Source: an uncultured delta proteobacterium (GTDB lineage Bacteria > Desulfobacterota > RBG-13-43-22). From it: a DNA stretch of 64,000 bases. Below are positions 1 to 64,000 of this stretch, one piece after another. Numbering within the stretch: position 1 is the stretch's first letter; the number at the start of each line of letters is the position of its first letter. The stretch lies in assembly GCA_963743305.1 (NCBI GenBank), contig CAVUPH010000022.1:1-64000 (forward strand). Reading direction: 5' to 3'. A program made the position numbers and the translations under genes. Below the pieces are notes generated by a model. That model was not told the origin of the DNA, did no database searches, and worked only from the letters and a program-made list of their open reading frames with translations.

Positions 1-576
1 CAAAGAGACGCCCCCGAAGAGGCCCTTGGATCGGGAGAAGCTGAGGATGTCGGCGCTGAGATTGGCGGTTTCGGCCGCCACCCCGCCCCCGACCGGTCCG
101 ACGGCTATGCCGGCATCGGCGCCGAGTTTAAAATTGCTGCTCATAAATGCTTTTACCCCGCGGTCGGTCATAATGAGCAAGACGACCTCCGAGGCTTCCC
201 CGCCGGCCTGGAGACCGAAGCTGGCTCCCCCCAGAGTAAAGAAGGCCGGTCCCATCCACTTCCCGGAATGCTTGTCCCGGATCAATAAAACCCCGTTACC
301 GCCGGAAGCACCGACCACAAAAGCCCCCTTCAGGAGGGAGGGGGTAATGTAAACGCCCTGGGCCTTCTTAATCAGGTTTTTAAATTCCTTGTTGCTGGGA
401 TCGGTCATGAAACCTTCCAGGGTTAGCCGGCTGGTTTCCACTACTTTTTTGGCTTCAAGGGCCGGGGCTGCGGCAAAAGAACTGGAAATATTTACCAATA
501 TCCCCACAGAAAATAGAAACACTCCCCAAAACAATAAAACCATGGCCGTTCTGCTCAGACGTTTCTTCTGTTCCAT
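1..576 (-). CDS. Lipid-binding SYLF/Ysc84 domain protein (runs off window edge)
   Basis: Manual translation from ATG at 576: MEQKKRLSRTAMVLLFWG...KGAFVVGASGGNGVLL...WMGPAFFTLGGASFGLQAGG...LGADAGIAVGPVG...DILSFSRSKGLFGGVSL, the typical SYLF motif pattern with a signal peptide. Not in the ORF track because the stop lies outside the window. Confidence 0.85.
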   Translation of the reverse strand, partial: MEQKKRLSRTAMVLLFWGVFLFSVGILVNISSSFAAAPALEAKKVVETSRLTLEGFMTDPSNKEFKNLIKKAQGVYITPSLLKGAFVVGASGGNGVLLIRDKHSGKWMGPAFFTLGGASFGLQAGGEASEVVLLIMTDRGVKAFMSSNFKLGADAGIAVGPVGGGVAAETANLSADILSFSRSKGLFGGVSL

Positions 577-781
577 AATTCCCCCTTTATTTATTTCCAG
601 TTGTAGGTTATTTCTATAGATTAATAATTTAATTCAGAATAAAAGATTGTCAATCGGGTGGTGTCTTAATTTCCGGTGGAAAGCCTTTTCGCCGAGACCC
701 GGAAGCCATACCCGATAGGTGGGTGCCCGCCCAAACGGGGCGAAGCGTCTAATTTCCTAAAAGGGAACGGGAAGATCCAAA

Positions 782-2158
782 ATGCCCATTTCTTTAAACT
801 CCACCTTGAATACCACCCTTAGCGGAAACACCTTCCTCGGCATCTGGAAAAACGCCTGGCCCATGCTGCTGATCATGGTCTTTAATTTCCTGGTCGGCCT
901 GACGGATGTCTACGTGGCCGGAATGATCAGTTCCCAGGTCCAGGGGGCCATCGGGTTTATCGCCCAGCTTTATTTTCTATTGGTCATCCTGGCCAATGCC
1001 ATCGGCATTGGAACGGTCTCTCTGGTATCCCAGGCCAGCGGGGCCCAACAAACCACGGAAGTGATCCATCTGTCCCGGCAATCCCTGATTTTCGGAATCC
1101 TGATCGCCCTCCTGCTCAGCCTGGGCGGGATTTTCGCCCCGCAATGGATCGTCCGGGGGAGCGGCTTTCCGCAGGAGATTCAGGAGATCGCCGCCACATT
1201 CCTGCGGATTTTTGCCTTCGCCCTGGGCCCCAACTATTTTCTGATCATCTCCGGGGCCATCTTTCGGGCCCGGGGGGAACCGCAGAAGCCGCTCCTGGTG
1301 ATGGCCATGGTTAGTGGTTTGAACATCCTGCTGGAGTTCGGGCTGGTCTTCGGCTACGGGCCCTTGCCCCGGATGGGGTACCCGGGTATCGCCCTGGCCA
1401 CGGCGATTTCCTTTTTTGCCGGGACCGTCCTGACCTTTTTCCTTTTGATGGGGCCGTCCTGGCGGCCGGTCCTGCGTCCTCCTTTTCGCCTGGATTGGAC
1501 CTTTGTCCGGGTCCTCTTTTATCGAAGCTGGCCCGCGGCCCTGCTGCAGTTGGCCTGGAATGCCGGGAGTGTGGTCTTATACAACTTCCTGGGTCGAATG
1601 GGCGCCGGCAGCATTCCCGCCCTGGCGGCTTACTCCAACGGCCTGCGGCTGGAAGCGATCATTTACCTTCCGGCCTTTGCCCTGCACATGGCCGCCTCGG
1701 TTATGGTGGGTCAAAATCTGGGAGCCGGGTTGGTGGCTCGGGCGTCCCGGCTGGCTTGGCAGATGGCCGGAATCGGGGCCGTGGTATTAGGGGTCCTGGC
1801 GGCGGTGATCTACTTTTTGTCCGAAAACCTGGCCGGCTTCCTGACAACCGACCCCCTGGTTTTCCAGGAAACCGTTCGTTATCTGAAGATCAATATGTTT
1901 GCTGAACCCCTGATGGCCATCAGCCTGGCCCTGTCGGGAAGTCTGATGGGGGCGGGAGACACCCGGGGACCCCTTTATGTTATTTCAGCGGCCATGGGGC
2001 TGGTGCGCCTCCCCCTGGCCTGGTTGCTGGCCTTCCCCCTGGCCCTGGGGCCCACCGGGATCTGGCTGGCCATGACCCTGTCCATGTTCGCCCAGGGGAT
2101 ACTCATGGCCTGGCGGTTTAAATCCGGAAAGTGGATCACGGCCGGGAAGGACCTTTAG
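782..2158 (+). CDS. MATE family efflux transporter
   Basis: 458 aa, about 12 TM segments, duplicated MatE repeats (GTVSLVSQASGA / SVMVGQNLGAG, GAGDTRGP). Confidence 0.9.
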   Translation: MPISLNSTLNTTLSGNTFLGIWKNAWPMLLIMVFNFLVGLTDVYVAGMISSQVQGAIGFIAQLYFLLVILANAIGIGTVSLVSQASGAQQTTEVIHLSRQSLIFGILIALLLSLGGIFAPQWIVRGSGFPQEIQEIAATFLRIFAFALGPNYFLIISGAIFRARGEPQKPLLVMAMVSGLNILLEFGLVFGYGPLPRMGYPGIALATAISFFAGTVLTFFLLMGPSWRPVLRPPFRLDWTFVRVLFYRSWPAALLQLAWNAGSVVLYNFLGRMGAGSIPALAAYSNGLRLEAIIYLPAFALHMAASVMVGQNLGAGLVARASRLAWQMAGIGAVVLGVLAAVIYFLSENLAGFLTTDPLVFQETVRYLKINMFAEPLMAISLALSGSLMGAGDTRGPLYVISAAMGLVRLPLAWLLAFPLALGPTGIWLAMTLSMFAQGILMAWRFKSGKWITAGKDL

Positions 2159-2231
2159 TTGCATGCGTCTTAATATGAGAATAGAAACGAATATCCAATA
2201 TCGAACTCCGAATCTCGAAGGACGAAGTGGC

Positions 2232-2269
2232 TTTTCGTAGGGCCGCCGGGGTCGCCGGCCCTACGAAAA
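2232..2269. repeat. GTAG-type REP-like palindrome
   Basis: Perfect 14-bp inverted repeat TTTTCGTAGGGCCG...CGGCCCTACGAAAA between the MATE and SBP genes. Confidence 0.6.
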
Positions 2270-2332
2270 ACGAAACAGGTATGAAGGGTCAAAATCCGAA
2301 GGATCAAAAAAAATCATTAAAAGGAGGAGGGT

Positions 2333-3589
2333 ATGACAAAAAGAAGGTGGATGTTGGGGATGGTTTTAGGCTGTCTTGGTCTCCTGTTGGCTTTGGGGCC
2401 GGCGCTGGCCGCGGAGAAGCCGATCAAAATCGGTGTGGTTTTCATCATGTCCGGTCCCATGGGCGGCTACGGGAAACACGGTCGGCAGGCCGTCCAGCTG
2501 GCCCTGGATGAGATCAACGCCCAGGGAGGGGTGCTGGGCCGGAAAGTGGAGGCCCTCTTCGAGGATGACCTGATGAAGGTGGAAAAAGGGGCGCAGATCG
2601 TTAAGAAATTCATCACCGAGGATCAGGTGGACTTCATTATCGGACCGACCTCCAGCGGCGTGGCCCTGGCTCTGGCCCCCCTGGTCCAGGAACATAAAAA
2701 AATTCTGGTGCTGACCCAGTCGGCGGCCAATTCCCTGACCGATGCCCAGTTCAATCCTTATCTGTTCAGCACCCTGAGCAACGCCATGATGCATTCTCGG
2801 GCCGGGGCTTATTTTCTGGCCGGCAAACCGTATAAACGGTGGATGAACATCGGCCCGGACTACAGTTACGGAAAAGAATCCTGGAATTCTTTTATCGGGA
2901 AACTGAAGGAATTGAAGCCGGAGGTGGAAGTGGTGGGGGAACTGTGGCCCAAACTTATGGAAAAGGATTTTACCCCCTTTATCCAGAAGATCATCGAAGC
3001 CAAACCGGATGCCGTCTGGGCCTCCATCTGGGGCAACGATGCCGTGAATTTCATCAAGCAGGCCCTGCCCACCGGGTTGTTTAATACGGTCAAGTTCGCC
3101 TTTACCGACGGGGCGGCCCTGGAGACCCTCATCCCTCTTGGGAAAAGCATGCCGGACGGCCTGTTTGTCGCCGCCCGCTATTTCTTTCTGACGCCCGATT
3201 CGCCTCTGAATCGGAGTTTCGTAAGAACATACTTCGAACGCTTCAAAGAATTTCCGGATTACATGGCCGAGGAAACCTATGCCGGCGTCTATTTTCTGAA
3301 GGCGGCCATGGAACGGGCCGGGACCACGGAGACCGAGAAGGTCATCGCGGCGATTGAAAAGGAACCCCTGGCCTGGGAAACCCCCGAAGGCTGGAAGATC
3401 ATGCGGAAAGAGGACCACGCCGTAGTGGAAGACGTGGTCTGGGGAGAGACGGCTTTCAGCGAAAAATATGGTTTTGCCGTTTTGAAAAACCTCCAGGCCA
3501 TCCAGGCCGAGCAGATCTGCCGGACCCCGGAGGAACTGAAGGCCGTTCGGGTCAACTATGAAAAGCGCATGAAGGAAGGCAAGAAGTAA
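2333..3589 (+). CDS. ABC transporter substrate-binding protein (LivJ/branched-chain amino acid type)
   Basis: Signal peptide, then KPIKIGVV..SGP, EINAQGGVLGRKVE, VDFIIGPTSSGVALA, GPDYSYG. No cognate permease adjacent. Confidence 0.85.
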   Translation: MTKRRWMLGMVLGCLGLLLALGPALAAEKPIKIGVVFIMSGPMGGYGKHGRQAVQLALDEINAQGGVLGRKVEALFEDDLMKVEKGAQIVKKFITEDQVDFIIGPTSSGVALALAPLVQEHKKILVLTQSAANSLTDAQFNPYLFSTLSNAMMHSRAGAYFLAGKPYKRWMNIGPDYSYGKESWNSFIGKLKELKPEVEVVGELWPKLMEKDFTPFIQKIIEAKPDAVWASIWGNDAVNFIKQALPTGLFNTVKFAFTDGAALETLIPLGKSMPDGLFVAARYFFLTPDSPLNRSFVRTYFERFKEFPDYMAEETYAGVYFLKAAMERAGTTETEKVIAAIEKEPLAWETPEGWKIMRKEDHAVVEDVVWGETAFSEKYGFAVLKNLQAIQAEQICRTPEELKAVRVNYEKRMKEGKK

Positions 3590-3608
3590 GGCGCCCTTCT
3601 AAACCCCG

Positions 3609-3638
3609 GCGAGGGGGCGGCCCTGACCGTCCCCTCGC
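3609..3638 (+). terminator. GC-rich hairpin after the SBP gene
   Basis: GCGAGGGGGCGG-ccctga-CCGTCCCCTCGC, 20 bp after the stop; U-tract is weak. Confidence 0.45.
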
Positions 3639-3875
3639 TCCAGCAGGGCTTATTTTACTCCAGCAAAAAAAGCCGTTCTCCCGGCCAATTTTTTGAGGCC
3701 GAGTAAAAAAAACTTCACCCCGGAACCCTCCCTCTCTATTCAGCCATCAGCCGACCGCAAGCCACCTCTTTCCATCCTGGTATTCCTATGATTTCCGAAT
3801 CTCGGGAGGTAATTGCAATAAGATCCGCTAAATGATATTTATAAAAAAAACCTACCAGGGGAGGGAGGTATTTTC

Positions 3876-5222
3876 ATGTACCGAAGCCGCATTGTTCTGG
3901 CCATCATGGCTTTCCTGCTGTTTATCCCGGCGCTGAACGGGTACGGCGCCGAGCGACAGGTCGGCCTGGCCGAGGCCATCACGATGGCCCTGAAGGATTA
4001 TCACGAGATGCGGGCCATGAAAAATTCGGTCTTTGCCCAAAAGGAGGAGGTTGAGGTAGCCAGAAGCTTTCTTCTGCCGCGTCTCAGTTTTGAGGAACGG
4101 GCCCTACGCACCAACAACCCCACCATGGTTTTTTCGTCTAAACTGAATGAGGGGCGATTTTCAGCGGAGGATTTGAACGTCAACGCCCTCAATAATCCCG
4201 GGCCGACCAGCGATTTTCAGACGCTGGTCACCTTTGAGCAGCCCATTTTTCAGCGGAAGGCCTTCGTGGGACTGGATATGGCCCAAAAGGAATATGCCGC
4301 GCTCCAGGAAGACTACCTCCGGAAAAGTGAAGCCACGGCCTTGACGGTGGCCCAAACGTACCTGCAGGTGCGCACGGCCAAGGAAACCCTCACGGTTGCC
4401 CGGCAGGCGGTCGAGGATGCCCGGGAGCATCTGAGGATAGCGGATCTGCGGTTTAATAATGGCCTCGGACTTTACTCGGACGCCCTCCGGGGAAGGACCC
4501 GGGTCACCGAGGCCGAACAAAGGGTCGTCAGCGCCAATAAGAATTTTGTCCTGGCCAAGCGGTCGCTGGGATTGCTGCTGGGCCTGGAAGACCCGGTGGA
4601 TATCCTGGAGGAGATCCCGGATTTCGCGGTCCAGGACATGGCCTATTACACCGCCGCTGCCCAGGCTCGGCGAGACCTGAAGGCCCTGAAGATCCGCTGG
4701 GAAAACGCCCGGAACGGGATAAAGCTGGCGGATTCGGGGTACTTTCCCACGTTGAGTGTCGGCGGGGCCTATCAGCTCAACGATCCCCAGCAGGCCTTCG
4801 GTTCCTCCGGTGAGAGCTGGCAGCTCATGGCCACCCTGCGCTGGGATCTTTTTGACGGGGCCAACCGAGAGTCTAAGCGTAAAAAGGCGCACTTCCAGGC
4901 GGCGGAAACCGCGGAGCAGTTGAACGGGCTGAAGCGATTTATCGCTTTCAAAATCACCGAGGCCTATCTGGCTGTGGACGAGGCGGGAAAGAATACCGAG
5001 TTGTCCCGGTCGACCGTGGAGACCGCTGAAGAGGGGAGGAGGCTGGTAAGTGCCCGGTTCGAAAATTCGCTCGCTCCCCTGGTCGATCTGCTCGACGTGC
5101 AGTTGAGCCTGGACCAGGCCCGGGCGAATCTGGTGCTGCGGGAAAACGAATTTCGGCTGGCCGTCATCCGGCTGAGCTATGAGAGCGGGACCATCATCCA
5201 GGATTTGAACCTGGAACGGTAG
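3876..5222 (+). CDS. TolC family outer membrane efflux protein
   Basis: Signal peptide and two OEP repeats (ARSFLLPRLSF; ADSGYFPTLSV; LRWDLFDG; LVDLLDVQ). Confidence 0.9.
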   Translation: MYRSRIVLAIMAFLLFIPALNGYGAERQVGLAEAITMALKDYHEMRAMKNSVFAQKEEVEVARSFLLPRLSFEERALRTNNPTMVFSSKLNEGRFSAEDLNVNALNNPGPTSDFQTLVTFEQPIFQRKAFVGLDMAQKEYAALQEDYLRKSEATALTVAQTYLQVRTAKETLTVARQAVEDAREHLRIADLRFNNGLGLYSDALRGRTRVTEAEQRVVSANKNFVLAKRSLGLLLGLEDPVDILEEIPDFAVQDMAYYTAAAQARRDLKALKIRWENARNGIKLADSGYFPTLSVGGAYQLNDPQQAFGSSGESWQLMATLRWDLFDGANRESKRKKAHFQAAETAEQLNGLKRFIAFKITEAYLAVDEAGKNTELSRSTVETAEEGRRLVSARFENSLAPLVDLLDVQLSLDQARANLVLRENEFRLAVIRLSYESGTIIQDLNLER

Positions 5223-5236
5223 GAGGGGGAATTCTT

Positions 5237-6343
5237 ATGGAGAAACTGTTTTCAGCCGTCACCGCCGTCATGGTGTTTCTTCTGGTCGGATGTCAAGAGA
5301 AAGTCGGGCCGGGTGCGGTGGATTTGAAGCGACCGGAAGTCCGGGGCGTGACCCTGGCCACCGTCGGAGCCTCTTCGGTCGATTCGTACTACGAGACCTC
5401 CGGGACGGTTAAAGCCAAGACGACGAGTGTTATTGCCAGCCGAACCATGGGAACGGTAACGTCGGTGAAAGTGCAGGGGGGGGCCAGGGTCAAGGCCGGA
5501 GATCTTCTGCTGGTACTCGATGACCGCGAGGCGGTTCAGCGAGTAGCCGCCGCCGAGGCCGGTGTGCGGGAGGCGCAAATGGCCCTCGAGTCTGCCGCCC
5601 AGGATAAATCCCTGGCCGAAATCACCCGGGAGCGCTACAGAAATCTTTACCAGGAGAAGGCCGTTACCCGGCAGGAGATGGACCAGATTGAGGCCCGGGG
5701 AAAGGTGGCCGGCCTTCATTACGAGCGGGCCGGGGAAGCGCTGAGCCGGGCCAGGGCCTTGCTCGCGGAGGCCCGGGTCCAGGAAGGATTTACGCGGATA
5801 CGCGCGGCAGCGGCTGGGGTGGTTACCGAAAAACGGATCGAAGAAGGGAGCCTGGCCGCACCGGGCACTCCCCTGATGACGGTCGAGGACACCTCCGGCT
5901 TCAGGCTGGAGGCCTACGTGGATGAAAGGCTTTCGGGACGGGTGAAGGTGGGGACTCCGGTAGTGATTGTTTTCGAGTCTCCGGCCCGCCGGATACCGGG
6001 GACTGTCGCCGAGGTTTATCCGGCCGTCGACCCGACCACCAGGACCTTCTTAATCAAAATCGGGCTGAGTGCCCCGTCGCTAAAATCAGGTCTTTTCGGG
6101 AGAGTGCTTATCCTGGAGGGCCGCAAAGAGATCCTCCTGATTCCCCAGGGGGCGGTGGTGGAAAAAGGGCAACTGACCGGAGTCTATGCGGTCGATGATC
6201 GCGGGATCATGACCTATCGACTCATTAAGCGCGGCAGACCCTACGGGGAAAAGGTGGAAGTACTTTCCGGCCTGAAGACGGGTGAGCGCATCGCCGTTGA
6301 GGGAGTGGAAAAAGCGATCGATGGCGGCCGGGTCAAGCAGTAA
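5237..6343 (+). CDS. RND efflux periplasmic adaptor (MFP), lipoprotein
   Basis: Lipobox LLVGC, lipoyl-like halves (GTVTSVKV..G..VKAGDLL; IRAAAAGVV), VDPTTRTF, VEVLSGLKTGE. Confidence 0.9.
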   Translation: MEKLFSAVTAVMVFLLVGCQEKVGPGAVDLKRPEVRGVTLATVGASSVDSYYETSGTVKAKTTSVIASRTMGTVTSVKVQGGARVKAGDLLLVLDDREAVQRVAAAEAGVREAQMALESAAQDKSLAEITRERYRNLYQEKAVTRQEMDQIEARGKVAGLHYERAGEALSRARALLAEARVQEGFTRIRAAAAGVVTEKRIEEGSLAAPGTPLMTVEDTSGFRLEAYVDERLSGRVKVGTPVVIVFESPARRIPGTVAEVYPAVDPTTRTFLIKIGLSAPSLKSGLFGRVLILEGRKEILLIPQGAVVEKGQLTGVYAVDDRGIMTYRLIKRGRPYGEKVEVLSGLKTGERIAVEGVEKAIDGGRVKQ

Positions 6344-6375
6344 AAACGGCCGATTTTTGCTGAAACGGGGGTTCT

Positions 6376-9300
6376 ATGGAAATTCTTGGTCCTGCGGGTA
6401 AGATTGCCAAGGCCTTTATCCAATCGAAGCTTACCCCACTCATCGTGGTGGCCTCGATCCTGCTCGGCGTTTTTGCCGTGGTCGTTACACCCCGGGAAGA
6501 AGAGCCGCAGATCGTGGTGCCGATGATCGATGTTCTGGTCTCCTATCCGGGCGCCTCGGCCCAGGAGGTGGACGAACGGGTGACCAAACCCATGTCAAAA
6601 TTCCTCTGGGAGATCAAGGGCGTCGAGTACATCTATTCTATCTCCAAACCCGGCATGAGCCTGGCCATCGTGCGTTTCTATGTCGGGCAGGACATGGAAA
6701 AAAGCCTGGTCGATCTCTATAACAAGCTGATGTCCAATTACGACAAGATCCCTCCGGGTGTTTCCCGGCCGCTGGTGAAACCGAAGTCTATCGATGATGT
6801 GCCCATCACCGCTTTCACCCTCTGGAGTTCCCGGTACAGCGGGTACGAGCTCCGGCGGGTGGCCCTGGAAGTGTGCAATGAGCTCAAGAAGGATGCGGAC
6901 GTCGCCGAGTTCCAGGTTATCGGCGGCCAAAAGCGGCAGCTTAAAATCTCCATCGACCCCTTGCGCCTCCGGGCCTACTCCCTGGCGCCCCTCCAAATTG
7001 CCGCGGCCGTCGGAAACAGCCAATGTGGCCCTGCCTTCGGGAAATTTTGCGAACCAGAATACCGAATTCATTGTTCAAACCGGGGCACTGCTTAAGAATG
7101 CGGACGAGGTGGGCAATCTGGTGATAGCGGTAAAAGACGGAAGGCCCGTCTACCTGAAGGACGTGGCCCGAATCAGTGACGGTCCGGAAGAACCCTCCAA
7201 TTATGTGTTCATGGGTTTCGGGCCGGCAGGCCGCAAGGACCGGACCGGCCTTTACGAAGCGGTCACCATTTCCATGGCCAAGAAGAAGGGGACCAACGCC
7301 ACCCATATCGCCGAAAGAGCCCTGAAAAAGATTGAAGCCCTGAAGGGCCGGGTGATCCCTTCCGGCGTAGAGGTAACCATCACCCGCAATTACGGCGAGA
7401 CGGCCAAAGATAAATCGGATGAACTCCTCAAGCATATGCTCCTGGCCGCGATCTCCGTAACCTTGCTGATCGCTCTGGCGCTGGGTTGGCGGGAATCGAT
7501 CGTCGTGGCGGTTGCGGTGCCGGTGACCCTGGCCCTGACCATCCTGGTCACTTATGCCTACGGGTATACCCTGAACCGGGTGACCCTCTTCGCCCTGATC
7601 TTCTCCATCGGCATTCTGGTGGATGACGCCATTGTGGTGGTCGAGAATATTCACCGTCACTTCAAAATGAGCCGGGTGGACCCGGAAATCGCCGTGTTTG
7701 CCGTCGATGAGGTCGGAAATCCGACCATTCTGGCCACCTTTGCCGTCATTGCCGCCCTCTTGCCCATGGCTTTCGTCTCCGGTCTCATGGGCCCCTACAT
7801 GAGACCCATTCCCGTCGGCGCCTCGGCCGCCATGGTGCTGTCTCTGCTCATCGCCTTCATTGTCAGCCCCTGGCTGAGTTATATCGTCCTGAGAAAAACC
7901 AAAGCCAAACCGGAGGGGGAAAAAAGCGAGGGCTGGTTGATCGGAAAATTCAACCGCATCTATGAGGGAAATATCCGGGGCCTGCTGAACAACAAAAAGA
8001 AGCGGCTTCGTTTCTATATCCTCATCGGGGCCCTGCTGCTGGGCGCTTTCCTCCTGGTGCCCTTGAAACTGACCCTGGTGAAGATGCTCCCCTTCGACAA
8101 CAAGAGTGAACTTCAGGTGGTGATTGATATGCCGGGGGACCCCAGCCTGGAGGAAACGGCCGCGGTGAGCCGGGGGATCAGCGAGTACCTCCGGACCGTG
8201 CCGGAAGTGAGCAATTACCAAACCTATGTGGGCACCGCGGCGCCCTTTAATTTCAACGGCCTGGTGCGTCACTATTTCCTGCGCAGCGGAGGAAATGTGG
8301 CGGATATCCAGGTCAATTTTGTCTCTAAGGACGAACGGCAGGCCCAGAGTCATGAAATCGCCAAAAGGATCCGGCCGGCCATTAAGGCCATCGGTGACCG
8401 CTACGGCGCCCGGGTGAAGATTGTGGAAATACCGCCCGGCCCTCCGGTCCTGAGCACCTTGGTAGCCGAGGTCTACGGTCCCGACTTCCAGAGACAGCGA
8501 GAAATCGCCGGGACCATTAAAACCATTTTCCAGCGGACGAAGGACGTGGTGGATGTGGACTGGTTGGTGGAGGATGATCAGAAGAAGCTCTTTTTCGACG
8601 TAGACCAGGAAAAGGCGGCCTACCATGGAATCGCCACCGAGACGGTGGCCCGGACGGTTCAGGCGGTTCTGAACGGAATGGTGGTCGGTCAGGGCCATAT
8701 CGCCAAAGATCAGGAACCGGTCGAACTGGTCCTGCAGGCCCCTTTGCCGGATCGAGCCGGTCTGGAACGACTCAAGGAGATCACCCTGACCTCGGCCGCC
8801 GGGGCGCCCGTATCCTTATCCGAACTGGTGAAGGTCCGGGAAACGCTGGAGGACAAGACCATCTATCGGAAAAACCTCAAGCGAGTGGTCTACGTCACCG
8901 GCGAGGTGGCGGGAAAGGAGGAAAGCCCGGTTTATCCCATATTGAAGATGAAGGAGGCCGTCAGTAAGCTTAAACTGCCCGAAGGTTATGAGCTGAAGCA
9001 GTATTCCTCGGTTCAGCCCTGGCTCGAAAACCAATATGCCCTCAAATGGGATGGAGAATGGCATATCACCTACGAGGTTTTTCGGGACCTGGGGATGGCC
9101 TTTGCCGCGGTCCTGATCATCATTTACGTCATGGTGGTGGGCTGGTTTAAATCCTTTCTGGCGCCCCTGGTCATCATGGCCCCCATCCCGCTGTCCCTGA
9201 TCGGGATCCTGCCCGGCCATGCTCTGATGGGGGCCTTCTTCACGGCCACCTCCATGATCGGGTTCATCGCCGGTGCCGGTATCGTGGTGCGGAATTCGAT

Positions 9301-9589
9301 TATCCTGGTGGATTTCATTGATCTCAAGCTGGCCGAGGGCACCGAATTAAAGGAAGCGGTGGTCCAGGCCGGTCTCATTCGCTTTCGACCCATGCTGCTG
9401 ACCGCTGCCGCCGTCGTCGTCGGGTCTTCGGTCATCCTTTTTGATCCCATTTTTCAGGGCATGGCCATCGCCCTCATGTCCGGTGAAGTGGCGGCCACCC
9501 TGCTCTCGCGAACCTTGGTGCCCGTGCTTTACTTTAAGTTGAAGGAGTGGGAACAAAAGAAAAAATTGAAAAAGATGGCCATGGAATGA
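6376..9589 (+). CDS. RND efflux permease (AcrB/CusA family), one frameshift near 7010
   Basis: ORFs 6376..7095 and 6794..9589 join at [16 protein letters not shown]; motifs [32 protein letters not shown]. Confidence 0.9.
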
Positions 9590-9598
9590 TCCTGTTGC

Positions 9599-10076
9599 CT
9601 AACCCCATTTCTCTGCCCTCGGGATTTCTTTTGGGGCTAAGGCGTCCAGCACCCGGCGGACGTCGGCCAGGCATCACCGGCCTTTGGGATTTTTGTGGGC
9701 GCAATCCACCGCCGGCCTTTTTCTCGGCCGCAATCTTTTCCAGGATCAGCGAACGCCCATTTGAAAAAAATCCTTTTCAATATCTTCGCGGGTATACCCG
9801 AAACAGTAACAGACCAGCTCATCCGGCCGGAACCCCGGTGGTTCATCGGTTCTTTCGGAGTGGAAAAATACCCGGCCTGTGACAGCCCTTGGACAATCCG
9901 ATCCATCCCGATCAGTTCCGGATCATATTTCACCCGGGCTTCCTTTTCCGGATAAAAGGCCTCCGCTTCGATGATCCCCGGCAGCCCTGCAGGGCGCCAA
10001 CCACCTTCGGCACTCAACTCATTCAGGTCATGCCTACGACGGTCAATCGGATCGTTTTAAATTTATCGTTTTCCAT
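9599..10076 (-). CDS. Candidate selenoprotein: HMA (CopZ-like, GMT-U-xx-U) domain fused to a Cys-rich Fe-S/Zn metallochaperone domain (...NPKGR-U-C); several indels
   Basis: ATG at 10076: [17 protein letters not shown][TGA 10025-10023]MS[TGA 10016-10014]VPKVVGALQG/LPGIIEAEAFYPEKEARVKYDPELIGMDRIVQGLSQAGY (full HMA fold), then DELVCYCFGYTREDIEKDF/NGRSLILEKIAAEKKAGG/DCAHKNPKGR[TGA 9676-9674]CLADVRRVLD...TAG 9599. SECIS-like hairpins follow the UGAs. Confidence 0.7.
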
Positions 10077-12862
10077 TGGAGTATGTTTTTAAGATACCCT
10101 TTAAGTCTGCGGGATTTTTAGAAACGGCCCAGGCCCACTCCCCGAAACCCCCATGATGATTCACCGCCCTTATCCATTCATCAAGGAACTCCCGCTTCGT
10201 CCGGTCCTGCTGACTGTCCTGGCCTTTTGTTTCCAGACCAGATACCCTTCTTTAAACGTATCAGAAAGTCCGGACGGTATTTGTGGACCACTCCCTGAAA
10301 AAGATAAAGGATCTCGAAACCCAAGTGGTCGTTTTTAACCCAGGCCTCGACCAGGGGGTTTCGCTCCAATTCAAAGGCTTCGCTGGCCTCCCACGTGCTG
10401 TCAAAAACGCAGAGGCTGATATGAGATTTCCGGGTGTATTCGCAGGGCCGACCGGTGTACCAGGTACGCATGTCCCCGGTGGATCGGATAGGGTATTCAT
10501 TGTCAAATACCGGCTCAATGGTCTCGGTATTCTCAAAACGAATCGCCTCCCAGATATGCTGAACCAGTTTGTTCATATTAAGCGTTAGGATGATTCTCCG
10601 GCGAAGCTCCTCCTGATTGAAGAGCTGCGGATTGATGCTGATTTTATCCGAAGTTAAAAATTCCTCCACGATCCGAAATACCTGAATCAGCAAATACTCT
10701 CTGTTCCCTTTCCAGGACGGCTGCATCTGATCATAAATATCCCGGGCGGTTGTGAAGATAATCCGCTGCAGCCGGTTTTTTACCCCCAGTTCTTCCAGGG
10801 TGATCTCGGTTATCTTGGTGATATCGGCCTTCCCCTCCACCACTGGGGCGAGTTCGGCCAGGGTGGCCGTTTGGTAGGCATCCAGTTCCAGCGGTTTAAC
10901 CCGCTTCAGGTCCAGGGTCAGCCGGGGTTTAATAACGTGGTCGATGCGGATGATATTCGGCCAGCTTAACTCAAAATTCCTTTTTTCGCTTACCGGTTCG
11001 ATCCGGGTTTTCGGAGGCGGAGGTGGAGGCGGTGGGCCATCGGTTTTTTCATGGGGTAGAAAGGTGAAGGGCACCCCGAAAATATTCACGTACTCCGGCT
11101 CAATAATCCGGTTTCCGGATTGACCTCGTAAGAAGTTCTTCTCAGCCCCGCGCCCGACACCTGCTCGCACAGCAATTGGCTGGAAAGGCCGAATCCCCAT
11201 GATGTGGGTAACCGTTTTGGCGTCCCAGCCTTCCGAGAGCATACCCACTGAAATGACTTTTTGAATCTGCTCTCCGGGTTTCCCGATTTGGCCGACGGTA
11301 TCCACGGTCTGGCGCAGGAGTTCCGCCTGCTCTTTCCGGCTCAACTTGCGGACGGTTTCTTCTTCCTGATCCTCCTGCTCCGGGTCCGGGGAAGTTTGGG
11401 GCTCCTCCTGGGATTCCGCCATTTCGAGCACCTTCGAATCGATATGCAAAATCTTTTCCGGGTCGCAAAGCTCCTCGATGTCGATTTTGTGGTGATCGAA
11501 GGAATACTTGATGCGGGCCGCGGTCTCGGTTCGATTGGCCACGGAGATCATCACCGGCGGAATTTTAAATCCAACTTCTTCCCAGGATTCCCTGGTGACC
11601 AGCCAGTCTTTTCCCAGCAGGTAATAGCCGTTGACCACCAGTGCCGGTAAGGGCTCAAATTCCGGGGCCTTCCGATTCACGTCATCTTTTACTTCCGGAT
11701 CGTTATAAATATGGTACAGCCTCGATTTATAATCCGCTCCCATCGCGCCGTCGTCCCGGATGACCACCCTCGGCGTCTTCACCAATCCCGATTCGATGGC
11801 GTCATTCAACCCGAAGTCGCTGACGATCCAGGCAAAGAGGGCCTCTTCCGAACTTTTCTTGCCGGAGGGGGCCAGTGGAGTGGCCGAAAAATCATAACAG
11901 GCCAGGATGTTTCTCGCCTGGTGGATCCGGTCCAGACCGTTGATCCAGACCGTGGCCTCTTCAATTTCCTCCTTCTTAAGGCCTTTGATCTTGGATTCGG
12001 CCGGGACCCGCCAGGCATGATGGGCCTCATCGTTGATGACGAGTAAGTTGGAGGCCTGGGCCAGCTCCCCCAAAACTTCCCGGGCATAAGCCTCGTTGCT
12101 CTTGGCCCCGCGTTTGTCCACACTTTTCTTTCTGGCGATTTTTTCTTCCGTTTCCCAATGAAGGGTATGCCAGTTTCGAACCAGGACTTTCCCTTGCCTT
12201 AACTTCTCCTTGAGTCCCGAAGGGACGATATTAAATTCATCGTAATAATTCGGTTGGGCCGAGGGATAGAGCACCTGCAAACGGTTTTTCACCGTCAATC
12301 CCGGGGCGACCACGAAAATGTTTTTTGAAAAACGGCTGTCTTGAGGATAGGTGACCTTATTTAAAACCTGCCAGGAAATCAGCATGGCCATGACGATGGT
12401 CTTGCCGGAGCCGGTGGCCATCTTGGAGCAAAGTCTTTTGAATAATCCTCCATCGGAGGGGATATCCACTCCGACCTTCTCCGCCTCCGGGGCCTCCAGC
12501 AGCCAGATGAGGGTTTCCATGGCCTCCAACTGGCAGAAAAAAAGACGGCGATAGCTTTCCCGCTCTTCGGCGTTATTCCAGTGATCGAGCAGTCTGCGGG
12601 TGATCCCGGTAACCCCGGCATAAGGAAGAGAAGGATGCTCCCGCCAGGCCTTCACCCGTCGGCGGATTTCGTTGACCAGCGGAATTTCGATGAATATTCC
12701 CGGATCGTCAAAGGCTTTGGAGGACTCCGAGGCAATCACGTATCCGGCCGGCCTCCGGCCTTCCTTGCGATCAAATAACCGGCTCTCCCGGTCATAGCTC
12801 CAATACTGCCCAGGCTCTTCGTAGGGGGAATTGATGATAAGTTGATCGATGGAAGCCTTCAC
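10063..12862 (-). CDS. Type III restriction endonuclease Res subunit (DEAD/DEAH helicase plus PD-(D/E)xK nuclease); indels near 11100-11190 and 10240
   Basis: [38 protein letters not shown]. The corrected C-terminus LETKGQD...[16 protein letters not shown] ends at TAA 10063, overlapping the HMA gene start. Confidence 0.85.
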
Positions 12863-13206
12863 TTATTTTCTTCTTCTTGAAAGATGCGTTCACCTTTATC
12901 TATTAAATCAGGGATCGAAAATTGAACGGCATTCCATACTTCATCCAGGTCAATATAATCATAGGCATGGATTAAAATATCCCGCATGCCGGCCATCTTT
13001 TTCCAGGGAATTTCGGGGTATCTTTCTTTAAATTCTTCAGGTAAGCGTTTGGCCGCCTCTCCCATCAACTCGATCTGCCGAATCACACCGGATTGAACCA
13101 GCTCATTAGTTTCAAATCGGACTCTATCAACGCCTTCCGTAAATTTGAGCACCAGTCTCGCCGCGGTTAATATGTCTAAAAGATATCCCAACTCATTCTT
13201 GGACAT
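12859..13206 (-). CDS. HepT-like HEPN ribonuclease toxin (DUF86)
   Basis: [13 protein letters not shown]...[31 protein letters not shown], carrying the RX4HXY motif. Confidence 0.85.
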
Positions 13207-13510
13207 AGTAAGGCTCCACCGATTCCAGAATGGCTTTCCTGCGGATATAATTTCTGCTTTTTTCAACAGCATTCCGGGTGATCAAATCGACCTTTCTTTT
13301 AAAAATATTTTGTAGTTCTTCCTGCATATCCACATGATCGAACAAGGTATGCCGGGCCTCAGGATAAAAAGAAACCAAAACATCGACATCGCTATCCGGT
13401 TTGAAATCTTTCCTCAAAACCGATCCGAAGAAAGACAATTCCTTGATTTTCCATTTTCGGCAATAGGCCTCGATTTGTTCCTGAGGCATCTTCAGATGTA
13501 AATCATCCAT
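13193..13510 (-). CDS. MntA-like minimal nucleotidyltransferase antitoxin
   Basis: [20 protein letters not shown] (GSX10DXD) and RKVDL; overlaps the HEPN gene. Confidence 0.85.
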
Positions 13511-14403
13511 CAGCCCACCTCCGTGATCTTGAGGCTTTCAATCCCCCGATCATCTATGATCTTGACGGCGATTTTTTTATTGTCCCCCGGTTCAAAAGGC
13601 AGGGAAACGGTGCCCCGGTAGGCTTCGATCAATTCCTCGTCGATCTCGGCCTTCAGATTTTTAGCCAGTCTGGCCCACCCTTCCTTTTCCCCGGCCAGAG
13701 GGAAAAAGACCTGCCGGGGAAACAGGCTCCGGCCGTCGTAATCCGTATCCAGCATCCAAAGGGCGATTTTCTCCGGGCCCCCGGATTCGATCGCCCCGGT
13801 CCGGGTGTTATAATAATCGAAGCCCTGGACCTCGACCTGGTACTTAAACCCGCTTTTCTTGTTTTTGATCTTTTTGAGCCGAACGTCCGGTTGGCCCACC
13901 AGCCAGAAGCTCTCGTTGCCGGCCCGTTTCTTCTTCAAGTCCTCCGTCAGCAGGTCGGTGTTCATCTGAGCCTTCAGGAGGACCACATTGGGCCAGTTGG
14001 TCTCGTCGATATCCTTGGCGGCCTCGGGGTCGAACTGAAAGGAGGCAAAAACGATGATCTCCGGCCGGGGGACCAGCTTGCGGGCTTCCTGAATGGCCTG
14101 CTCCACCTGTTTTTTGTCAAGAGGGGCATGCTGCGGCCCGAAGGAGACGACTACCCGCTGCGGGGACCCTCCCCGCTCATGAACATGGAGGGAAACGGTG
14201 GGTACTTCAAAAGAGGTATGCTCGGCCTTGCCGGACCATTGGAGTTGCGGATCCAGATGGGGATCATAGGCATAGGCCTTGACTCCCTTCTCTCGGTCCA
14301 GCTCCGGCGACACCAGCCCTACCGGCGGATTATTGACCCGCTTCTTGTCCTTATGATCGTACTGTTCAATCGGTTTCTTCCCGTTTTTCGGCTCCCTGGC
14401 CAT
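13510..14403 (-). pseudogene. Type III Mod (DNA methyltransferase) homolog with in-frame loss of the catalytic core
   Basis: The Mod-type N-terminus (NNPPVGLV..YDPHLDPQLQW..SFEVPTVSLHVHER) is fused directly to the Mod-type C-terminus (VVSFGP..FQFDPEA..GQPDV..LDTDYDGRS..IAVKIIDDRGIE). No DPPY or FxGxG motif; only 297 aa. Confidence 0.7.
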
Positions 14404-14436
14404 CGCTTACCCCTTAATCTGAAAATAGCTTGCCAT

Positions 14437-14881
14437 CTATTTTACAAGGAACGCGGTCTTCCACCTCTCCTGAGGATCATCGAAAATGACTTCTTGAGGA
14501 TCAAATTCATTGACATTAAATTCTCCACCGGCCCAGGTCAGCGTCTGGCCGTGATCCTTATGTCCAATAACCAGGGCCGCCTCTAGAAGATCGTGAAACC
14601 TTTCCACATGCCCATTAAATTTCTGTCTACTGATTTCCAGGAACGTCGACGGAGAAGACCTGCAGACCATACCGGTCGCCAAAGTCGGACAGTCTAAACT
14701 CCAGAATATGTCTTTTATGTCTGTCGAAGTACTGCTTTTTCCTGTCAATAAGCCAGGTCATGGTTTGATTCATTGCCTTGACGTCTTCGGTTTCAGGCGA
14801 CAGGTCTTCAACTTCCAGGAATTCCGCCCGCGAGGTCTGTTCTTCGAGTTTGAGTCTTCTTCTTATCTTTTTCTTAGGCAT
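14437..14881 (-). CDS. Hypothetical protein, probably one ~150 aa gene split by a frameshift near 14640
   Basis: ORFs 14627..14881 and 14437..14748 overlap in adjacent frames, directly upstream of mod. Confidence 0.4.
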
Positions 14882-15048
14882 GGGGGGTTAGTAGGAATTA
14901 GGAATATGGATTCTTGGCGATTATAACCCGTGGGAAATAAAAAGCTATAGACAAAATCGCAGAAAGGGGGAATTTTCTTGCTCCACTCGAATCCGTTTGT
15001 ATACTATACGGGTAAGCAAAAGTTTTTGATTACGAGAGGAGAACCACC

Positions 15049-16251
<1,203 letters not shown>

Positions 16252-16270
16252 TTGAAATTGGCATTTTTTT

Positions 16271-16299
16271 CTTGGCGTCCTTGGCGTCTTTGCGGTGAA
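16271..16299. repeat. Short tandem intergenic repeat CTTGGCGTC x2 followed by TTTGCGGTGAA
   Basis: Direct 9-mer tandem repeat between the ACAD and kinase genes. Confidence 0.4.
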
Positions 16300-16346
16300 T
16301 ATCTTTTTTAGTCTGCGCTGCCTGGGTCTTTGGGATAAGAGATAAG

Positions 16347-17432
16347 ATGACATTAAGAGAAGAAATTGGTCCTGTCCGGGAGGCCCATCGGCTGAATGTG
16401 GCGGCCCTGGCCGAATACCTCCGGAAGGAACTGAAAGGCTTCTCGGGCACCTTGACCGTTCAGCAGTTCGGGTTCGGACAGTCCAACCCCACCTTCCTGC
16501 TTTCCGCCGCCGGAAAGGAGTATGTGCTGCGCAAAAAGCCGCCGGGGAAACTGCTGCCCTCGGCCCACGCGGTGGACAGGGAATACCGGATCATCAAGGC
16601 CCTGAAAGGCGCCGGGGTCCCGGTCCCCGAACCCTATCTCCTCTGTGCGGACGAACAGGTGCTCGGAACATCCTTCTACCTGATGGAGCGGGTCAAAGGC
16701 CGGATTTTCCGCGACCCGATCGTCTCCCAGGCTCGAAACGTTCGGGAAAGGGCCCAGATCTTCGAAGCCCTGAACGAAACGCTGGCCGCCATTCACCGGG
16801 TGGACTGGCAGGCCGCGGGTTTGGCGGATTTCGGGAAACCGGGAAATTACATGGCCCGGCAGGTGGCCCGCTGGGCCAAACAGTATGAGGCCTCCAAGAC
16901 CGGTGAAATGGAGAAGATGGATCGCCTGACCCAGTGGCTCCGGGAAAACATCCCCCCGGATGAAGCGACCACCGTCGTCCACGGAGACTATCGCCTCGAA
17001 AATATGATTTTCCACCCCACCGAACCCCGCGTCCTGGCGGTCCTGGACTGGGAGCTTTCCACCCTCGGCCACCCCCTGGCGGATTTGGCCTATAACTGCA
17101 TGAGCTATCACCTGCCTGCCGGGGAGCTTTCCGGGTACGGCTATCTGGGTTTGAACCTGGTCGAGTTAGGAATTCCGTCCGAGGCCGACTACCTGGCGGC
17201 TTACTGTCGGCGGACCGGCCGGAAGGTCCCTTCCGACTGGACTTTTTTCATCGCCTTCAGCCTGTTCCGGCTGGCGGCCATCGTTCAAGGAGTGTATAAG
17301 CGGGGACTGGATGGGATCGCCAGCTCCGACAATGCCCAAAGGTATGGGGCCTATGCCCATTTTCTGTCGGATACCGCCTGGCGCCTGGTCGCCGAAAACC
17401 CCTCACCCTTTTCAATTTCACCGGGTAGTTAA
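16347..17432 (+). CDS. Aminoglycoside-phosphotransferase-like kinase (ACAD10/11 N-terminal, LvaA-like)
   Basis: GQSNPTF, YVLRKKPPGKLLPSAHAVDRE, VHGDYRLEN, VLDWELSTLGHPLAD. Confidence 0.85.
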   Translation: MTLREEIGPVREAHRLNVAALAEYLRKELKGFSGTLTVQQFGFGQSNPTFLLSAAGKEYVLRKKPPGKLLPSAHAVDREYRIIKALKGAGVPVPEPYLLCADEQVLGTSFYLMERVKGRIFRDPIVSQARNVRERAQIFEALNETLAAIHRVDWQAAGLADFGKPGNYMARQVARWAKQYEASKTGEMEKMDRLTQWLRENIPPDEATTVVHGDYRLENMIFHPTEPRVLAVLDWELSTLGHPLADLAYNCMSYHLPAGELSGYGYLGLNLVELGIPSEADYLAAYCRRTGRKVPSDWTFFIAFSLFRLAAIVQGVYKRGLDGIASSDNAQRYGAYAHFLSDTAWRLVAENPSPFSISPGS

Positions 17433-17474
17433 TCGCGGGCCTCAGAGGCTGAAATACTATTGCTGGAGGAAATC

Positions 17475-17864
17475 ATGAAAACCGGACATTTCAAATTCAA
17501 ATACGGTTGGTGGTTGCTTTTCCTGCCGGGCTTCCTTTTAACCGGGTGCAGCGAAAACTTTTACTTTTTTCAATGGCACCAGCCCTCCTCGAGTTATATT
17601 GAACCTCAGTCGGAAAAATCGGCCGGAGGGGACCGGACGCCGCTTTACCGGATCGATTGCCGCGGCGGGGTGGTCTGCTCTGGGCCCGACGAGGAAAAGA
17701 CGAGTCAGAAGGATGACCTGGTCATGAAAGACTGCCTGTGGAAAAATGTATCCTATAAAAACGGGCCGCCCGGCCCAATGTGGCTGACCTTTTCCAAGAA
17801 GGGAGACGGCTGCTGGCAACTGCACCGGGAACAGAACGAGGAGCCGAAGGAAATCCCCTCCTAA
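17475..17864 (+). CDS. Hypothetical lipoprotein
   Basis: GGAGG RBS, MKTGHFKFKYGWWLLFLPGFLLTGC lipobox, four further Cys. Confidence 0.6.
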   Translation: MKTGHFKFKYGWWLLFLPGFLLTGCSENFYFFQWHQPSSSYIEPQSEKSAGGDRTPLYRIDCRGGVVCSGPDEEKTSQKDDLVMKDCLWKNVSYKNGPPGPMWLTFSKKGDGCWQLHREQNEEPKEIPS

Positions 17865-17927
17865 ACCGCCGGAGGACCCGAACAAATTGACGGATAAGTA
17901 ACCGGGGGGCCGGACCTCGGCCGATTA

Positions 17928-18089
17928 GAACCCGTCAAAAAATAAGCTGTACAATGCCGCGGTATCTCCGTTCATGCTGAGCCTGTCGAAGCATGGCCGT
18001 ATCGTTCACCCTTCGACTGCTCGACAGGCTCGCAGCTCAGGGCGAACGGTTGTAATGTCGCTTTGTCAAGGTTATTTGTTTACAGATCC
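17928..18089. mobile_element. MITE-like element (~162 bp) carrying nested REP-like palindromes
   Basis: TTA on both flanks; 30-bp imperfect terminal inverted repeats (21/30 matches); internal CCGTTCATGCTGAGCCTGTCGAAGCA / CCCTTCGAC..AGCTCAGGGCGAACGG pair. Confidence 0.55.
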
Positions 18090-18100
18090 TTAGAGAGGGA

Positions 18101-18165
18101 CACAGCCGAGGGCGGCTGTGCTACATTCCGATCCCTTTGAGTAGGGGCGACCGGCTGGTCGCCCT
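18101..18165. repeat. Two GTAG-type REP palindromes
   Basis: Reverse complement GTAGCACAGCCGCCCTCGGCTGTG (18101-18124) and GTAGGGGCGACCGGCTGGTCGCCCT (18141-18165). Confidence 0.65.
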
Positions 18166-18223
18166 CCCCTATCCTTCGCCCTTGTAAGGCTTGTAAATCG
18201 TTCACCCTGCAAACCGGTCGTCC

Positions 18224-20500
18224 TTAGGTCGGGAAGTTGCTCGGACGGTTCAGCCAGGCCTTCATGAGGGCGATTTCATCCCAGGACAAGGAACCGTCTG
18301 AGGCCTCCATGATCTCCCGCAGTCGGGCCGCCGGCCTTCCGGTAAAAAGCTCGGTTAGATAGACCTGTTTATTCGGGTCTACCAGCCGGTTAAGGTTGAT
18401 CGGTCGGCCGGCGAGAATCAGGGCTTCGAGATGGGATCGGATCGTTTGCGGGCTGAGCTTCCGGCGCCGGGCTATTTCTTCCAGACTGAATCCCTGCCGG
18501 ACCAGGTCCCAGGTCGCTTCGACCGTGCCGCTTCCGGTCCGGGCGGCCGAAGAGACCGGAGAGCTTTCCGGAACCGTCGCCGCCGGGAAATCTTTCGGCC
18601 GGGAGGCCGAAAGACCCGGATGCGTTTTCAAAAAGGCGGCAACAGCCTCGACAAACACCGTCCCATAGCGGTCCAACTTGGATTCGCCTACCCCGCTAAT
18701 CTTGAGCAGGTCTTCGGGAGTAGCCGGAAAAAAGGAGGCCATTTCATGGAGTGTCCGGTCGGAAAAAATGATATAGGGCGGAACACTTTCCCTTTGGGCC
18801 AGGCTCCTGCGCAGGCTGCGGAGTTGATCGAAGAGTTCCTGATTGAAGTTTGGCGAGGAAAAGGCTTCTCCCTCGCTGCCCGATCGTTCCAAGGCGACCC
18901 GATGAACCATTGAAAAACGCCGTTTTCCCTGCAGCAAGGCTTCTCCCTGATCGCCCAGTCGAAGCACCGGATACGCGCCTCCGCTCTGTGCCAGCTCGCC
19001 CCCGGCAATCAGCTCATCCAGGACCTGCAGCCAGTATTTTTTCGGCCGGTCCCGGCCCGCCCCGTAGGTCTTAAGCTGATCGTGGCGCAGCCGCCGGATT
19101 TTCTGCGTGTCGGCGCCGCAAACGATATCGGCAATATGGCCGGCGCCGAAACGTTCCTCGGTTCGGACAATGGCGGAAAGAAGTTTTTGGGCTTCCACGG
19201 TCGCGTCGACGGTCTCCTTCTCGGCGGTGCAGTTGTCACACGTTCGGCAATTTTCGGGTTCGTAGCGCTCCCCGAAATAGCCTAGAATCAGCCGGCGCCG
19301 GCAGATCGGACTCTGGGCGTAGGCCGTCAGCCGGGCCAAGGCCTGCCGCTGGCGGCGCTGCTCGGTTTCATCGGAAAGCTGATCGATGAAATAATGGATT
19401 TTGGGAAGGTCCCCCCGGCGGTAAAATAGGACGCAGTGGGCCGGCTCCCCGTCGCGCCCGGCCCGGCCCATTTCCTGATAGTAGCTCTCCAGATTCTTGG
19501 GAAGATCGCCATGCACCACATACCGAATATTCGATTTATCGATCCCCATCCCGAAAGCGATGGTGGCCACCATCACCTCAACCTCGTCTTTGTTGAAGGC
19601 CTCCTGGTTGGCCTTCCGCAAGGAATCGTCCAGTCCGGCGTGGTAGGGCAGGGCCTTGAGGCCCTGGGCGGCCAGATGCTTCGCGGTCCGCTCTACACTC
19701 TCCCGGGTGGTGCGGTAGACAATCCCCGCTTCCCGGGGATATTGTCGAACGAAGGCCAGGATCTGACGTTCGATATCCTCCTTGGGCCATACTTCAATAA
19801 GAAGATTGGGGCGGTCGAAGGAGGCCCTCACCCGCAGCGGGTCGCGCAGCCGGAGGCGCTCGATGATGTCGGTTTGGACCCGAAGGGTGGCGGTGGCGGT
19901 AAAGGCGGCAACCGGCGTTTCGGGAAAATAGTCGATTAATTTAGCCAGTTGGAGATAATCAGGACGGAAATCAGGTCCCCATTCCGAGATGCAGTGGGCT
20001 TCGTCGACGGCCGCCAGATGGAGTTTAACCCCCTGGAGGCGATGCAGAAAGCTATCCTGGGCCAATCGTTCCGGCGCCACATAAAGGAGATCAAGGCCCT
20101 CGCTTTGCAGACGGCCGATGACCTCCGTCCGTTCCGACTCCGTCTGGCTGCTGTTGAGGTAGGCCGCCCGCAGGCCTATTTTGCAGGCGGCATCCACCTG
20201 GTCTTTCATCAGCGCGATCAAGGGGCTGATGACCAAGGTGGTTCCCGGCAGCATCTGGGAGGGCAACTGATAGCAGAGGGATTTGCCCCCTCCGGTGGGC
20301 ATGACGGCAAAGACGTCCCGGCCGCCCTGAATGGCCCGGACAATATCCTCCTGGTGGGGCCGAAAACCCGGAAAGCCGAAGACCCGCTGGAGGGCCTTCA
20401 GCCAATCGGAAGGAATGAATGTCGAATCGGGGATAGGGTCCGGCAGGTTTTGCGAAACCGGATCGGAAAGATTTGGCTTTGGTCTGAATCCGGGGTCCAA
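18224..20500 (-). CDS. recQ: ATP-dependent DNA helicase RecQ
   Basis: MPTGGGKSLCYQ, VDEAHCISEWG, QEMGRAGRDG, RQC Zn-binding cysteines, HRDC (VPPYIIFSDRTL), C-terminal HTH. Confidence 0.95.
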   Translation of the reverse strand: MDPGFRPKPNLSDPVSQNLPDPIPDSTFIPSDWLKALQRVFGFPGFRPHQEDIVRAIQGGRDVFAVMPTGGGKSLCYQLPSQMLPGTTLVISPLIALMKDQVDAACKIGLRAAYLNSSQTESERTEVIGRLQSEGLDLLYVAPERLAQDSFLHRLQGVKLHLAAVDEAHCISEWGPDFRPDYLQLAKLIDYFPETPVAAFTATATLRVQTDIIERLRLRDPLRVRASFDRPNLLIEVWPKEDIERQILAFVRQYPREAGIVYRTTRESVERTAKHLAAQGLKALPYHAGLDDSLRKANQEAFNKDEVEVMVATIAFGMGIDKSNIRYVVHGDLPKNLESYYQEMGRAGRDGEPAHCVLFYRRGDLPKIHYFIDQLSDETEQRRQRQALARLTAYAQSPICRRRLILGYFGERYEPENCRTCDNCTAEKETVDATVEAQKLLSAIVRTEERFGAGHIADIVCGADTQKIRRLRHDQLKTYGAGRDRPKKYWLQVLDELIAGGELAQSGGAYPVLRLGDQGEALLQGKRRFSMVHRVALERSGSEGEAFSSPNFNQELFDQLRSLRRSLAQRESVPPYIIFSDRTLHEMASFFPATPEDLLKISGVGESKLDRYGTVFVEAVAAFLKTHPGLSASRPKDFPAATVPESSPVSSAARTGSGTVEATWDLVRQGFSLEEIARRRKLSPQTIRSHLEALILAGRPINLNRLVDPNKQVYLTELFTGRPAARLREIMEASDGSLSWDEIALMKAWLNRPSNFPT

Positions 20501-20631
20501 TTATATCCTCCTGGTTTTGGAAAAGAATAGAAGACGACAGTAAAATCGATAAGGATTATTTTCTGATAATAGCATTTCCCGTGCCAGATAATGTCCCTAA
20601 TCCTCTCTTGGGATTAGCCGGCAATGGTGGG

Positions 20632-21765
20632 TTAATCGATGGTGGAGTTGATAACCAGAGGTGACCCACTTCCCAAAAAATAGATGCCCGGGTAGCCGGG
20701 CGTCTCAAACCGGCCGCTGGGATTGTGGGACAGGGAAGAATCTTCAATCCGGAGCGAACCGGTCCGGTCGTTGCTGACAAAAAAAATGGCGCCCCCTCCT
20801 TCGTTGGCCTGGTTGTGCTCGATCCGGGTCCCGCACAAACTCAAGGTGAACGTATTGCCGTCGTTATAAATGGCGCCGCCGCTCCCGCCGCCGGGCGTGC
20901 CGGCTCGGGCCGGGTTGGCCCCGGTGCCGATAGCTCGGTTATAGGAAAACAGCGAATTGATCACGGTATAGGAAACGCCGATACTGCTGAGGCCGCCGCC
21001 GTTGGAACCGCTATTGCCGAATCCCTCAGCCCCTCCGAAGGTGCTGTTGACCACGTACACGGGTTGCCCCTGGTACTGGCTGAAGACCCGCACGGCCGCT
21101 CCGCCCACATCCGGCCCGGTGTCGGCGCAGACATTGTTGAAAAAGCGGGAGTTGACGATTTTGAAGCGCCCCCCCCTGACCCAGATAGCGCCTCCGCCAT
21201 CGTAGGTTGTCTCTCCTTTAGAGTTACCGTTAGTAAAAGTTATATTTTGCACTGTGAGCTGCGGGTGGTCCTGGTTCTGACAGTGAGAGGTGGTCCAGAC
21301 CTGGGCCGGGTCGCAGGTATTCATATACAATATCCGTCTCAGACCGTCACCACTCAAGGATACCTTGCCTCCGCCGTCGAGGACGATCCGCGGGCCGGTG
21401 TTGTTGAACACCTTGGCGGTCTGTTTTAGAACAATGGTCACCGGATCCGGCCCGCAGTTGAAGGTGATAACCCCGCCCTGGGCCACGGCGGTCACCACCG
21501 CTTCACTGGTACAGCTTTGGGGTGTTCCGTTGCCGATAACCCGATTGGGGTTGGAAGTATCCTCTGCTTCGGCCCCCGGAGGAATACTGCAGTGGCCCTC
21601 CGGGTTACCGGGGGGCGGACCCGGTGGGGTCCACTCGTTCAGGATCAACGGGAAAAACAAAAAAAATAATGCCCCCTGTTCATCAAAAAGCGTTTTTCCT
21701 TCCGAAGCGGCATTGCCGCCCAGAAGGATGAGCAATAGAAAGGTGAATCCAATCCGCCAGTTCAT
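20632..21765 (-). CDS. Secreted Gly-rich beta-helix (pectin lyase/Pmp-like) protein
   Basis: Signal peptide, GGAI/FxxN repeats (GGGAIW, GGSGGAIYNDG, GGGAIFF). Confidence 0.6.
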   Translation of the reverse strand: MNWRIGFTFLLLILLGGNAASEGKTLFDEQGALFFLFFPLILNEWTPPGPPPGNPEGHCSIPPGAEAEDTSNPNRVIGNGTPQSCTSEAVVTAVAQGGVITFNCGPDPVTIVLKQTAKVFNNTGPRIVLDGGGKVSLSGDGLRRILYMNTCDPAQVWTTSHCQNQDHPQLTVQNITFTNGNSKGETTYDGGGAIWVRGGRFKIVNSRFFNNVCADTGPDVGGAAVRVFSQYQGQPVYVVNSTFGGAEGFGNSGSNGGGLSSIGVSYTVINSLFSYNRAIGTGANPARAGTPGGGSGGAIYNDGNTFTLSLCGTRIEHNQANEGGGAIFFVSNDRTGSLRIEDSSLSHNPSGRFETPGYPGIYFLGSGSPLVINSTID

Positions 21766-21986
21766 TGAATCCTCGGCCCTGCACTAATCGTTGAAGAAGA
21801 GCTGGACTGCTCCGCGAAACAGTTTCGATCTTCTATTTTATACCCGGGTTTTCAAAAAGCAACTACTTACCGGGAGACCATTTTCTCCCTGGCTCTCATT
21901 TTTACCCTCGTTTATACTCAGCCGGTTCCGGCAGGACCTTTACGATCGGCTCAACGTTTTTCCCATTACGGTCCCCACCAAAGATC

Positions 21987-22020
21987 CCTCCATATTTGGA
22001 GATTCCACCAAATGTGGAGG
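21987..22020. promoter_or_regulatory. 34-bp palindromic upstream activating sequence, copy 1
   Basis: CCTCCATATTTGGAGATTCCACCAAATGTGGAGG; near-identical copies at 47586 and 62105. Confidence 0.7.
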
Positions 22021-22065
22021 CCAAGAGATAGGTTCAACCTGCTTGACGATCTCCTCCCGTTAAAC

Positions 22066-22078
22066 TAATTAATTGATT
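22066..22078 (-). promoter_or_regulatory. IHF-like binding site between the UAS and the sigma54 promoter
   Basis: Reverse complement AATCAATTAATTA matches WATCAANNNNTTR. Confidence 0.45.
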
Positions 22079-22118
22079 TTAAAAGATTATTTTAGTATTC
22101 TCCTCATTCCCAACCTGC

Positions 22119-22134
22119 TGGTAGGGTACTTGCA
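22119..22134 (+). promoter_or_regulatory. sigma54 (-24/-12) promoter of cls
   Basis: TGGTA-GGGTAC-TTGCA, 99 bp from the UAS end. Confidence 0.7.
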
Positions 22135-22167
22135 TTGGTTATCTTCATGATTCCGGTCACCAGACGA

Positions 22168-23562
22168 ATGAAGATTATTAAGCCGTTCTTACTGTTCCTT
22201 TCCATCTTGACCCTCGGCGGGTGTGCTTCCCTGCCGAATGTTACTGAAAAGATTCAGGAAGCGCCCGTTACCCGAAATTCTCCTCAAATCCTTTCGGCCA
22301 AAGGACTGTTATCACCCCATCAGAGCAAAATCCTCGTGGAACGATTGCAACGATCCGTCGACCCAACGGATATTCTGCAACGTTATCTTGCCCTTATAGA
22401 ATCGCTGAGTGAGAGCCCGTTAACCAAAGGGAACAAAGTCACTTTGCTCGTTGATGGTCCAGCCACCTATGCCGCCATGTTCAAAGCGATCCGAAAGGCG
22501 AAAGACCATATCAATCTGGAAACCTTTATCATCGAAGACATCACGGTCAATGATGAAACGGGGCTGAAACTGGCCGATCTCTTGTTGCAAAAACAGGCGG
22601 CCGGTGTTCAGGTGAATCTCCTTTATGACAGCTTAGGCAGTAACAGCACCCCCGCTTCCTTCTTCCAGCGTCTGCGTGCGGGAGGGATTCAGGTGGTCGA
22701 ATTTAACCCGATAAATCCGATTAAGGCCCGCGGAAAATGGCGTCTGGCCAAATCGGATCATCGCAAGATTTTGATCGTCGACGGCCGGGTCGCTTTTACC
22801 GGGGGCGTCAACATCAGCCAGGTCTATTCGAGCGGGCTTTCCGGAAGGGGGGAACACGACCAGGCCCACATCCCCTGGCGGGATACCGACATTCAAATTG
22901 AAGGGCCGGCAGTGGCTGAGTTCCAAAAGCTTTTTCTGTCCACCTGGCAGAGGCAGCAGGGCGCGAAACTGTCCGAACGGAACTACTTCCCCGAATTGAA
23001 AAAGGAGGAGGGGAATACCCTGGTGGGAGTGGTCGCCAGCAGTCCGGGAGAGGCCAACAGGCTCACTTTTATTCTCTATGTGTCCGCCATCACCTTTTCC
23101 GAGCATTCGCTTCATATGACCAATGCCTATTTTGTCCCCGACCACCAGACCGTAGAGGCCCTCACGGATGCCGCTAAGCGCGGGGTCGAGGTGAAGATTA
23201 TTCTTTCCGGAACCACCGATTCTTCACTGGCTCAATATGCCGGACAATATTTTTATTCCGAACTTCTGGAAGCAGGGGTAAGGTTATACCGGCGTAATAA
23301 GGTTCTCTTGCATGCCAAAACGCTGGTCATTGACGGCCTCTGGTCGACAGTCGGCTCTACCAATATGGATTTCTGGAGTTTTTCAACCAATGATGAAGTG
23401 AACGCGATTATTCTGAGCCGTACGTTCGCCCTGGAGATGGAGAAGATGTTTGCCACGGATCTGGCGGAGTCCGGCGAGATTCGCTGGGAAGAGTGGAGAA
23501 ATAGACCGTTGCTTTCCAAAATCCGGGAGCGGTTAGCCCATTTGCTCTCCCGCTGGCTTTAG
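22168..23562 (+). CDS. cls: Cardiolipin synthase (PLD family) with lipoprotein-like N-terminus
   Basis: Two HKD motifs (HRKILIVD, HAKTLVID), WRDTD, GSTNMD; likely start MKIIK...LGGC. Confidence 0.85.
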   Translation: MKIIKPFLLFLSILTLGGCASLPNVTEKIQEAPVTRNSPQILSAKGLLSPHQSKILVERLQRSVDPTDILQRYLALIESLSESPLTKGNKVTLLVDGPATYAAMFKAIRKAKDHINLETFIIEDITVNDETGLKLADLLLQKQAAGVQVNLLYDSLGSNSTPASFFQRLRAGGIQVVEFNPINPIKARGKWRLAKSDHRKILIVDGRVAFTGGVNISQVYSSGLSGRGEHDQAHIPWRDTDIQIEGPAVAEFQKLFLSTWQRQQGAKLSERNYFPELKKEEGNTLVGVVASSPGEANRLTFILYVSAITFSEHSLHMTNAYFVPDHQTVEALTDAAKRGVEVKIILSGTTDSSLAQYAGQYFYSELLEAGVRLYRRNKVLLHAKTLVIDGLWSTVGSTNMDFWSFSTNDEVNAIILSRTFALEMEKMFATDLAESGEIRWEEWRNRPLLSKIRERLAHLLSRWL

Positions 23563-23580
23563 AAAATCATAATTAATGAG

Positions 23581-24225
23581 TTGAGTGATTCAATCGGAAT
23601 TGATAGAGATGGTGAGTTGAAAAATCCTCTGACCCGGAGAATAATTTTTTCAAGGGGTCTTTTAAAAGCAATTTCCTGGTTATTGATTTTCGTGCCCTTA
23701 GGTCTGGCGGCAGCGTCTGATCGACCGATCCGTTGGGCCACAGCGATCCAAATGCCAGGGGTGGGTGATTTTTATAAGGTCACCGATTATCTTTATCGAA
23801 GTGAACAGCCGACCGAAGAGGGAATGCGGAATCTCGCCCAAATGGGTATAAAAACCGTGATCAATTTGAGGGTCTTCCATTCCGATGCGGACAAAAACAA
23901 AAAGGCGGGATTGCGTATTGAAGAATTAAGCGTCAAGCCCTGGCATATAGAAGATGAAGACGTGGTCAGGGTTTTGCGCATAATAAAAAAGAAAGACAAT
24001 GGTCCATACTTAATGCACTGCTGGCGGGGGGCGGATAGACTCGGCGTTATGGTGGCCATGTTTAGGATTGTGGAACAAGGATGGACGAAAAAGGAGGCGA
24101 TTGATGAAATGGTCAACGGGGGCTATGGATTTCATAAGAAGTGGTTCAACATCGTTGACTATGTCAAGAAGGTAGACGTAGAAAAAATACGAAAAAAAGT
24201 GGATCAAGCCGCACGTAGCCATTAA
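23581..24225 (+). CDS. Dual-specificity/tyrosine phosphatase family protein (exported)
   Basis: YRSEQP, GIKTVINLR, CX5R loop HCWRGADR. Start position uncertain. Confidence 0.8.
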   Translation: MSDSIGIDRDGELKNPLTRRIIFSRGLLKAISWLLIFVPLGLAAASDRPIRWATAIQMPGVGDFYKVTDYLYRSEQPTEEGMRNLAQMGIKTVINLRVFHSDADKNKKAGLRIEELSVKPWHIEDEDVVRVLRIIKKKDNGPYLMHCWRGADRLGVMVAMFRIVEQGWTKKEAIDEMVNGGYGFHKKWFNIVDYVKKVDVEKIRKKVDQAARSH

Positions 24226-24481
24226 GCGCAAATGCTCTCGCAGGGGCTTCAACAGGTTTTCGCCCCTTAAATAGTGGACGCTTCCCCCTTTTGGGTGGGT
24301 ACCCCCCCCCCGATCTGGTATGGCCACGGAGGCCCGATTTCAGGTTAACCTACAATATATTGTGGCCACCCGCCCAAACGGACAAACCACCAAGAAATTA
24401 TCTCGGAAGAGAAGAGAAGCATTGACCAATCTCGGAGTACCTACCTCCTGCTTAACCGCCAGAACGGTAACGAGGGCGACG

Positions 24482-24892
24482 ATGGTCGGCCTGCTGATGC
24501 TCGTGAACCTGTTGTTAGGCCCTCACCTGCTCCCGGCGGCTCCGGTCCCGGTGCGCTTCGTCGAAGGGGTCACGCACGGTTTTCTTCTGCTGCGCACGGT
24601 CGCCGGCGCCCTCATTGCCTCGGGCGATCTCCTCCAGGTCGGCCGGGGCGGATCGGTCGAGAGCCGCATGGTGTTCCACTTCAAGGACGGGTCGTTATTT
24701 GACGAGACGGTGGTATTCACCCAGCAGCACGTTTTTACCGTTGTGAAAAATCTGCCCAAGGGGTCCGGCGAGACCGTCCACCTCGTGGCCTTTACTCCCG
24801 CTCCCCGGATCATCCAACTAGAGCTGGCGCCGAAAGGCGAGCACAAGATGATGGTCGGCGAACAGGCGAAAACCGCGATCCACGCGAACTAA
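24482..24892 (+). pseudogene. Probably truncated or internally deleted conserved secreted hypothetical protein
   Basis: Signal peptide plus PVPVRFVEGVTHGFLLL..FKDGSLFDETVVF, an abrupt join to TVVKNLPKG and an early stop. Comparison with longer homologs is from memory only. Confidence 0.35.
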
Positions 24893-25003
24893 CTAAAGCG
24901 GGCTTCGGCGCCCCGCCGCCGATGAAAATCTCAACCCAAAGACAAAGGCTCAAGCCGACTGCCCTGATCACCAACAACAGGCTGCAATGAGAGGAAGCCA
25001 TGG

Positions 25004-25345
25004 ATGTACGAACATCGAACGCACCCCATCCTCAGTAGAGCCGATTTTACTAAACGCGTCGCTCGCCATTCGTTGCTCGCCATTATTGTCCTTTCCTTGG
25101 CTTTGGGGATCGGGGTTGCCGGTTACCACTTCCTGGGAGAACTGGCATGGCTGGATGCGCTGCTCAATGCTTCGATGATTCTGGGCGGAATGGGACCTGT
25201 GGATCCTCTCCATAAACCCGTGGCAAAACTTTTCGCCTCCTGTTACGCCTTGTTTTCTGGGTTGGCGTTCATCGGCGTGGCATCCTTGTTGGTGGCGCCG
25301 TTCGCTCACCGTTTATTGCACCGCTTCCACCTGGAGGAACCATAA
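25004..25345 (+). CDS. Small 2-3 TM membrane protein (ion channel pore-like hypothetical)
   Basis: GYHF..WLDALLNASMILGGMGP..KLFASCYALFSG. Confidence 0.6.
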   Translation: MYEHRTHPILSRADFTKRVARHSLLAIIVLSLALGIGVAGYHFLGELAWLDALLNASMILGGMGPVDPLHKPVAKLFASCYALFSGLAFIGVASLLVAPFAHRLLHRFHLEEP

Positions 25346-25570
25346 AAGAAACACAGCCTTGTCCAGGGGGAGGGGACATCGGAGCGAGGTCTTATCATTG
25401 ATTCCACGGTCTTGAAAGAACCCCGTGGGTACCCGGCGACGCGGAACTCGATTCCTTGACAATCCCGAGAAAATAGATAAAATCAGAATAGTTACCTTCC
25501 CCACCCTTCCCCATCAAGGGGGAGGAGGAGCAGGGCGCGGAAAATTTTACGAGTCAGGAAGAAGAATCCA

Positions 25571-26552
25571 TTGAAAGCCCTGGTCACCGGAGGCACGGGA
25601 TTTATCGGAAGCCATCTGACAGAAGCGCTTATCCGAAAAGGAGTGGAAGTTCGTTGTCTTATCCGAAAAACCAGCGATTTGAGGTGGCTGAAGGGTCTTC
25701 CTGTCGAATTCGTTCCGGGCGATTGTAATGATAAGGCCTCGTTGGCAGAAGTCGTCAGGGGCGTCGATTGGGTGTTCCACTTGGCCGGAGCGACCAAGGC
25801 AATCAAAGAGGAAACCTATTTTGAGGTCAATGGCTTGGGAACGGAAAATCTGATCCAGGCTTGTCTTCGAAAATAATCCTCGTCTTCAAAAATTCATCTA
25901 TATTTCCAGCCAAGCAGCGGCCGGCCCAAGCAGAAGTGGCAGCAACAAAAAGGAGTTAGACCCCTGTGAGCCGGTTTCCATTTATGGCCGGAGCAAGCGC
26001 CGGGGAGAGGAAGCGGTTCTCGCCCAAGCGCATGAACTGCCAGGGCTCATCCTTCGGCCTTCTGCGGTCTACGGACCACGGGATAAAGACATCCTGGCCT
26101 TGTTCCAATGCCTCTCCAGAAGGATCAAACCCTGTCTTACCGGTCGGCGTCAACACCTTAGCCTCTGTTATGTGCAGGATATCGTCCAAGGAATTCTATT
26201 GGCCGTTGAGACTCAAGTCCGGAGTGGGGAAATCTTTTTTCTCTCTGACGGCCAGGACTACCGGATTGAGGAGATCGGTGATATTTTTGCAAAGGTCATG
26301 GGATTAACGGCTCTGCGCATCCGAGTCCCCGAACGAATGGTAGTGGGAATCGCTTGTTTTTCGGAATATTTGTCTAAATTGTTTGGGCGACCTGCTCTCC
26401 TTAACAGGGATAAAGTCGAAGAAATAGTCCAAAAGGAGTGGGTTTGCGACATCGCCAAAGCCAAAACCCTCTTAGGCTTTGAACCAAGGGTTTCACTCTC
26501 GGAAGGGGCCAGATTGACCTTCGAATGGTACAAAAGAGAAAAATGGTTATAA
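25571..26552 (+). CDS. NAD-dependent epimerase/SDR (CerR-like by context); frameshift near 25868
   Basis: VTGGTGFIG and FHLAG; after the shift KFIYISSQAAAGP..YGRSK (YxxxK), then continuous into ORF 26100..26552. Confidence 0.8.
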
Positions 26553-26565
26553 CCTAAGAACGAGG

Positions 26566-27753
26566 ATGTTCATGGATATCTTTGAAAAATGCGCACAAGC
26601 TTTGGAGTACGAATCCGGATTGAGGCAGAGCGGCCATTATTTCCTGTTCAGGAATCTAGAATCCCCGCAGGCTTCTGAGGTGCTGGTCAACGGGAAGAAG
26701 CTGATCATGATCGGCTCCAATAATTATCTTGGACTCACCAACCACCCCCGGGTGAAGGAAGCCGCAATCAAAGCCATTGAAAAATACGGTACGGGCTGTG
26801 CCGGCTCACGGTTTCTAAATGGCAATCTTGATATCCACGAAGCGCTGGAACAGAAGCTGGCGAGGTTCTTGCGGAAGGATGCCGCTCTGGTCTTCGCCAC
26901 CGGCTACCAAACCAATTTGGGGGCGATCTCCGCTCTTGTCGGGCGGAACGATGTGGCTATAATCGATATGTACGATCATGCCAGCATCATGGACGGCTGT
27001 CGCCTCTCCTTCGGCGAGGTCAAGAAATACCGGCATAATGACATGGACGCCCTGGAGAGAGCCCTCGAAGGAACCAAGGAAAAAGACAAACTGATTATCA
27101 TCGATGGCGTCTTCAGCATGGAAGGCGATCTCGCCGATCTCCCGGCCATTGTGAAGTTAGCCAAGGCCTATGGGGCCAGGATCATGCTGGATGACGCCCA
27201 CGCGATCGGCGTTCTTGGAGAGGGAGGACGGGGAACGGCGGAGCATTTCGGCCTGGAAAACGAAGTGGATCTTATCATGGGAACCCACAGCAAATCCCTG
27301 GCCGCGATCGGCGGCTTTGTCGCCGGGCCAGCCGAGGTGATCAGTTGGATCAAACACCTGGCTCGCTCGATGATGTTCAGCGCCAGCCTCCCCCCCGCCT
27401 TGGTGGCAGCGGCGAGCACCGCTTTGGACATCATTGAAGAAGAGCCCGAATTAAGAGCCCGGCTTTGGAAAAATACGCACCAGATGCTGAGCGGATTTAA
27501 GAGGCTCGGGTACGATACCGGAAAAAGCGAAACCCCGATCATTCCCGTGGTTATTAAAGACACCCTGAAAACGTACGAGATGTGCAGGCTCCTCTTTGAA
27601 AACGGGGTCTTTGTCAATGCGGTCACCAGCCCGGCAGTACCGCCAGGACGAGAACTCCTGAGGACCAGTTACATGGCGACCCATACGGAGGAACAGTTGG
27701 TTAAGGTCTTGACCGCCTTCGAAAAGGTGGGAAGACAGGTGGGGGTGATCTGA
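26566..27753 (+). CDS. spt: Serine palmitoyltransferase (PLP alpha-oxoamine synthase)
   Basis: GSNNYLGL, GTGCAGSRFLNG, DHASIMDG, DDAH, GTHSKS (PLP Lys), LRTSYMATH; gene context supports Spt over BioF or Kbl. Confidence 0.75.
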   Translation: MFMDIFEKCAQALEYESGLRQSGHYFLFRNLESPQASEVLVNGKKLIMIGSNNYLGLTNHPRVKEAAIKAIEKYGTGCAGSRFLNGNLDIHEALEQKLARFLRKDAALVFATGYQTNLGAISALVGRNDVAIIDMYDHASIMDGCRLSFGEVKKYRHNDMDALERALEGTKEKDKLIIIDGVFSMEGDLADLPAIVKLAKAYGARIMLDDAHAIGVLGEGGRGTAEHFGLENEVDLIMGTHSKSLAAIGGFVAGPAEVISWIKHLARSMMFSASLPPALVAAASTALDIIEEEPELRARLWKNTHQMLSGFKRLGYDTGKSETPIIPVVIKDTLKTYEMCRLLFENGVFVNAVTSPAVPPGRELLRTSYMATHTEEQLVKVLTAFEKVGRQVGVI

Positions 27754-27809
27754 CGGAAACCCATGACCCGACGACCGGCCGCCGGCAGAGGAAGACCGGT
27801 TGGCCGGGG

Positions 27810-28673
27810 GTGAACCTAAAGGCAACGGACGGAATAACCCTACTCTATAACTGCATCCTGGTTATTTTTACTCTAATTTTCAGGGTCAGGATCGCGGACT
27901 ACCAATACCATCTCGCTTTAAACCTCTCCGTTATCCTGCTAGTCCTTTTATTAAGCTTCAGCAGGCGGAGCCATTGGTCGGTTGGCTCGGTTAGCCTGTG
28001 GTACCCCTTGGTCCTCTATGCCCCACTCTACTATCAGACCGGGTTGATCAACAGGGTGGTCGTGCCCCGGTTCCTGGATGGCTTCTTTATGAATCTGGAT
28101 GTCCGGATTTTCGGCGAATTCCCCGCCTTTTTCCTCCGGGGGAAACAGGGGAATGCCTTCCTCGACGAGTTTTTTCACTTTTTTTATTTTAGTTATTATC
28201 TGATAATTCCTCTGACCGGCATTTTACTATTCCGCAAGGAGGTGAAGCTCTTCGAGCGTTTTGTGTTCCAGCTTTCCTCCTTGTTCTACCTCTGTTTTCT
28301 TATCTTCATCTTCCTGCCGGTTGAGGGACCGATCGCCTGGCGAAATGAATATTTTCATCCGGGCGGCCTGTTTCAGGCCCTGGTCGATTTTATTTATACC
28401 GGGGGAGAAAATCCCGGCGCCGCCTTTCCCAGTTCCCACGTGGCCGCTACGTTTCTGGTAGCCTGGTGGGGGAGCAGGCAATTTAAAAGAATGAAAATCG
28501 CTTACTGGTTGACTTTTCTGTTCCTGTCCATGGCCACCGTTTACTGCATGTTTCACTATGCCGTCGATGTTATTGCCGGGTTGATCCTCGGGATCCTCGC
28601 CGTACTTACGCTGGAGCGGATAGGCAGAAAACGTCCATACGAAAAGCCTCTTCCTGGAACGTGTCCAGAGTAG
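27810..28673 (+). CDS. PAP2-family membrane protein (AUR1/IPC-synthase-like)
   Basis: Multi-TM; YFSYY, PVEGP, AFPSSH, HYAVDV. Confidence 0.75.
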   Translation: MNLKATDGITLLYNCILVIFTLIFRVRIADYQYHLALNLSVILLVLLLSFSRRSHWSVGSVSLWYPLVLYAPLYYQTGLINRVVVPRFLDGFFMNLDVRIFGEFPAFFLRGKQGNAFLDEFFHFFYFSYYLIIPLTGILLFRKEVKLFERFVFQLSSLFYLCFLIFIFLPVEGPIAWRNEYFHPGGLFQALVDFIYTGGENPGAAFPSSHVAATFLVAWWGSRQFKRMKIAYWLTFLFLSMATVYCMFHYAVDVIAGLILGILAVLTLERIGRKRPYEKPLPGTCPE

Positions 28674-28728
28674 CGGAGAACCGCAAAAGGCCGCAAGGAA
28701 GTGCCCGAGCCTGCTAGAAGGGCGGCAC

Positions 28729-29232
28729 CTACGGCATTATCTTTTCGCGGCGCGGCTCCCCGGTCTGTAGGTCTTTGCCGTACACCTCGATATACTGGAT
28801 TTTGGGCCCTATCAGCCCGTCGGAGACCTTGATGTACATCCTCTCCAAGACCGCCGGCCGGCCGTCGATGACCGCCTCGGCCCGGAAGGCGTCCGCCCCC
28901 TTCTTCACGGTGATCGGCTGCTCGGGGGCGGCCACCAGGATCATTTTATACCCGTCAGCCGACTGGTCCGGCTTAATGGTAAAACCGTAGGCCTTTTTCT
29001 TCTCGATCCAACTGAGTCTCTCCCGGCGACCGTCCTCGGCGAGCATAATCCAGTAGGCGATCACCGGTTCCCCGGGATCCAGCTTGCCGTCGGCGGTAAG
29101 CCGGGCGTCGAAATGGACGACATTGGCGTTCCTGCTCCGCTCGATGACGAACAGCGGCGAAGTTCTAATCTGGGCCGCGGCCGACGCGGCCAGCAATGGC
29201 AGAACGGCGAACAACCAGATGGCCTTTTTCAT
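28729..29232 (-). CDS. DUF4833 family exported protein
   Basis: LFVIERSRNANVVHFD..PVIAYW..LSWIEKKKAYG..YIEVYGKD. Confidence 0.7.
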   Translation of the reverse strand: MKKAIWLFAVLPLLAASAAAQIRTSPLFVIERSRNANVVHFDARLTADGKLDPGEPVIAYWIMLAEDGRRERLSWIEKKKAYGFTIKPDQSADGYKMILVAAPEQPITVKKGADAFRAEAVIDGRPAVLERMYIKVSDGLIGPKIQYIEVYGKDLQTGEPRREKIMP

Positions 29233-29310
29233 GGGACCTCCTGTCTGGATAGGGGTTTCCTTTTTAACTTGAGATTTTAATCAGGGCTGCTGTATTATCT
29301 TACAGTAAGT

Positions 29311-29583
29311 TTGATGCCGGAGGAAGAAATTGTGTCCACTTTGGAGAGACTGAAAAAACTTTTTATAGCCAAGTTTGATTTCAACCTTGAGGAACTTAAG
29401 CCCACGACAACGCTCGAATATTTGGGTCTCGATTCTCTCGATATCATCGAGTTCATGTTTGATATGGAAAACGAATTCAATATCAGAATTCCTGACCGAG
29501 AGTTTACGGTAACCACCATACAGGATATGGTTAAGGCTTTGGACCGGCTCATCTCGGAACAAAAGGACAGGGATGTCCAGTGA
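29311..29583 (+). CDS. acpP: Acyl carrier protein
   Basis: LGLDSLD phosphopantetheine motif; acidic, about 90 aa. Confidence 0.85.
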   Translation: MMPEEEIVSTLERLKKLFIAKFDFNLEELKPTTTLEYLGLDSLDIIEFMFDMENEFNIRIPDREFTVTTIQDMVKALDRLISEQKDRDVQ

Positions 29584-29635
29584 TAAGCAGTCCTAATGGA
29601 GCTTGAGGTAATGTGAATGCGGAGATTCCATTGAT

Positions 29636-30873
29636 ATGAAACGGAAAGTTGCCGTCACCGGGTTGGGCATTATTTCTTCTTGTGGGAAGACTATCGATGA
29701 TTTCTCATTGAATCTCCTGGCCGGCAAGTCTGGAGTCAGAAGAATCTCTTCAGCCTATTCAAGCCAGCTTTCAGTGAAAATTGCCGCTGAAGTCGATTTT
29801 AATCCTCTCGACTATTTCAATCAGAAACAAGTTCCCAAAATGGACCGTGTCAACCAATTCGCCTTAGCAGCCGCTTCTCAAGCCTGGAAAGATTCAGGAC
29901 TGTCTCTCAATGCGCCAGAGAAAGAGCGAGCGGGAGTTTATATCGGTTGCGCTATGGGCGGGGAAATACCATTGAGGATTTATACGATCAATTATTTAAA
30001 CATAACGCCGACAGGGTAAAACCGCTCACGGTGCTCATGGTGATGAATAGCGCTTCGGCCTCCCATATATCGATAGCCTATGGTCTCTCCGGACCCTGCT
30101 TGACGCTGTCTACTGCCTGTGCTTCCTCGGCCAACGCTATCGGGGAGGCTTTCCGGCAAGTCAGAGATGGATATGTTGACGTCTTGCTCGCCGGAGGGGC
30201 CGAGGCCTTTTTGAACTATGGAGGTTTCCGGAGCTGGGAATCTCTCCGGGTGCTGGCTGACGAAGATCCTGAAGATCCGTCAAAATCCTGCAAGCCCTTT
30301 TCCAAAAACCGTACCGGGTTAGTACTGGGTGAAGGTGCCGCCCTGGTGGTGCTTGAGGAGATGGAGAGGGCCGTACGACGGGGAGCGCCGATTTACGCAG
30401 AGCTTATTGGGCTATGGTTCCACCTCCGATGCCGTCCATATTACCGACCCGCCCTCGAAGGGCAGGCACGAGCGATGGCGGAAGCACTCCAAGAGGCAGG
30501 CGTATCGCCCAAGGATATAGACTACATCAACGCCCATGGGACGGCCACCCAGTGGAATGATCTGTTGGAGACACAGGCCATCAAGCAGGTCTTTGGCGAT
30601 ATTGCCGGCAACGTTCCCGTCAGTTCTACCAAATCGATGCATGGCCACACCATTGGAGCAGCAGGGGCCATTGAATTTATTGTTTCACTGCTGGCGATAA
30701 AAAATCAAGCCGTTCCCCCAACGATTAACCTGGACCAACCTGACCCGGAGTGCGACCTCGACTATGTTCCGAATATTGGCCGCAAAGGGGTGAAAGTGAA
30801 TTTCGTGATGTCCAATTCTTTCGCTTTTGGGGGAACCAATGCCGTGCTTATTGCCGGGAAGATGGGGGAATAG
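29636..30873 (+). CDS. fabF: Beta-ketoacyl-ACP synthase II (FabF-like); indels near 29960 and 30410-30450
   Basis: KVAVTGLG, STACASS, INAHGTAT, KSMHGH, SNSFAFGGTN. Confidence 0.85.
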
Positions 30874-30969
30874 ACCCTGGATTCTAATTGGTTCGAAGCG
30901 GTGCGTCGGCTTTCGTCCCGTTTTGGACGGACTACCCTCAAAGCGCTGCCGCTTTTTAAGTGGCGACCG

Positions 30970-32322
30970 CTAATGATTTCCTGTTGCCTTGGCAGCCCCC
31001 GCGAAGGGTTGGGGATTTCCCAGGCTTTTTAAATAGCGTTTACGGGTGGCGAGATTGACCCCGGCGTACGCCAGGCAACCGAGTAGGGTCCTTTTCCAGG
31101 GGCTCATGCCCAGAAATCGTTTGATCATTGCTCCGGTAGAATAGGCTTGTCTGTTCAAGCGGGCGTAGCCCCCGATGAGCTCGTCAGCCGTCATGCCTTG
31201 GGGTTGAAAGAAGAGGGTATCCGGTGGATATCCTCGCAGCCACCAGTCAGGCGCCAACAACCGGCCTTCGCTGAAGAGACGCTTATAGAGCCGTGTTCCC
31301 GGATAAGGGGTGAGAATCCTCAACTGGACCACATCCATCCGACCTCTCATGATAAACTCCAGAGTCTGCTCGAACACGTCCTTGTTTTCGTAATCAAAGC
31401 CAAAAACAAAGGAGCCCAGTATACCGAAACCTTCGCCATGAAATCGCCGCATGGCCTCATAGAAATCGATCTTCAGGTTCTTTATTTTATTCACCTCCCG
31501 CTGGGTTCCTTTCTGCACCGATTCGAATCCAATCAAAAGACCTAGGCATCCCGCCCGTTCCATCAATCGGAGCAGTTCCAAATCCTCCGCTAACGACACG
31601 GTGCCCTGGGCCAGCCAGCGCCGCCGAAGGGGGATCATTTCCGTAAAGAGCTTTTTGGCCATCTTCCGGTTAAGCCCCAGGGCGTCATCGACGAAGAAGA
31701 TGTGAGGGGAATTAATAGACGCTATCTCGGCAATCACCTCCTCAACGGGCCTGACCCGATATTGCTGCCCCAAGGTTTGGCCAATGCAACAGAATTCGCA
31801 GTCGTAGGGACACCCGCGGGAGGTCTCGACGCCGATCGGGATAGGCGTATACCCCGGCTTTCGGCTGCCGGGTAATAGATCGCGCCGGGGTTTTGGTAGA
31901 CCCTGGAGATCGGTCATTTTACCGGCCCGATATATTTTTTGCATCCGCCCGGCCGCGGCATCCTCTACCAGTTGGGGCCAGACCCCTTCCGCTTCTCCCA
32001 CGACGACTGCGTCTGCATGCGCCAGGGCTTCGTCCGGCAATACTGTGGGGTGTATTCCTCCCATTACCACCGGCACACCCTTCCGGCGATAGGTGTCACC
32101 GATAGAATAGGCTCTTAGCGCCAGTTCGGTCAGGACGGTGATGCCCACCAAATCCACCTCTTGATGGATGTCATCAGGAGCAAAGGCTTCCTCGACAATG
32201 GTAATGGTGTGCCCCGGCGGGGTGAGCGCCGCCAAAAGAGGAAGATTTACCCGCTGTAGTTTGAAGGGGCTGGATATCGTGTCTTTCCGCTGTTCATGGG
32301 GTGCGATAAGTTTTATCTTCAT
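30970..32322 (-). CDS. B12-binding radical SAM protein
   Basis: N-terminal cobalamin-binding domain (VVMGGIHPT, GEAE), SRGCPYDCEFC (CxxxCxxC), LTPYPGT. Confidence 0.9.
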   Translation of the reverse strand: MKIKLIAPHEQRKDTISSPFKLQRVNLPLLAALTPPGHTITIVEEAFAPDDIHQEVDLVGITVLTELALRAYSIGDTYRRKGVPVVMGGIHPTVLPDEALAHADAVVVGEAEGVWPQLVEDAAAGRMQKIYRAGKMTDLQGLPKPRRDLLPGSRKPGYTPIPIGVETSRGCPYDCEFCCIGQTLGQQYRVRPVEEVIAEIASINSPHIFFVDDALGLNRKMAKKLFTEMIPLRRRWLAQGTVSLAEDLELLRLMERAGCLGLLIGFESVQKGTQREVNKIKNLKIDFYEAMRRFHGEGFGILGSFVFGFDYENKDVFEQTLEFIMRGRMDVVQLRILTPYPGTRLYKRLFSEGRLLAPDWWLRGYPPDTLFFQPQGMTADELIGGYARLNRQAYSTGAMIKRFLGMSPWKRTLLGCLAYAGVNLATRKRYLKSLGNPQPFAGAAKATGNH

Positions 32323-32367
32323 GACTTCACCTTTTCTAGATCATTTTCCGCAGGGGGGACTTGGCGA

Positions 32368-33483
32368 TCATTGGTCCCCTTCCCACCGAGTAGCGACGAT
32401 ACCCAGGATGAAGACCACGGCCGCGAAACCCCCTATGATCGCGGCGTAACGCAGCGCGGCCAGGTGGTCGACCAATACCATGGAGGCCCGGAGTCCCTCG
32501 TTGACGTAGTACAGAGGCAGTGTCCTGGCGAGGGTCTGCAGGAAGCCCGGCATCATCTCGATGGGGAAGAAGCTCCCCGAGAGGAACATCATCGGGAACA
32601 TGATGGCGTTGGCGGCGGCGGCGGCACTCTGCGCCTCCCTCACGAAGCGGGTGAGTATCATCCCGATTCCGACGAAGGCGAAGACGTCAAGCACAATGAA
32701 TACCGGGAGCCAGGCGTTTATCCGCAGACTGACGTTAAACACGGCATAGCTCACCAGCAGCATGGCTACCGTCGATAGGACCGCTAGTATGAATTGGTAC
32801 AGCATGTTCGACAGTACCCAGTCCGTACGGGTAATGGGCGTAGTGGATAGCTTGCGGATGACGCCCTTCTGCCGCAGTTCCGTGTTCACGTTCACCGTCC
32901 CGAAAAGGCTCGCGGTCATCACCGCCATCGCAATGATGCCGGGGATGAAGAACTCGATGAACCGATACTTCTGGCTGAGTATCGAGGTCTCGGCCGTTTT
33001 GATGAAAGGAGACTTCCCGGAGAGCTCCTGGTTGATATAGGCGAACACCGCGTTCAGAATTTGCATCTTCATGGGCACCGAAGCGACGCTGGGGTCGTAA
33101 AGATACCGCAGGGTCACGGAGGCGTTAGAGGCGTCGTAGGCCATACTCTGGTCGAGGGATTTTTCGTACTCTTTGGGAATGATGAGCACCAGGTTCAGCT
33201 TGTTCTTCTGGGCGTACTCCCGGGCGATGATGGCGGGATCGATGTGGGTTATCTGAAACTTGCCGCTGAGTCTGAGGGTCTCGACCAGATGCCGCGAGGC
33301 CTTGGTCTGGTCGAGGTCCTGCACGTAAAGGTTGAAGCGGACGTTGTCCTGGTCCTTGAAAATAGTGCCGAAGACGAGTATCAGGAGGATCGGGAAGGCA
33401 ATCGTGAAGAACATGGCGGTCTTCTCGCGGTAGAAGCTCTTGACGCTCACGACGAGATTGGCGCCGACGACTCGCAGGGTCAT
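32368..33483 (-). CDS. ABC-2 type transporter permease
   Basis: FFIPGIIAM, PMMFLSGSFFP, LPLYY. Confidence 0.9.
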   Translation of the reverse strand: MTLRVVGANLVVSVKSFYREKTAMFFTIAFPILLILVFGTIFKDQDNVRFNLYVQDLDQTKASRHLVETLRLSGKFQITHIDPAIIAREYAQKNKLNLVLIIPKEYEKSLDQSMAYDASNASVTLRYLYDPSVASVPMKMQILNAVFAYINQELSGKSPFIKTAETSILSQKYRFIEFFIPGIIAMAVMTASLFGTVNVNTELRQKGVIRKLSTTPITRTDWVLSNMLYQFILAVLSTVAMLLVSYAVFNVSLRINAWLPVFIVLDVFAFVGIGMILTRFVREAQSAAAAANAIMFPMMFLSGSFFPIEMMPGFLQTLARTLPLYYVNEGLRASMVLVDHLAALRYAAIIGGFAAVVFILGIVATRWEGDQ

Positions 33484-34433
33484 TCCGCCTCCCTTCTCCC
33501 GGCGAGACCTTCGCGGGGCGCCTCGCCGGTGAGCTTGAGGAAGACTTCTTCGAGGTTGGGCCTGCGAACGTCCAGGCCGCGCAGCGACGTCCCGGTTTCC
33601 CTGATGGTCTTCAGTATCTTCTCGACGTCGTCCGGGTGCTCCACTCTGACCTTGAGGTCTTGGTGGTGGTCCAGTACCGGCTCGAAGCCCATATTTCGGA
33701 CGGTTTCCAAGGCTTTTTTATCGGCGGACTGCAGCGTCAGAACCAGGTAATTCAGGCGGCCTTCGATGAGCGCCCCGGGAGAGCCCAGGGCGATGATCCT
33801 TCCTTTCGAGATGATGGCCACCGTGTCGGCCAGGAGCTCCGCCTCTTCCATGTAATGCGTGGTCAGGAAGACGGTCTTCCCCTTCTTCTTCAGGTCCAGC
33901 AGGATTTCCCAGACCTCTCGCCTGGCGCGGGGATCGAGCCCCGTCGTCGGCTCGTCGAGGAAAACGACCTCGGGGTCGTTGACGAGGGCAATCGCGATTC
34001 CGAGGCGCTGTTTCAAGCCCCCGGAGAGGTTCTGATACTGCTCCCGGGTCTTTTCCTTTAGCTTGACGAGTTCTATCAGCCCGTCGATGTCGATGTTCTT
34101 GCAGCAAAAAAGCCGCGAGTAGTACTGCAGGGTCTCTCGGACCGTTATCCTGTCGAACGAGCTGAACCCCTGCGGGAGGACGCCGATGCGGGGGACGATG
34201 TCGTGTTTCTTCTTGGTGACGTCCATTCCCAGAAGGGTCACTTTCCCGGACGTGGGCCTGCGGATGGTGTCGACGATCTCGACGGTCGTGGTCTTGCCGG
34301 CGCCGTTCGGGCCCAGCAGGGCGAAAACCTCGCCTTCCCTGACGTGGAACGATATATCGTTGACCGCCAATAAATCCCCGTAGCGCTTCGTCAGGTTCTC
34401 GACTTCGATGGTATATTCCGCTTCTTTCGTCAT
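33480..34433 (-). CDS. ABC transporter ATP-binding protein
   Basis: GPNGAGKT, LSGG, FLDEPTTGLD, TTHYMEEA. Confidence 0.95.
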   Translation of the reverse strand: MTKEAEYTIEVENLTKRYGDLLAVNDISFHVREGEVFALLGPNGAGKTTTVEIVDTIRRPTSGKVTLLGMDVTKKKHDIVPRIGVLPQGFSSFDRITVRETLQYYSRLFCCKNIDIDGLIELVKLKEKTREQYQNLSGGLKQRLGIAIALVNDPEVVFLDEPTTGLDPRARREVWEILLDLKKKGKTVFLTTHYMEEAELLADTVAIISKGRIIALGSPGALIEGRLNYLVLTLQSADKKALETVRNMGFEPVLDHHQDLKVRVEHPDDVEKILKTIRETGTSLRGLDVRRPNLEEVFLKLTGEAPREGLAGRREAE

Positions 34434-34487
34434 GGTTCGATATCGGGTCTCTCTAGGGCCTGGTATTAAAACGTCCCCGCCGGCGTC

Positions 34488-35243
34488 TCAGCGATGGCGC
34501 CGGTTCAAGAGGGCGATGGACAGCCACCCCTTCGCCCGGGGAAGTGAACGTACCCGCAGGGACCGGTCGGCAGCCCGGGGAAACCGTTCCAGGGCTTTTC
34601 CCGATAAGCCCACCGGAAAGATGTACCCGCCGTCCCCCCCGACCGTCTCCCCGGCCGACAGATAGACGGTGATTTGGCGCGGATCCAGGAGATGAAAGGC
34701 ACATCCCAGGGCTTTGACCACGGCTTCCTTGATAGACCAGAGCAGTGCCCCGGCCTCTTCCCACGCTCCGTCCGCCACCCTCAAGGCCTGTTGAAGTTCT
34801 TGTGGCTGGAAGACCCGCTGGAAGGGGTATTCTCCTTGGAATTCATCGCACCCGGCCACATCGATGCCGATAGACGATTCATCTCCGCAGAGAGCGGCCC
34901 AGAGTTTTCCCCCACCCTCGCTGAAGGAGACGGACGGACCCCGATATTCCCCTAAGAGGAGATAGGGTCGGCCAAGCAGGCCGCATGCCACCTGAATCGG
35001 CCAACCAGTTCCGTTGGAGACTTGACAGCGTTTCCAAAGAGGACTTTCTCTAGTCACCGTATGGTCCCACAGGGCGGAGACAAGGCGGTGCTTGTCCTCC
35101 GCCCCGTTCGTCCCACACCCTTCGCGCGTTTTGTCGGCGCCTACCCTCCCATAGGGTAAAGAGGCATAGAAAACGGGTCCCCCTCCCGGAGCGAAAGGCA
35201 CGGACTGAACGGTTAATCCTTGGCAATCCTCGGCCAGATCCAT
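34488..35243 (-). CDS. 4'-phosphopantetheinyl transferase (Sfp-type)
   Basis: GRPYL, IGIDV, WSIKEAVVKALG. Confidence 0.8.
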   Translation of the reverse strand: MDLAEDCQGLTVQSVPFAPGGGPVFYASLPYGRVGADKTREGCGTNGAEDKHRLVSALWDHTVTRESPLWKRCQVSNGTGWPIQVACGLLGRPYLLLGEYRGPSVSFSEGGGKLWAALCGDESSIGIDVAGCDEFQGEYPFQRVFQPQELQQALRVADGAWEEAGALLWSIKEAVVKALGCAFHLLDPRQITVYLSAGETVGGDGGYIFPVGLSGKALERFPRAADRSLRVRSLPRAKGWLSIALLNRRHR

Positions 35244-35285
35244 TCCCCTCTTTCTCGACCTGTGCTTCTTTCGATTTCTGAAGGC

Positions 35286-38200
35286 TCAGTCCGAAATCCA
35301 GTGCATCCGCAACCCATGAATCTGCATGAGAATGCGGCCCTCGTCGTCAACCCCTCTGGCGTCCCAGGAGGAGCCTTCGTCGTCCTGCGCCCGTCTGCGG
35401 GCTTCCAGGGTGATCTGTTCCCCTGCCCGGCATTTTCGCCGGAACCGCATCTCTCCGATCTCCATGGGAATCAACAATCGCCGCTCCGCCGGGTCCGTGG
35501 CCGCGAGGTGGAAGCCGACCAACTGCAAAAGGGCCTCGAAAAGGTAGGGAGCGTATTGGTACCGGGCGTTCCGCAGATGGGCGAAATCACGTGTCTCCCG
35601 GTAGGTGGTTCGGCCCCGCACCACCCCGGGACCTGCACCGTCAAGGAACTCCATCACGCGATACCGGCCTTCGAGGCCGCTGCGGTTTTTGTACCATTTA
35701 AGCACCTTCTTCTGATTCATGGGCTTCGTCCGCAGTTCGTCCGGCCGGACAGGAAAATCCGGCAACTCCTCCCCGAGAAATCCTCCCCCGTCATCCCCGC
35801 CATCAAGGATCACGTAACCTTGGCTGCGCGGGGTGAAGCGGTCGGTCAATCTCCCGGCGAGGGAGATCTCCTCTGTGGCCAGAGAGATCTCGCACCAGAC
35901 CTCTCGAAGGCCGTTGTCGACCCGACGGCAGGAGACCCTGGAAGGCCGTGGAACCCCGAGAGGACAGGGGATCATGTCCAGTAGCCGCACCCGACGAACT
36001 CCTCGCACCTGCAGGTGGGGATACAGGATCCGGGCGGCTTCCATGAAGGTCTCCACCACCATGGCGGCTGAGACCAAAGGATGCTTGATGAACTTGAAAG
36101 GTCGGTGATCCGCGATCCAAAGATCCTTCTCCAGGGAAAAGGATCTCAGGGCCACCAGCTCTTCCCGACGGAGGTCCAGGCCAGAGATCCTTTCTATCAG
36201 GGGGAAGTCCTCGGGGCTGAAGGACACGGCGCCTCCCTCCAGTTCTCCACCGGGCGCAGAACGGACGGTATCATTGAGCCGTGACGTCCTCACGGCGGGC
36301 AGTCTCCTCATGAACATCACCCAATCGTCGTCGGCCGGGGCGACAAAGAGCTCCCGGCAGAATAACCCCGCCAGCTCATTGACCTGGATGTAGGCCACGC
36401 CTTTCCGCTTCATCAACTCCCGGACCTCCGGATCCTCGGCCATGCCCGTCCCCTCGACCGGGGGCAGCATCAAAGCCTTGAACCGGATGGCGCCGTTTTT
36501 CCGGTGGAGGGCTCTGAGGTAACGCCGACATCATCCGGTTGGCGGCGGCGTAGTTGGCCTGGCCGGGATTCCCCTGGATGGCGGCCGCCGAAGAGAGGCC
36601 CACGAAAAACCTCAACCCGGCCCCCTCCGCAGCCGAGAATAGGTTCCAGGCCCCAAGGAATTTAACGTCCGTGACCAGGGAGAAATCATCCGCGGTCATT
36701 TGGCTGAAGAGCCCGTCCCTGAGGACTCCGGCGCCGTGAATGATCCCGTCGATCTTGCCGTAACGGCCGATCACCTCGCCCAGGATCGCGCGGACCTCCT
36801 CGGGGTCGGTCACGTCGCAGGAGTGGTAGGTGGCCTCGATCCCTGAAGCGTGTAAGTCCGCCAGGGTCCGGGCGATCTCCGTCGCCCGGTGGTTGAAGGG
36901 AAACGCCGCGGCCGGCGCAGGTTCGGGTGGCCGCTGTTCGGGCCGGAGGCCTGGATTCGAGAGGGGTCCTCCCTAGAAAGACGAGGCGGGGCCCGAAAGG
37001 CGCCAGGCAGCGGGCCAGGTGGGCGCTGATCCCGGTTGCGCCCCCGGACATGACGACGACGTCTCCAGCGCTCAGCTTCAGGCCGGACGAATCCCCGAAG
37101 ACCGACGGGGCTAAGCGCCCCTCCGAAGTGAAGACCTTTCCCTCGCGATAAATGATCTCCACCACGGTGCGACCTCTATCCAGAGCGGCGCGTAGCGCGT
37201 TGCCCAGGTCGGTATCCCTGCCGATTTCCATTGTGCGAAACTGGACCGAGGGGTATTCCTGCGCTGCGCTTAAGAATAGTCCGAGCATCCCTTCCATCAG
37301 CAATCGAACCGGAGTTTCAGCATCCTCCCGGGAATGGATCAGCATCACGAATTTCTTGGACGGTGATTGCAGAAAGGCCTGCAGGAGGAGAAAAAGTCCC
37401 CTAAGCAGCCGCGAAACATCCGCCAGGCTGCTTGACTTTCCCGGCCCGCCTTGGGGTAAGGTGATGACCATCCCAGCAAAGGGCGAAAGGTTGGATAGCC
37501 GCTCTACAGCCCTGGAGGACCCTTCATCGGTTCGAAGGTCGTGGCCCTCAACGCCCTGACCCCAATCCCCTTGACTGAATAGCATGGGAAACGGTTCAAC
37601 CCCGTACTCCAGCCGGAGGATATCCCTTGCCCTTCCGGCAAGCCCGTCATCCGCGTCGGACGAGAGAAACAGGACCGACTCGCCCGGGCTCAATTCCACG
37701 GGAATAGAGCCCGCCGACTCCACCTGGGCCCGGTTGAAAACGAGCCGTTTCAAGCTTTCCTCCGCTGAAGTCTTCCGGATTTCATCCCCTACCGGGCTGG
37801 AGTCAACAGCCTTGGTGACCGGTTGCAGACCGGGGACTCCCTGCCTGGCGATGACCTTGGAAATTCTCTGGGCGACGTCTTTTACCGTACGGACGCCGAT
37901 AAAATCCTCCAGTTCGATAGTGATCCCGAATTGGCGTTCCGCGGCATCCATGATGATGGGGAGACGGCTGGATCGGATGGAGAGGTCCCTGCGGAGATCC
38001 ATTTCGGGTTGGATCTCGTCCCTATTGAATCCGGTAGCCTCCATGATGATCCGAATTAGCCTCTCCATAAGCTCTTGGCCCTCAGGCGCCTCTTCGGGGG
38101 CAGGTGGGGCCTTGTCCCGGGAATAGCCGGCCAGGGGCGGAATCCCCTTACGAGAAGGGGAGAGGCCGGTTTGGAGGCCCTGCGAATCATGATCGACTCT

Positions 38201-41200
38201 TAATCCGTCAGCATTGCCGGCAGGTGTTTCCTTCCGGCCCTCAGTGGACCGGAACCCACCAGCATGGATTTGATAACGGATAAGAGATCGCCTTCTTGGA
38301 AGGTGGGGTCAAGTTCCTGGCGGATGGCTTTCAGGATGTTGGGCTTAAGGAGGCCTCCGAAGGTCTCTATCACGAATCGATTGATTTCCCTTTGAATGAT
38401 CCTCTCCGCCGGGTTGGAACCTGCCGGCCCGGGTTCCGACGTTTGTGCCGCGGGTGCCGGAGCGATCTGGTGCGATTCCGGAGTTTTTTTGGATGCCGAG
38501 AGGGAAACAAATCTTGGTTCCCCTTCAATCTTCAGATGACCTTGAACGAAGAGCTGAGCCAGAGCGGTCTTGTAGGTCAGACCCTCTGCGGAGGGAAAGC
38601 TCGTCTGGATGCCTGCCGATTCAGGAAGCGTCTCGGCGATGAGATTGCTTAATGTTTCGCCGGGTCCCACCTCCACGAAGAGCCGGACTCCGTAGTCATT
38701 CCAAAGGGTCTGGACATTATTCATCCACTGGACGGGTGATTCCAGGTGGGCCATGAGGATTCGCCTGATCTCATCGGGATCCGACGGATACGGCGCCCTG
38801 GTCGTGTTGGAGATGACGGGAATCTGCGGGGAATGAAAGGGAATGGAGGCAATGTAGGCCGCGAGCTCCTCATGGATGACCTTCATGATCGGCGAGTGGA
38901 AGGCCATGCTGACCCGCAAGAGGGTGGCCCGGTGACCCATTTCTTTGAATCGTTTGCACAGATCCTTGACGGCCTCGGTGTTGCCGCTCAGAACGATCTG
39001 GTGCGGTGAATTGATATTGCCGATGTGGACATCGTCCCGCCCCTGGATCATCTCCTTCAGCAGCTCCGGGGGGACGTCCACAGCCGCCATGACGCCGGGG
39101 TCCAGGTGCAGGCCGGCGGCCTTGTCCATGCAGAGGGCCCGCTTGTTCACGATTCGAAACCCGTCCTCCGGGGAATAGACACCGGCCAGGCCTAAGGCGG
39201 TCAACTCGCCCAAACTATGGCCGGCCATGGCCACGGGCTGGATGCCCAGGGTCATGAGGTGTCGAGCCATGGCCTGTTCCATGGTAAACAGGGCCGGTTG
39301 CTGCCACCGGGTCTTCTGAAGGTCCTCCTCCCGATCGTGGAACAATAAGTGGAGGAGATCGAAGTCCGCTACGGCCGCGGTCCGATCCATCCACTCCCTG
39401 ATGACGGGAAAGGACTCGTAGAGCTCCTGACCCATTCCCGCGTACTGGGACCCCTGTCCGGGAAATACCAAGGCCAGCGGCCGGGCCGGCAAATCCTCGC
39501 GGCTCATGAAAATTCCCTGCTGCGCCAGGGACCTCGAGGCCCGGGGTGAGGCCATTCCGGATTCGGCCAGGGACGCCGACCGTTCGATGATCGTGAGCGC
39601 CTCCTCTTCGGATGGCGCCACGACGGCCATCCGGCAGGTCCGGCCGTCCATCTCGGTCCGGAAGAAAGAGACGCCCTGGAGTGTTGGAGAGCCACCCCCT
39701 TTCTGCCGATCGAGACCGGGCTCTCGGCCCGGTGAGACCAGGATCGTATCCACCTCATTCAGAGCCTGCTCCACCTGCACCACGTAGTTGGAACCTCCAA
39801 ACCCGAAGGCGTTGACTTGAAGCCTTCTCGGCTCGCCGGCCCGGCCCTTCCAGTCCAGCGGCTCCGGGGTAATGAGGAGACCCGAACCTTCCAGGTCGAT
39901 TTCCGGGTCTGGATGCCTATAATTGAGGGTGGAGGAAAAATCCCCGCCTGCATGGCCGTGACTCCTCGAATGAGGTTATTGAGGCCCGAGGCGCCCAGGG
40001 TGTGTCCGATCTGGGATTTGAATGAGGTGATCACGGTGCGCTTGGAGGAAGGGAAGACGGCCTTCAGTGCCCGGGCCTCCTCCACGTCTCCTTGCCGGGT
40101 GCTCGTGGCATGGCATTCCACCAGGTCCACGGCCTCGGGCCCATAGGGTGTCTCTCGGAAAGAGTTGCGGATGGCCATCTGCTGGGTGACGTTGGAGGAC
40201 TCCACCATGCCCAGATGGTTGTTGCTCGCTCCCATGCCGGTCACGACGGCGTGGACACGCGCCCCTCTGGCGCGGGCCAGGCTTTCCCGCTCGATGACGA
40301 TCATTCCCCCGCCCTCGCCGAGGACCATCCCGTCTCTTTCCGCATCGAAGGGGCGAGAGGTCTCCTGAGCGGGTCTTTCCTTTCCGGACAGCCCGTACAG
40401 TGCGCCCAACGCGGAGAATTCCAGAAAATGCAAGTGGGTGAGATTGTCTTCACCCCCCCCGACGATAGCGGCATCGAGGATGCCGTTCCGGATCATCTGG
40501 ATGGCGCTGTAAAGGGCGACCAACGAGGTCGCGCAGGCCGCGGAGACCGCATAGCTGGGGCCCATGAACCCATACCGGTTGCAGATGAAGCCGGCCGCCG
40601 CGCAGTTGAGCCGGCCCAAAAGGGTGGTGTCATCCGGGGCCAGGCGTCCGGACTTCACCGCTCGTTCGACGGCGCGCTCCTGCTCCGGCGTGAGGAATAA
40701 CGGCCTTTTGGACAGCGCCCAGGATATCATGAGCGTACTCCCTGATAATCATATTGGTGAGGGTCCCCGCCGCCTCCCCCGAGTTTTGGGAGATGAGGAC
40801 GCCGATTCGTTCGCGCGGGATGTCCGCATCCAGGATCCCGGAGGCCCGGATGGCCTTGTCCGCCAGCCACATGGTGATCCGGGTCGCCGCGGTCATGGTC
40901 CGGAAATCATGGGGAGGAATACCGAGTTCGGTGCGGGAGATAGGAAAGTCTACGAAGGCGCCTACCTGGCAGTAGGTCTTATCCGGAACCTGCGGCCGGG
41001 GATCATAAAAAAGCGCGTGGTTCCACCGCGAAGCCGGAACCACGGTAATCCCGCTCTTCAGGGCCAGGCTGGCCGCCCAGACTTCCTCCGGACTCTTCCC
41101 CAGGGCATTGAGCAGGCTCATCCCGGTGATGGCCACCCTATCAGGTTCGTCTCCGTCGGGGGTGATTCGCCTCAGCCTACGGCCGACCCCGGAGGATGAA

Positions 41201-43272
41201 GTTTCCGGGGTTTTTTCGATCGACCCCACCACGGGCTGCTGCAGCCGGAGAGGACCTTCGGCCAGCTCGCGGTGAAAGGAGAGCAGCGTCCGGACCTCGT
41301 GGATGAGCCCGGCGCAGGCCCCACTCATGAATTGCCCGCGTTCCAGAAAATCCCGCTCCTCCAGCGCTACCCCGCCCGGGCGGTCCAGGCCCCGGGCCGC
41401 CGTGAAAAGACTCCCCGCCGCCATCGCCTCCATCTTCGCCCGGAAAGCGGTTTCGTCCTGGTGACCCGCCGCAAACTCCCTCTCCAGCGATAAGATCGCT
41501 TCCACTCGGGGGGTCCGCAGGGACCGCACCCGAAGCCCCGTGGGCTGGCCCGTAACGGCCGTTCCCCCCGGGGGCGATTCCAGGACCATCCGCTGATACC
41601 GCGCGGTCAAGGCGCCTGTTTCAATGATCTCCCGGGTAGCCAGGTAGGCGCTGCCCATCTGGATGGCGTCCGCGCCCAGCATGGCGGCCAAGAAGGCGGT
41701 CTCCCGGTTAAAGATTCCCCCGGCCAGGATCAGGCGACCCTTTTGAAAGAGGGCGGGCTGGCGCCGCTTGAGATCCAGCAGGCTTTGAGCCAGGGTGAGC
41801 GTGCTATGCTGCCCCACGTGGCCGCCGGCCTCATAGCCCTCGCAGACCACGTACCGAACGCCGGCTTCCAGAGCGAGCCTCAACAGGGCCTCATCCGGGG
41901 CGATATAGATGACCTCCAGGCCACAGTCCAGCAATTCTCTTACGGGGGAGAGGTCGCCGCCGGCGATGACCACCAAAGGGGGTTTCTGTTTCTTAATCCA
42001 GGCCAGGTGCTCCTCCCGGAAGGGGTTTTCCACCAAAGAGACGACATTCACCGCATAAGGGCGCCCAGCCATGATCTCCGGCAGGCGTCCCAGCCTCCGC
42101 TCCAGGGCCTCCGCGCCCATCAGGCCCAGGGCGATGGTGGGCAATCCGCCGGCCTCGGCAACGCTTGAGGCAAATTCCGGGACATCGGTAATCCAGGACA
42201 TGGCGCCCTGGATAAAGGGGTATCGGGTCCCCAGCTCCCTGGCGGCCGGGCTGTCCAGAAAGCAATCCTTTTTGGCCCCGGCCAGGCGGCTGAGGTCACG
42301 AATTTCGTCCAGGAAGGCGTTCACGGCCTCCTCGGTTCCGGCCCCGAAACGCTCAACGAACGACGCCGCAAAGGCCGCTTCCACGCCCAGCGGGATGACC
42401 TCGTCCTGACCGAAATGGCTCTCCAGAGGATGGAGGGCCCTGGCCTGCACCTGGCTGACGAAGGAACGGCGGCTTTGCTCCGTGATCTTTGCGCTGGACA
42501 GCGAGTCCTCGAACGCTTTGATCTCCTTGAAGGCCAGGGAGTTTCCTTTGGTGAACAGGCGGCAGGGAACCTGCAGGGCCAGGCCCACCAGATCGGTGGA
42601 ATCCAGACGGAGGTTGGAGAGTCGCGGACGTTGAACCTCATCAAGGGCCACCAGATCCGTCAGCCAATGGACGCTCTCGAAAACGATCCCGGCGGCCCCG
42701 GTCGACAGGAAGGCCGCTGCCGCCTCCGGGGTGGCGACGCCTCCCCAGAGGATAATGTCGAGAGGCTTTGAGGGGGGGCGTTCCATGTCCTTGACCAGCG
42801 AATAGAGGGTCGTGGTCGTCTCTCCGCTCACGAAGCCAGAGGCCTCGCACCCTTTCAGGACGATGCGCCCGAGGCCCGCGCTATCCTTCAGGATCGTTGC
42901 CAGGAGATCCAGGTCAGCGATGATTGGAAAGCAACGGTGGTCATCCGACAATTCCCTCAACCGCTGCAGCCAGCGGGAAGGATCGCCTTGAAAAAACCGG
43001 GGGTGGCACTCGACCCAGATGTCGTGGACCCCGGTTTCCTTTAATAACGGCCCCAAAGAGGGATCAAAGAAGGCAGAGACGGAAATCTTGATATCCCGGA
43101 CCTGGCCGGCGGGGGCCGCCTTTCGTAAGAAAGAACGTACCCTGTCCATCCCCATCCCGGAAAAATCGAAGACCGCCCGGCTTCCTGTCCGCCGGGCCAT
43201 TTGAAGCACGGCTGGGGTGATCTCCTCGGGCCGCCAGACGAAAGCGATGATAGCCAGTCGCTGCTCAGCCAC
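35286..43272 (-). CDS. Iterative type I FAS/PKS, ~2,660 aa: (FabK/NMO-like ER) x2 - KS - AT - ACP - KR - DH; split by about 5 frameshifts
   Basis: ER: PFIQGAM, EGYEAGGH, LAGGI..QMGS. KS: SAACATS, ECHATST, KSQIGH, VNAFGFGG. AT: FPGQGSQ, GHSLGE, MAFHS. ACP: DLSIRSS. KR: SGGATGI, GQANYAAAN. DH: IADHRP, FEALLQ. Shifts near 40700, 39930, 38230, 36900 and 36520. Confidence 0.85.
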
Positions 43273-43311
43273 TTAATCCGGTCCCTTTCGGCAAGGCGCG
43301 CCATTGCCCAG

Positions 43312-44439
43312 TTAAGACGATAATGCTTTTCTGAATAGGCGATATTTCTTGCATGTTTTTGCGCCGGTTTCCTCTATCAGGGAGTTGATCGACTCGTTGT
43401 CTTCCAGGGTCCAGCCCAACTCCAGATAATGATATTTCTCTTTCTTCCTCACCACCTCAAATATGTGGTGGAAGGCTAACAGGGGGAGTCCCAGTTGCTG
43501 GTACTTCTCCTTAACCCCGAAGATCAGGCACCTCAATCCCCTGATCTCCCGCCGATACCTGAGGAACTTCAGCAAACCCAGCAGCCCGACCCGTCCGTTC
43601 AAACGCTTGAGTAACGGGTTGATGTCGGGAAAGATCACGCAGGCCGCTGCGGGCTCATTCTCATAATAAATGAAGAAGACCAAGTCCGGATCCACGAATT
43701 TCATCACGTTCTTTTGAATGTCCCGCATCTCCCGATCGCTTAAGGGGACGAAACCCCAGTTGCCCGACCAGGAGGCATTGTAGATCTCTCTGATCAGCGC
43801 GAACTCAGCGTCCACCTCCTTGGGGCGCGAGGGCCTGATGTGGACCCCTTTTTTTCGGGAAATCCGTTCCGCCAGACGATCCATCCACTCGGGAAGACGG
43901 TAATCGCCCTCTATCAAGAAGGCCAGCAGGTCCTTCTCTTTGGTGTAACCGCACGATTCTACCAACCCGGGGTAGTACGGCGGGTTGTACACCATCATTA
44001 AGGACGGCGGGTAATTGAATCCCTCGATGAGCAAGCCCACCTCGTAATTGGTGGATGGGTTGAGCGGGCCTCTCATGAAGGTCATCCCTTTTTGAAAAGC
44101 CCAGGTCTCTACGGAAGAGAAGAGGGCCGCCGCGGCCTCCGGATCGTCAACGCATTCAAAGAATCCCCAAATGCCCATCTTTTCGTCATGGAACCGGTTA
44201 TAATGGCGATCGATGATGCCCGCGATCCTTCCCACCGTCTCCGAACCGCGTCGGGCCAGAAAGAGGATGCGTTCGGAAAATTTCCAGAAAGGATGCTCAC
44301 CGGGGTCCAGCATCCGGCGAACCTCCCCCTTGAGGGGGGGGACCCAGTGGGGATACTCCGCATAGATCCTCCAGGGCAGGTCAATGAAGTCCTTTAGCTC
44401 CGACCCCCCTTCCGACGCAATGATCTCTAGGCCGTCCAT
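43312..44439 (-). CDS. Tandem-GNAT protein, bacterial ceramide synthase (bCerS)-like
   Basis: FIDLPWRIY..WVPPL, VGRIAG, GFFEC, RGPLNPS...GLLIEGF, YNPPYY, NWGFVP, PDIN, WTLEDN. This pattern matches the bCerS family, and spt lies in the same cluster. Confidence 0.7.
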   Translation of the reverse strand: MDGLEIIASEGGSELKDFIDLPWRIYAEYPHWVPPLKGEVRRMLDPGEHPFWKFSERILFLARRGSETVGRIAGIIDRHYNRFHDEKMGIWGFFECVDDPEAAAALFSSVETWAFQKGMTFMRGPLNPSTNYEVGLLIEGFNYPPSLMMVYNPPYYPGLVESCGYTKEKDLLAFLIEGDYRLPEWMDRLAERISRKKGVHIRPSRPKEVDAEFALIREIYNASWSGNWGFVPLSDREMRDIQKNVMKFVDPDLVFFIYYENEPAAACVIFPDINPLLKRLNGRVGLLGLLKFLRYRREIRGLRCLIFGVKEKYQQLGLPLLAFHHIFEVVRKKEKYHYLELGWTLEDNESINSLIEETGAKTCKKYRLFRKALSS

Positions 44440-44673
44440 AATCGTTATCTTTGAAAGGTTATCACCAAACCGTTACCGGTCGGCAGTTTCTCAGTCCCGA
44501 CGCAAAAAAAGCAAGGGAAGCCGCCAAGAGAAAAGTACTATAAATGGGGGGAAAAGGGAAGGTGAAATTGGGAGGAGATAGGCAGGAAGCAGCCGGGGTT
44601 CTGCAGAGCAAGGCAGCCACTTTCTGAATTTCAACAAGCGCGCCTGTTGCGGTTGATGCCTGGATTGGGCTGG

Positions 44674-44700
44674 AAAGGGGAGACTCGCGGTCTCCCCTTT
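44674..44700. terminator. Hairpin terminator
   Basis: AAAGGGGAGAC-tcgcg-GTCTCCCCTTT, just after the Thr-rich gene. Confidence 0.6.
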
Positions 44701-44720
44701 CCCTGGTATAACCGGGATTC

Positions 44721-45194
44721 TTACTTCGTCGTTTCTGTCTTGGTCTTTGTGGTGGTGGTCTCCGTCTCTGTGGTGGTGGCCTTCATTTTCCTCGCTTTAC
44801 CCCTGGTGACTGAAGAGGCCATCATCTTGCCGTCTTTCTCCATGTACTTCACCGTGACCATGTCGCCGGCCTTCGCTTCGCCCTTCATCTTGGCGCCTGA
44901 AACATCGAAGGTCATCTCGGCCTTCTTGCCTTTGACGGTCATCATCTTCTCGGCCATATCCATGTTCGTGACTCTGCCCGTTAACATCAGGGCTTTGGTT
45001 CTCGTTGTTTTGGTAACTGTTTCCTTTTTTTCAGGTGTGGTAGTGGTAGTGGTAGTTGTTTCCTTCTTCGTAGGCGGGGTTGTGGTAGTCGTAGTGGTAG
45101 TGGTTTCCTTCTTCTCAGTTGTCTGCGCAACTACAGTCGTCATAAACGCAACACTAATAAGAACCGCCAAACCGACCGATAACGCTTTCTTCAT
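44721..45194 (-). CDS. Secreted Thr/Lys-rich protein with small beta-barrel (DUF5666-like) core
   Basis: Signal peptide, repeats KKETTTTTTTT(P), core TGRVTNMD..MTVKG..FDV..KAGDMVTVKY. Confidence 0.65.
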   Translation of the reverse strand: MKKALSVGLAVLISVAFMTTVVAQTTEKKETTTTTTTTTPPTKKETTTTTTTTPEKKETVTKTTRTKALMLTGRVTNMDMAEKMMTVKGKKAEMTFDVSGAKMKGEAKAGDMVTVKYMEKDGKMMASSVTRGKARKMKATTTETETTTTKTKTETTK

Positions 45195-45260
45195 GATCTT
45201 GTTCCTCCTTTGTTTTTATTCAATTCACCAGCCTCTGTCCGAGATAAGGAATACGGTCGC

Positions 45261-45575
45261 CTATTTCACGATCAGATCATTCTTGACGGATGAAACCCCC
45301 TTGACGCTACCGGCGATTTGCCCCGCCTTATCGACGGTGCTTTTAGAATCAACGAAACCGCTCAGTTGGACGACGCCCTTCTGGGTTTCGACACTGATTT
45401 GGAATGACTTGAGAAAATCATCACTTGCCAGCAGGGCTTTAACTTTGGTCGTGATGACCGAATCGTCAACATATTCACCCGTACTCTCACTTTTAGCTGT
45501 CGATGCATAGCCGGCGAAGACGACTATCATCATAAGCAGCACTAAACAACGTATTACGACATTTCTCTTTTTCAT
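45261..45575 (-). CDS. BON-domain (OsmY-like) protein
   Basis: GEYVDDSVITTKVKA, ISVETQKGVVQLSGFV, VKGVSSVKNDL. Confidence 0.9.
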   Translation of the reverse strand: MKKRNVVIRCLVLLMMIVVFAGYASTAKSESTGEYVDDSVITTKVKALLASDDFLKSFQISVETQKGVVQLSGFVDSKSTVDKAGQIAGSVKGVSSVKNDLIVK

Positions 45576-45702
45576 ACCGTTTATTCCTCCCTGTAAATTT
45601 GATTGGGTAAGGGTCATTAACAAGACCCTTGCTGCTCAACATAACCCTAAGTGGTTTCAGCTAAATTTTCCTCGACCTGCCGACCACCTCCTTTCAAATA
45701 CC

Positions 45703-46122
45703 TTACGCCTGCGGTATTCCTGTATCCTTCGCACCTCGCCTCAAATCCTCTCTGGCCTGTGTTGCTAAATTCTCATAATCGATTCGAATCTTGTCAAGGT
45801 CCTTCTCGTCTAATTCCTCTAGATCTAATAGCGCATTATGCGCACCTTCTATTACACGAATCAATTCATCTAATTTTACTTGTAAGGCCGCAGAGTCCCG
45901 ATTCTGCGTATTCTGAATTAAGAAGACCATAAGAAAAGTCACAATAGTAGTTCCAGTATTTATAACCAGTTGCCAGGTATCACTGAATTGGAAGATGGGG
46001 CCTGTAATTATCCAAATGATGATTATCGATACCGCCAGCATAAAGGCAATGGGCTGTCCGGTTTTCCTCGCAGTCATTTTTGCAAAGCGAGTAAACCAAG
46101 AAGTAGATTTAGTAGGCTTCAT
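45703..46122 (-). CDS. Low-affinity iron permease (Fet4-like) family protein
   Basis: FSDTWQLVINTGTTIVTFLMVFLIQNTQNRD..LQVKLDELI. Confidence 0.9.
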   Translation of the reverse strand: MKPTKSTSWFTRFAKMTARKTGQPIAFMLAVSIIIIWIITGPIFQFSDTWQLVINTGTTIVTFLMVFLIQNTQNRDSAALQVKLDELIRVIEGAHNALLDLEELDEKDLDKIRIDYENLATQAREDLRRGAKDTGIPQA

Positions 46123-46158
46123 AATTATTCTCTCTCTGTCGAAGGATTCGGGTTCTGT

Positions 46159-46854
46159 TTACGCGGCCTTTCCGAAAAGAGCCCCGATGCCTGCGGTCAC
46201 GGCCATGGCTAGTGCACCCCAGAACGTTACGCGCAGCGCGCCTGCCTTCGCGCTTGCGCCGCCGGCGCGCGCAGCCAACCCACCCAGGAGCGCGAGAAAC
46301 AGCAGGGACACTCCAGCGACGAGAGGTACCAGGTTCGTCGCGGGTACTATGACGACGGTCAAAAGAGGCAGGGCGGCTCCAACGGCGAATGTGCTCGCCG
46401 ACGTGAGCGCCGCTTGAATCGGGCGCGCTGTGAGAATAGCGGAGATACCCAGTTCGTCGCGGGCGTGCGCGCCTATCGCGTCGCGAGCCATAAGTTGCCT
46501 GGCGACCTCCTTCGCCAGCGAAGGATCCAGGCCGCGACCCATGTAGATCCCGGCCAATTCCTCCGTCTCGTTTTCTTTGTCCGCGGAGAGTCCCTTGCGC
46601 TCAAGCACGAGGTCGGCCCGTTCGGTGTCCGACTGCGAGCTGACCGAGACGTACTCGCCGGCAGCCATCGCCATAGCTCCCGCGACCAGCCCGGCGGCTC
46701 CCGCGACCACTAAGCCGCTGTGAGTCGCCTGCGCGGCCGCTACCCCGAGCAGCAAGCTGGCTGTCGAAACGATGCCGTCGTTCGCACCCAAGACGGCCGC
46801 GCGAAGCCAGCCGATGCGTTGCATGCGGTGCCGTTCCCGGTGGAATATACGCAT
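46159..46854 (-). CDS. VIT1/CCC1 family transporter
   Basis: WLRAAVLGANDGIVS, AMAAGEYVSVSSQ, HARDELG. Confidence 0.9.
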   Translation of the reverse strand: MRIFHRERHRMQRIGWLRAAVLGANDGIVSTASLLLGVAAAQATHSGLVVAGAAGLVAGAMAMAAGEYVSVSSQSDTERADLVLERKGLSADKENETEELAGIYMGRGLDPSLAKEVARQLMARDAIGAHARDELGISAILTARPIQAALTSASTFAVGAALPLLTVVIVPATNLVPLVAGVSLLFLALLGGLAARAGGASAKAGALRVTFWGALAMAVTAGIGALFGKAA

Positions 46855-46965
46855 TCTCTTGGCTAACCTTGTCCGGTTGGCTTCTCAACCAACTGGATTC
46901 TCCAGACTTTTCCTGGCGCTAAATAAGACTCTGCTTTTGCGTCAAAATAATGTGAAAAGTGGCCC

Positions 46966-47055
46966 CTATCGTCGTCTAGTCCAATAGTAACCGCCGCCCC
47001 CGCCGAACAATATGACCAACACGACAATGATAATGATGAGCGTTGTATTATCCAT
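46966..47055 (-). CDS. 29-aa single-TM microprotein, copy 1
   Basis: MDNTTLIIIIVVLVILFGGGGGYYWTRRR*, AAGGA RBS; paralog at 55210. Confidence 0.75.
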   Translation of the reverse strand: MDNTTLIIIIVVLVILFGGGGGYYWTRRR

Positions 47056-47119
47056 GATAATTTTCCTTTTTTTGTTGAACATGGGTGTCAGTTTCGAGGT
47101 TTTCCGTTGACCGCTCTCC

Positions 47120-47299
47120 CTACTTTCCCAGGGCCTTCTCGACTTGGCCGATCTTTTCTTGCGCTTTGCCGGCCACCTTTTCGACTTTCCCTTCTGCTTC
47201 CAATAAAGGTTTTTTGCTGAGTTTCCCGGCGACTTCCTTGACCTTACCCTTCACTTCGTGAAACGTTCCTTCCGCCTGGTCCTTCGTGCTGGGTTTCAT
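47120..47299 (-). CDS. CsbD family general stress protein
   Basis: AGGAGG RBS; MKPSTKDQAEGTFHEVKGKVKEVAGK..LEAEGKVEKVAGKAQEKIG. Confidence 0.9.
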   Translation of the reverse strand: MKPSTKDQAEGTFHEVKGKVKEVAGKLSKKPLLEAEGKVEKVAGKAQEKIGQVEKALGK

Positions 47300-47472
47300 G
47301 GTATTCTCCTCCTGATGTTTTAGATTTCTCATTGTCTGTCCCTTGTCGGAAAAATCTTTCCGGGCCAGGTGATCGCTTCATTTCCAAATAGTTTGCCTTC
47401 TCCGGGAAGGGGTCAAATCGCACCAATCATCTTCGTCCTTCGTATGACTACCAGGATCATAAAGATGGTTAG

Positions 47473-47488
47473 TGCAAAGGGGTTGCCA
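47473..47488 (-). promoter_or_regulatory. sigma54 (-24/-12) promoter of the csbD operon
   Basis: Minus strand TGGCA-ACCCCT-TTGCA, 98 bp from UAS copy 2. Confidence 0.75.
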
Positions 47489-47585
47489 AAATTCCGGAAA
47501 AGGCAGAAGCTCGAAATCTAATCTGATATCGGACTTTTAGATTAACAGGAGAGGATAGGTCTAAAGGTTGGAATGATGAGTGGAG

Positions 47586-47619
47586 CCTCCATATTTGGTG
47601 GAACCTCCATATATCGAGG
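47586..47619. promoter_or_regulatory. 34-bp palindromic UAS, copy 2
   Basis: CCTCCATATTTGGTGGAACCTCCATATATCGAGG. Confidence 0.65.
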
Positions 47620-47644
47620 GGATCTTTGAGGGGCGCCGAACAGC

Positions 47645-49405
47645 TTAATCCGAATCTTTGATCTTCGGACGGGATATTCCGAGCTTATGCATCCTGGCCC
47701 TCAAGGTGCTGGGGTGGAGACCCAGGATGGCTGCGGCCCCGTTCTTTCCTTCGAGGCGCCATCGGGTTTCCGTCAGGGTGTTGAGGATTTGGTTTCGTTC
47801 CGCCTCTTCCAAGGTATTCATACCCGCTGAAAAGGGGAGGGAGGCGATCTCCAGTTTATCCGTCAATTGCAGGACCGGCCCTGGGCATAAGATCACGGCT
47901 CGTTCAATGATACTTTCCAACTCCCGGATATTCCCGGGCCAATGGTAATCCTGGAGGGCCTTCATGGTTTCCTTTTGGATAGAGGTGATCTGCTTCCCCA
48001 GTTTTCTGGCATAGCGCTCCGTGAAGGCCTGGACCAGGATCGGTATGTCTTCCTGGCGCTGCCGCAAGGGAGGGACCGTAATGGGGAAGACATTCAGCCG
48101 ATAGTAAAGATCCTGACGAAACAGGCCTTTACGGACCTCCTCTTCGAGATTTCGGTTGGTCGTGGCCACGATTCGTACATCGACTTTAATGGTCCGGGAT
48201 GAGCCCAGGCGCTCAAACTCGCTATGCTGGATCACCCGGAGCAGTTTGGCCTGTAACTCCAGCGGCAGCTCCCCGATCTCATCCAGACAAAGGGTAGAGC
48301 CATGGGCGATCTCAAACCGGCCTATCTGCCGGGTATCGGCCCCGGTAAAAGCCCCCTTCTCCCGGCCGAACAATTCGCTCTCTATTAAGTTGGCCGGCAG
48401 GGCGGCGCAGTTGACGGTGATCAGCGGCCGATCCCGGCGGGGGCTCAGGTTGTGGATGACGGCGGCGATCAGTTCTTTTCCCGTCCCGGTCTCCCCGAGG
48501 ATGAGGACCGTTGTGGTCTGAGGGGCGACCTGTTCCGCTCGATAAAGAACGTATTTGAGACCATCGCTTTGGCCGAGAATGTGGTCGTAGGGTTGTTTCT
48601 TTTTGGCTTCTTGACGGAAATAGATATTCTCGGCCTCGAGCCGGTCTTTCAAGGTCTTGATTTCAGAAAGGGCTTGGCGAAGGGATTCTTCGTCCTGGTG
48701 GTGTTCTTTAATTTCCTTCCCCAGATGCTTGTTGGCTGTCCGAAGTTCGCTGGTCCGCTCCTCCACCCGTCGTTCCAGTCCATTGTGGGCTTTTTGCAAG
48801 GCCCCGGCCAGACGTTTCCGTTCGGTGATATCGCTCATGACCATGCGGTACTCGGGAGGTTCAGCGGCTTCTTGCGCGGCGGAGGCTTCCAGTCGCGCCC
48901 AGAATTCCGTTCCGTCCTTTTTCGCCATGCGCAGTTCGCACTCCTGCAGAGCCCCGGTTTCAAGAAGCAGTTTGTGCTGCCGATAATAGATATCCTGGTC
49001 CTCGGGGATGACGAACCGGGCGATCGGCTGCTTGACCAATGCCCGCCGATCCAGGCCGAGCATTTGGGCGGCAGTGAGATTCGCTTCCCAAATCAGCCCC
49101 TGCTCGCTGAGGGTGACATAGCCCACCGGCGCCAGATTGTAGAGGTCGAAATAGCGCGATCGAGCGGTTTCCAGTTCCATCTGGGCCCGGCGCAGCTCAT
49201 CGTTCTGCATCTCCAGCTCGATCTGGTGCACCCGCAGTTCATGGAGCGTCTGCCGCGTTTCTTCGGGCGATAGGACCACCGGGGCTTTCGACGACCGGGC
49301 TGCTTTTCCCCGGGCGATCTCTTCGGCCTGTCCGCGTAGAGCTTGCCCTGAGCTGGTCGAAGGGGCGGCTTGTTCGGGACGATCAGCCTTGCTTTTCGTT
49401 GTCAT
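47645..49405 (-). CDS. sigma54-dependent enhancer-binding protein (coiled-coil/PAS - AAA+ - Fis HTH)
   Basis: GETGTGKE, ESELFGREKGAFTGA, LDEIG, DLYYRLNVF, WPGNIREL, AAAILGL..STLRARM. Confidence 0.95.
   Translation of the reverse strand: MTTKSKADRPEQAAPSTSSGQALRGQAEEIARGKAARSSKAPVVLSPEETRQTLHELRVHQIELEMQNDELRRAQMELETARSRYFDLYNLAPVGYVTLSEQGLIWEANLTAAQMLGLDRRALVKQPIARFVIPEDQDIYYRQHKLLLETGALQECELRMAKKDGTEFWARLEASAAQEAAEPPEYRMVMSDITERKRLAGALQKAHNGLERRVEERTSELRTANKHLGKEIKEHHQDEESLRQALSEIKTLKDRLEAENIYFRQEAKKKQPYDHILGQSDGLKYVLYRAEQVAPQTTTVLILGETGTGKELIAAVIHNLSPRRDRPLITVNCAALPANLIESELFGREKGAFTGADTRQIGRFEIAHGSTLCLDEIGELPLELQAKLLRVIQHSEFERLGSSRTIKVDVRIVATTNRNLEEEVRKGLFRQDLYYRLNVFPITVPPLRQRQEDIPILVQAFTERYARKLGKQITSIQKETMKALQDYHWPGNIRELESIIERAVILCPGPVLQLTDKLEIASLPFSAGMNTLEEAERNQILNTLTETRWRLEGKNGAAAILGLHPSTLRARMHKLGISRPKIKDSD
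49341..49364 (-). repeat. REP-like element inserted in-frame in the bEBP N-terminus
   Basis: CCCTTCGACCAGCTCAGGGCAAGC encodes PSTSSGQA; same repeat family as 17968-18049. Confidence 0.6.
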
Positions 49406-49799
49406 CCTCGATCATTTCCAGGCGGTGTTTCTGAATCCCATGTTGCTCTCCAAGGGGATGAACCCTCTTTTGGTCAGTTTGGTTAGGAAGCTTTGCCGCA
49501 GAGCCACCTTGCCTAACCCTCTAATTTTTGAATATATTATAGTTTTTAGGAGGAAAAGTAAATGAAAAAAAACGATTAGCGAAGGCCGGGACCAAGAGGC
49601 GGTCTTTTTTTGCGAAATCCAGGTTGCCGGGTATTTACTTCTTAAGTCTATTTAGATAGCATAAACGGGTAGTCAAATAAAAGCCTCCTAATCGTGTGGC
49701 GAGTAAGGAAATGAGGAAAGAGAAGATGATCCATCTCGGGAATCACGGTTTAGGGCGATCCGGGCCGCAAAGCTTGGGGATTGTTCGATCGGGGAACGC

Positions 49800-50873
49800 G
49801 TGGTGACGCCTTCCCCGGTTTGTTCCTACAACGAATGGGACCCGCTCGAGGAGGTCGTGGTCGGTCGACTCGAGGGCGCGATGATCCCGTCCAAACACCT
49901 CACGGTCAGCTTCAACATCCCCCGGAGACTGATGAGGATCTATAAGCTGGTCGCCGGGCTTCCCTATCCCAAGTTTGTCGTGCGCCCGGCCCAGCGCGAA
50001 CTGGACGAGTTCATTCACATCCTCGAGGCGGAAGGCATCACCGTGCGCCGGCCGGCGGTGACGGACTTCTCCGTCACCTACAAGACGCCGCACTGGAAGT
50101 CGAAGGGCTTTTGCGCAGCCTGCCCGAGAGACGGGCTGCTCGTCGTGGGCGATGAGATCATCGAGACGCCGATGGCCTGGCGGTCTCGTTACTTCGAGGT
50201 GGACGCCTACCGCCCGCTGCTCAAGGAGTACACCGCGAGAGGGGCGAAGTGGACCACCGCGCCGCGTCCTTCGCTGGTCGATGCGCTCTACAACCAGGAC
50301 TATCGTCTCCCCGAGCCGGGCGAGCCGATCCCCTTCGTCGTGAACGAGTATGAGCCCGTTTTCGATGCCGCCGACTTTGTCCGTTGCGGCCGGGACCTCT
50401 TCGGCATCCGCAGCAACGTGACGAACGAGTCCGGCATTCACTGGCTCCGGACCCATCTCGGCGACAGATTCCGCATCACCCTGCTCGAGACCCGCTGTCG
50501 CCAGCCCATGCACATCGACTCGAGCCTGATGCCGCTCGCACCGGGGAAGCTGCTGCTCAATGCGGACTACATCGATCCGAGCCGGCTCCCGCCGCTGTTC
50601 GCCTCGTGGGACATTCTCCTCGCCCCCGAACCGAACCCCGTCCCCTGGCGCATCCCCTCATTGTGCAGCCGTTGGCTGAGCATCAATGTGTTGATGCTCG
50701 ACGAGAAGCGAGTCATCGTGGAGCGGTCGCAGGTGTCTCTCATCAAGAAACTCAAGGACTGGGGTTTCGCGCCAATCCCCTGTTCCTTTGCCAACTATGC
50801 CCCCTTCGGCGGCTCCTTCCACTGCGCGACCCTGGACGTGCGAAGGAGAGGCGAGCCGCGGTCGTACTTCTGA
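49800..50873 (+). CDS. Amidinotransferase (glycine/inosamine-phosphate amidinotransferase family)
   Basis: NEWDPLEEVVVG, CPRD, FDAAD, MHID, GGSFHCAT (catalytic Cys/His/Asp). Confidence 0.9.
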   Translation: MVTPSPVCSYNEWDPLEEVVVGRLEGAMIPSKHLTVSFNIPRRLMRIYKLVAGLPYPKFVVRPAQRELDEFIHILEAEGITVRRPAVTDFSVTYKTPHWKSKGFCAACPRDGLLVVGDEIIETPMAWRSRYFEVDAYRPLLKEYTARGAKWTTAPRPSLVDALYNQDYRLPEPGEPIPFVVNEYEPVFDAADFVRCGRDLFGIRSNVTNESGIHWLRTHLGDRFRITLLETRCRQPMHIDSSLMPLAPGKLLLNADYIDPSRLPPLFASWDILLAPEPNPVPWRIPSLCSRWLSINVLMLDEKRVIVERSQVSLIKKLKDWGFAPIPCSFANYAPFGGSFHCATLDVRRRGEPRSYF

Positions 50874-50983
50874 GCGCCGATTTTTCAGGTGAGCCGCCTC
50901 AGATGAGCCATTGGGGGAGCATTCCCGGCAGAGGCCGGCCCTCAGCATCCCTTTCCCTTTCCTCCTCAAACGGAGGAGGAGGG

Positions 50984-52483
50984 TTACCCTCTCCCATAGG
51001 TCTCGGTCAGAGAACGGAGTTGGGCAGTGACGGCCTCGCTGAGCTGTTCCGGCTTAAACCTCCAGGTCCAATTGCCGTGAGCAACCGATGGTTTGTTCAT
51101 CCGGGCTTCCTGGCCGAGGCCCAAGACGTCCTGCAGGGGGAAGATCGCCGTATCGGCCACAGACATCATGGCCAGCCGGATGAGCTCCCAGTTGACGTCC
51201 GGGGACGCGATTTTTCTGCCCAGGTACCGGAAGAGCCTCTCTAACTCCTCGGGCCGGGCCTCACGGTCGAACCAGCCTCTGGCCGTGTTGTTATCGTGCG
51301 TGCCGGTATAAACCACGCAGTTCCTTCCGTAGTTGTGGGGCAGATAGCTGTGCAGGGGATCGTCCTCGCCAAAGGCAAAGAGAAGGATCTTCATCCCTGG
51401 GAGGCCCAGACGGGTGATGGTTTCGCTGACGTCGGGCGTGATGATTCCCAGGTCTTCCGCAATCAGAGGGAGGCGGGGGAAAGAGCTGCCGAGCCGGTCA
51501 AAGAAGTCATCCGTGGGCACCTCCACCCAGCACCCGTTCACCGCGCTCTTCTCCTGAACAGGCACTTCCCAATAGGCCACGAGCCCCCGGAAGTGGTCTA
51601 CCCTAACCAGGTCGCAGAGGCGCAGCGAGTGGCCCATTCGCTCTACCCACCAGGCATAACCGGTCTCCCGGAGGGCATTCCAATCGTACACCGGATTACC
51701 CCACAACTGACCGCTGGAGCTGAAATAGTCGGGTGGCACCCCTGCCACCGCAACGGGCCGTTTCTCTCCGTCGAGTTTGAATATCTCCCGATGGGCCCAC
51801 ACGTCGGCGCTGTCATAGCTGACGTAAATGGGGATGTCGCCGACGATCTGTATGCCGCGACGGTTACAGTACTCCTTTATCTCCTTCCATTGTTCGAAAA
51901 AGAGGTACTGTTCAAATTTTTCCCTTTCTATGTCCGCCGCGCATTCGGTTTGGACCGCGGCCATTTTCTCAGTTACCCTGTCCCTCAATTCCACGGGCCA
52001 TTCGCTCCAGGGCCTGCCGTCAAAGCGCTTTTTCAGGGCGACGAAAAACGAGTAGTTGTCGAGCCAGGAGGCATTATCCAGACAAAAACGGTCAAACCGG
52101 TCCCGATAGGTACCGTTCTTGCTGAAACGGTCATAGGCGCGGTCCAGTACCGTTTTCTTGTAGTCGTTTACGGCATCGTAGTCGCATCGTTCCTCGGAAA
52201 AGGTGTGTTGGCCGTCCAGCAGCGAAGCATCCAGGAGACCGTCTCGGACCAGCAAGTCGGGACTGATGAGGAGGGTATTTCCCGCAAAGGTGGAGACGCT
52301 GCTATAGGGGGAGTTGCCGTAGGCGGACACGGTGGGGCTCAGGGGAAGGACCTGCCAGAAACGCTGTCTCGTTTTCTCCAGAAAATCGGCAAACCGATAG
52401 GCCCAGGGTCCGAGATCGCCGATGCCGTAAGGGGATGGAAGGGACGTGACGTGGAGAAGAATTCCAGAGCCTCTTTTATTCAT
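50984..52483 (-). CDS. malQ: 4-alpha-glucanotransferase (GH77)
   Basis: GILLHVTSLPS, WQVLPL, GVPPDYFS..GQLWGNP, RVDHFRG, IAEDLG, YTGTHDN. Confidence 0.95.
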   Translation of the reverse strand: MNKRGSGILLHVTSLPSPYGIGDLGPWAYRFADFLEKTRQRFWQVLPLSPTVSAYGNSPYSSVSTFAGNTLLISPDLLVRDGLLDASLLDGQHTFSEERCDYDAVNDYKKTVLDRAYDRFSKNGTYRDRFDRFCLDNASWLDNYSFFVALKKRFDGRPWSEWPVELRDRVTEKMAAVQTECAADIEREKFEQYLFFEQWKEIKEYCNRRGIQIVGDIPIYVSYDSADVWAHREIFKLDGEKRPVAVAGVPPDYFSSSGQLWGNPVYDWNALRETGYAWWVERMGHSLRLCDLVRVDHFRGLVAYWEVPVQEKSAVNGCWVEVPTDDFFDRLGSSFPRLPLIAEDLGIITPDVSETITRLGLPGMKILLFAFGEDDPLHSYLPHNYGRNCVVYTGTHDNNTARGWFDREARPEELERLFRYLGRKIASPDVNWELIRLAMMSVADTAIFPLQDVLGLGQEARMNKPSVAHGNWTWRFKPEQLSEAVTAQLRSLTETYGRG

Positions 52484-52588
52484 GCAGTTTTTTTAATCCT
52501 TTCCGCCGTCAACCGGGGTTGCCGACGCGAAAAAAATAAACCAACGAAGTGCGAGGACCAGGATACTCGGCGTATGGTCATCGCGAGG

Positions 52589-53065
52589 TTATGCCAGCCG
52601 CAGCAGGATCAACGACGCCCGGGCATCCCCTGGGCTTATGTCGGGCACGATCCTCAACTCCAACACCGTCACCCCGTGGAGGTTGAGGGCGTAGTCTTCA
52701 ACCTCGCGGGTCGTGCCGGGCGGACTGAACGTATACTGCTGGCGCAGAATCTCCCGGTAGGACCGCCCGCCATCCCCCGACCATCGGAGCACAAACTCCT
52801 GGGTCCGCTCCCGGCGCTCTTCCTCAAATTCAAGATGAATTTGCCTGAGTGCTTGCGGCTCGTCAAACACCAGGCGGATGGTCTGCTCCCCGGGTTCGCC
52901 GGCCAGCCAGCCTGGCCCACCGCCGGCGGTCAGCGCCGACTCAACGGGATGTCCGGCATCTTCGGAGGTAATCTCTACCTGCGCTAGACGCTCCAGGTCG
53001 AGCCAGTCCTGATCGACGAATGAGGATCCCTGTGGACTTCGATTGATCATCCGTTTGCGCATCAT
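52589..53065 (-). CDS. Galactose-binding-like fold hypothetical (carbohydrate-binding) protein
   Basis: WLDLERLAQVEITSED..HPVESAL, GEQTIRLVFD, EILRQQYTFSP. Confidence 0.6.
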   Translation of the reverse strand: MMRKRMINRSPQGSSFVDQDWLDLERLAQVEITSEDAGHPVESALTAGGGPGWLAGEPGEQTIRLVFDEPQALRQIHLEFEEERRERTQEFVLRWSGDGGRSYREILRQQYTFSPPGTTREVEDYALNLHGVTVLELRIVPDISPGDARASLILLRLA

Positions 53066-53074
53066 AGGCCGAAC

Positions 53075-54889
53075 CTATTCCTTCTGTGAAAAAATTACCA
53101 CGGTGTAGGGCCCGATGCTGATATCGCCCGAGCAGGGCAGTCCATCGGCCCCTTCCTCGCGCGTTTCAACGTCTGGCGTAGGATGATTGTGAAAGTTTGG
53201 GTCGTAGTTGTAGGAGTCACTGTTAAGGCGCGTTTTCCACCATCCGGCCCGCGGGAAACCGAGGCGATATCCATCGCGGTTTTGATTCGTCATATTGACC
53301 ACCACCACGACGCTATCGGTGGGACCCTGTTGGTCCCAGCGGTGGAAGGCGATGAGCTTGGCCTCATCGTTAAAATGAAAAATATGGATGTTTTGACCGC
53401 ACAACCCCCGCGTCACACCCGACCGGTTGCGTCGCAGGGCGATCAGGTCCCGGTACATTCGGAAAATACCGTGCTCGTCCTCGGTTCGGGCCCAGTCGAT
53501 CGGGTCTTTATCCTGGAACCAGCGATCTTCCAGCAGCTCCTGCCCTTGAAAGAGCATGGGGATACCGGGCGCAGTAAGCACCAAGGCCGCGCCCAGGGTG
53601 GAGCGTTTCTTGGAAAACCAGCTATCCACCTTGCCGGGCCAGATCTCCTCGGGCACGCGGGCCCGCCCATTGGCGACCTCGTCGTGCGACTCGGTATAAA
53701 TGATCCGCCGAAAGACGTCTAAATCGTAACGATGCTCGATCGCATTGCGGACCGCCCCCAGATCGCGGAGTTTATCATCGGGGGAAATGACGGCCTGGCG
53801 AACGGGGTGAACAAATTCGGCATCCCATTGGGCATTGAAACCCGCACCGCCCGCCCCCACCTCTTTAGTGATCCAGGGGTTATTCTTCATGCTTTCGCCG
53901 ATGCTGATTTTGTCGGGAAATCGTTGTTTAATTTCCACGTTGATCCACTGCATCAGGCTCCAGCCTTCGGGGATGTCATTGGCCGGATTGTCGTCATTGC
54001 CGTCAATGCTTTTGATATAGGCAATCATGTCCCAGCGCAGGCCGTCGGCGTGGTACTCCTCGAACCACATCAGCGCGTTATCGCGCAGATAGCGGCGCAC
54101 TTCGTCGCGGCCATAATCGGGACGCGTCTCGCCCCAGGGGGTATTCGCCCGGCGATCTTCGTAAAAATAGATTCCCCCCTTCTCGTTTTCACTCCAACCG
54201 TCAAACTGCCACAAATCAAGATCCGAGGGGCCCAAGTGGTTGTAGACGACATCTACAATCACAGCGATACGTTGCGCATGGGCCGCCTTCACAAATCGCT
54301 TGAGGGCATCGGGTCCGCCGTAAATACTTGCAACGGCAAAGGGATGCGCTGGATTGTAGCCCCACGAAAAGTCGCCCGCAAACTCCGCGATCGGCATCAA
54401 TTCCACGGCATTGATGCCCAACTGTTGAAGGTAGGGCAGTTTTTCAATGGCGCTATCCAGAGTGCCCGGATGCCCCGCTTCTTTCACATGAAAGGTGCCC
54501 ACGTGCATCTCGTAAATGACCAGCTCATTCCCCGTTGCCTGGTGAAAGGCATCATCACCCCAGTCGAAGGCCTTCGGATCATAGATAACTCCATTGCCGA
54601 TCGAGTGGGTCACCTTTCTGGCATAAGGGTCGATGCGGGAGAGGAGGCCCCGAGGACCGTGAATCAAGTATTTGTATTCATCCCCTGTTTTGGCCTCCGA
54701 CACGTCGGTCGACCAGTACCCGTTCTCCTCTTTGGCCAGCGGTGTTGAGGTCTGGCTCCAGTCATTGAAAGTCCCGGTCAGGTAAACCTTGTCGGCGTGA
54801 GGCGCCCAGACGCGGAAGGTTACCCCCTCGGGACCGGGGTTGGCCCCCAGGCCGGAAGGTTTTGCCACCGTTTCGGCTTTTTCGGACAT
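53075..54889 (-). CDS. GH13 alpha-amylase family (branching enzyme/TreZ-like) with N-terminal CBM48
   Basis: FRVWAPHA, IYEMHVGTF, SWGYNP, DVVYNHLG, DGLRWD, ESHDE. Confidence 0.9.
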   Translation of the reverse strand: MSEKAETVAKPSGLGANPGPEGVTFRVWAPHADKVYLTGTFNDWSQTSTPLAKEENGYWSTDVSEAKTGDEYKYLIHGPRGLLSRIDPYARKVTHSIGNGVIYDPKAFDWGDDAFHQATGNELVIYEMHVGTFHVKEAGHPGTLDSAIEKLPYLQQLGINAVELMPIAEFAGDFSWGYNPAHPFAVASIYGGPDALKRFVKAAHAQRIAVIVDVVYNHLGPSDLDLWQFDGWSENEKGGIYFYEDRRANTPWGETRPDYGRDEVRRYLRDNALMWFEEYHADGLRWDMIAYIKSIDGNDDNPANDIPEGWSLMQWINVEIKQRFPDKISIGESMKNNPWITKEVGAGGAGFNAQWDAEFVHPVRQAVISPDDKLRDLGAVRNAIEHRYDLDVFRRIIYTESHDEVANGRARVPEEIWPGKVDSWFSKKRSTLGAALVLTAPGIPMLFQGQELLEDRWFQDKDPIDWARTEDEHGIFRMYRDLIALRRNRSGVTRGLCGQNIHIFHFNDEAKLIAFHRWDQQGPTDSVVVVVNMTNQNRDGYRLGFPRAGWWKTRLNSDSYNYDPNFHNHPTPDVETREEGADGLPCSGDISIGPYTVVIFSQKE

Positions 54890-55209
54890 TTTCCCCTCCT
54901 TTTTCTTAATCAAGGCCATCGGGCCGGCGCCTGGCCTTGTTTGAACCGATAAGGATTATTCTCCGGTCGTTCCCTTTGATGAGAATTTTCGGAGAAAAAA
55001 AGTATAGGGTGAGAAAAGGAAGGGGTCAAGAAGCAAATTAAGTCGGAAGACCAAGGGAAATAACCGAGGCCGGTTTGCTGGAGGCCCCGGGTCACCTTGA
55101 AAATACCCAGGCCGACCCGGGTGGAACGGAACCGCGGGCAACGCGGCAGGCTATTCTCAAAACCTCCTTCCGGTCTTTGAGAGGCTGCTCCGAGGGTTGG
55201 AAGTGACCC

Positions 55210-55299
55210 CTACCGTCGTCTGGTCCAATAGTAACCTCCGCCCCCGCCGAACAATATGACCAATATGACGATGACGATGATGAGCGTTGTAGTATCCAT
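55210..55299 (-). CDS. 29-aa single-TM microprotein, copy 2
   Basis: MDTTTLIIVIVILVILFGGGGGYYWTRRR*, AGGAGG RBS. Confidence 0.75.
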   Translation of the reverse strand: MDTTTLIIVIVILVILFGGGGGYYWTRRR

Positions 55300-55589
55300 A
55301 GTAATTTTCTCCTCCTGATTAGGATTCCGATTTGACTGCTGGGCCGGCATCCCTTGCCAGGCTTGATTGAGCTTCCCCATCGGTTTGAATATCTATCTTC
55401 CAATCTAAACCTTTTCCCGGTAAATGAAATAATAAGAACCGTGTATTTTTTCAAAAGAATGGCTGTATTTTTGGTCTAACCCTTCGGGTCCCGATTGGGG
55501 CTTTCCTTTTTCCCCGATTCGTAGTACTTTTCACATGATGGCGCTCATTCCATTAGAGCATTCTCTTGCCTTAACCGGAGGACTAACGG

Positions 55590-58040
55590 ATGAACCGATT
55601 TATTTGTATCCATGGGCATTTTTATCAACCTCCCAGAGAAAGCCCCTGGCTGGAGGCCATTGAGATTCAAGATTCGGCGTTCCCGTACCACGACTGGAAC
55701 GAGCGGATTACCGCTGAATGCTACGCGGCAAACGCCGTGTCGAGAATCTGGGATACGGAAGGACGAATCGCCCAACTGGTAAACAATTATGCCAGTATAA
55801 GCTTCAACTTCGGTCCGACGGTCTTGCTCTGGATGCAGCGGTATGCCCCCGACGCCTATGAGGCCATTCTAGAGGCTGACCGGCAGAGCCTGGAGAAATG
55901 CTCCGGTCATGGAAATGCGTTGGCCCAAGCCTACAATCACATGATTCTACCGCTGGCCAACAGCCGCGACAAGAACACCCAGATTATCTGGGGAATAAAA
56001 GATTTTGAATATCGCTTTGGACGCCAGCCGGAAGGGTTGTGGCTCCCGGAGACGGCGGTAGATCTGGAAACCCTGGATCTCATGGCTCAGCAGGGCATCG
56101 GCTTTGCCATCCTTGCCCCCCGGCAGGCCAGCCGGGTCCGGCCCATTGATGGGAATGAATGGCAGGACGTGAGTGGTGGGAAAATCTATCCGGCCATAGC
56201 CTACCGGCTGTCGCTGCCGTCCGGCCGCGTCATGAACCTGTTCTTTTACGACGGTCCCATTGCCCAGGCGCTGGCCTTTGAAGGATTGCTCGACAACGGC
56301 GAGGCGTTCGCCAACCGGCTGCTGTCCGCCTTCGCCGACGATTCTCCTCGCCTCGTCCACATCGCCACGGATGGCGAAAGCTATGGACATCATCATCGCT
56401 ACGGCGACATGGCCCTGGCGCATGCGCTCCATCACCTGGAGTCCAACGGGCTGGCCCAGGTGACGAATTACGGCCGATACCTGGAGGATCATCCGCCGGC
56501 GTACGAAGTGGAGATCTTTGAAAACAGCTCCTGGAGCTGCGAGCACGGCGTAGAACGTTGGCGGTCCGATTGCGGGTGCAACAGCGGCGGCCACCCGGGT
56601 TGGAACCAGGGTTGGCGAGCCCCCCTGCGTGCGGCCCTGGACTGGCTCCGCGATGCCGTGAACCCGGCTTATGAACAACTGGCCGGACAGTTTCTGACCG
56701 ACCCCTGGGTGGCTCGTGACGACTACATCGACGTCATCGTGGATCGATCACCCGAACGCGTCAGGGCGTTTATGAACCGCCACGCCACCAGTCCCTTAAA
56801 CTCCGAGGACGAGATCACGGTCCTGAATCTCATGGAGCTCCAACGCCACCTGATGCTCATGTACACCAGTTGCGGTTGGTTTTTTGACGAGCTTTCCGGG
56901 ATGGAGACGGTTCAGGTCATACAATACGCCGGCCGGGTTCTGCAATTGGCCGACCAGCTTTTTAACGACTCTTTCGAACCCGGCTTTCTCGAACATCTGG
57001 AGCGTGCCAAGAGCAACCTGCCTGAACACCGTGACGGCCGCACCATTTATGAAAAATTGGTCAGGCCGGCCATGCTCGATATGAAAGATGTGGGCGCCCA
57101 CTATGCCTTAAGCTCGCTGTTCCAGGATATCGGTGAACGCAGTTCGATCTATGCCTATTCCGCCACCCGGGAGGACTACCGCAGCTTTCAGGTAGGAGGT
57201 TCCAGGCTGGTAATCGGGCGGGCCACGGTCACTTCAGACGTTACGCGCGTATCCTCCAGCTTGTGCTTTGGCGTTCTGCATCTTGGTGATCATAGTATCG
57301 CCTGCGGGACCGGTGAATATCAAGGCGCGCAAAAATATGAAGCGCTGGCCAAAGAAATTTCAGCGGCTTTCGCCGGAGCTGACTTTCCGAAGACCATACT
57401 ACTGCTGGGTAAATACTTCGGGACGTCCACGTATTCTCTGACCTCGTTGTTTGCCGATGAACGGCGAAAAGTCCTGAATATCATCATGGGGCCGACTCTG
57501 AGAGAGGCTGAAGCGGCCTATAGCTCGATTTATGAGCACCATGCTCCTTTGATTCGCTTTTTAGCCGGGTCCGGGACGCCACGGCCCCAAGTCCTGTCGG
57601 TCGCCGCGGACTTGTGCTTGAATGCCAAGTTTCGTAGGGTGCTTCAAGGGGAGGGTCTTGACCCCGAAGTCATCGGACCTCTTCTGGAAGAAGCTCGTTT
57701 GGCAGGCGCCACTCTGGATGCGACGGCTCTCGGCTTATTACTGGCCGTCAACATTGAGAGTCTGGCCGAGCAACTTCTCGATCAACCTGACGATCTTTCT
57801 CGCCTAAAGCTATTGAATAAGGCGGCCCAATTGGTCCGGACTTTGCCGTTCGAGGTTAATCTCTGGAAAACCCAAAACATCTGCTACAAGATCCTTCACA
57901 CCCATTGTCCCACCTTAAATGAGGAGGCCGGCCCGGGCAACCAAAACGCGCAAGAATGGCTACGCCGTTACACGGTTTTGGCCGATAATTTTTTGCTGCG
58001 GGTGCCCCAATGTCCCGTAAACAGCAAAGCCGCGCCGTAA
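55590..58040 (+). CDS. GH57 family / DUF3536 glycoside hydrolase
   Basis: HGHFYQPPRE, YNHMILPL, WLPETAVD, ATDGESYGHH, SWSCEHG, MYTSCGWFFDE. Confidence 0.9.
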   Translation: MNRFICIHGHFYQPPRESPWLEAIEIQDSAFPYHDWNERITAECYAANAVSRIWDTEGRIAQLVNNYASISFNFGPTVLLWMQRYAPDAYEAILEADRQSLEKCSGHGNALAQAYNHMILPLANSRDKNTQIIWGIKDFEYRFGRQPEGLWLPETAVDLETLDLMAQQGIGFAILAPRQASRVRPIDGNEWQDVSGGKIYPAIAYRLSLPSGRVMNLFFYDGPIAQALAFEGLLDNGEAFANRLLSAFADDSPRLVHIATDGESYGHHHRYGDMALAHALHHLESNGLAQVTNYGRYLEDHPPAYEVEIFENSSWSCEHGVERWRSDCGCNSGGHPGWNQGWRAPLRAALDWLRDAVNPAYEQLAGQFLTDPWVARDDYIDVIVDRSPERVRAFMNRHATSPLNSEDEITVLNLMELQRHLMLMYTSCGWFFDELSGMETVQVIQYAGRVLQLADQLFNDSFEPGFLEHLERAKSNLPEHRDGRTIYEKLVRPAMLDMKDVGAHYALSSLFQDIGERSSIYAYSATREDYRSFQVGGSRLVIGRATVTSDVTRVSSSLCFGVLHLGDHSIACGTGEYQGAQKYEALAKEISAAFAGADFPKTILLLGKYFGTSTYSLTSLFADERRKVLNIIMGPTLREAEAAYSSIYEHHAPLIRFLAGSGTPRPQVLSVAADLCLNAKFRRVLQGEGLDPEVIGPLLEEARLAGATLDATALGLLLAVNIESLAEQLLDQPDDLSRLKLLNKAAQLVRTLPFEVNLWKTQNICYKILHTHCPTLNEEAGPGNQNAQEWLRRYTVLADNFLLRVPQCPVNSKAAP

Positions 58041-58189
58041 ACGTATTCTTCCGTTGTTCGGCGGTTACGGTCTAAGTATCTGCAAAAATACACCCCTTTC
58101 CCTTCAAAAATTACGGGTTCACCCTATTCCCTTCATGGCCTGGCCCTGTTATCCTTTCAGCTCAAGGATCAGCTAAAGGAGGCCGCACC

Positions 58190-58600
58190 ATGTCCAGACT
58201 GATTAAGATCCTGCACATCGATCCCGATTACCAGATCACCTATCTCATTTATCGTCACAACTCATCTATCCGGACCTCGGTTCCCCTGAAGACGGCTATT
58301 GAGCTTTTGAAAAAAGAGGATTTTGACCTGATCCTATCGGAACCGCATAACAAGGCCATTCTGAAAAAGACGCCTCAGACCATTGAACCCAAACCCGGCT
58401 CGGCCGATGACCAAACTTTTATGCGGGCCATTCAAGGCGATTTCAGGAAGTACGATCCCATTGCTATTCATAGAAACAGGAGGTGTTCCATGAAACAGGA
58501 GGCCGTCATGGATTTAAAAAAAAGGATGTCTGATTTATTTTACGACCAATCCTTTTTCTACGGCGTAGGTAGTCAGTGCCCAAATCGAATGCAGGTTTAA
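58190..58600 (+). CDS. Hypothetical protein, degenerate receiver-like N-terminus
   Basis: AAGGAGG RBS; IKILHIDPD..AIELLKKEDFDLILSE; 3' end overlaps the response regulator on the opposite strand. Confidence 0.4.
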   Translation: MSRLIKILHIDPDYQITYLIYRHNSSIRTSVPLKTAIELLKKEDFDLILSEPHNKAILKKTPQTIEPKPGSADDQTFMRAIQGDFRKYDPIAIHRNRRCSMKQEAVMDLKKRMSDLFYDQSFFYGVGSQCPNRMQV

Positions 58601-59197
58601 TTTCTTCATGAGGTTCGAACGATGCTTCTCTACCGTATGGAGACTGAGGCAGAGGTAGTCGGCAATGTTCTTGCTGCTATTCCCCTCCCCGATCAATTTC
58701 AAAATTTCCCGCTCTCTTGAGGTTAAGGTGTCCCAGGAGGTCTGGACGGATTCGGACTTTTTCCCGACCAGGTAGCCCTCGATCACCTTTTCGGAGATAC
58801 TCGGACTGAGTACCCGCTTCCCGTCCAAAATATTCCGGATAGCCTGAATCAAATCGGTATGACTGGAATCCTTTAAAATATATCCGTCGGCCCCCGCCCG
58901 CAGAGCGGCCAGGATGTATTCTTCGGAATCGTTGACGGTCAGGGCCAGGATTTTTATTTGGGGCCATTTTTTCCTAATTTGCCGGATGGCCTCCACCCCG
59001 CCCACCCGCGGCATGGATAAATCCATCAACACCAAGGCGGGTAGGAGCTTCTCCGCTTGCTGGATGGCCTCCCGCCCGTCCCCGGCTTCGCCGATTACTT
59101 CCAGATCCGGGAGAGAGGAAAGGAGCGCCCGCAGTCCCTCCCGGATAAGCGTATGGTCTTCGGCAATAAGTACGCCCCTCTTTTCACTGCCGATCAT
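58535..59197 (-). CDS. NarL/FixJ-family response regulator
   Basis: VLIAEDH, LVLMDLSMP, GYILKD, LTSREREIL, TVEKHRSNLMKKL. Confidence 0.95.
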   Translation of the reverse strand: MIGSEKRGVLIAEDHTLIREGLRALLSSLPDLEVIGEAGDGREAIQQAEKLLPALVLMDLSMPRVGGVEAIRQIRKKWPQIKILALTVNDSEEYILAALRAGADGYILKDSSHTDLIQAIRNILDGKRVLSPSISEKVIEGYLVGKKSESVQTSWDTLTSREREILKLIGEGNSSKNIADYLCLSLHTVEKHRSNLMKKLNLHSIWALTTYAVEKGLVVK

Positions 59198-59326
59198 AGT
59201 GCCCTCCTGATATCCTTATCCCTCCCGGGGTTCGACGGGCGAGACTAAAGCCTGAACGATCTTTGATCAGGATATTACTTTAAAAGTGAAGAAAAAATCA
59301 ATACCCGCCAAAAATATTTGAAAGAA

Positions 59327-61504
59327 TTAATCTGCTTGGTTCCCCCCCCTGATCTCCCCATTCAACGGCCAGGAAATTCCGATAATCGTGCCTTTACCTG
59401 GATGGGACTCGACGGAAAAGAAGCCCCCGGATAGTTCCGCCCGCTCTTTCATGATGGAAAGTCCCATCCCCGTCCCCTGTCCGGCCGCCCCCGGCAGTTG
59501 TTCATAATTGAATCCCACCCCGTTGTCCCCGATAGCCAGCTTTATATGGCCCTGTTCCCGACTCAAGTGAATCCAAATTCGGGTCGCTTGGGCATGCTTT
59601 CCGGCATTGTTCAGGGCTTCCTGGGTTATCCGAAAAATTATGACTTTCAACCGTTCCGGCACGTCCTCCTCCCGGACCTCCAACCCTTGTTCGACCGCAA
59701 TCCGGGAATAGGTCTTTTGAAATTCCCGTGATAACCAGGACAAGGTGGGAAGAATACCCAGTTCATCCAGGTGGGGAGGCCGTAAATCATGCTGGATCCT
59801 CCTGGCCTCACGGATGGTCTCCTGAATGATCGAGATCAGGAAGCCCAGGGTTTCATTTATCTGTTGGAAATCCCGGTCGGACAAATTGAGAACCAGGTCC
59901 TCCAATTTATATTTGAGACCGCTCAGGGAGGCCCCCAGGCTGTCGTGCATCTCCCGGGCGATTCGCTTTCGTTCATTTTCCTGGGCACATAAAAGCTGGT
60001 TGGCCAGGAAACGAAGCTCCCGTTCTGAACTCCGCAGCGCTTCCTCGGTCGCCTGGCGATCGGTGACCTCCTCCAGAGAAAAAACTAAAGAAGCTACTTC
60101 ACCCCGATCGTCCAACAACGGGGTCAGGGTCCAGTCCCAGAAGGTTACCCCCCTCTCGGGATGATCCGGGAAAAAAAAAGGTTTGGCTACCGCCTGAAAG
60201 GGGGTCTTGGTTTCCACCACCCGCCGGAAGATAGCCTCATTTTCTTCGTTAGGGTAGAACTCGAAATGGTTGTGCCCGGGGAAATCGGCTACCGCCCGCT
60301 GGCAGGACCGGGCGTAGGATTCGTTGACCCGGAGGAAGTTGAAATCCCGGTCCAGAAGGACCAGGGGGGTAATCGTGTCCTTGAAAAAAGATTCCAGTAT
60401 GCGGGATTGCTCCGCCAGGTGCGCATGGGCTTTTTCCAGTTCAGCCGTCCGTTCCTGCACCCGGAGTTCCAATTCATCCCTCACCGCTCTGACCGCCTCC
60501 GCGGCCTTTTTACTCTCCTCGATGTTAAGGACATGGACCACAAATCCCTGGATTTGGTCTACCTCGTTGACGTCGGGGGTATAACTGGCTCGTACCCAGC
60601 GGCTATCGCCCCCCTGAAATGGCAATTGACGTTCGTACGTTATCGATTCCCCGGCCAGCGCCCTTTCCACATAGGGCTTAATTTCTTTCCACTGGGCCTC
60701 TCCAAGAATGTCGCTCATATGCCGCCCCGGGATGTCTTCGGCTGGGAAACCAAACCACCGGGCATAGTTCCGGTTGACCCGGCGATAACGGCCGTCGGTA
60801 TCCACGTAAGCTATCAGGGCCGGGACCGCTTCCATAACCAAACGCAGGTCATTTTCCCGATTACGCAGGGCCTCCTCGGCCTGTTTTTGTTCGGTAATGT
60901 CCAGCAGGGCCGCCTGACATACCGGTTGGGTTCCCTCCTTCGGCTCTCCCGGGACCCCCTCGATGCGTACACCGGCCAGGCGGCCTCCGTCCTTAAGCAG
61001 GGTCACTTCACAGACCTGCTTGGTCCCGGTGGAAAAAACCTTTTCCACGAAATCATTAAAGAGGGCGATATCCCCCGGCATCACAAATAATTGAAAACGC
61101 CGGTTCACCAGGCGACTCCGCTCCTCTCCCAGCAGGCGAGCCCCGGTGAGGTTGATTTCAAGGATTTCCCCCTTCGGACCGAAGGTGGCATAGCCGACCG
61201 GGGCCAGGTCGTAGAGATCGAAGTATTTGCGGCGGGCCTGCTCGGCCTCTAAGTGGAGCTGTTGGAGTTCCTGGTTCTGTTGTTCCAGCTCGATCTGATA
61301 AACCTCCAGGTCATGGACCAGGGACCGGGAATTCTCCGGTTCCGGGCCTGGCTGGGTTGCCTTTTGGGGGTCCGTCAGCTCTTCGGCCCGACTGCGCGAT
61401 TCCCGGCCGATTCTTTCCGCTTTAGAGTTCTGGGAGATCTTTTTGCTTTTCATATCCAAATCCGAATTCCAGGGAAGGTAGGCGAGATAATTTGATAAGT
61501 GCAT
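59327..61504 (-). CDS. Multi-PAS sensor histidine kinase (HisKA_3)
   Basis: Three PAS domains, ERKRIAREMHD, QEALNNAGKHA, DNGVGF, GMGL; true start may be at 61453. Confidence 0.9.
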   Translation of the reverse strand: MHLSNYLAYLPWNSDLDMKSKKISQNSKAERIGRESRSRAEELTDPQKATQPGPEPENSRSLVHDLEVYQIELEQQNQELQQLHLEAEQARRKYFDLYDLAPVGYATFGPKGEILEINLTGARLLGEERSRLVNRRFQLFVMPGDIALFNDFVEKVFSTGTKQVCEVTLLKDGGRLAGVRIEGVPGEPKEGTQPVCQAALLDITEQKQAEEALRNRENDLRLVMEAVPALIAYVDTDGRYRRVNRNYARWFGFPAEDIPGRHMSDILGEAQWKEIKPYVERALAGESITYERQLPFQGGDSRWVRASYTPDVNEVDQIQGFVVHVLNIEESKKAAEAVRAVRDELELRVQERTAELEKAHAHLAEQSRILESFFKDTITPLVLLDRDFNFLRVNESYARSCQRAVADFPGHNHFEFYPNEENEAIFRRVVETKTPFQAVAKPFFFPDHPERGVTFWDWTLTPLLDDRGEVASLVFSLEEVTDRQATEEALRSSERELRFLANQLLCAQENERKRIAREMHDSLGASLSGLKYKLEDLVLNLSDRDFQQINETLGFLISIIQETIREARRIQHDLRPPHLDELGILPTLSWLSREFQKTYSRIAVEQGLEVREEDVPERLKVIIFRITQEALNNAGKHAQATRIWIHLSREQGHIKLAIGDNGVGFNYEQLPGAAGQGTGMGLSIMKERAELSGGFFSVESHPGKGTIIGISWPLNGEIRGGNQAD

Positions 61505-61986
61505 TTAGGGGGAAATTACCATGGTCGGAAAACAAGATCAAGCGAGACTTTTATCCCTCAATTCCCGGCCATCTCCTCTGCTGATAAACTCCTTCTAAAA
61601 GCCCATTCCGACCGTTTCAATCCTTCAGGTTTTTCTCAAAAATGCTTGGTTTTTAACCCTTCTGGGGCATAAACTGCTTAGTCAATTACAGAAGTTAGCG
61701 GACATGATAATTCTTGCTTCGGCCTATTCCAGGGGTTCATTTATTCGCCCGTCTATAAGCTCCCGATGGCGCTTGATGGCACCCTGGAAACCACCACTAC
61801 CCGCCGGCCGCATTTACCGAATAAGGGGAATTCGCAGAAAGCAGCGGGAATTACCCCCAAAAGAGATTAAGAATACCTCCATTTTCCTTTCAAAGTAACG
61901 GCTTCCACTTATTGAATCTATTTCCTTTTTCCTCTATCCTATCGCTTAAGGGATATAGAAGGAATTCACAATTGGAGGGGCAGGGA

Positions 61987-62079
61987 ATGATTTTCGTGGC
62001 CTTCATTCTCCTTGGTTTGATCGGCTGGGCCTTATTTTATCCCCGATTGGACGGCTTCCTGACCAGGCGAAAAATTTAA
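61987..62079 (+). CDS. Putative 30-aa membrane microprotein
   Basis: GGAGG upstream; MIFVAFILLGLIGWALFYPRLDGFLTRRKI*. Confidence 0.4.
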   Translation: MIFVAFILLGLIGWALFYPRLDGFLTRRKI

Positions 62080-62104
62080 AGAGTCCGGCTATCTTCAAAG
62101 TCTC

Positions 62105-62138
62105 CCTCCATATTTGGAGGCCCCGCCAAATATGGAGG
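62105..62138. promoter_or_regulatory. 34-bp palindromic UAS, copy 3
   Basis: CCTCCATATTTGGAGGCCCCGCCAAATATGGAGG. Confidence 0.7.
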
Positions 62139-62236
62139 TCCAGCCCATCGTTTCTACCTTCTTTGCTGTTTGCTTCTATTAATATAACTAGCTGGTTTCA
62201 GTGTTTTTTTAAGACTTTTAATTTTTTTCGGGCTGT

Positions 62237-62252
62237 TGGTCAACTACTTGCA
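62237..62252 (+). promoter_or_regulatory. sigma54 (-24/-12) promoter
   Basis: TGGTC-AACTAC-TTGCA, 99 bp from UAS copy 3. Confidence 0.7.
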
Positions 62253-62401
62253 CTTTGGATATTTTGTGAAGGATATTTGCCAAGCCCGAAAAAAGACAAG
62301 GGATGGAGACAGGATTTACGAAAACGCATAGACCCCCAACCATGATCCAGGAATTGGGGAAATCTTGGCTCAGATAGAGCTTAGAAAGGAGGCCGGATAC
62401 C

Positions 62402-62536
62402 ATGCAACTCATATTATCGCCACAGCCGGTGGTTGCGCTAATCGCGGGAATATTGATTCTTCTAATCCCGAGACTATTGAATTATATCGTTGCCATTTAT
62501 CTCATTATATTTGGCATTCTCGGGTTGATCCGCTGA
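62402..62536 (+). CDS. DUF3096 family small membrane protein
   Basis: AAGGAGG RBS; MQLILSPQPVVALIAGILILLIPRLLNYIVAIYLIIFGILGLIR*. Confidence 0.85.
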   Translation: MQLILSPQPVVALIAGILILLIPRLLNYIVAIYLIIFGILGLIR

Positions 62537-62594
62537 TTGGCTGGCGAATCATCTTCAGTTGGGAATAATTTAGTAACAAGAAAGGAGAAAAGCT

Positions 62595-62747
62595 ATGGGA
62601 CTTATATTGATCGTCATCTTAGTCCTGCTACTCATCGGCGTGCTGCCCACCTGGAACCATAGTAAATCCTGGGGGCCCTATCCCAGCGGCGGAATCGGAC
62701 TGATCCTCCTGATTCTGCTCATCCTGTTTCTAATGGGGCGAATCTAA
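62595..62747 (+). CDS. DUF3309 family small membrane protein
   Basis: AAGGAG RBS; MGLILIVILVLLLIGVLPTWNHSKSWGPYPSGGIGLILLILLILFLMGRI*. Confidence 0.85.
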   Translation: MGLILIVILVLLLIGVLPTWNHSKSWGPYPSGGIGLILLILLILFLMGRI

Positions 62748-62852
62748 AGGGGGGGTAGGGCAGGTGCATTAGATTCTTACATCCACGTTTCATGCAGAAC
62801 TTGAAAAGGAAGCCAGAGGCCATGCAAATCGGTATGGAGGTTAAATAGATGG

Positions 62853-64000
62853 ATGGGGTTGGCGGTGTGTTTGTTTCTTGGAGCGGCGGCGACTGTTCAG
62901 CCGTCCAAGGCTGCAGACGCACCGGTCATGGTTGTAGGTCGCGTATCTTATATCGAAGGAGATCTGCTCCGATATGTTCCTGAGGAGAAGGACTGGGTGG
63001 CTGTGGTCAGGGATACACCCTTTGGATCAGAGGATACACTCTTCTCCGGAAGCCGGGGGATGGCGGAGCTGATCGTTCCCAACGGGACCTGGATCAGGAT
63101 TGGGAACAGCACCCAAATCCAGTTCTTCACCCTTGATACGGACCTGGCCGAAATGGACGTGGCTTCGGGCGTGGCCCGGTTCTACAACAAAAACCCCGAG
63201 ACGGTCATCAAGGTCACGAGCCCCTTCGGGTACGTCCTGGCTTATTCGGGCACGGTCTTTGACTTCTACGTGGGCGACAACTCCGTTGAAGTCGTTGCCG
63301 TAAAGGGAAGGGTAAGTTTCGTCCACTCGGCAACCGGGGCCAAATACGACGTGGCGGCCGGGTCCGGTTCGATCCTCGCTGACCAGCAGCAGGTATCCTC
63401 CGGCGAGGGAACCGTCGATCCTGACTGGAACCGGTGGAACGGGGGTCGTGAAAACTTTTGGGCGGCAAAGGCCAGGGTGAGGGGCCGCTCGGTCGAATAT
63501 CTTCCTCCCAATCTCCGAGACGAGGCGTATGCCTTTGAGGAGAACGGAAGGTGGGAGCGAGTCCCCTATGAGGGCGCGGAGCGCTGGTGCTGGCGGCCAA
63601 GAGTAGTGGTCGGCTGGTCGCCTTTTACCGTGGGCCGCTGGACCGACTGGTACGGGGACCAGACCTGGATTCCGGCAGAACCCTTCGGTTACGTCACCCA
63701 CCATTACGGCCACTGGATTTACCTGAGGAATTACTGGTACTGGGCCCCGCCGGTGGTGATCGGGCGCGGCGGCCCCCCCATTCTCGACACAGACTTCTTT
63801 TGGAGTCCTGGAAGGGTGTCCTGGATTCACAGTGGAGCGTATGTGGGCTGGGTGCCTCTGGCGCCTCGCGAAACGTACTACAGCTACCACCGCTGGGGAG
63901 GTCCCCATGACGTGGTCGTAACCAAGTCCAATTTCGGGCAGTTCAATCTCAATCCCCGGAATTATGCCTACGCCAACCGTGCCATCGTGGTCCCCCGGGC
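62853..64000 (+). CDS. FecR-like plus DUF6600 secreted protein (runs off window edge)
   Basis: VGRVSYIEG..DWV..GMAELI..TWIRIG, then WSPFTVGRW..WIPAEPFGYVTHHYGHW..WYWAP..WSPGRVSW..GWVPLAP. Start uncertain. Confidence 0.75.
   Translation, partial: MGLAVCLFLGAAATVQPSKAADAPVMVVGRVSYIEGDLLRYVPEEKDWVAVVRDTPFGSEDTLFSGSRGMAELIVPNGTWIRIGNSTQIQFFTLDTDLAEMDVASGVARFYNKNPETVIKVTSPFGYVLAYSGTVFDFYVGDNSVEVVAVKGRVSFVHSATGAKYDVAAGSGSILADQQQVSSGEGTVDPDWNRWNGGRENFWAAKARVRGRSVEYLPPNLRDEAYAFEENGRWERVPYEGAERWCWRPRVVVGWSPFTVGRWTDWYGDQTWIPAEPFGYVTHHYGHWIYLRNYWYWAPPVVIGRGGPPILDTDFFWSPGRVSWIHSGAYVGWVPLAPRETYYSYHRWGGPHDVVVTKSNFGQFNLNPRNYAYANRAIVVPR

Follow-up and report, generated by a model that had tools for sequence, protein, structure and literature searches.

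A locus for a predicted three-selenocysteine protein that joins a U-x-x-U heavy-metal-associated domain to a CopZ-type [2Fe-2S] domain in an uncultured member of the Desulfobacterota

The CopZ protein of Archaeoglobus fulgidus is said, in work attributed to Sazinsky et al. in 2007, to consist of an N-terminal Zn/[2Fe-2S] domain fused to a heavy-metal-associated (HMA) domain, and its Fe-S domain has reportedly been proposed to act in the supply or removal of electrons. Selenocysteine (Sec) variants of both kinds of module have been catalogued separately. The NCBIfam family NF041115 (UxxU_metal_bind, "metal-binding (seleno)protein") consists of stand-alone proteins of about 74 aa with the HMA fold in which both Cys of the metal-binding motif are replaced by Sec, and in NF045877 (CopZ_Nterm_CU) a domain of the CopZ N-terminal type has Sec at one position of its terminal Cys pair. 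A CopZ-family (2Fe-2S)-binding selenoprotein, form 1 (GxUC), is tabulated in PMC13188914, with Zhang and Gladyshev 2008 as the source.

The locus described here lies on the minus strand of the window, by which is meant the whole stretch of 64,000 nucleotides that was analyzed (positions 1 to 64,000 of the forward strand of contig CAVUPH010000022.1, assembly GCA_963743305.1, from an uncultured delta proteobacterium of the Desulfobacterota lineage RBG-13-43-22). The encoded protein resembles A. fulgidus CopZ (2HU9) in having an HMA domain and a BFD-like [2Fe-2S] domain in one polypeptide, with the C-Y-C and NP-x-G-R-C-C motifs aligned, but it differs in that the order is reversed, the HMA domain being first, in that it lacks the part of the N-terminal domain that binds Zn, and in that three Sec stand in place of Cys and there is an extra invariant Cys (C-D-C, compared with W-C in 2HU9). 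Its first domain has the fold and the motif position of the HMA metallochaperones MerP, CopZ, and Atx1, but these have Cys rather than Sec and no Fe-S domain. With NF041115 it shares the HMA fold and the replacement of both motif Cys by Sec, but the fusion scores 50.1–56.0 bits against a cut-off of 95 and adds a domain with a third Sec. The likeness to the GxUC selenoprotein (cd10141) is one of motif and pattern, the same G-x-U-C and Cys pattern being present in both, but in the present protein a UxxU HMA domain precedes it in the same polypeptide. NF045877 is similar in its domain type and its single Sec in the terminal pair; however, the order is C-U according to the family name and the PMC13188914 table and U-C here, and scores are listed for two of the three orthologues, at 13.9–21.2 bits against a cut-off of 190.

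Thus both modules belong to selenoprotein families that are already catalogued, whereas the three-Sec fusion was not found in the catalogues that were searched. No printed mention of an HMA-UxxU/GxUC fusion was found in literature searches or in the accessible portions of reviews including PMC13188914, and a term search of the accessible part of BSepDB (PMC13326102) gave no match. The main text of Zhang and Gladyshev 2007 and 2008, as far as it was accessible, holds no passage on mercuric reductase, CopZ, or 2Fe-2S, and the supplements may list such families. The initial annotation had suggested that the gene would be overlooked by automated annotation and that UxxU sites are rare; the gene is indeed missed by gene callers, but the second part needs to be qualified in view of the catalogued UxxU HMA and GxUC CopZ-family selenoproteins.

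As assembled, the gene extends from an ATG at 10076 to a stop codon at 9601–9599 and is read in frames 1, 0, 2, 1, and 2 owing to four breaks. These limits are based on six-frame reading, on DNA alignment with orthologous loci in the related metagenome-assembled genomes G002, G003, and G007, and on the single-frame orthologues. The coding features are as follows.

9599..10076, minus strand: whole gene as assembled
9850..10076, minus strand: ferredoxin-like HMA domain with the motif GMT-U-MS-U
10023..10025, minus strand: first in-frame UGA, in place of the leading Cys of the HMA CxxC motif
10014..10016, minus strand: second in-frame UGA, in place of the other Cys of this CxxC motif
9640..9838, minus strand: short CopZ-N-terminal/BFD-like [2Fe-2S] domain, C-Y-C ... 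C-D-C ... NPKGR-U-C
9674..9676, minus strand: third in-frame UGA, where CopZ N-terminal domains have the first Cys of their CC pair, in the window frame DCAHKNPKGR*CLADV

The initial annotation held that both Cys positions of the HMA CxxC motif are TGA (at 10025 and 10016) and that three UGAs falling on conserved Cys are hard to ascribe to decay. The two codons are indeed in one frame of the minus strand, and the pattern goes beyond chance, since G002, G003, and G007 each have the gene as a single open frame interrupted by TGA at these three places (3/3 orthologous loci). The third TGA is kept in 30/30 aligned sequences. The G-x-U-C motif occurs as GR-U-C in the window and is shared by G003, G007, and 26 stand-alone loci, with GR-U-G in G002. 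An alternation of UGA and Cys, for which a search of homologues had been proposed, was also seen: the UGAs are matched by the CxxC of the HMA family, by the leading Cys of the 2HU9 motif GRCC, and by the CC pair in a Cys-containing homologue (L087). A scan of the genome collection found the gene in G002, G003, and G007 and in no others, and a metagenome scan with peptide patterns containing Cys codons returned only Cys-type HMA proteins of ≤48% identity. Stand-alone GxUC modules occur in about 40 of 400 other genomes of the phylum that were sampled, and an intact stand-alone GxUC paralogue is present on contig C42 of the window genome itself.

It is very unlikely that the TGAs are ordinary stops, so that the locus would contain only fragments or small unrelated ORFs and no selenocysteine. 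Gene callers do end 67 of the 80 protein-database relatives that were returned immediately ahead of the third Sec, and another 4 stop at this point with a variant motif; the reading of the TGAs as Sec is a prediction from sequence. Against this, coding conservation extends through all three TGAs in 3/3 orthologues, with dN/dS values of 0.15–0.32 over 142 codons, each TGA coincides with a Cys of either the HMA or the CopZ-N-terminal family, the third TGA is followed by a hairpin with covariation support, and a tRNA-Sec, SelB, and SelD are present, as discussed below. A genome-wide reassignment of TGA, for example to Trp or Gly, has so low a probability that it can nearly be neglected. Two relatives of about 50% identity, P0024 and P0025, are full length and are written with W at all three TGA positions, and the clade to which they belong was not found in 21 genomes of the order and class or in the phylum sample; but TGA ends 482 of the 1325 ORFs of at least 400 codons in the window genome and is thus an ordinary stop there, the in-frame TGAs are on Cys positions only, and tRNA-Sec and SelB would be at odds with such a code change.

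With TGA translated as Cys, the pieces of the window copy match Pfam HMA at 18.2 bits (profile positions 2–21) and 18.5 bits (23–61), and they also match Fer2_BFD at 17.1 bits; since the frame changes divide the gene, none of these scores reaches its cut-off. The intact orthologues score 40.5–48.3 bits on PF00403 (HMA), above the cut-off of 24.8, in agreement with the HMA domain that had been proposed. The secondary structure of the AF2 model of this domain agrees with the β-α-β-β-α-β fold, and its top Foldseek matches are MerP 1afi (E 3e-5, TM 0.72 normalized to target) and 1osd. For the second domain, the three orthologues score 19.7, 21.3, and 26.6 bits on Fer2_BFD (PF04324), for which the cut-off is 26, and on NF047645 (CopZ_Nterm_CC) they match only profile positions 84–137 of 138, with 46.6–53.2 bits against a cut-off of 100; L087 passes the latter model with 111.6 bits. 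The Cys pattern of the second domain does not vary among 28 sequences. A profile of this domain matches 2HU9, the N-terminal domain of Archaeoglobus CopZ, with an E value of 2.3e-10 and places U opposite the first Cys of GRCC; this match was obtained through the profile, whereas phmmer with the full protein against PDB sequences returned HMA domains only. The AF2 model of the second domain has a pLDDT of 94.4, and its two top Foldseek ranks are the expected folds, 2hu9_B first and Bfd 4e6k_G (E 0.95) second, although the scores are weak, with no match at E ≤0.001. The initial annotation had seen here a Zn/[2Fe-2S] domain of the Archaeoglobus CopZ type; the profile match upholds the [2Fe-2S] half, but it is the only half present.

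Three hairpins that had been quoted as SECIS-like were located in the sequence, at 10013–9994, 9993–9977, and 9661–9644.

9994..10013, minus strand: hairpin H1, 7 bp, loop AGGUGG, directly after the second UGA
9977..9993, minus strand: hairpin H2, 7 bp, with the loop GGGC in relatives, putative SECIS of the two UxxU codons
9644..9661, minus strand: SECIS-type hairpin after the third UGA, 5-bp core, loop CNGGUN

The third of these hairpins is kept in 30 sequences, with 149 of 150 cells of the core paired, compensatory change in 2 pairs, 4 cells changed on both sides, and GU, AU, and GC variants of the third pair. Its covariation score is 0.240 compared with 0.165 in shuffles (0/500 reach it), and the structure is paired in 88% of cells, compared with 29–61% in slid controls. 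The window copy has one C·C mismatch in this stem (9656 with 9649) and is not the minimum-energy fold (z-score −0.07). H1 and H2 are paired in 25/28 and 27/28 cells, respectively, over 4 sequences, but they have no compensatory change and overlap a conserved peptide motif. H2 lacks one G in the window, and its sole break in pairing coincides with a 1-nt gap in the window copy; its fold z-score is −2.35 in G003 compared with −0.62 in the window. A SECIS-type hairpin is supported for the third UGA as a family feature, but H1 and H2 are without covariation and the third stem of the window copy is mismatched.

The window genome (G000) encodes a tRNA-Sec (selC) that scores 75.1 bits and is called SeC(tca) by aragorn, a SelB within an open frame of 657 aa, and a SelD that has an in-frame TGA of its own, indicating a Sec-containing protein. 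Of the selA, selB, selC, and selD genes on which the initial annotation had made its proposal depend, three were thus found, but two HMMs and tblastn did not find selA in this assembly, which is 90% complete; selA is present in 4/4 relatives. The reading of the locus as a single protein that gene callers overlook, with a U-x-x-U site in its HMA domain and a U-C pair in its Fe-S domain of the CopZ type, is supported by the intact orthologues, the truncation of relatives at the third Sec, the match with 2HU9, the hairpin after the third UGA, and selB, selC, and selD.

The breaks in the window copy were placed by DNA alignment with G002, G003, and G007.

9990..9991, minus strand: break 1, 1-nt gap (CTGGCA in relatives, CTGCA in the window)
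9844..9845, minus strand: break 2, 37-nt gap in the inter-domain linker
9753..9761, minus strand: break 3, 1-nt gap, the exact place of which varies with the guide relative
9706..9709, minus strand: break 4, two single bases missing in the codons for GGCDC

A gap of 37 nt is atypical for a base-calling error. The initial annotation had envisaged a protein of about 160 aa after correction of four small deletions, mostly in homopolymers. There are four changes near the named places, but one is of 37 nt, most are outside homopolymers, and the intact protein would have about 172 residues. P0014, a protein from the database, runs without interruption through the places of all four breaks; it reads ALAGLPG across break 1 and has 12–13 extra linker residues at break 2, the flanks of which are identical with the window in 46/47 and 26/26 residues. 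Of the other window pieces, the third, which was scored against P0021 instead, is identical in 18/19 residues and the last matches P0014 in 10/10, and no amino acid difference from P0014 is seen except in the first and last residues of pieces, at the frame breaks.

An examination of reads had been proposed as a check. The public run with the best cover of the window contains 0.17 of the sampled words, and a contig identical to the window covers break 4 only, there being none such at breaks 1–3. This contig, from public run X2, extends over 9645–9734 (90 nt) with 0 mismatches, keeps the third TGA, and has two inserted G behind 9706 and 9708 (plus strand) that restore GGCDC. The check thus corrects break 4 but says nothing as to breaks 1–3; record 15 of contig X7 ends at 9990 and is uninformative on break 1.

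In the assembly, 29 of 258 conserved ORFs carry frame changes, selD among them, and contig C13 has three frame changes within 1.4 kb, in conserved metabolic genes. We consider it quite likely that the four breaks are artefacts, errors of an indel-prone assembly of the long-read type. It should be recognized that the copy in the window might instead be a genuine, very recent pseudogene that has decayed together with a neighboring restriction-enzyme gene, the strain perhaps being on the way to giving up selenocysteine, a possibility that we regard as unlikely but appreciable. The density of breaks would fit such decay, the four in 0.48 kb being about 80 times the average of 0.099 per kb for the conserved ORFs of the assembly (301.7 kb), and the length of the second gap and the result for selA point in the same direction. 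The adjacent restriction-enzyme gene (Res) is broken in the window and in G002, with a remnant only in G003, and in other samples deletion fusions (P0026 and P0060) have destroyed the three-Sec gene; therefore, decay at this locus does happen. One of the two residue changes specific to G000, V to L, also gives rise to the mismatch in the third SECIS stem. However, these two are the only amino acid changes among 25 nucleotide changes specific to G000, so that change in this lineage is almost all synonymous, and five neutral indels should bring many substitutions, whereas the pieces do not differ from the near-identical P0014 beyond their ends. The identity of the X2 contig apart from two restored bases, the abundance of indels in the assembly with its second cluster in metabolic genes, and the intact state of the tRNA-Sec, SelB, and the stand-alone Sec paralogue likewise speak against a pseudogene. 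Since the breaks are most likely assembly errors, the organism probably has an intact gene, and on balance the locus probably represents a cytoplasmic three-Sec selenoprotein of the metallochaperone type, for which the metal and Fe-S roles are predicted.

A functional link with the RND efflux operon next to the gene was rejected, since its permease scores best as a generic/multidrug RND protein, with 350 bits (cut-off 1250), and reaches only 196 as CusA/CzcA. No metal-specific neighbor was found, and no sigma-70-like promoter was found in 9400–10500.

In the three-Sec protein envisaged here, the N-terminal HMA domain would carry a U-x-x-U site in place of the usual C-x-x-C, and a flexible linker would join it to the short domain of the BFD/CopZ-N-terminal type. 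The two selenols may be ligands for a soft metal, for instance Cu(I) or Hg(II). The second domain is predicted to bind a [2Fe-2S] cluster through the Cys pattern C-x-C ... C ... C; Sec is the residue next to the last of these ligands (G-x-U-C), on its N-terminal side, and there is a further Cys that is invariant. By analogy with Archaeoglobus CopZ, this domain may give or take electrons, by which the easily oxidized diselenide would be kept reduced or the bound metal would be reduced. H2 probably serves both of the closely spaced UGAs.

These results bear on the annotation of such genes. Truncated fragments account for 71/80 of the database entries, some of them labeled "copper chaperone CopZ," "cation transport ATPase," or "hypothetical protein," and the fusion passes the cut-off of no NCBIfam model; current annotation therefore under-reports the three-Sec family. 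With 29/258 conserved ORFs changed in frame, apparent gene decay in this metagenome-assembled genome calls for a check against reads ahead of any interpretation.

It may tentatively be suggested that such proteins form a family found in many metagenome assemblies from anaerobic sediment and soil, in which a diselenolate HMA site is permanently coupled to a [2Fe-2S] center flanked by the third Sec. The protein would then be a redox-active handler, and no mere passive carrier, by which Hg(II), Cu, or some other soft metal(loid) is reduced or transferred, and the UGA pair would share a single SECIS. Selenocysteine as a metal ligand in chaperones has been predicted but not studied biochemically. 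The fusion would also test how two UGAs only two codons apart are decoded, and in combining a U-x-x-U site with a Sec-bearing Fe-S domain it would offer a compact system in which to ask what selenolates add to metal trafficking.

The gene under study is read on the minus strand from an ATG at position 10076 to a stop at 9601-9599, and its predicted product consists of an HMA domain with a U-x-x-U motif, a linker, and a CopZ-N-terminal/BFD-like [2Fe-2S] domain with a G-x-U-C motif. The three in-frame TGA codons that the initial annotation had reported in this region were confirmed at the following positions.

10025-10023 and 10016-10014, minus strand: first and second in-frame TGA, in the ORF reading from the ATG at 10076
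9676-9674, minus strand: third in-frame TGA, in a different frame, within the text DCAHKNPKGR-TGA-CLADV

Reading the gene as a single protein requires four frame shifts (1 to 0 to 2 to 1 to 2). With TGA taken as Cys, the resulting pieces match Pfam HMA with 18.2 bits (profile positions 2-21) and 18.5 bits (23-61) and Fer2_BFD with 17.1 bits; these scores are under the cut-offs because the gene is fragmented.

The core of the initial interpretation, that the three UGAs lie in frame within a genuine gene, is supported by its orthologues. A DNA search of 40 relatives and the window's own genome (G000) located the gene in three related MAGs, G002, G003, and G007 (77, 75, and 72% identity to the window copy, respectively), each of which has one open frame with TGA at the identical three positions and coding sequence kept on both sides of every TGA. 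The orthologues score 40.5-48.3 bits with Pfam HMA (cut-off 24.8) and 19.7-26.6 bits with Fer2_BFD (cut-off 26), and pairwise dN/dS is 0.15-0.32 (142 codons). The fusion is present in 4 of the 21 species genomes that make up the order and class of the host, the window genome included, and a scan of the genome collection returned the same three MAGs only. The protein database contains 80 relatives at E ≤ 1e-5, of which 67 stop exactly one residue before the third Sec (...NPKGR) and a further 4 stop at the same site with a variant motif; most start just past the second Sec, leaving the middle fragment visible to gene callers. Metagenomes thus commonly contain the fusion family, and annotation nearly always truncates it. 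In two of these relatives, P0024 and P0025 (∼50% identity), W is written for TGA, and the whole architecture is seen, with TGA at all three positions. The C-terminal tails of the ORFs in G003 and G007 (loci L019 and L020) extend into a repeated, AT-rich motif (in translation ...RNSKFE.../...IRNSKHEIRNK...). This motif also closes an unrelated GntR-like ORF of G002 (L176) and probably represents a family of intergenic repeats in the host lineage.

For the G003 protein, AF2 modeling (pLDDT 82.7) gave an HMA domain of ferredoxin-like fold, joined through a disordered linker (pLDDT under 50 at residues 80-88) to a helical second domain; the best Foldseek matches of the model are MerP (1afi and 1osd), followed by further HMA domains. 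The second-domain profile matches the N-terminal domain of Archaeoglobus fulgidus CopZ (2HU9) with an E value of 2.3e-10, in an alignment that places C-Y-C on C-Y-C and G-R-U-C on G-R-C-C. In a Foldseek search with the model of this domain (pLDDT 94.4), the two top-ranked structures were 2hu9_B and, after it, the [2Fe-2S] ferredoxin Bfd (4e6k_G), both as weak matches (E 0.3 and 0.95). The match to the NCBIfam model CopZ_Nterm_CC (46.6-53.2 bits, cut-off 100) is confined to positions 84-137 of 138, so that the second domain corresponds to the Fe-S half alone and lacks the Zn-binding half. Five of the six Cys/Sec positions are invariant in 28 aligned sequences (C-x-C, C-x-C, and U), and the Cys following U is at least 90% conserved, being replaced by Gly in G002. 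The four residues that ligate the 2HU9 cluster were reportedly identified by Sazinsky and colleagues in 2007; judged by that ligand set, the Sec of the second domain presumably lies beside a predicted cluster ligand and is not itself a ligand. The third Sec site of G002 (L018) reads G-R-U-G and the other 29 aligned sequences all have U-C; a Cys following Sec is therefore not strictly required.

TGA is a normal stop codon in G000, where it ends 482 of 1325 ORFs of at least 400 codons. The initial annotation had named selA, selB, selC, and selD as a check on the selenocysteine reading. The genome contains a tRNA-Sec (75.1 bits on RF01852; aragorn call SeC(tca)), SelB (SelB-wing_3 domain, 76.5 bits, within a 657-aa open frame), and selD (contig C26, 75850-76774), which has its own in-frame TGA (motif G-U-A-S-K) and, through one frame change, occupies two frames, but neither two HMMs nor a tblastn search with the G002 protein found SelA in this 90% complete assembly. 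The selA gene is present in 4 of 4 relatives.

Downstream of the third UGA, an alignment of 30 sequences (the window, the three orthologues, and 26 stand-alone homologues) contains a hairpin that begins 13-14 nt past the UGA. Pairing in the 5-bp core holds for 149 of 150 cells and fails only at a C.C mismatch in the window (9656 with 9649). Two-sided changes are seen at two pairs (4 cells), another pair is GU in 14, AU in 9, and GC in 7 sequences, and the loop has a G kept in at least 90% of the sequences and an invariant U. In a 7-bp version, 88.1% of cells are paired, and sliding the partner lowers this to 29-61%. None of 500 shuffles reached the covariation score (0.240 versus 0.165 shuffled), although kinship alone can outscore shuffles without structure. 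The window's hairpin differs from its minimum-energy fold (z-score −0.07), and a G003 stretch that includes the hairpin, taken from 12 nt before the UGA, has a z-score of −2.06. Two neighboring 7-bp hairpins lie downstream of the UxxU pair. H1 follows the second UGA immediately and has 25 of 28 cells paired; the loop of H2 lies 27 nt past the second UGA and 36 nt past the first, and 27 of its 28 cells pair, the sole break being the window's missing base. No compensatory change was seen in either hairpin in the four sequences, and both overlap a conserved peptide motif, so that a candidate SECIS serving the UxxU pair is at most plausible.

An RND efflux operon (TolC-like gene, adaptor, and permease) flanks the gene in tail-to-tail orientation, and on its opposite side the gene abuts the end of a restriction endonuclease gene.

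6364-9586, plus strand: RND permease gene, a single ORF of 1086-1087 aa in G002 and G003 but changing frame once here, near 7020-7050
10066-12862, minus strand: BPTD_3080-family restriction endonuclease gene (NF046055), whose window copy changes frame at least three times
12859-13510, minus strand: toxin-antitoxin pair upstream of the restriction gene, made up of a HepT-like RNase (94.6 bits) together with an MNT-type nucleotidyltransferase (59.9 bits)

A link to metals through the RND operon was considered and dropped, since the pump scores as a generic type. The restriction gene is also split in G002, and G003 keeps only an N-terminal remnant, directly upstream of the selenoprotein gene. In the database relatives P0026 and P0060, deletions have joined the N terminus of the restriction gene, or HepT, to the C-terminal part of the selenoprotein. 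The locus is therefore deletion-prone.

Relative to its relatives the window copy has gaps of 1, 37, 1, and 2 nt. The 37-nt gap is atypical of base-calling errors and the density of breaks is ∼80 times the assembly mean, which, with the damaged restriction gene, the fusions that wreck the three-Sec gene in other samples, and the missing selA, speaks for a recent pseudogene with real breaks. However, a contig from a public sequencing run (X2) matches 9645-9734 with 0 mismatches and, through two additional bases, has the frame and the G-G-C-D-C codons restored, with the third TGA present, and the database protein P0014, identical to the window pieces at 46 of 47 and 26 of 26 residues, is intact across all four break points and includes 12-13 linker residues missing from the window. 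The G000 lineage has 25 nucleotide changes of its own, and only 2 of them alter a residue common to the other three sequences, a pattern unlike neutral decay with five indels. The assembly is also rich in indels elsewhere, with 30 frame changes affecting 29 of 258 conserved ORFs (301.7 kb), selD among the genes hit, and with another cluster of breaks on contig C13 (∼90.4-91.8 kb), where three frame changes lie in 1.4 kb of GlcD-/GlcF-like genes that otherwise have 74-96% amino acid identity to G002, depending on the alignment segment. A pseudogene is an improbable explanation, and it is likely that the four breaks are assembly artefacts; the copy in the window probably reflects an intact gene damaged in assembly.

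The novelty originally claimed for the gene was too high. Both modules, the UxxU metal-binding and the CopZ-family GxUC proteins, are tabled as predicted selenoproteins in a 2026 review (PMC13188914), which includes a form 2 with the motif CU, and the same families appear in a 2022 review (PMC9312934). The fusion is under the cut-off of every NCBIfam model, NF041115, NF047645, and NF045877 each exclude the gene by their own cut-offs, and no mention of an HMA-UxxU/GxUC fusion was found in literature searches or in passages of the two reviews. The gene thus appears, from its sequence, to be new as a domain fusion with three Sec, a variant built from known modules.

The stand-alone GxUC module is far more widespread than the fusion: with an in-frame TGA it gave at least 41 matches, in at least 40 of 400 other genomes sampled from the phylum among the matches listed, besides 161 weaker ones. 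G000 itself has an intact stand-alone paralogue of 103 aa with one in-frame TGA (contig C42, ∼11725-11937; L048:1486-1794, minus strand), downstream of an MFS transporter; the next gene, flavodoxin-like, seems to shift frame. Among 26 stand-alone loci, an ArsP-type permease is a neighbor in 6 (3 of these with an LMWPc arsenate-reductase-like gene and 1 with ArsR) and a "heavy-metal resistance" protein in 3; GxUC with an ArsP-type permease is a recurrent metal(loid)-resistance neighborhood. At L052, L060, L062, L065, L067, and L074, GxUC genes lie beside an ArsP-type permease and LMWPc arsenate-reductase-like, ArsR, TauE, or cation-efflux genes. In the metagenome contig L087 (1507-2238), a Cys-type HMA ORF ends in TGA, beyond which that frame encodes a full-length CopZ_Nterm_CC protein (111.6 bits); the TGA could separate two adjacent genes or be a read-through or Sec junction.

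HMA and second-domain genes are adjacent as separate genes in genomes G343, G389, G094, and G178 and at L087. Together with the arsenic- and heavy metal-related neighbors, this side-by-side arrangement supports the predictions that the HMA and GxUC modules serve in handling metals or metalloids and that they are functionally connected. The closest characterized protein, Archaeoglobus CopZ, has the same two kinds of domain but differs in its opposite domain order, in having Cys throughout, and in its extra Zn subdomain; by analogy, the three-Sec protein is predicted to work like a CopZ-type chaperone.

Follow-up and report, generated by a model that had tools for sequence, protein, structure and literature searches.

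Organization of the locus

What does a gene island make that combines sphingolipid-type genes with its own fatty-acid/polyketide megasynthase, and which of its enzymes takes over the chain that the megasynthase builds? The island in question spans 19 kb, at positions 25571..44439 of the window (the whole stretch of 64,000 nucleotides analysed), with the frame of its first gene reaching back to 25481, and comprises twelve genes in two convergent arms. The plus arm encodes an SDR, an Spt-like enzyme and a PAP2_3 protein, then an acyl carrier protein (ACP) and a FabF, with a DUF4833 gene on the minus strand between the two groups. The minus arm runs from a tandem-GNAT gene through the megasynthase, a PPTase, an ABC ATPase and an ABC-2 permease to a B12 radical SAM enzyme.

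An earlier note, made from the sequence of this region, had described a ceramide pathway fused to a dedicated megasynthase. All twelve genes were found in the order, on the strands and at the positions given there. The SDR, FabF and megasynthase genes, however, are not single open frames in the assembly: they are broken by seven frameshifts that had been overlooked.

Enzymes of the Spt arm

The SDR (25481/25571-26549, plus strand) is of the NAD-dependent epimerase/dehydratase type (Pfam Epimerase, 71.5 bits on its first piece). The listed open reading frame has its first start codon at 25571, with a single frameshift near 25871, and the protein is 74-75% identical to an intact 326-aa orthologue (L113:1836-2816). 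In 35 of the 80 highest-ranking GNAT-family loci (597 confirmed), an SDR homologue is encoded at most 5 kb from the GNAT; the Spt and PAP2 counts given below come from the same sample. An epimerase/dehydratase-type SDR encoded together with spt and bcerS is what CerR is, and by Pfam family and gene neighbourhood we regard the enzyme as a candidate CerR-like ketoreductase.

The next gene (26566-27753, plus strand) encodes an alpha-oxoamine synthase (AOS) whose best NCBIfam match is SerpalmtaseCFB, with 545.9 bits compared to 413 for Kbl and 394 for bioF. Against the PDB, its best solved relative was the Sphingobacterium SPT (3a2b/8guh, 423 bits), while KBL structures scored 277-282 bits and BioF structures at most 222. 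The earlier call of this gene as Spt, to be checked against BioF and Kbl, is thus borne out. Since the score falls below the NF047600 equivalog cut-off of 640 bits, we describe the enzyme as Spt-like and not as a certified equivalog; the orthologues in L113 (551 bits) and L111 (590 bits) likewise remain under that cut-off.

Assignment of the cluster enzyme as BioF or Kbl was rejected on these profile and PDB scores and because the true bioF of the source genome, G000, lies elsewhere. This biotin-pathway gene is found at G000:C24, between bioA and bioD (447 bits, cut-off 426), and, unlike the cluster Spt, it is common to the same-genus genomes.

The PAP2_3-family membrane enzyme (27810-28673, plus strand; Pfam PF14378, 76.5 bits) is a candidate head-group transferase. 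In 19 of the 80 highest-ranking loci (597 confirmed), a PAP2 homologue is encoded no more than 5 kb from the GNAT, and the protein shows 76% identity to its counterpart in L113 and 52% in G393. Its likeness to the AUR1/IPC-synthase-type PAP2 enzymes is one of family membership only, as a PAP2_3 membrane protein in a ceramide cluster; AUR1 is an enzyme that we take to belong to PF14378 as well.

The DUF4833 protein (28729-29232, minus strand; Pfam PF16117, 116.9 bits) starts with a signal-peptide-like stretch. Among 41 related genomes it was detected in G000 only, and in none of 14 control genomes. Of 22 metagenome loci, 8 have it next to Spt, SDR, PAP2, GNAT or radical SAM homologues, and these are eight of the nine loci at 60% identity or above.

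The stand-alone ACP (29311-29583, plus strand; Pfam PP-binding, 47.7 bits) has orthologues that follow Spt or PAP2 in L112, L113 and L175. The FabF-type beta-ketoacyl-ACP synthase II (29636-30873, plus strand) is split, its two pieces matching positions 1-108 and 110-405 of the NCBIfam fabF model. A single frameshift near 29961, within a run of G, separates them; the orthologue at L113:5321-6565 (414 aa) is intact.

The megasynthase and its partners

The type I iterative fatty-acid/polyketide megasynthase (35289-43272, minus strand) was recognized by Pfam on six frame pieces, separated by five frameshifts. Its domain order, FabK'-FabK(ER)-KS-AT-ACP-KR-DH, was obtained from the Pfam matches of the intact 2648-aa orthologue in L025 (NMO, KS, AT, two PP-binding, KR, PS-DH) and from the N-terminal 350 residues, whose fold resembles FabK. 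The order ER-KS-AT-ACP-KR-DH proposed earlier was correct, but the single ER gives way to two FabK-like TIM-barrel domains at the start of the protein.

Along the length of the megasynthase, the pieces are 62-89% identical to the L025 orthologue, and they keep the catalytic motifs of ER, KS, AT, ACP, KR and DH, as we take these motifs to be defined. All domains of a fully reducing iterative type I FAS/PKS are thus present on one polypeptide, with their motifs, and judging from its sequence the megasynthase looks active. Neither a thioesterase nor another release domain was found, and the protein ends at the DH. Intact orthologues measure 2533-2825 aa (2569 aa in L113).

The gene for the Sfp-type 4'-phosphopantetheinyl transferase (34488-35243, minus strand; Pfam ACPS, 42.6 bits) comes after the megasynthase in all the orthologous loci that were inspected. 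It is followed by an ABC exporter made up of a DrrA-type ATPase (33480-34433, minus strand; NCBIfam drrA, 273 bits) and an ABC-2 type permease (32368-33483, minus strand; Pfam ABC2_membrane_3, 114.7 bits).

The last gene of the arm (30970-32322, minus strand) encodes a B12-binding radical SAM enzyme with the domains of class B (cobalamin) and a DUF4070 tail (Pfam Radical_SAM, B12-binding and DUF4070; PF02310 38.6 bits, PF04055 54.3 bits). It belongs to no curated NCBIfam family, the best match being HpnJ (98.6 bits, where the cut-off is 577.6), and its closest solved structure is AprD4 (58 bits). Orthologues of 77-88% identity close the megasynthase arm in L113, L117, L164, L166 and L168.

A tandem-GNAT protein encoded next to the megasynthase

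The 375-aa product of the remaining gene (43312-44439, minus strand) had no Pfam or NCBIfam matches. Its AlphaFold2 model (pLDDT 91.8, pTM 0.90) found as top fold matches the tandem-GNAT enzymes 5kf1, 7q3a, 2wpw and MshD. The bacterial ceramide synthase bCerS has a GNAT fold, and the predicted model agrees with a GNAT-fold N-acyltransferase of ~350-400 aa.

Members of the family are encoded beside spt and cerR homologues: of the 80 highest-ranking loci (597 confirmed), spread over many phyla, 45 have Spt at a distance of 3 kb or less. By predicted fold and synteny, we consider the protein to be bCerS-like. The island's own copy is 15.6 kb from Spt in the same island, and G000 contains one GNAT of this Spt-linked family. 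The synteny of the family with Spt, SDR and PAP2 agrees with the available text of PMC11334938, in which spt, bcerS and cerR are described as tending to occur in clusters and bCerS homology screens used E ≤1e-30 and 50% coverage.

The gap between the GNAT and megasynthase genes is 40 nt, on the same strand. The GNAT is also immediately upstream of the megasynthase in L023, L024, L025, L028 and L030, as well as in L119/L113. An independent search of a 401-genome phylum sample returned 17 megasynthase loci; the GNAT was directly upstream in five of them, including all four whose megasynthase is at least 69% identical, and 12 of the 17 had no GNAT inside 1.5 kb. The megasynthase copy in G029 comes after amidohydrolases.

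A tree made by quick search only grouped the megasynthase-linked GNATs, that of the island included, in a clade of 10 rows (SH-aLRT 100; stem length, 0.71) that falls within the Spt-linked GNATs.

Conservation of the cluster

The same two convergent arms are present in G044:C148, with 64-84% protein identity gene by gene, and on the metagenome contig L175, within the extent of its stored stretch. This recurrence argues that the arrangement is not due to chance, and it answers the question, raised by the earlier note, of whether both arms occur together in other genomes.

In other genomes, too, the arm with GNAT, megasynthase, PPTase, ABC exporter and B12 radical SAM is found linked with sphingolipid genes, the gene orders numbering five or more. 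On one strand of G393, GNAT, megasynthase, PPTase, both ABC genes and the radical SAM gene are followed by SDR, PAP2 and a FAAL-ACP-AOS fusion. G386 has SDR, a second radical SAM gene (rSAM2), GNAT, megasynthase, PPTase, the two ABC genes and the radical SAM gene, with PAP2_3 alongside; G404 has GNAT, megasynthase, PPTase, SDR and GT2; and in G264 the two ABC genes and the radical SAM gene precede an Spt of 83% identity. The linkage of spt, GNAT, megasynthase and radical SAM that had been put forward for checking hence recurs, with differing gene orders. An Spt-like match was present somewhere in each of the 10 other module-bearing genomes checked, some being only 37-45% identical.

The island was not found in any of three same-genus genomes and is probably accessory and horizontally acquired. 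Neighbouring accessory genes differ, with an APS kinase and a sulfotransferase in L028 and FemAB-like and sulfatase-type genes in G041. At G044:C331 there is a decayed copy of the cluster, cut by a transposase. The carrier lineages are labelled Thermodesulfobacteriota and others.

Frameshifts

The seven frameshifts affect three genes: SDR (one), FabF (one) and the megasynthase (five: near 40698, near 39928, between 38392 and 38080, near 36900 and near 36519). Every break is of a single base, several fall in short homopolymers, and there are no in-frame stops or deletions. At both 39930 and 38245, related metagenome contigs have one base more. Since intact orthologous clusters exist elsewhere, the frameshifts are most likely assembly errors, and the organism probably has intact genes.

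Proposed pathway and alternatives

We estimate at roughly 0.6 the probability that the island directs the synthesis of a ceramide-type membrane lipid in which the GNAT offloads the ACP-bound acyl chain of the megasynthase onto a long-chain base. The roles of Spt, SDR, PAP2_3 and the ABC pump are suggested by family membership and conserved neighbourhood, and the hand-off by gene coupling only.

Spt would convert serine or a related amino acid and an acyl thioester into a keto long-chain base, its acyl chain probably being carried on the cluster ACP and extended by the cluster FabF, and the SDR would reduce the 3-keto group. The megasynthase, primed by the adjacent PPTase, would use malonyl units to assemble on its own ACP an acyl chain that is unbranched and fully reduced; the very long chain considered in the earlier note is a guess. 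The tandem-GNAT encoded directly upstream would N-acylate the long-chain base and thereby free this chain, a role that we propose because the megasynthase has no release domain. The result would be a ceramide made straight from the assembly line, with no acyl-CoA intermediate. PAP2_3 would add a phospho head group, and the DrrAB-type ABC pump would move the lipid from the cytoplasmic leaflet. The B12 radical SAM enzyme may tailor the lipid, most likely by C-methylation or some other radical modification of an unactivated carbon, and DUF4833 would act outside the cytoplasm.

The megasynthase might instead feed Spt, giving an unusual long-chain base as with SgaA/SgaB, with the GNAT adding an ordinary acyl-CoA. 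An iterative type I PKS that supplies an Spt is indeed described for Pseudomonas fluorescens (PMC12134224, in the part available), Spt and megasynthase are found together in a single island in G044 and L175 as in G000, and Claisen-type offloading by the AOS would also free a chain from a synthase with no release domain. We nevertheless judge this unlikely, as in the loci examined the immediate neighbour of the megasynthase is the GNAT and never Spt, and in G041 and G386 Spt is on another contig, with its own GNAT. In addition, the Spt arm has an ACP and a FabF of its own (in G393, a FAAL-ACP fused to the AOS), which makes the GNAT a likelier recipient of the megasynthase product than Spt. A point against the preferred reading is that the AOS domain fused in G393 matches bioF (346 bits) better than Spt (294 bits).

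Rather unlikely, in our view, is that two unrelated modules merely adjoin, with the genes for GNAT, megasynthase, PPTase, ABC exporter and radical SAM making a different N-acyl lipid, for example a lipoamino acid or an acylated amine. In its favour, G041 has no Spt, SDR or PAP2 homologues in the ~58 kb examined around the module, and G041, G042, G386 and G264 retain a separate, complete canonical Spt-GNAT locus, so that the megasynthase-linked GNAT could acylate another amine; the variable accessory genes of L028 and G041 and the long stem of the GNAT clade (0.71) point the same way. On the other hand, sphingolipid-type genes are tied to the module in G000, G044, G393, G386, G404 and G264, in the various gene orders described above, and every other module-bearing genome checked has its Spt-like match. 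Moreover, neither G000 nor G044:C148 has a second GNAT next to Spt, that of G000 being the one found genome-wide. Least probable of all is a decaying relic, with real frameshifts and no product. The cluster does have 7 frameshifts in 18.9 kb, about four times the density of the genome-wide estimate (~11 in 110 kb), which leaves room for real decay; rpoB and rpoC are intact, a truncated copy with an insertion sequence exists in G044:C331, and the same-genus genomes do not share the island. However, frame-splitting is assembly-wide: of 77 long genes from G002 that have a G000 orthologue, 10 are split over frames in G000, as is AcrB in the window. The cluster genes are free of in-frame stops or deletions, several of the single-base shifts sit in short homopolymers, and the megasynthase pieces remain close to L025 with their motifs kept.

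Relation to known systems and implications

According to the accessible text of PMC11087976 and PMC11334938, the Caulobacter-type pathway consists of three enzymes, Spt, bCerS and CerR, and the substrate of Spt is an acyl-CoA or acyl-ACP. The pathway is that of Caulobacter crescentus, with homologues reported from many phyla. The island resembles that pathway, by family and fold, in its Spt-type AOS, GNAT-fold N-acyltransferase, NAD-dependent epimerase-type reductase, dedicated ACP and clustering. In the island, by contrast, the GNAT lies apart from Spt and is coupled to a 2,600-aa megasynthase, and PPTase, ABC exporter, B12 radical SAM, PAP2_3 and DUF4833 are added. In the place of FabF, the Caulobacter cluster presumably has an acyl-ACP synthetase.

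A PKS-fed sphinganine pathway has been characterized in Pseudomonas fluorescens MYb115, where SgaA is an iterative type I PKS and SgaB an Spt; the available part of that report describes the system as widespread and counts 6101 homologous clusters, mostly in Burkholderia (PMC12134224). Like the island, SgaAB(C), as outlined there, links an iterative type I PKS genetically with an Spt-type AOS and an SDR, but its PKS adjoins and feeds the AOS and its reductase is KDSR-like. The island megasynthase, in contrast, is 7.5 kb from Spt on the opposite strand, has the GNAT as its conserved neighbour, and carries two N-terminal FabK-type domains; PPTase, ABC pump and B12 radical SAM are further differences, as are the lineages, Thermodesulfobacteriota and others.

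The ceramide reading of the earlier note is supported in part, through comparative genomics, for the type of the Spt, the family of the GNAT and the linkage of the arms, but not for the scope of its novelty. The statement that no PKS-fed ceramide pathway was characterized in Desulfobacterota needs narrowing, given SgaA/SgaB in Pseudomonas: the idea of a PKS-fed sphingolipid is already published, and what is new in the island is its variant architecture.

The 'secondary lipid' synthases of the Pfa-like group, several types of which occur in sulfate reducers and Geobacter, have in common with the megasynthase an iterative FAS/PKS-type multidomain organization and an enoyl reductase of the FabK/PfaD type; their PPTase is adjacent as well, and they too are distributed in a patchy, HGT-like manner (Shulse and Allen 2011; PMC3098273, available text). 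Compared to the synthases outlined in that text, ours is one protein with an N-terminal ER and one or two ACPs, and has no CLF or FabA-type DH pair. Neither the island architecture nor a link to Spt is described for Pfa-like synthases in the portion of PMC3098273 consulted.

Taken together, and at somewhat worse than even odds, tandem-GNAT and megasynthase may constitute a new ceramide synthase system, in which the N-acyl chain is built de novo and passed from ACP to sphingoid base, the cobalamin radical SAM enzyme alters an unactivated carbon, the ABC pump exports the lipid and a secreted DUF4833 protein takes care of it in the periplasm. The module would then be a mobile cassette giving anaerobes, Thermodesulfobacteriota and others, unusual sphingolipids. 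The recurrence of the gene combination in other anaerobes points to an undescribed route to unusual membrane sphingolipids and, if the reading is true, the module could supply some of the unassigned sphingolipids of anoxic waters and sediments.

Gene Content and Layout of the Cluster

Scans of the ORFs of the window with Pfam and NCBIfam placed 12 genes between 25481 and 44439, and for all 12 the gene order and strands were those that the earlier note had read from the sequence. The plus strand (the Spt arm) encodes an epimerase-type SDR, an alpha-oxoamine synthase (AOS), a PAP2_3 membrane protein, an ACP and FabF; a DUF4833 gene on the minus strand sits between the PAP2_3 and ACP genes. The second arm, also on the minus strand, comprises genes for a 375-aa protein without a family match, the megasynthase, a PPTase, an ABC ATPase, an ABC-2 permease and a B12-binding radical SAM enzyme. 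The arms are convergent, with 96 bases separating FabF from the radical SAM gene. Neither the promoter scan (11 hits vs 6.7 ± 2.3 in shuffles) nor the terminator scan (24 vs 22.9) rose above shuffled sequence.

The AOS scored best on the Bacteroidota-type Spt model (545.9 bits, below the cut-off of 640), ahead of Kbl (413) and bioF (394). Among solved structures, the Sphingobacterium SPT was the best match (423 bits), followed by KBL (277–282) and BioF (at most 222). The true bioF of the source genome (G000) lies on a separate contig, between bioA and bioD, and scores above its own cut-off; it is this bioF, and not the AOS of the cluster, that the same-genus genomes share. These data agree with the earlier assignment of the enzyme as Spt-like rather than BioF or Kbl.

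The DUF4833 protein begins with a signal-peptide-like stretch. Its family was found in one of 41 related genomes (G000 itself) and in none of 14 control genomes. Eight of its 22 metagenome relatives adjoin Spt, GNAT, SDR, PAP2 or radical SAM homologues, all eight falling within the nine relatives that share 60% identity or more. Four of the eight lie beside canonical Spt-GNAT-SDR-PAP2 operons, with no megasynthase within the stored stretch. The radical SAM enzyme combines a B12-binding, a radical SAM and a DUF4070 domain and belongs to none of the curated families; in NCBIfam it comes closest to HpnJ (98.6 bits vs a cut-off of 577.6), and its nearest solved structure is AprD4 (58 bits).

The 375-aa Protein and Its Family

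A confident fold was predicted for the 375-aa protein (pLDDT 91.8), and its best matches were tandem-GNAT enzymes, namely glucosamine N-acetyltransferase, MAB_4324, the clavulanate tandem GNAT and MshD. A sequence search of solved structures with the GNAT profile gave weak GNAT matches only (best E 0.0033). The profile matches more than 2,200 proteins, the few named ones being N-acetyltransferases or acyl-CoA N-acyltransferases.

Neighbourhoods were counted for the best 80 of 597 confirmed GNAT loci, found with a profile made from 6 rows on contigs of one genome per species. A Spt homologue lay within 3 kb of the GNAT in 45 of these 80 loci, an SDR within 5 kb in 35 and a PAP2 homologue within 5 kb in 19. 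In 23 loci, neither these three genes nor a megasynthase were nearby; for 8 of the 23, the flank on one side is shorter than 3 kb. The loci carry labels of Acidobacteriota, Zixibacteria, Bdellovibrionota, Gemmatimonadota, Myxococcota, Elusimicrobiota, Planctomycetota and others. Two published accounts give the same neighbourhood for spt, bcerS and cerR (PMC11334938, PMC11087976). The family is an Spt-linked acyltransferase and, by fold and neighbourhood, bCerS-like.

G000 has a single GNAT of the family. Loci with neither Spt nor megasynthase (L027, L029, L031, L032, L050, L074) have housekeeping neighbours, uninformative on function. At L027, from a Desulfomonilaceae MAG, a GNAT of the megasynthase-linked clade has no synthase nearby and is followed by a 359-aa ORF without family match, then by alpha-amylase and GH57/DUF3536 genes. 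The same kinds of gene occur at 53075–58040 of the window, 9–14 kb from its GNAT, which may be a coincidence.

Among longer proteins (658–2000 aa searched), the profile had 63 matches, nearly all of about 780 aa with GNAT-type domains only, many from Planctomycetota; none was a fusion to a PKS or an AOS. The proteins of about 780 aa (P0124–P0185) match the entire 375-aa GNAT and, on this basis, resemble doubled or extended family members.

The Megasynthase and Its GNAT-Linked Form

An intact orthologue of 2648 aa contains, by Pfam, an NMO/FabK-type ER, KS, AT, two ACPs, KR and PS-DH; the window megasynthase apparently has one ACP. The first 350 residues match no Pfam family, and their predicted fold is a second FabK-like TIM barrel (pLDDT 89.5; TM-scores to FabK of 0.65–0.75). 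Thus the ER-KS-AT-ACP-KR-DH order given in the earlier note holds, with an additional FabK-like N-terminal domain by predicted fold and in a frame that is broken. The AT has an xAFH-type motif, which we take to be a malonyl signature. The protein terminates with its DH domain and therefore lacks a thioesterase, a reductase and a condensation domain.

The nearest GNATs (50–81% identity) lie immediately upstream of orthologous megasynthases at six loci (L023, L024, L025, L028, L030, L119). In a GNAT tree of 97 sequences, made by a quick maximum-likelihood search only, the megasynthase-linked GNATs form a clade of 10 rows (SH-aLRT 100, stem 0.71) nested among Spt-linked members. A search that started from the megasynthase, run on a sample of 401 genomes of the phylum, found the synthase in 17, G000 included, and its GNAT-linked form in six, again counting G000. 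The GNAT is directly upstream at 5 of 17 other megasynthase loci, including all four with a synthase at least 69% identical. At the remaining 12, no GNAT lies closer than 1.5 kb; the synthase family thus extends beyond its GNAT-linked form. One copy, in G029, is preceded by two amidohydrolases.

At L028 (in genome G042), an APS kinase and a sulfotransferase lie between GNAT and megasynthase, and genes for a B12 radical SAM enzyme and a MacB-type ABC pump come before the GNAT and megasynthase. This arrangement hints at a sulfated product.

Linkage of the Two Arms in Other Genomes

The union of both arms proposed in the earlier note recurs elsewhere. Contig C148 of genome G044 has the convergent layout of the window with every gene intact: SDR, Spt, PAP2, ACP and FabF face radical SAM, ABC, ABC, FemAB-like, PPTase, synthase, a 281-aa ORF and GNAT. 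The metagenome contig L175 has the layout of the window, DUF4833 included, within the stored stretch. Other genomes show other orders. In G393, a single strand carries GNAT, synthase, PPTase, ABC, ABC, radical SAM, SDR, PAP2, a 163-aa ORF and a 1125-aa FAAL-ACP-AOS fusion, whose AOS domain scores slightly better on bioF than on Spt. G386 has SDR, a second radical SAM, GNAT, synthase, PPTase, ABC, ABC and radical SAM, with a PAP2_3 gene alongside; G404 has GNAT, synthase, PPTase, SDR and a family-2 glycosyltransferase with a weak match to the ceramide-glucosyltransferase family; and G264 has FemAB-like, ABC, ABC, radical SAM, two ORFs and a Spt of 83% identity. Judged from these gene neighbourhoods, the Spt arm and the megasynthase arm belong together.

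Accessory genes differ between versions of the module (L117, L113, L168). In G041 and G044, a FemAB-like (Acetyltransf_6) gene comes after the PPTase gene; on contig C78 of G264, which has no PPTase, it comes before that of the ABC ATPase. The G041 module (L117, contig C4) additionally encodes a sulfatase/LtaS-type protein and another B12 radical SAM enzyme. On contig C331, G044 has a second copy of the cluster (L112), which is decayed: SDR, Spt, ACP and FabF are arranged opposite ABC, ABC and PPTase, the synthase is reduced to its last 124 aa, beside a DDE transposase, and a 437-aa ORF without assigned family takes the place of PAP2 and radical SAM.

A Genomic Island

The GNAT, the megasynthase and the Spt-type AOS had no match in any of three same-genus genomes (77–97% complete). 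On the left, DNA of these genomes aligns with the window as far as 25576, where the contig of one of them, G002, stops; on the right, the alignment resumes at about 44651. Left of the island, the genes for the PLD-like protein and the phosphatase are 96% identical to G002. The G+C content is 60.2% in the megasynthase arm and 52.5% in the Spt arm, the contigs of G000 ranging from 53.0% to 57.3%. No direct or inverted repeats of at least 10 bases were found at the borders. The GNAT-megasynthase module is conserved and mobile.

Some features lie around the island. The PLD-like gene (22135–23562, plus strand) belongs to the genus core, with 96% DNA identity in G002. A 71%-identical homologue, frameshifted, divergently adjoins the GNAT-megasynthase module in G041 (L025, 8425–9817); this may reflect a head-group role or coincidence. 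An element of 45–115 bases at about 24277–24393, between the phosphatase gene and a 190-aa ORF and about 1.2 kb from the left border, is present in many copies in G001 and G002. Just downstream of a RecQ-like gene lies a segment of about 170 bases (about 17925–18093), of which the same-genus genome G003 has dozens of copies of 81–96% identity on many contigs; it looks like a small dispersed repeat or MITE. The ORF at 44647–45510 (plus strand, 287 aa) is probably not a gene in the listed frame, because its translation is a valine-rich, low-complexity string with no family match; its DNA is conserved in the same-genus genomes.

Broken Reading Frames

Frame mapping and protein-to-DNA comparison with intact orthologues revealed a point absent from the earlier note, namely that three genes of the cluster are broken frames. 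The SDR has one frameshift (near 25871), FabF one (near 29961, in a G run) and the megasynthase five (near 40698, near 39928, between 38392 and 38080, near 36900 and near 36519).

We read these seven shifts as assembly indels. Split genes occur throughout the assembly: 10 of 77 long G002 ORFs with a G000 orthologue of at least 60% identity (about 110 kb aligned) are frame-split in G000. Contigs of related organisms from four public runs contain a single additional base at 39930 in two of the runs and at 38245 in two, each position falling within a frame-switch zone; public runs match the window with shares of 0.23 or less, and the fragments from the four runs are 90–99% alike, i.e., from relatives. 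The orthologous megasynthases are single ORFs of 2533–2825 aa. Finally, the catalytic motifs of the megasynthase are retained in the frame pieces of the window. Outside the cluster, the AcrB/RND pump gene (6376–9589, plus strand) consists of two overlapping ORFs (Pfam ACR_tran 2–211 and 207–1020) and is a further frameshift of the assembly; rpoB and rpoC of G000 are whole. The shifts might instead be real decay of a copy that is dead in G000, and by our arithmetic their density (7 in 18.9 kb) is some 4-fold higher than the genome-wide estimate (about 11 in 110 kb). However, the three genes contain frame changes only, with no in-frame stops and no deletions, which together with the spread of shifts and the surviving motifs speaks for assembly indels.

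Proposed Pathway and Alternatives

In the model that we favour, every step of which is drawn from protein families and gene neighbourhoods, the ACP and FabF of the cluster would supply the acyl substrate of Spt and the SDR would reduce the keto group. The megasynthase would supply the N-acyl chain, which the GNAT would offload onto the long-chain base; PAP2_3 may then add a head group, the radical SAM enzyme may tailor the lipid and the ABC pump may export it.

The weakest step is the hand-off from megasynthase to GNAT, which we infer from three features: the Spt arm has an acyl route of its own (ACP and FabF in the window, the FAAL-ACP fusion in G393), the synthase lacks a release domain, and an N-acyltransferase is its conserved neighbour in the same direction. 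The first and last of these also argue against a megasynthase that feeds Spt, as in the Pseudomonas PKS and Spt system SgaAB. Alternatively, the module could make a different N-acyl lipid. About 58 kb around the G041 module contain neither Spt nor SDR nor PAP2 homologues, that genome having a separate SDR-Spt-GNAT operon with FabF on a different contig, and G042, G386 and G264 likewise keep a separate canonical Spt-GNAT locus besides the module. Nevertheless, sphingolipid genes are linked to the module in several orders, and a Spt-like match, in some cases only 37–45% identical, exists somewhere in all 10 other module-bearing genomes checked.

Relation to Known Systems and Significance

Bacterial ceramide synthesis has been worked out recently. 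The Spt/bCerS/CerR trio is known and widespread, with Spt-like proteins reported in 40 phyla including Desulfobacterota (PMC11334938), a paper in which the word "polyketide" does not appear. A PKS-fed route to the long-chain base sphinganine was published for Pseudomonas in 2025 (PMC12134224). Searches of the literature for bacterial ceramide synthase together with polyketide synthase returned only this work and its preprint; a search joining serine palmitoyltransferase, PKS, radical SAM and sulfate reducers gave nothing relevant, and no paper linking PAP2 to bacterial ceramide phosphoethanolamine synthesis was found. The novelty suggested in the earlier note, which knew of no characterised PKS-fed ceramide pathway in Desulfobacterota, is to be taken more narrowly in view of the Pseudomonas route. 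Because the searches returned only the Pseudomonas PKS-sphinganine work, the combination of a bCerS-like GNAT, a FabK-FabK-KS-AT-ACP-KR-DH synthase, a PPTase, an ABC pump and a B12 radical SAM enzyme appears to be undescribed in that literature.

Whereas the PKS of SgaAB feeds the long-chain base, the cluster points to a second, different coupling of a fatty-acid megasynthase with ceramide synthesis, at the N-acyltransferase step. It provides a first functional context for DUF4833 and for a B12 radical SAM family without assignment, and its ABC pump is a candidate for the lipid exporter that is still missing according to the Caulobacter work (PMC11087976). The clonable gene sets, intact orthologues included, may serve for finding new sphingolipid structures in anaerobes.
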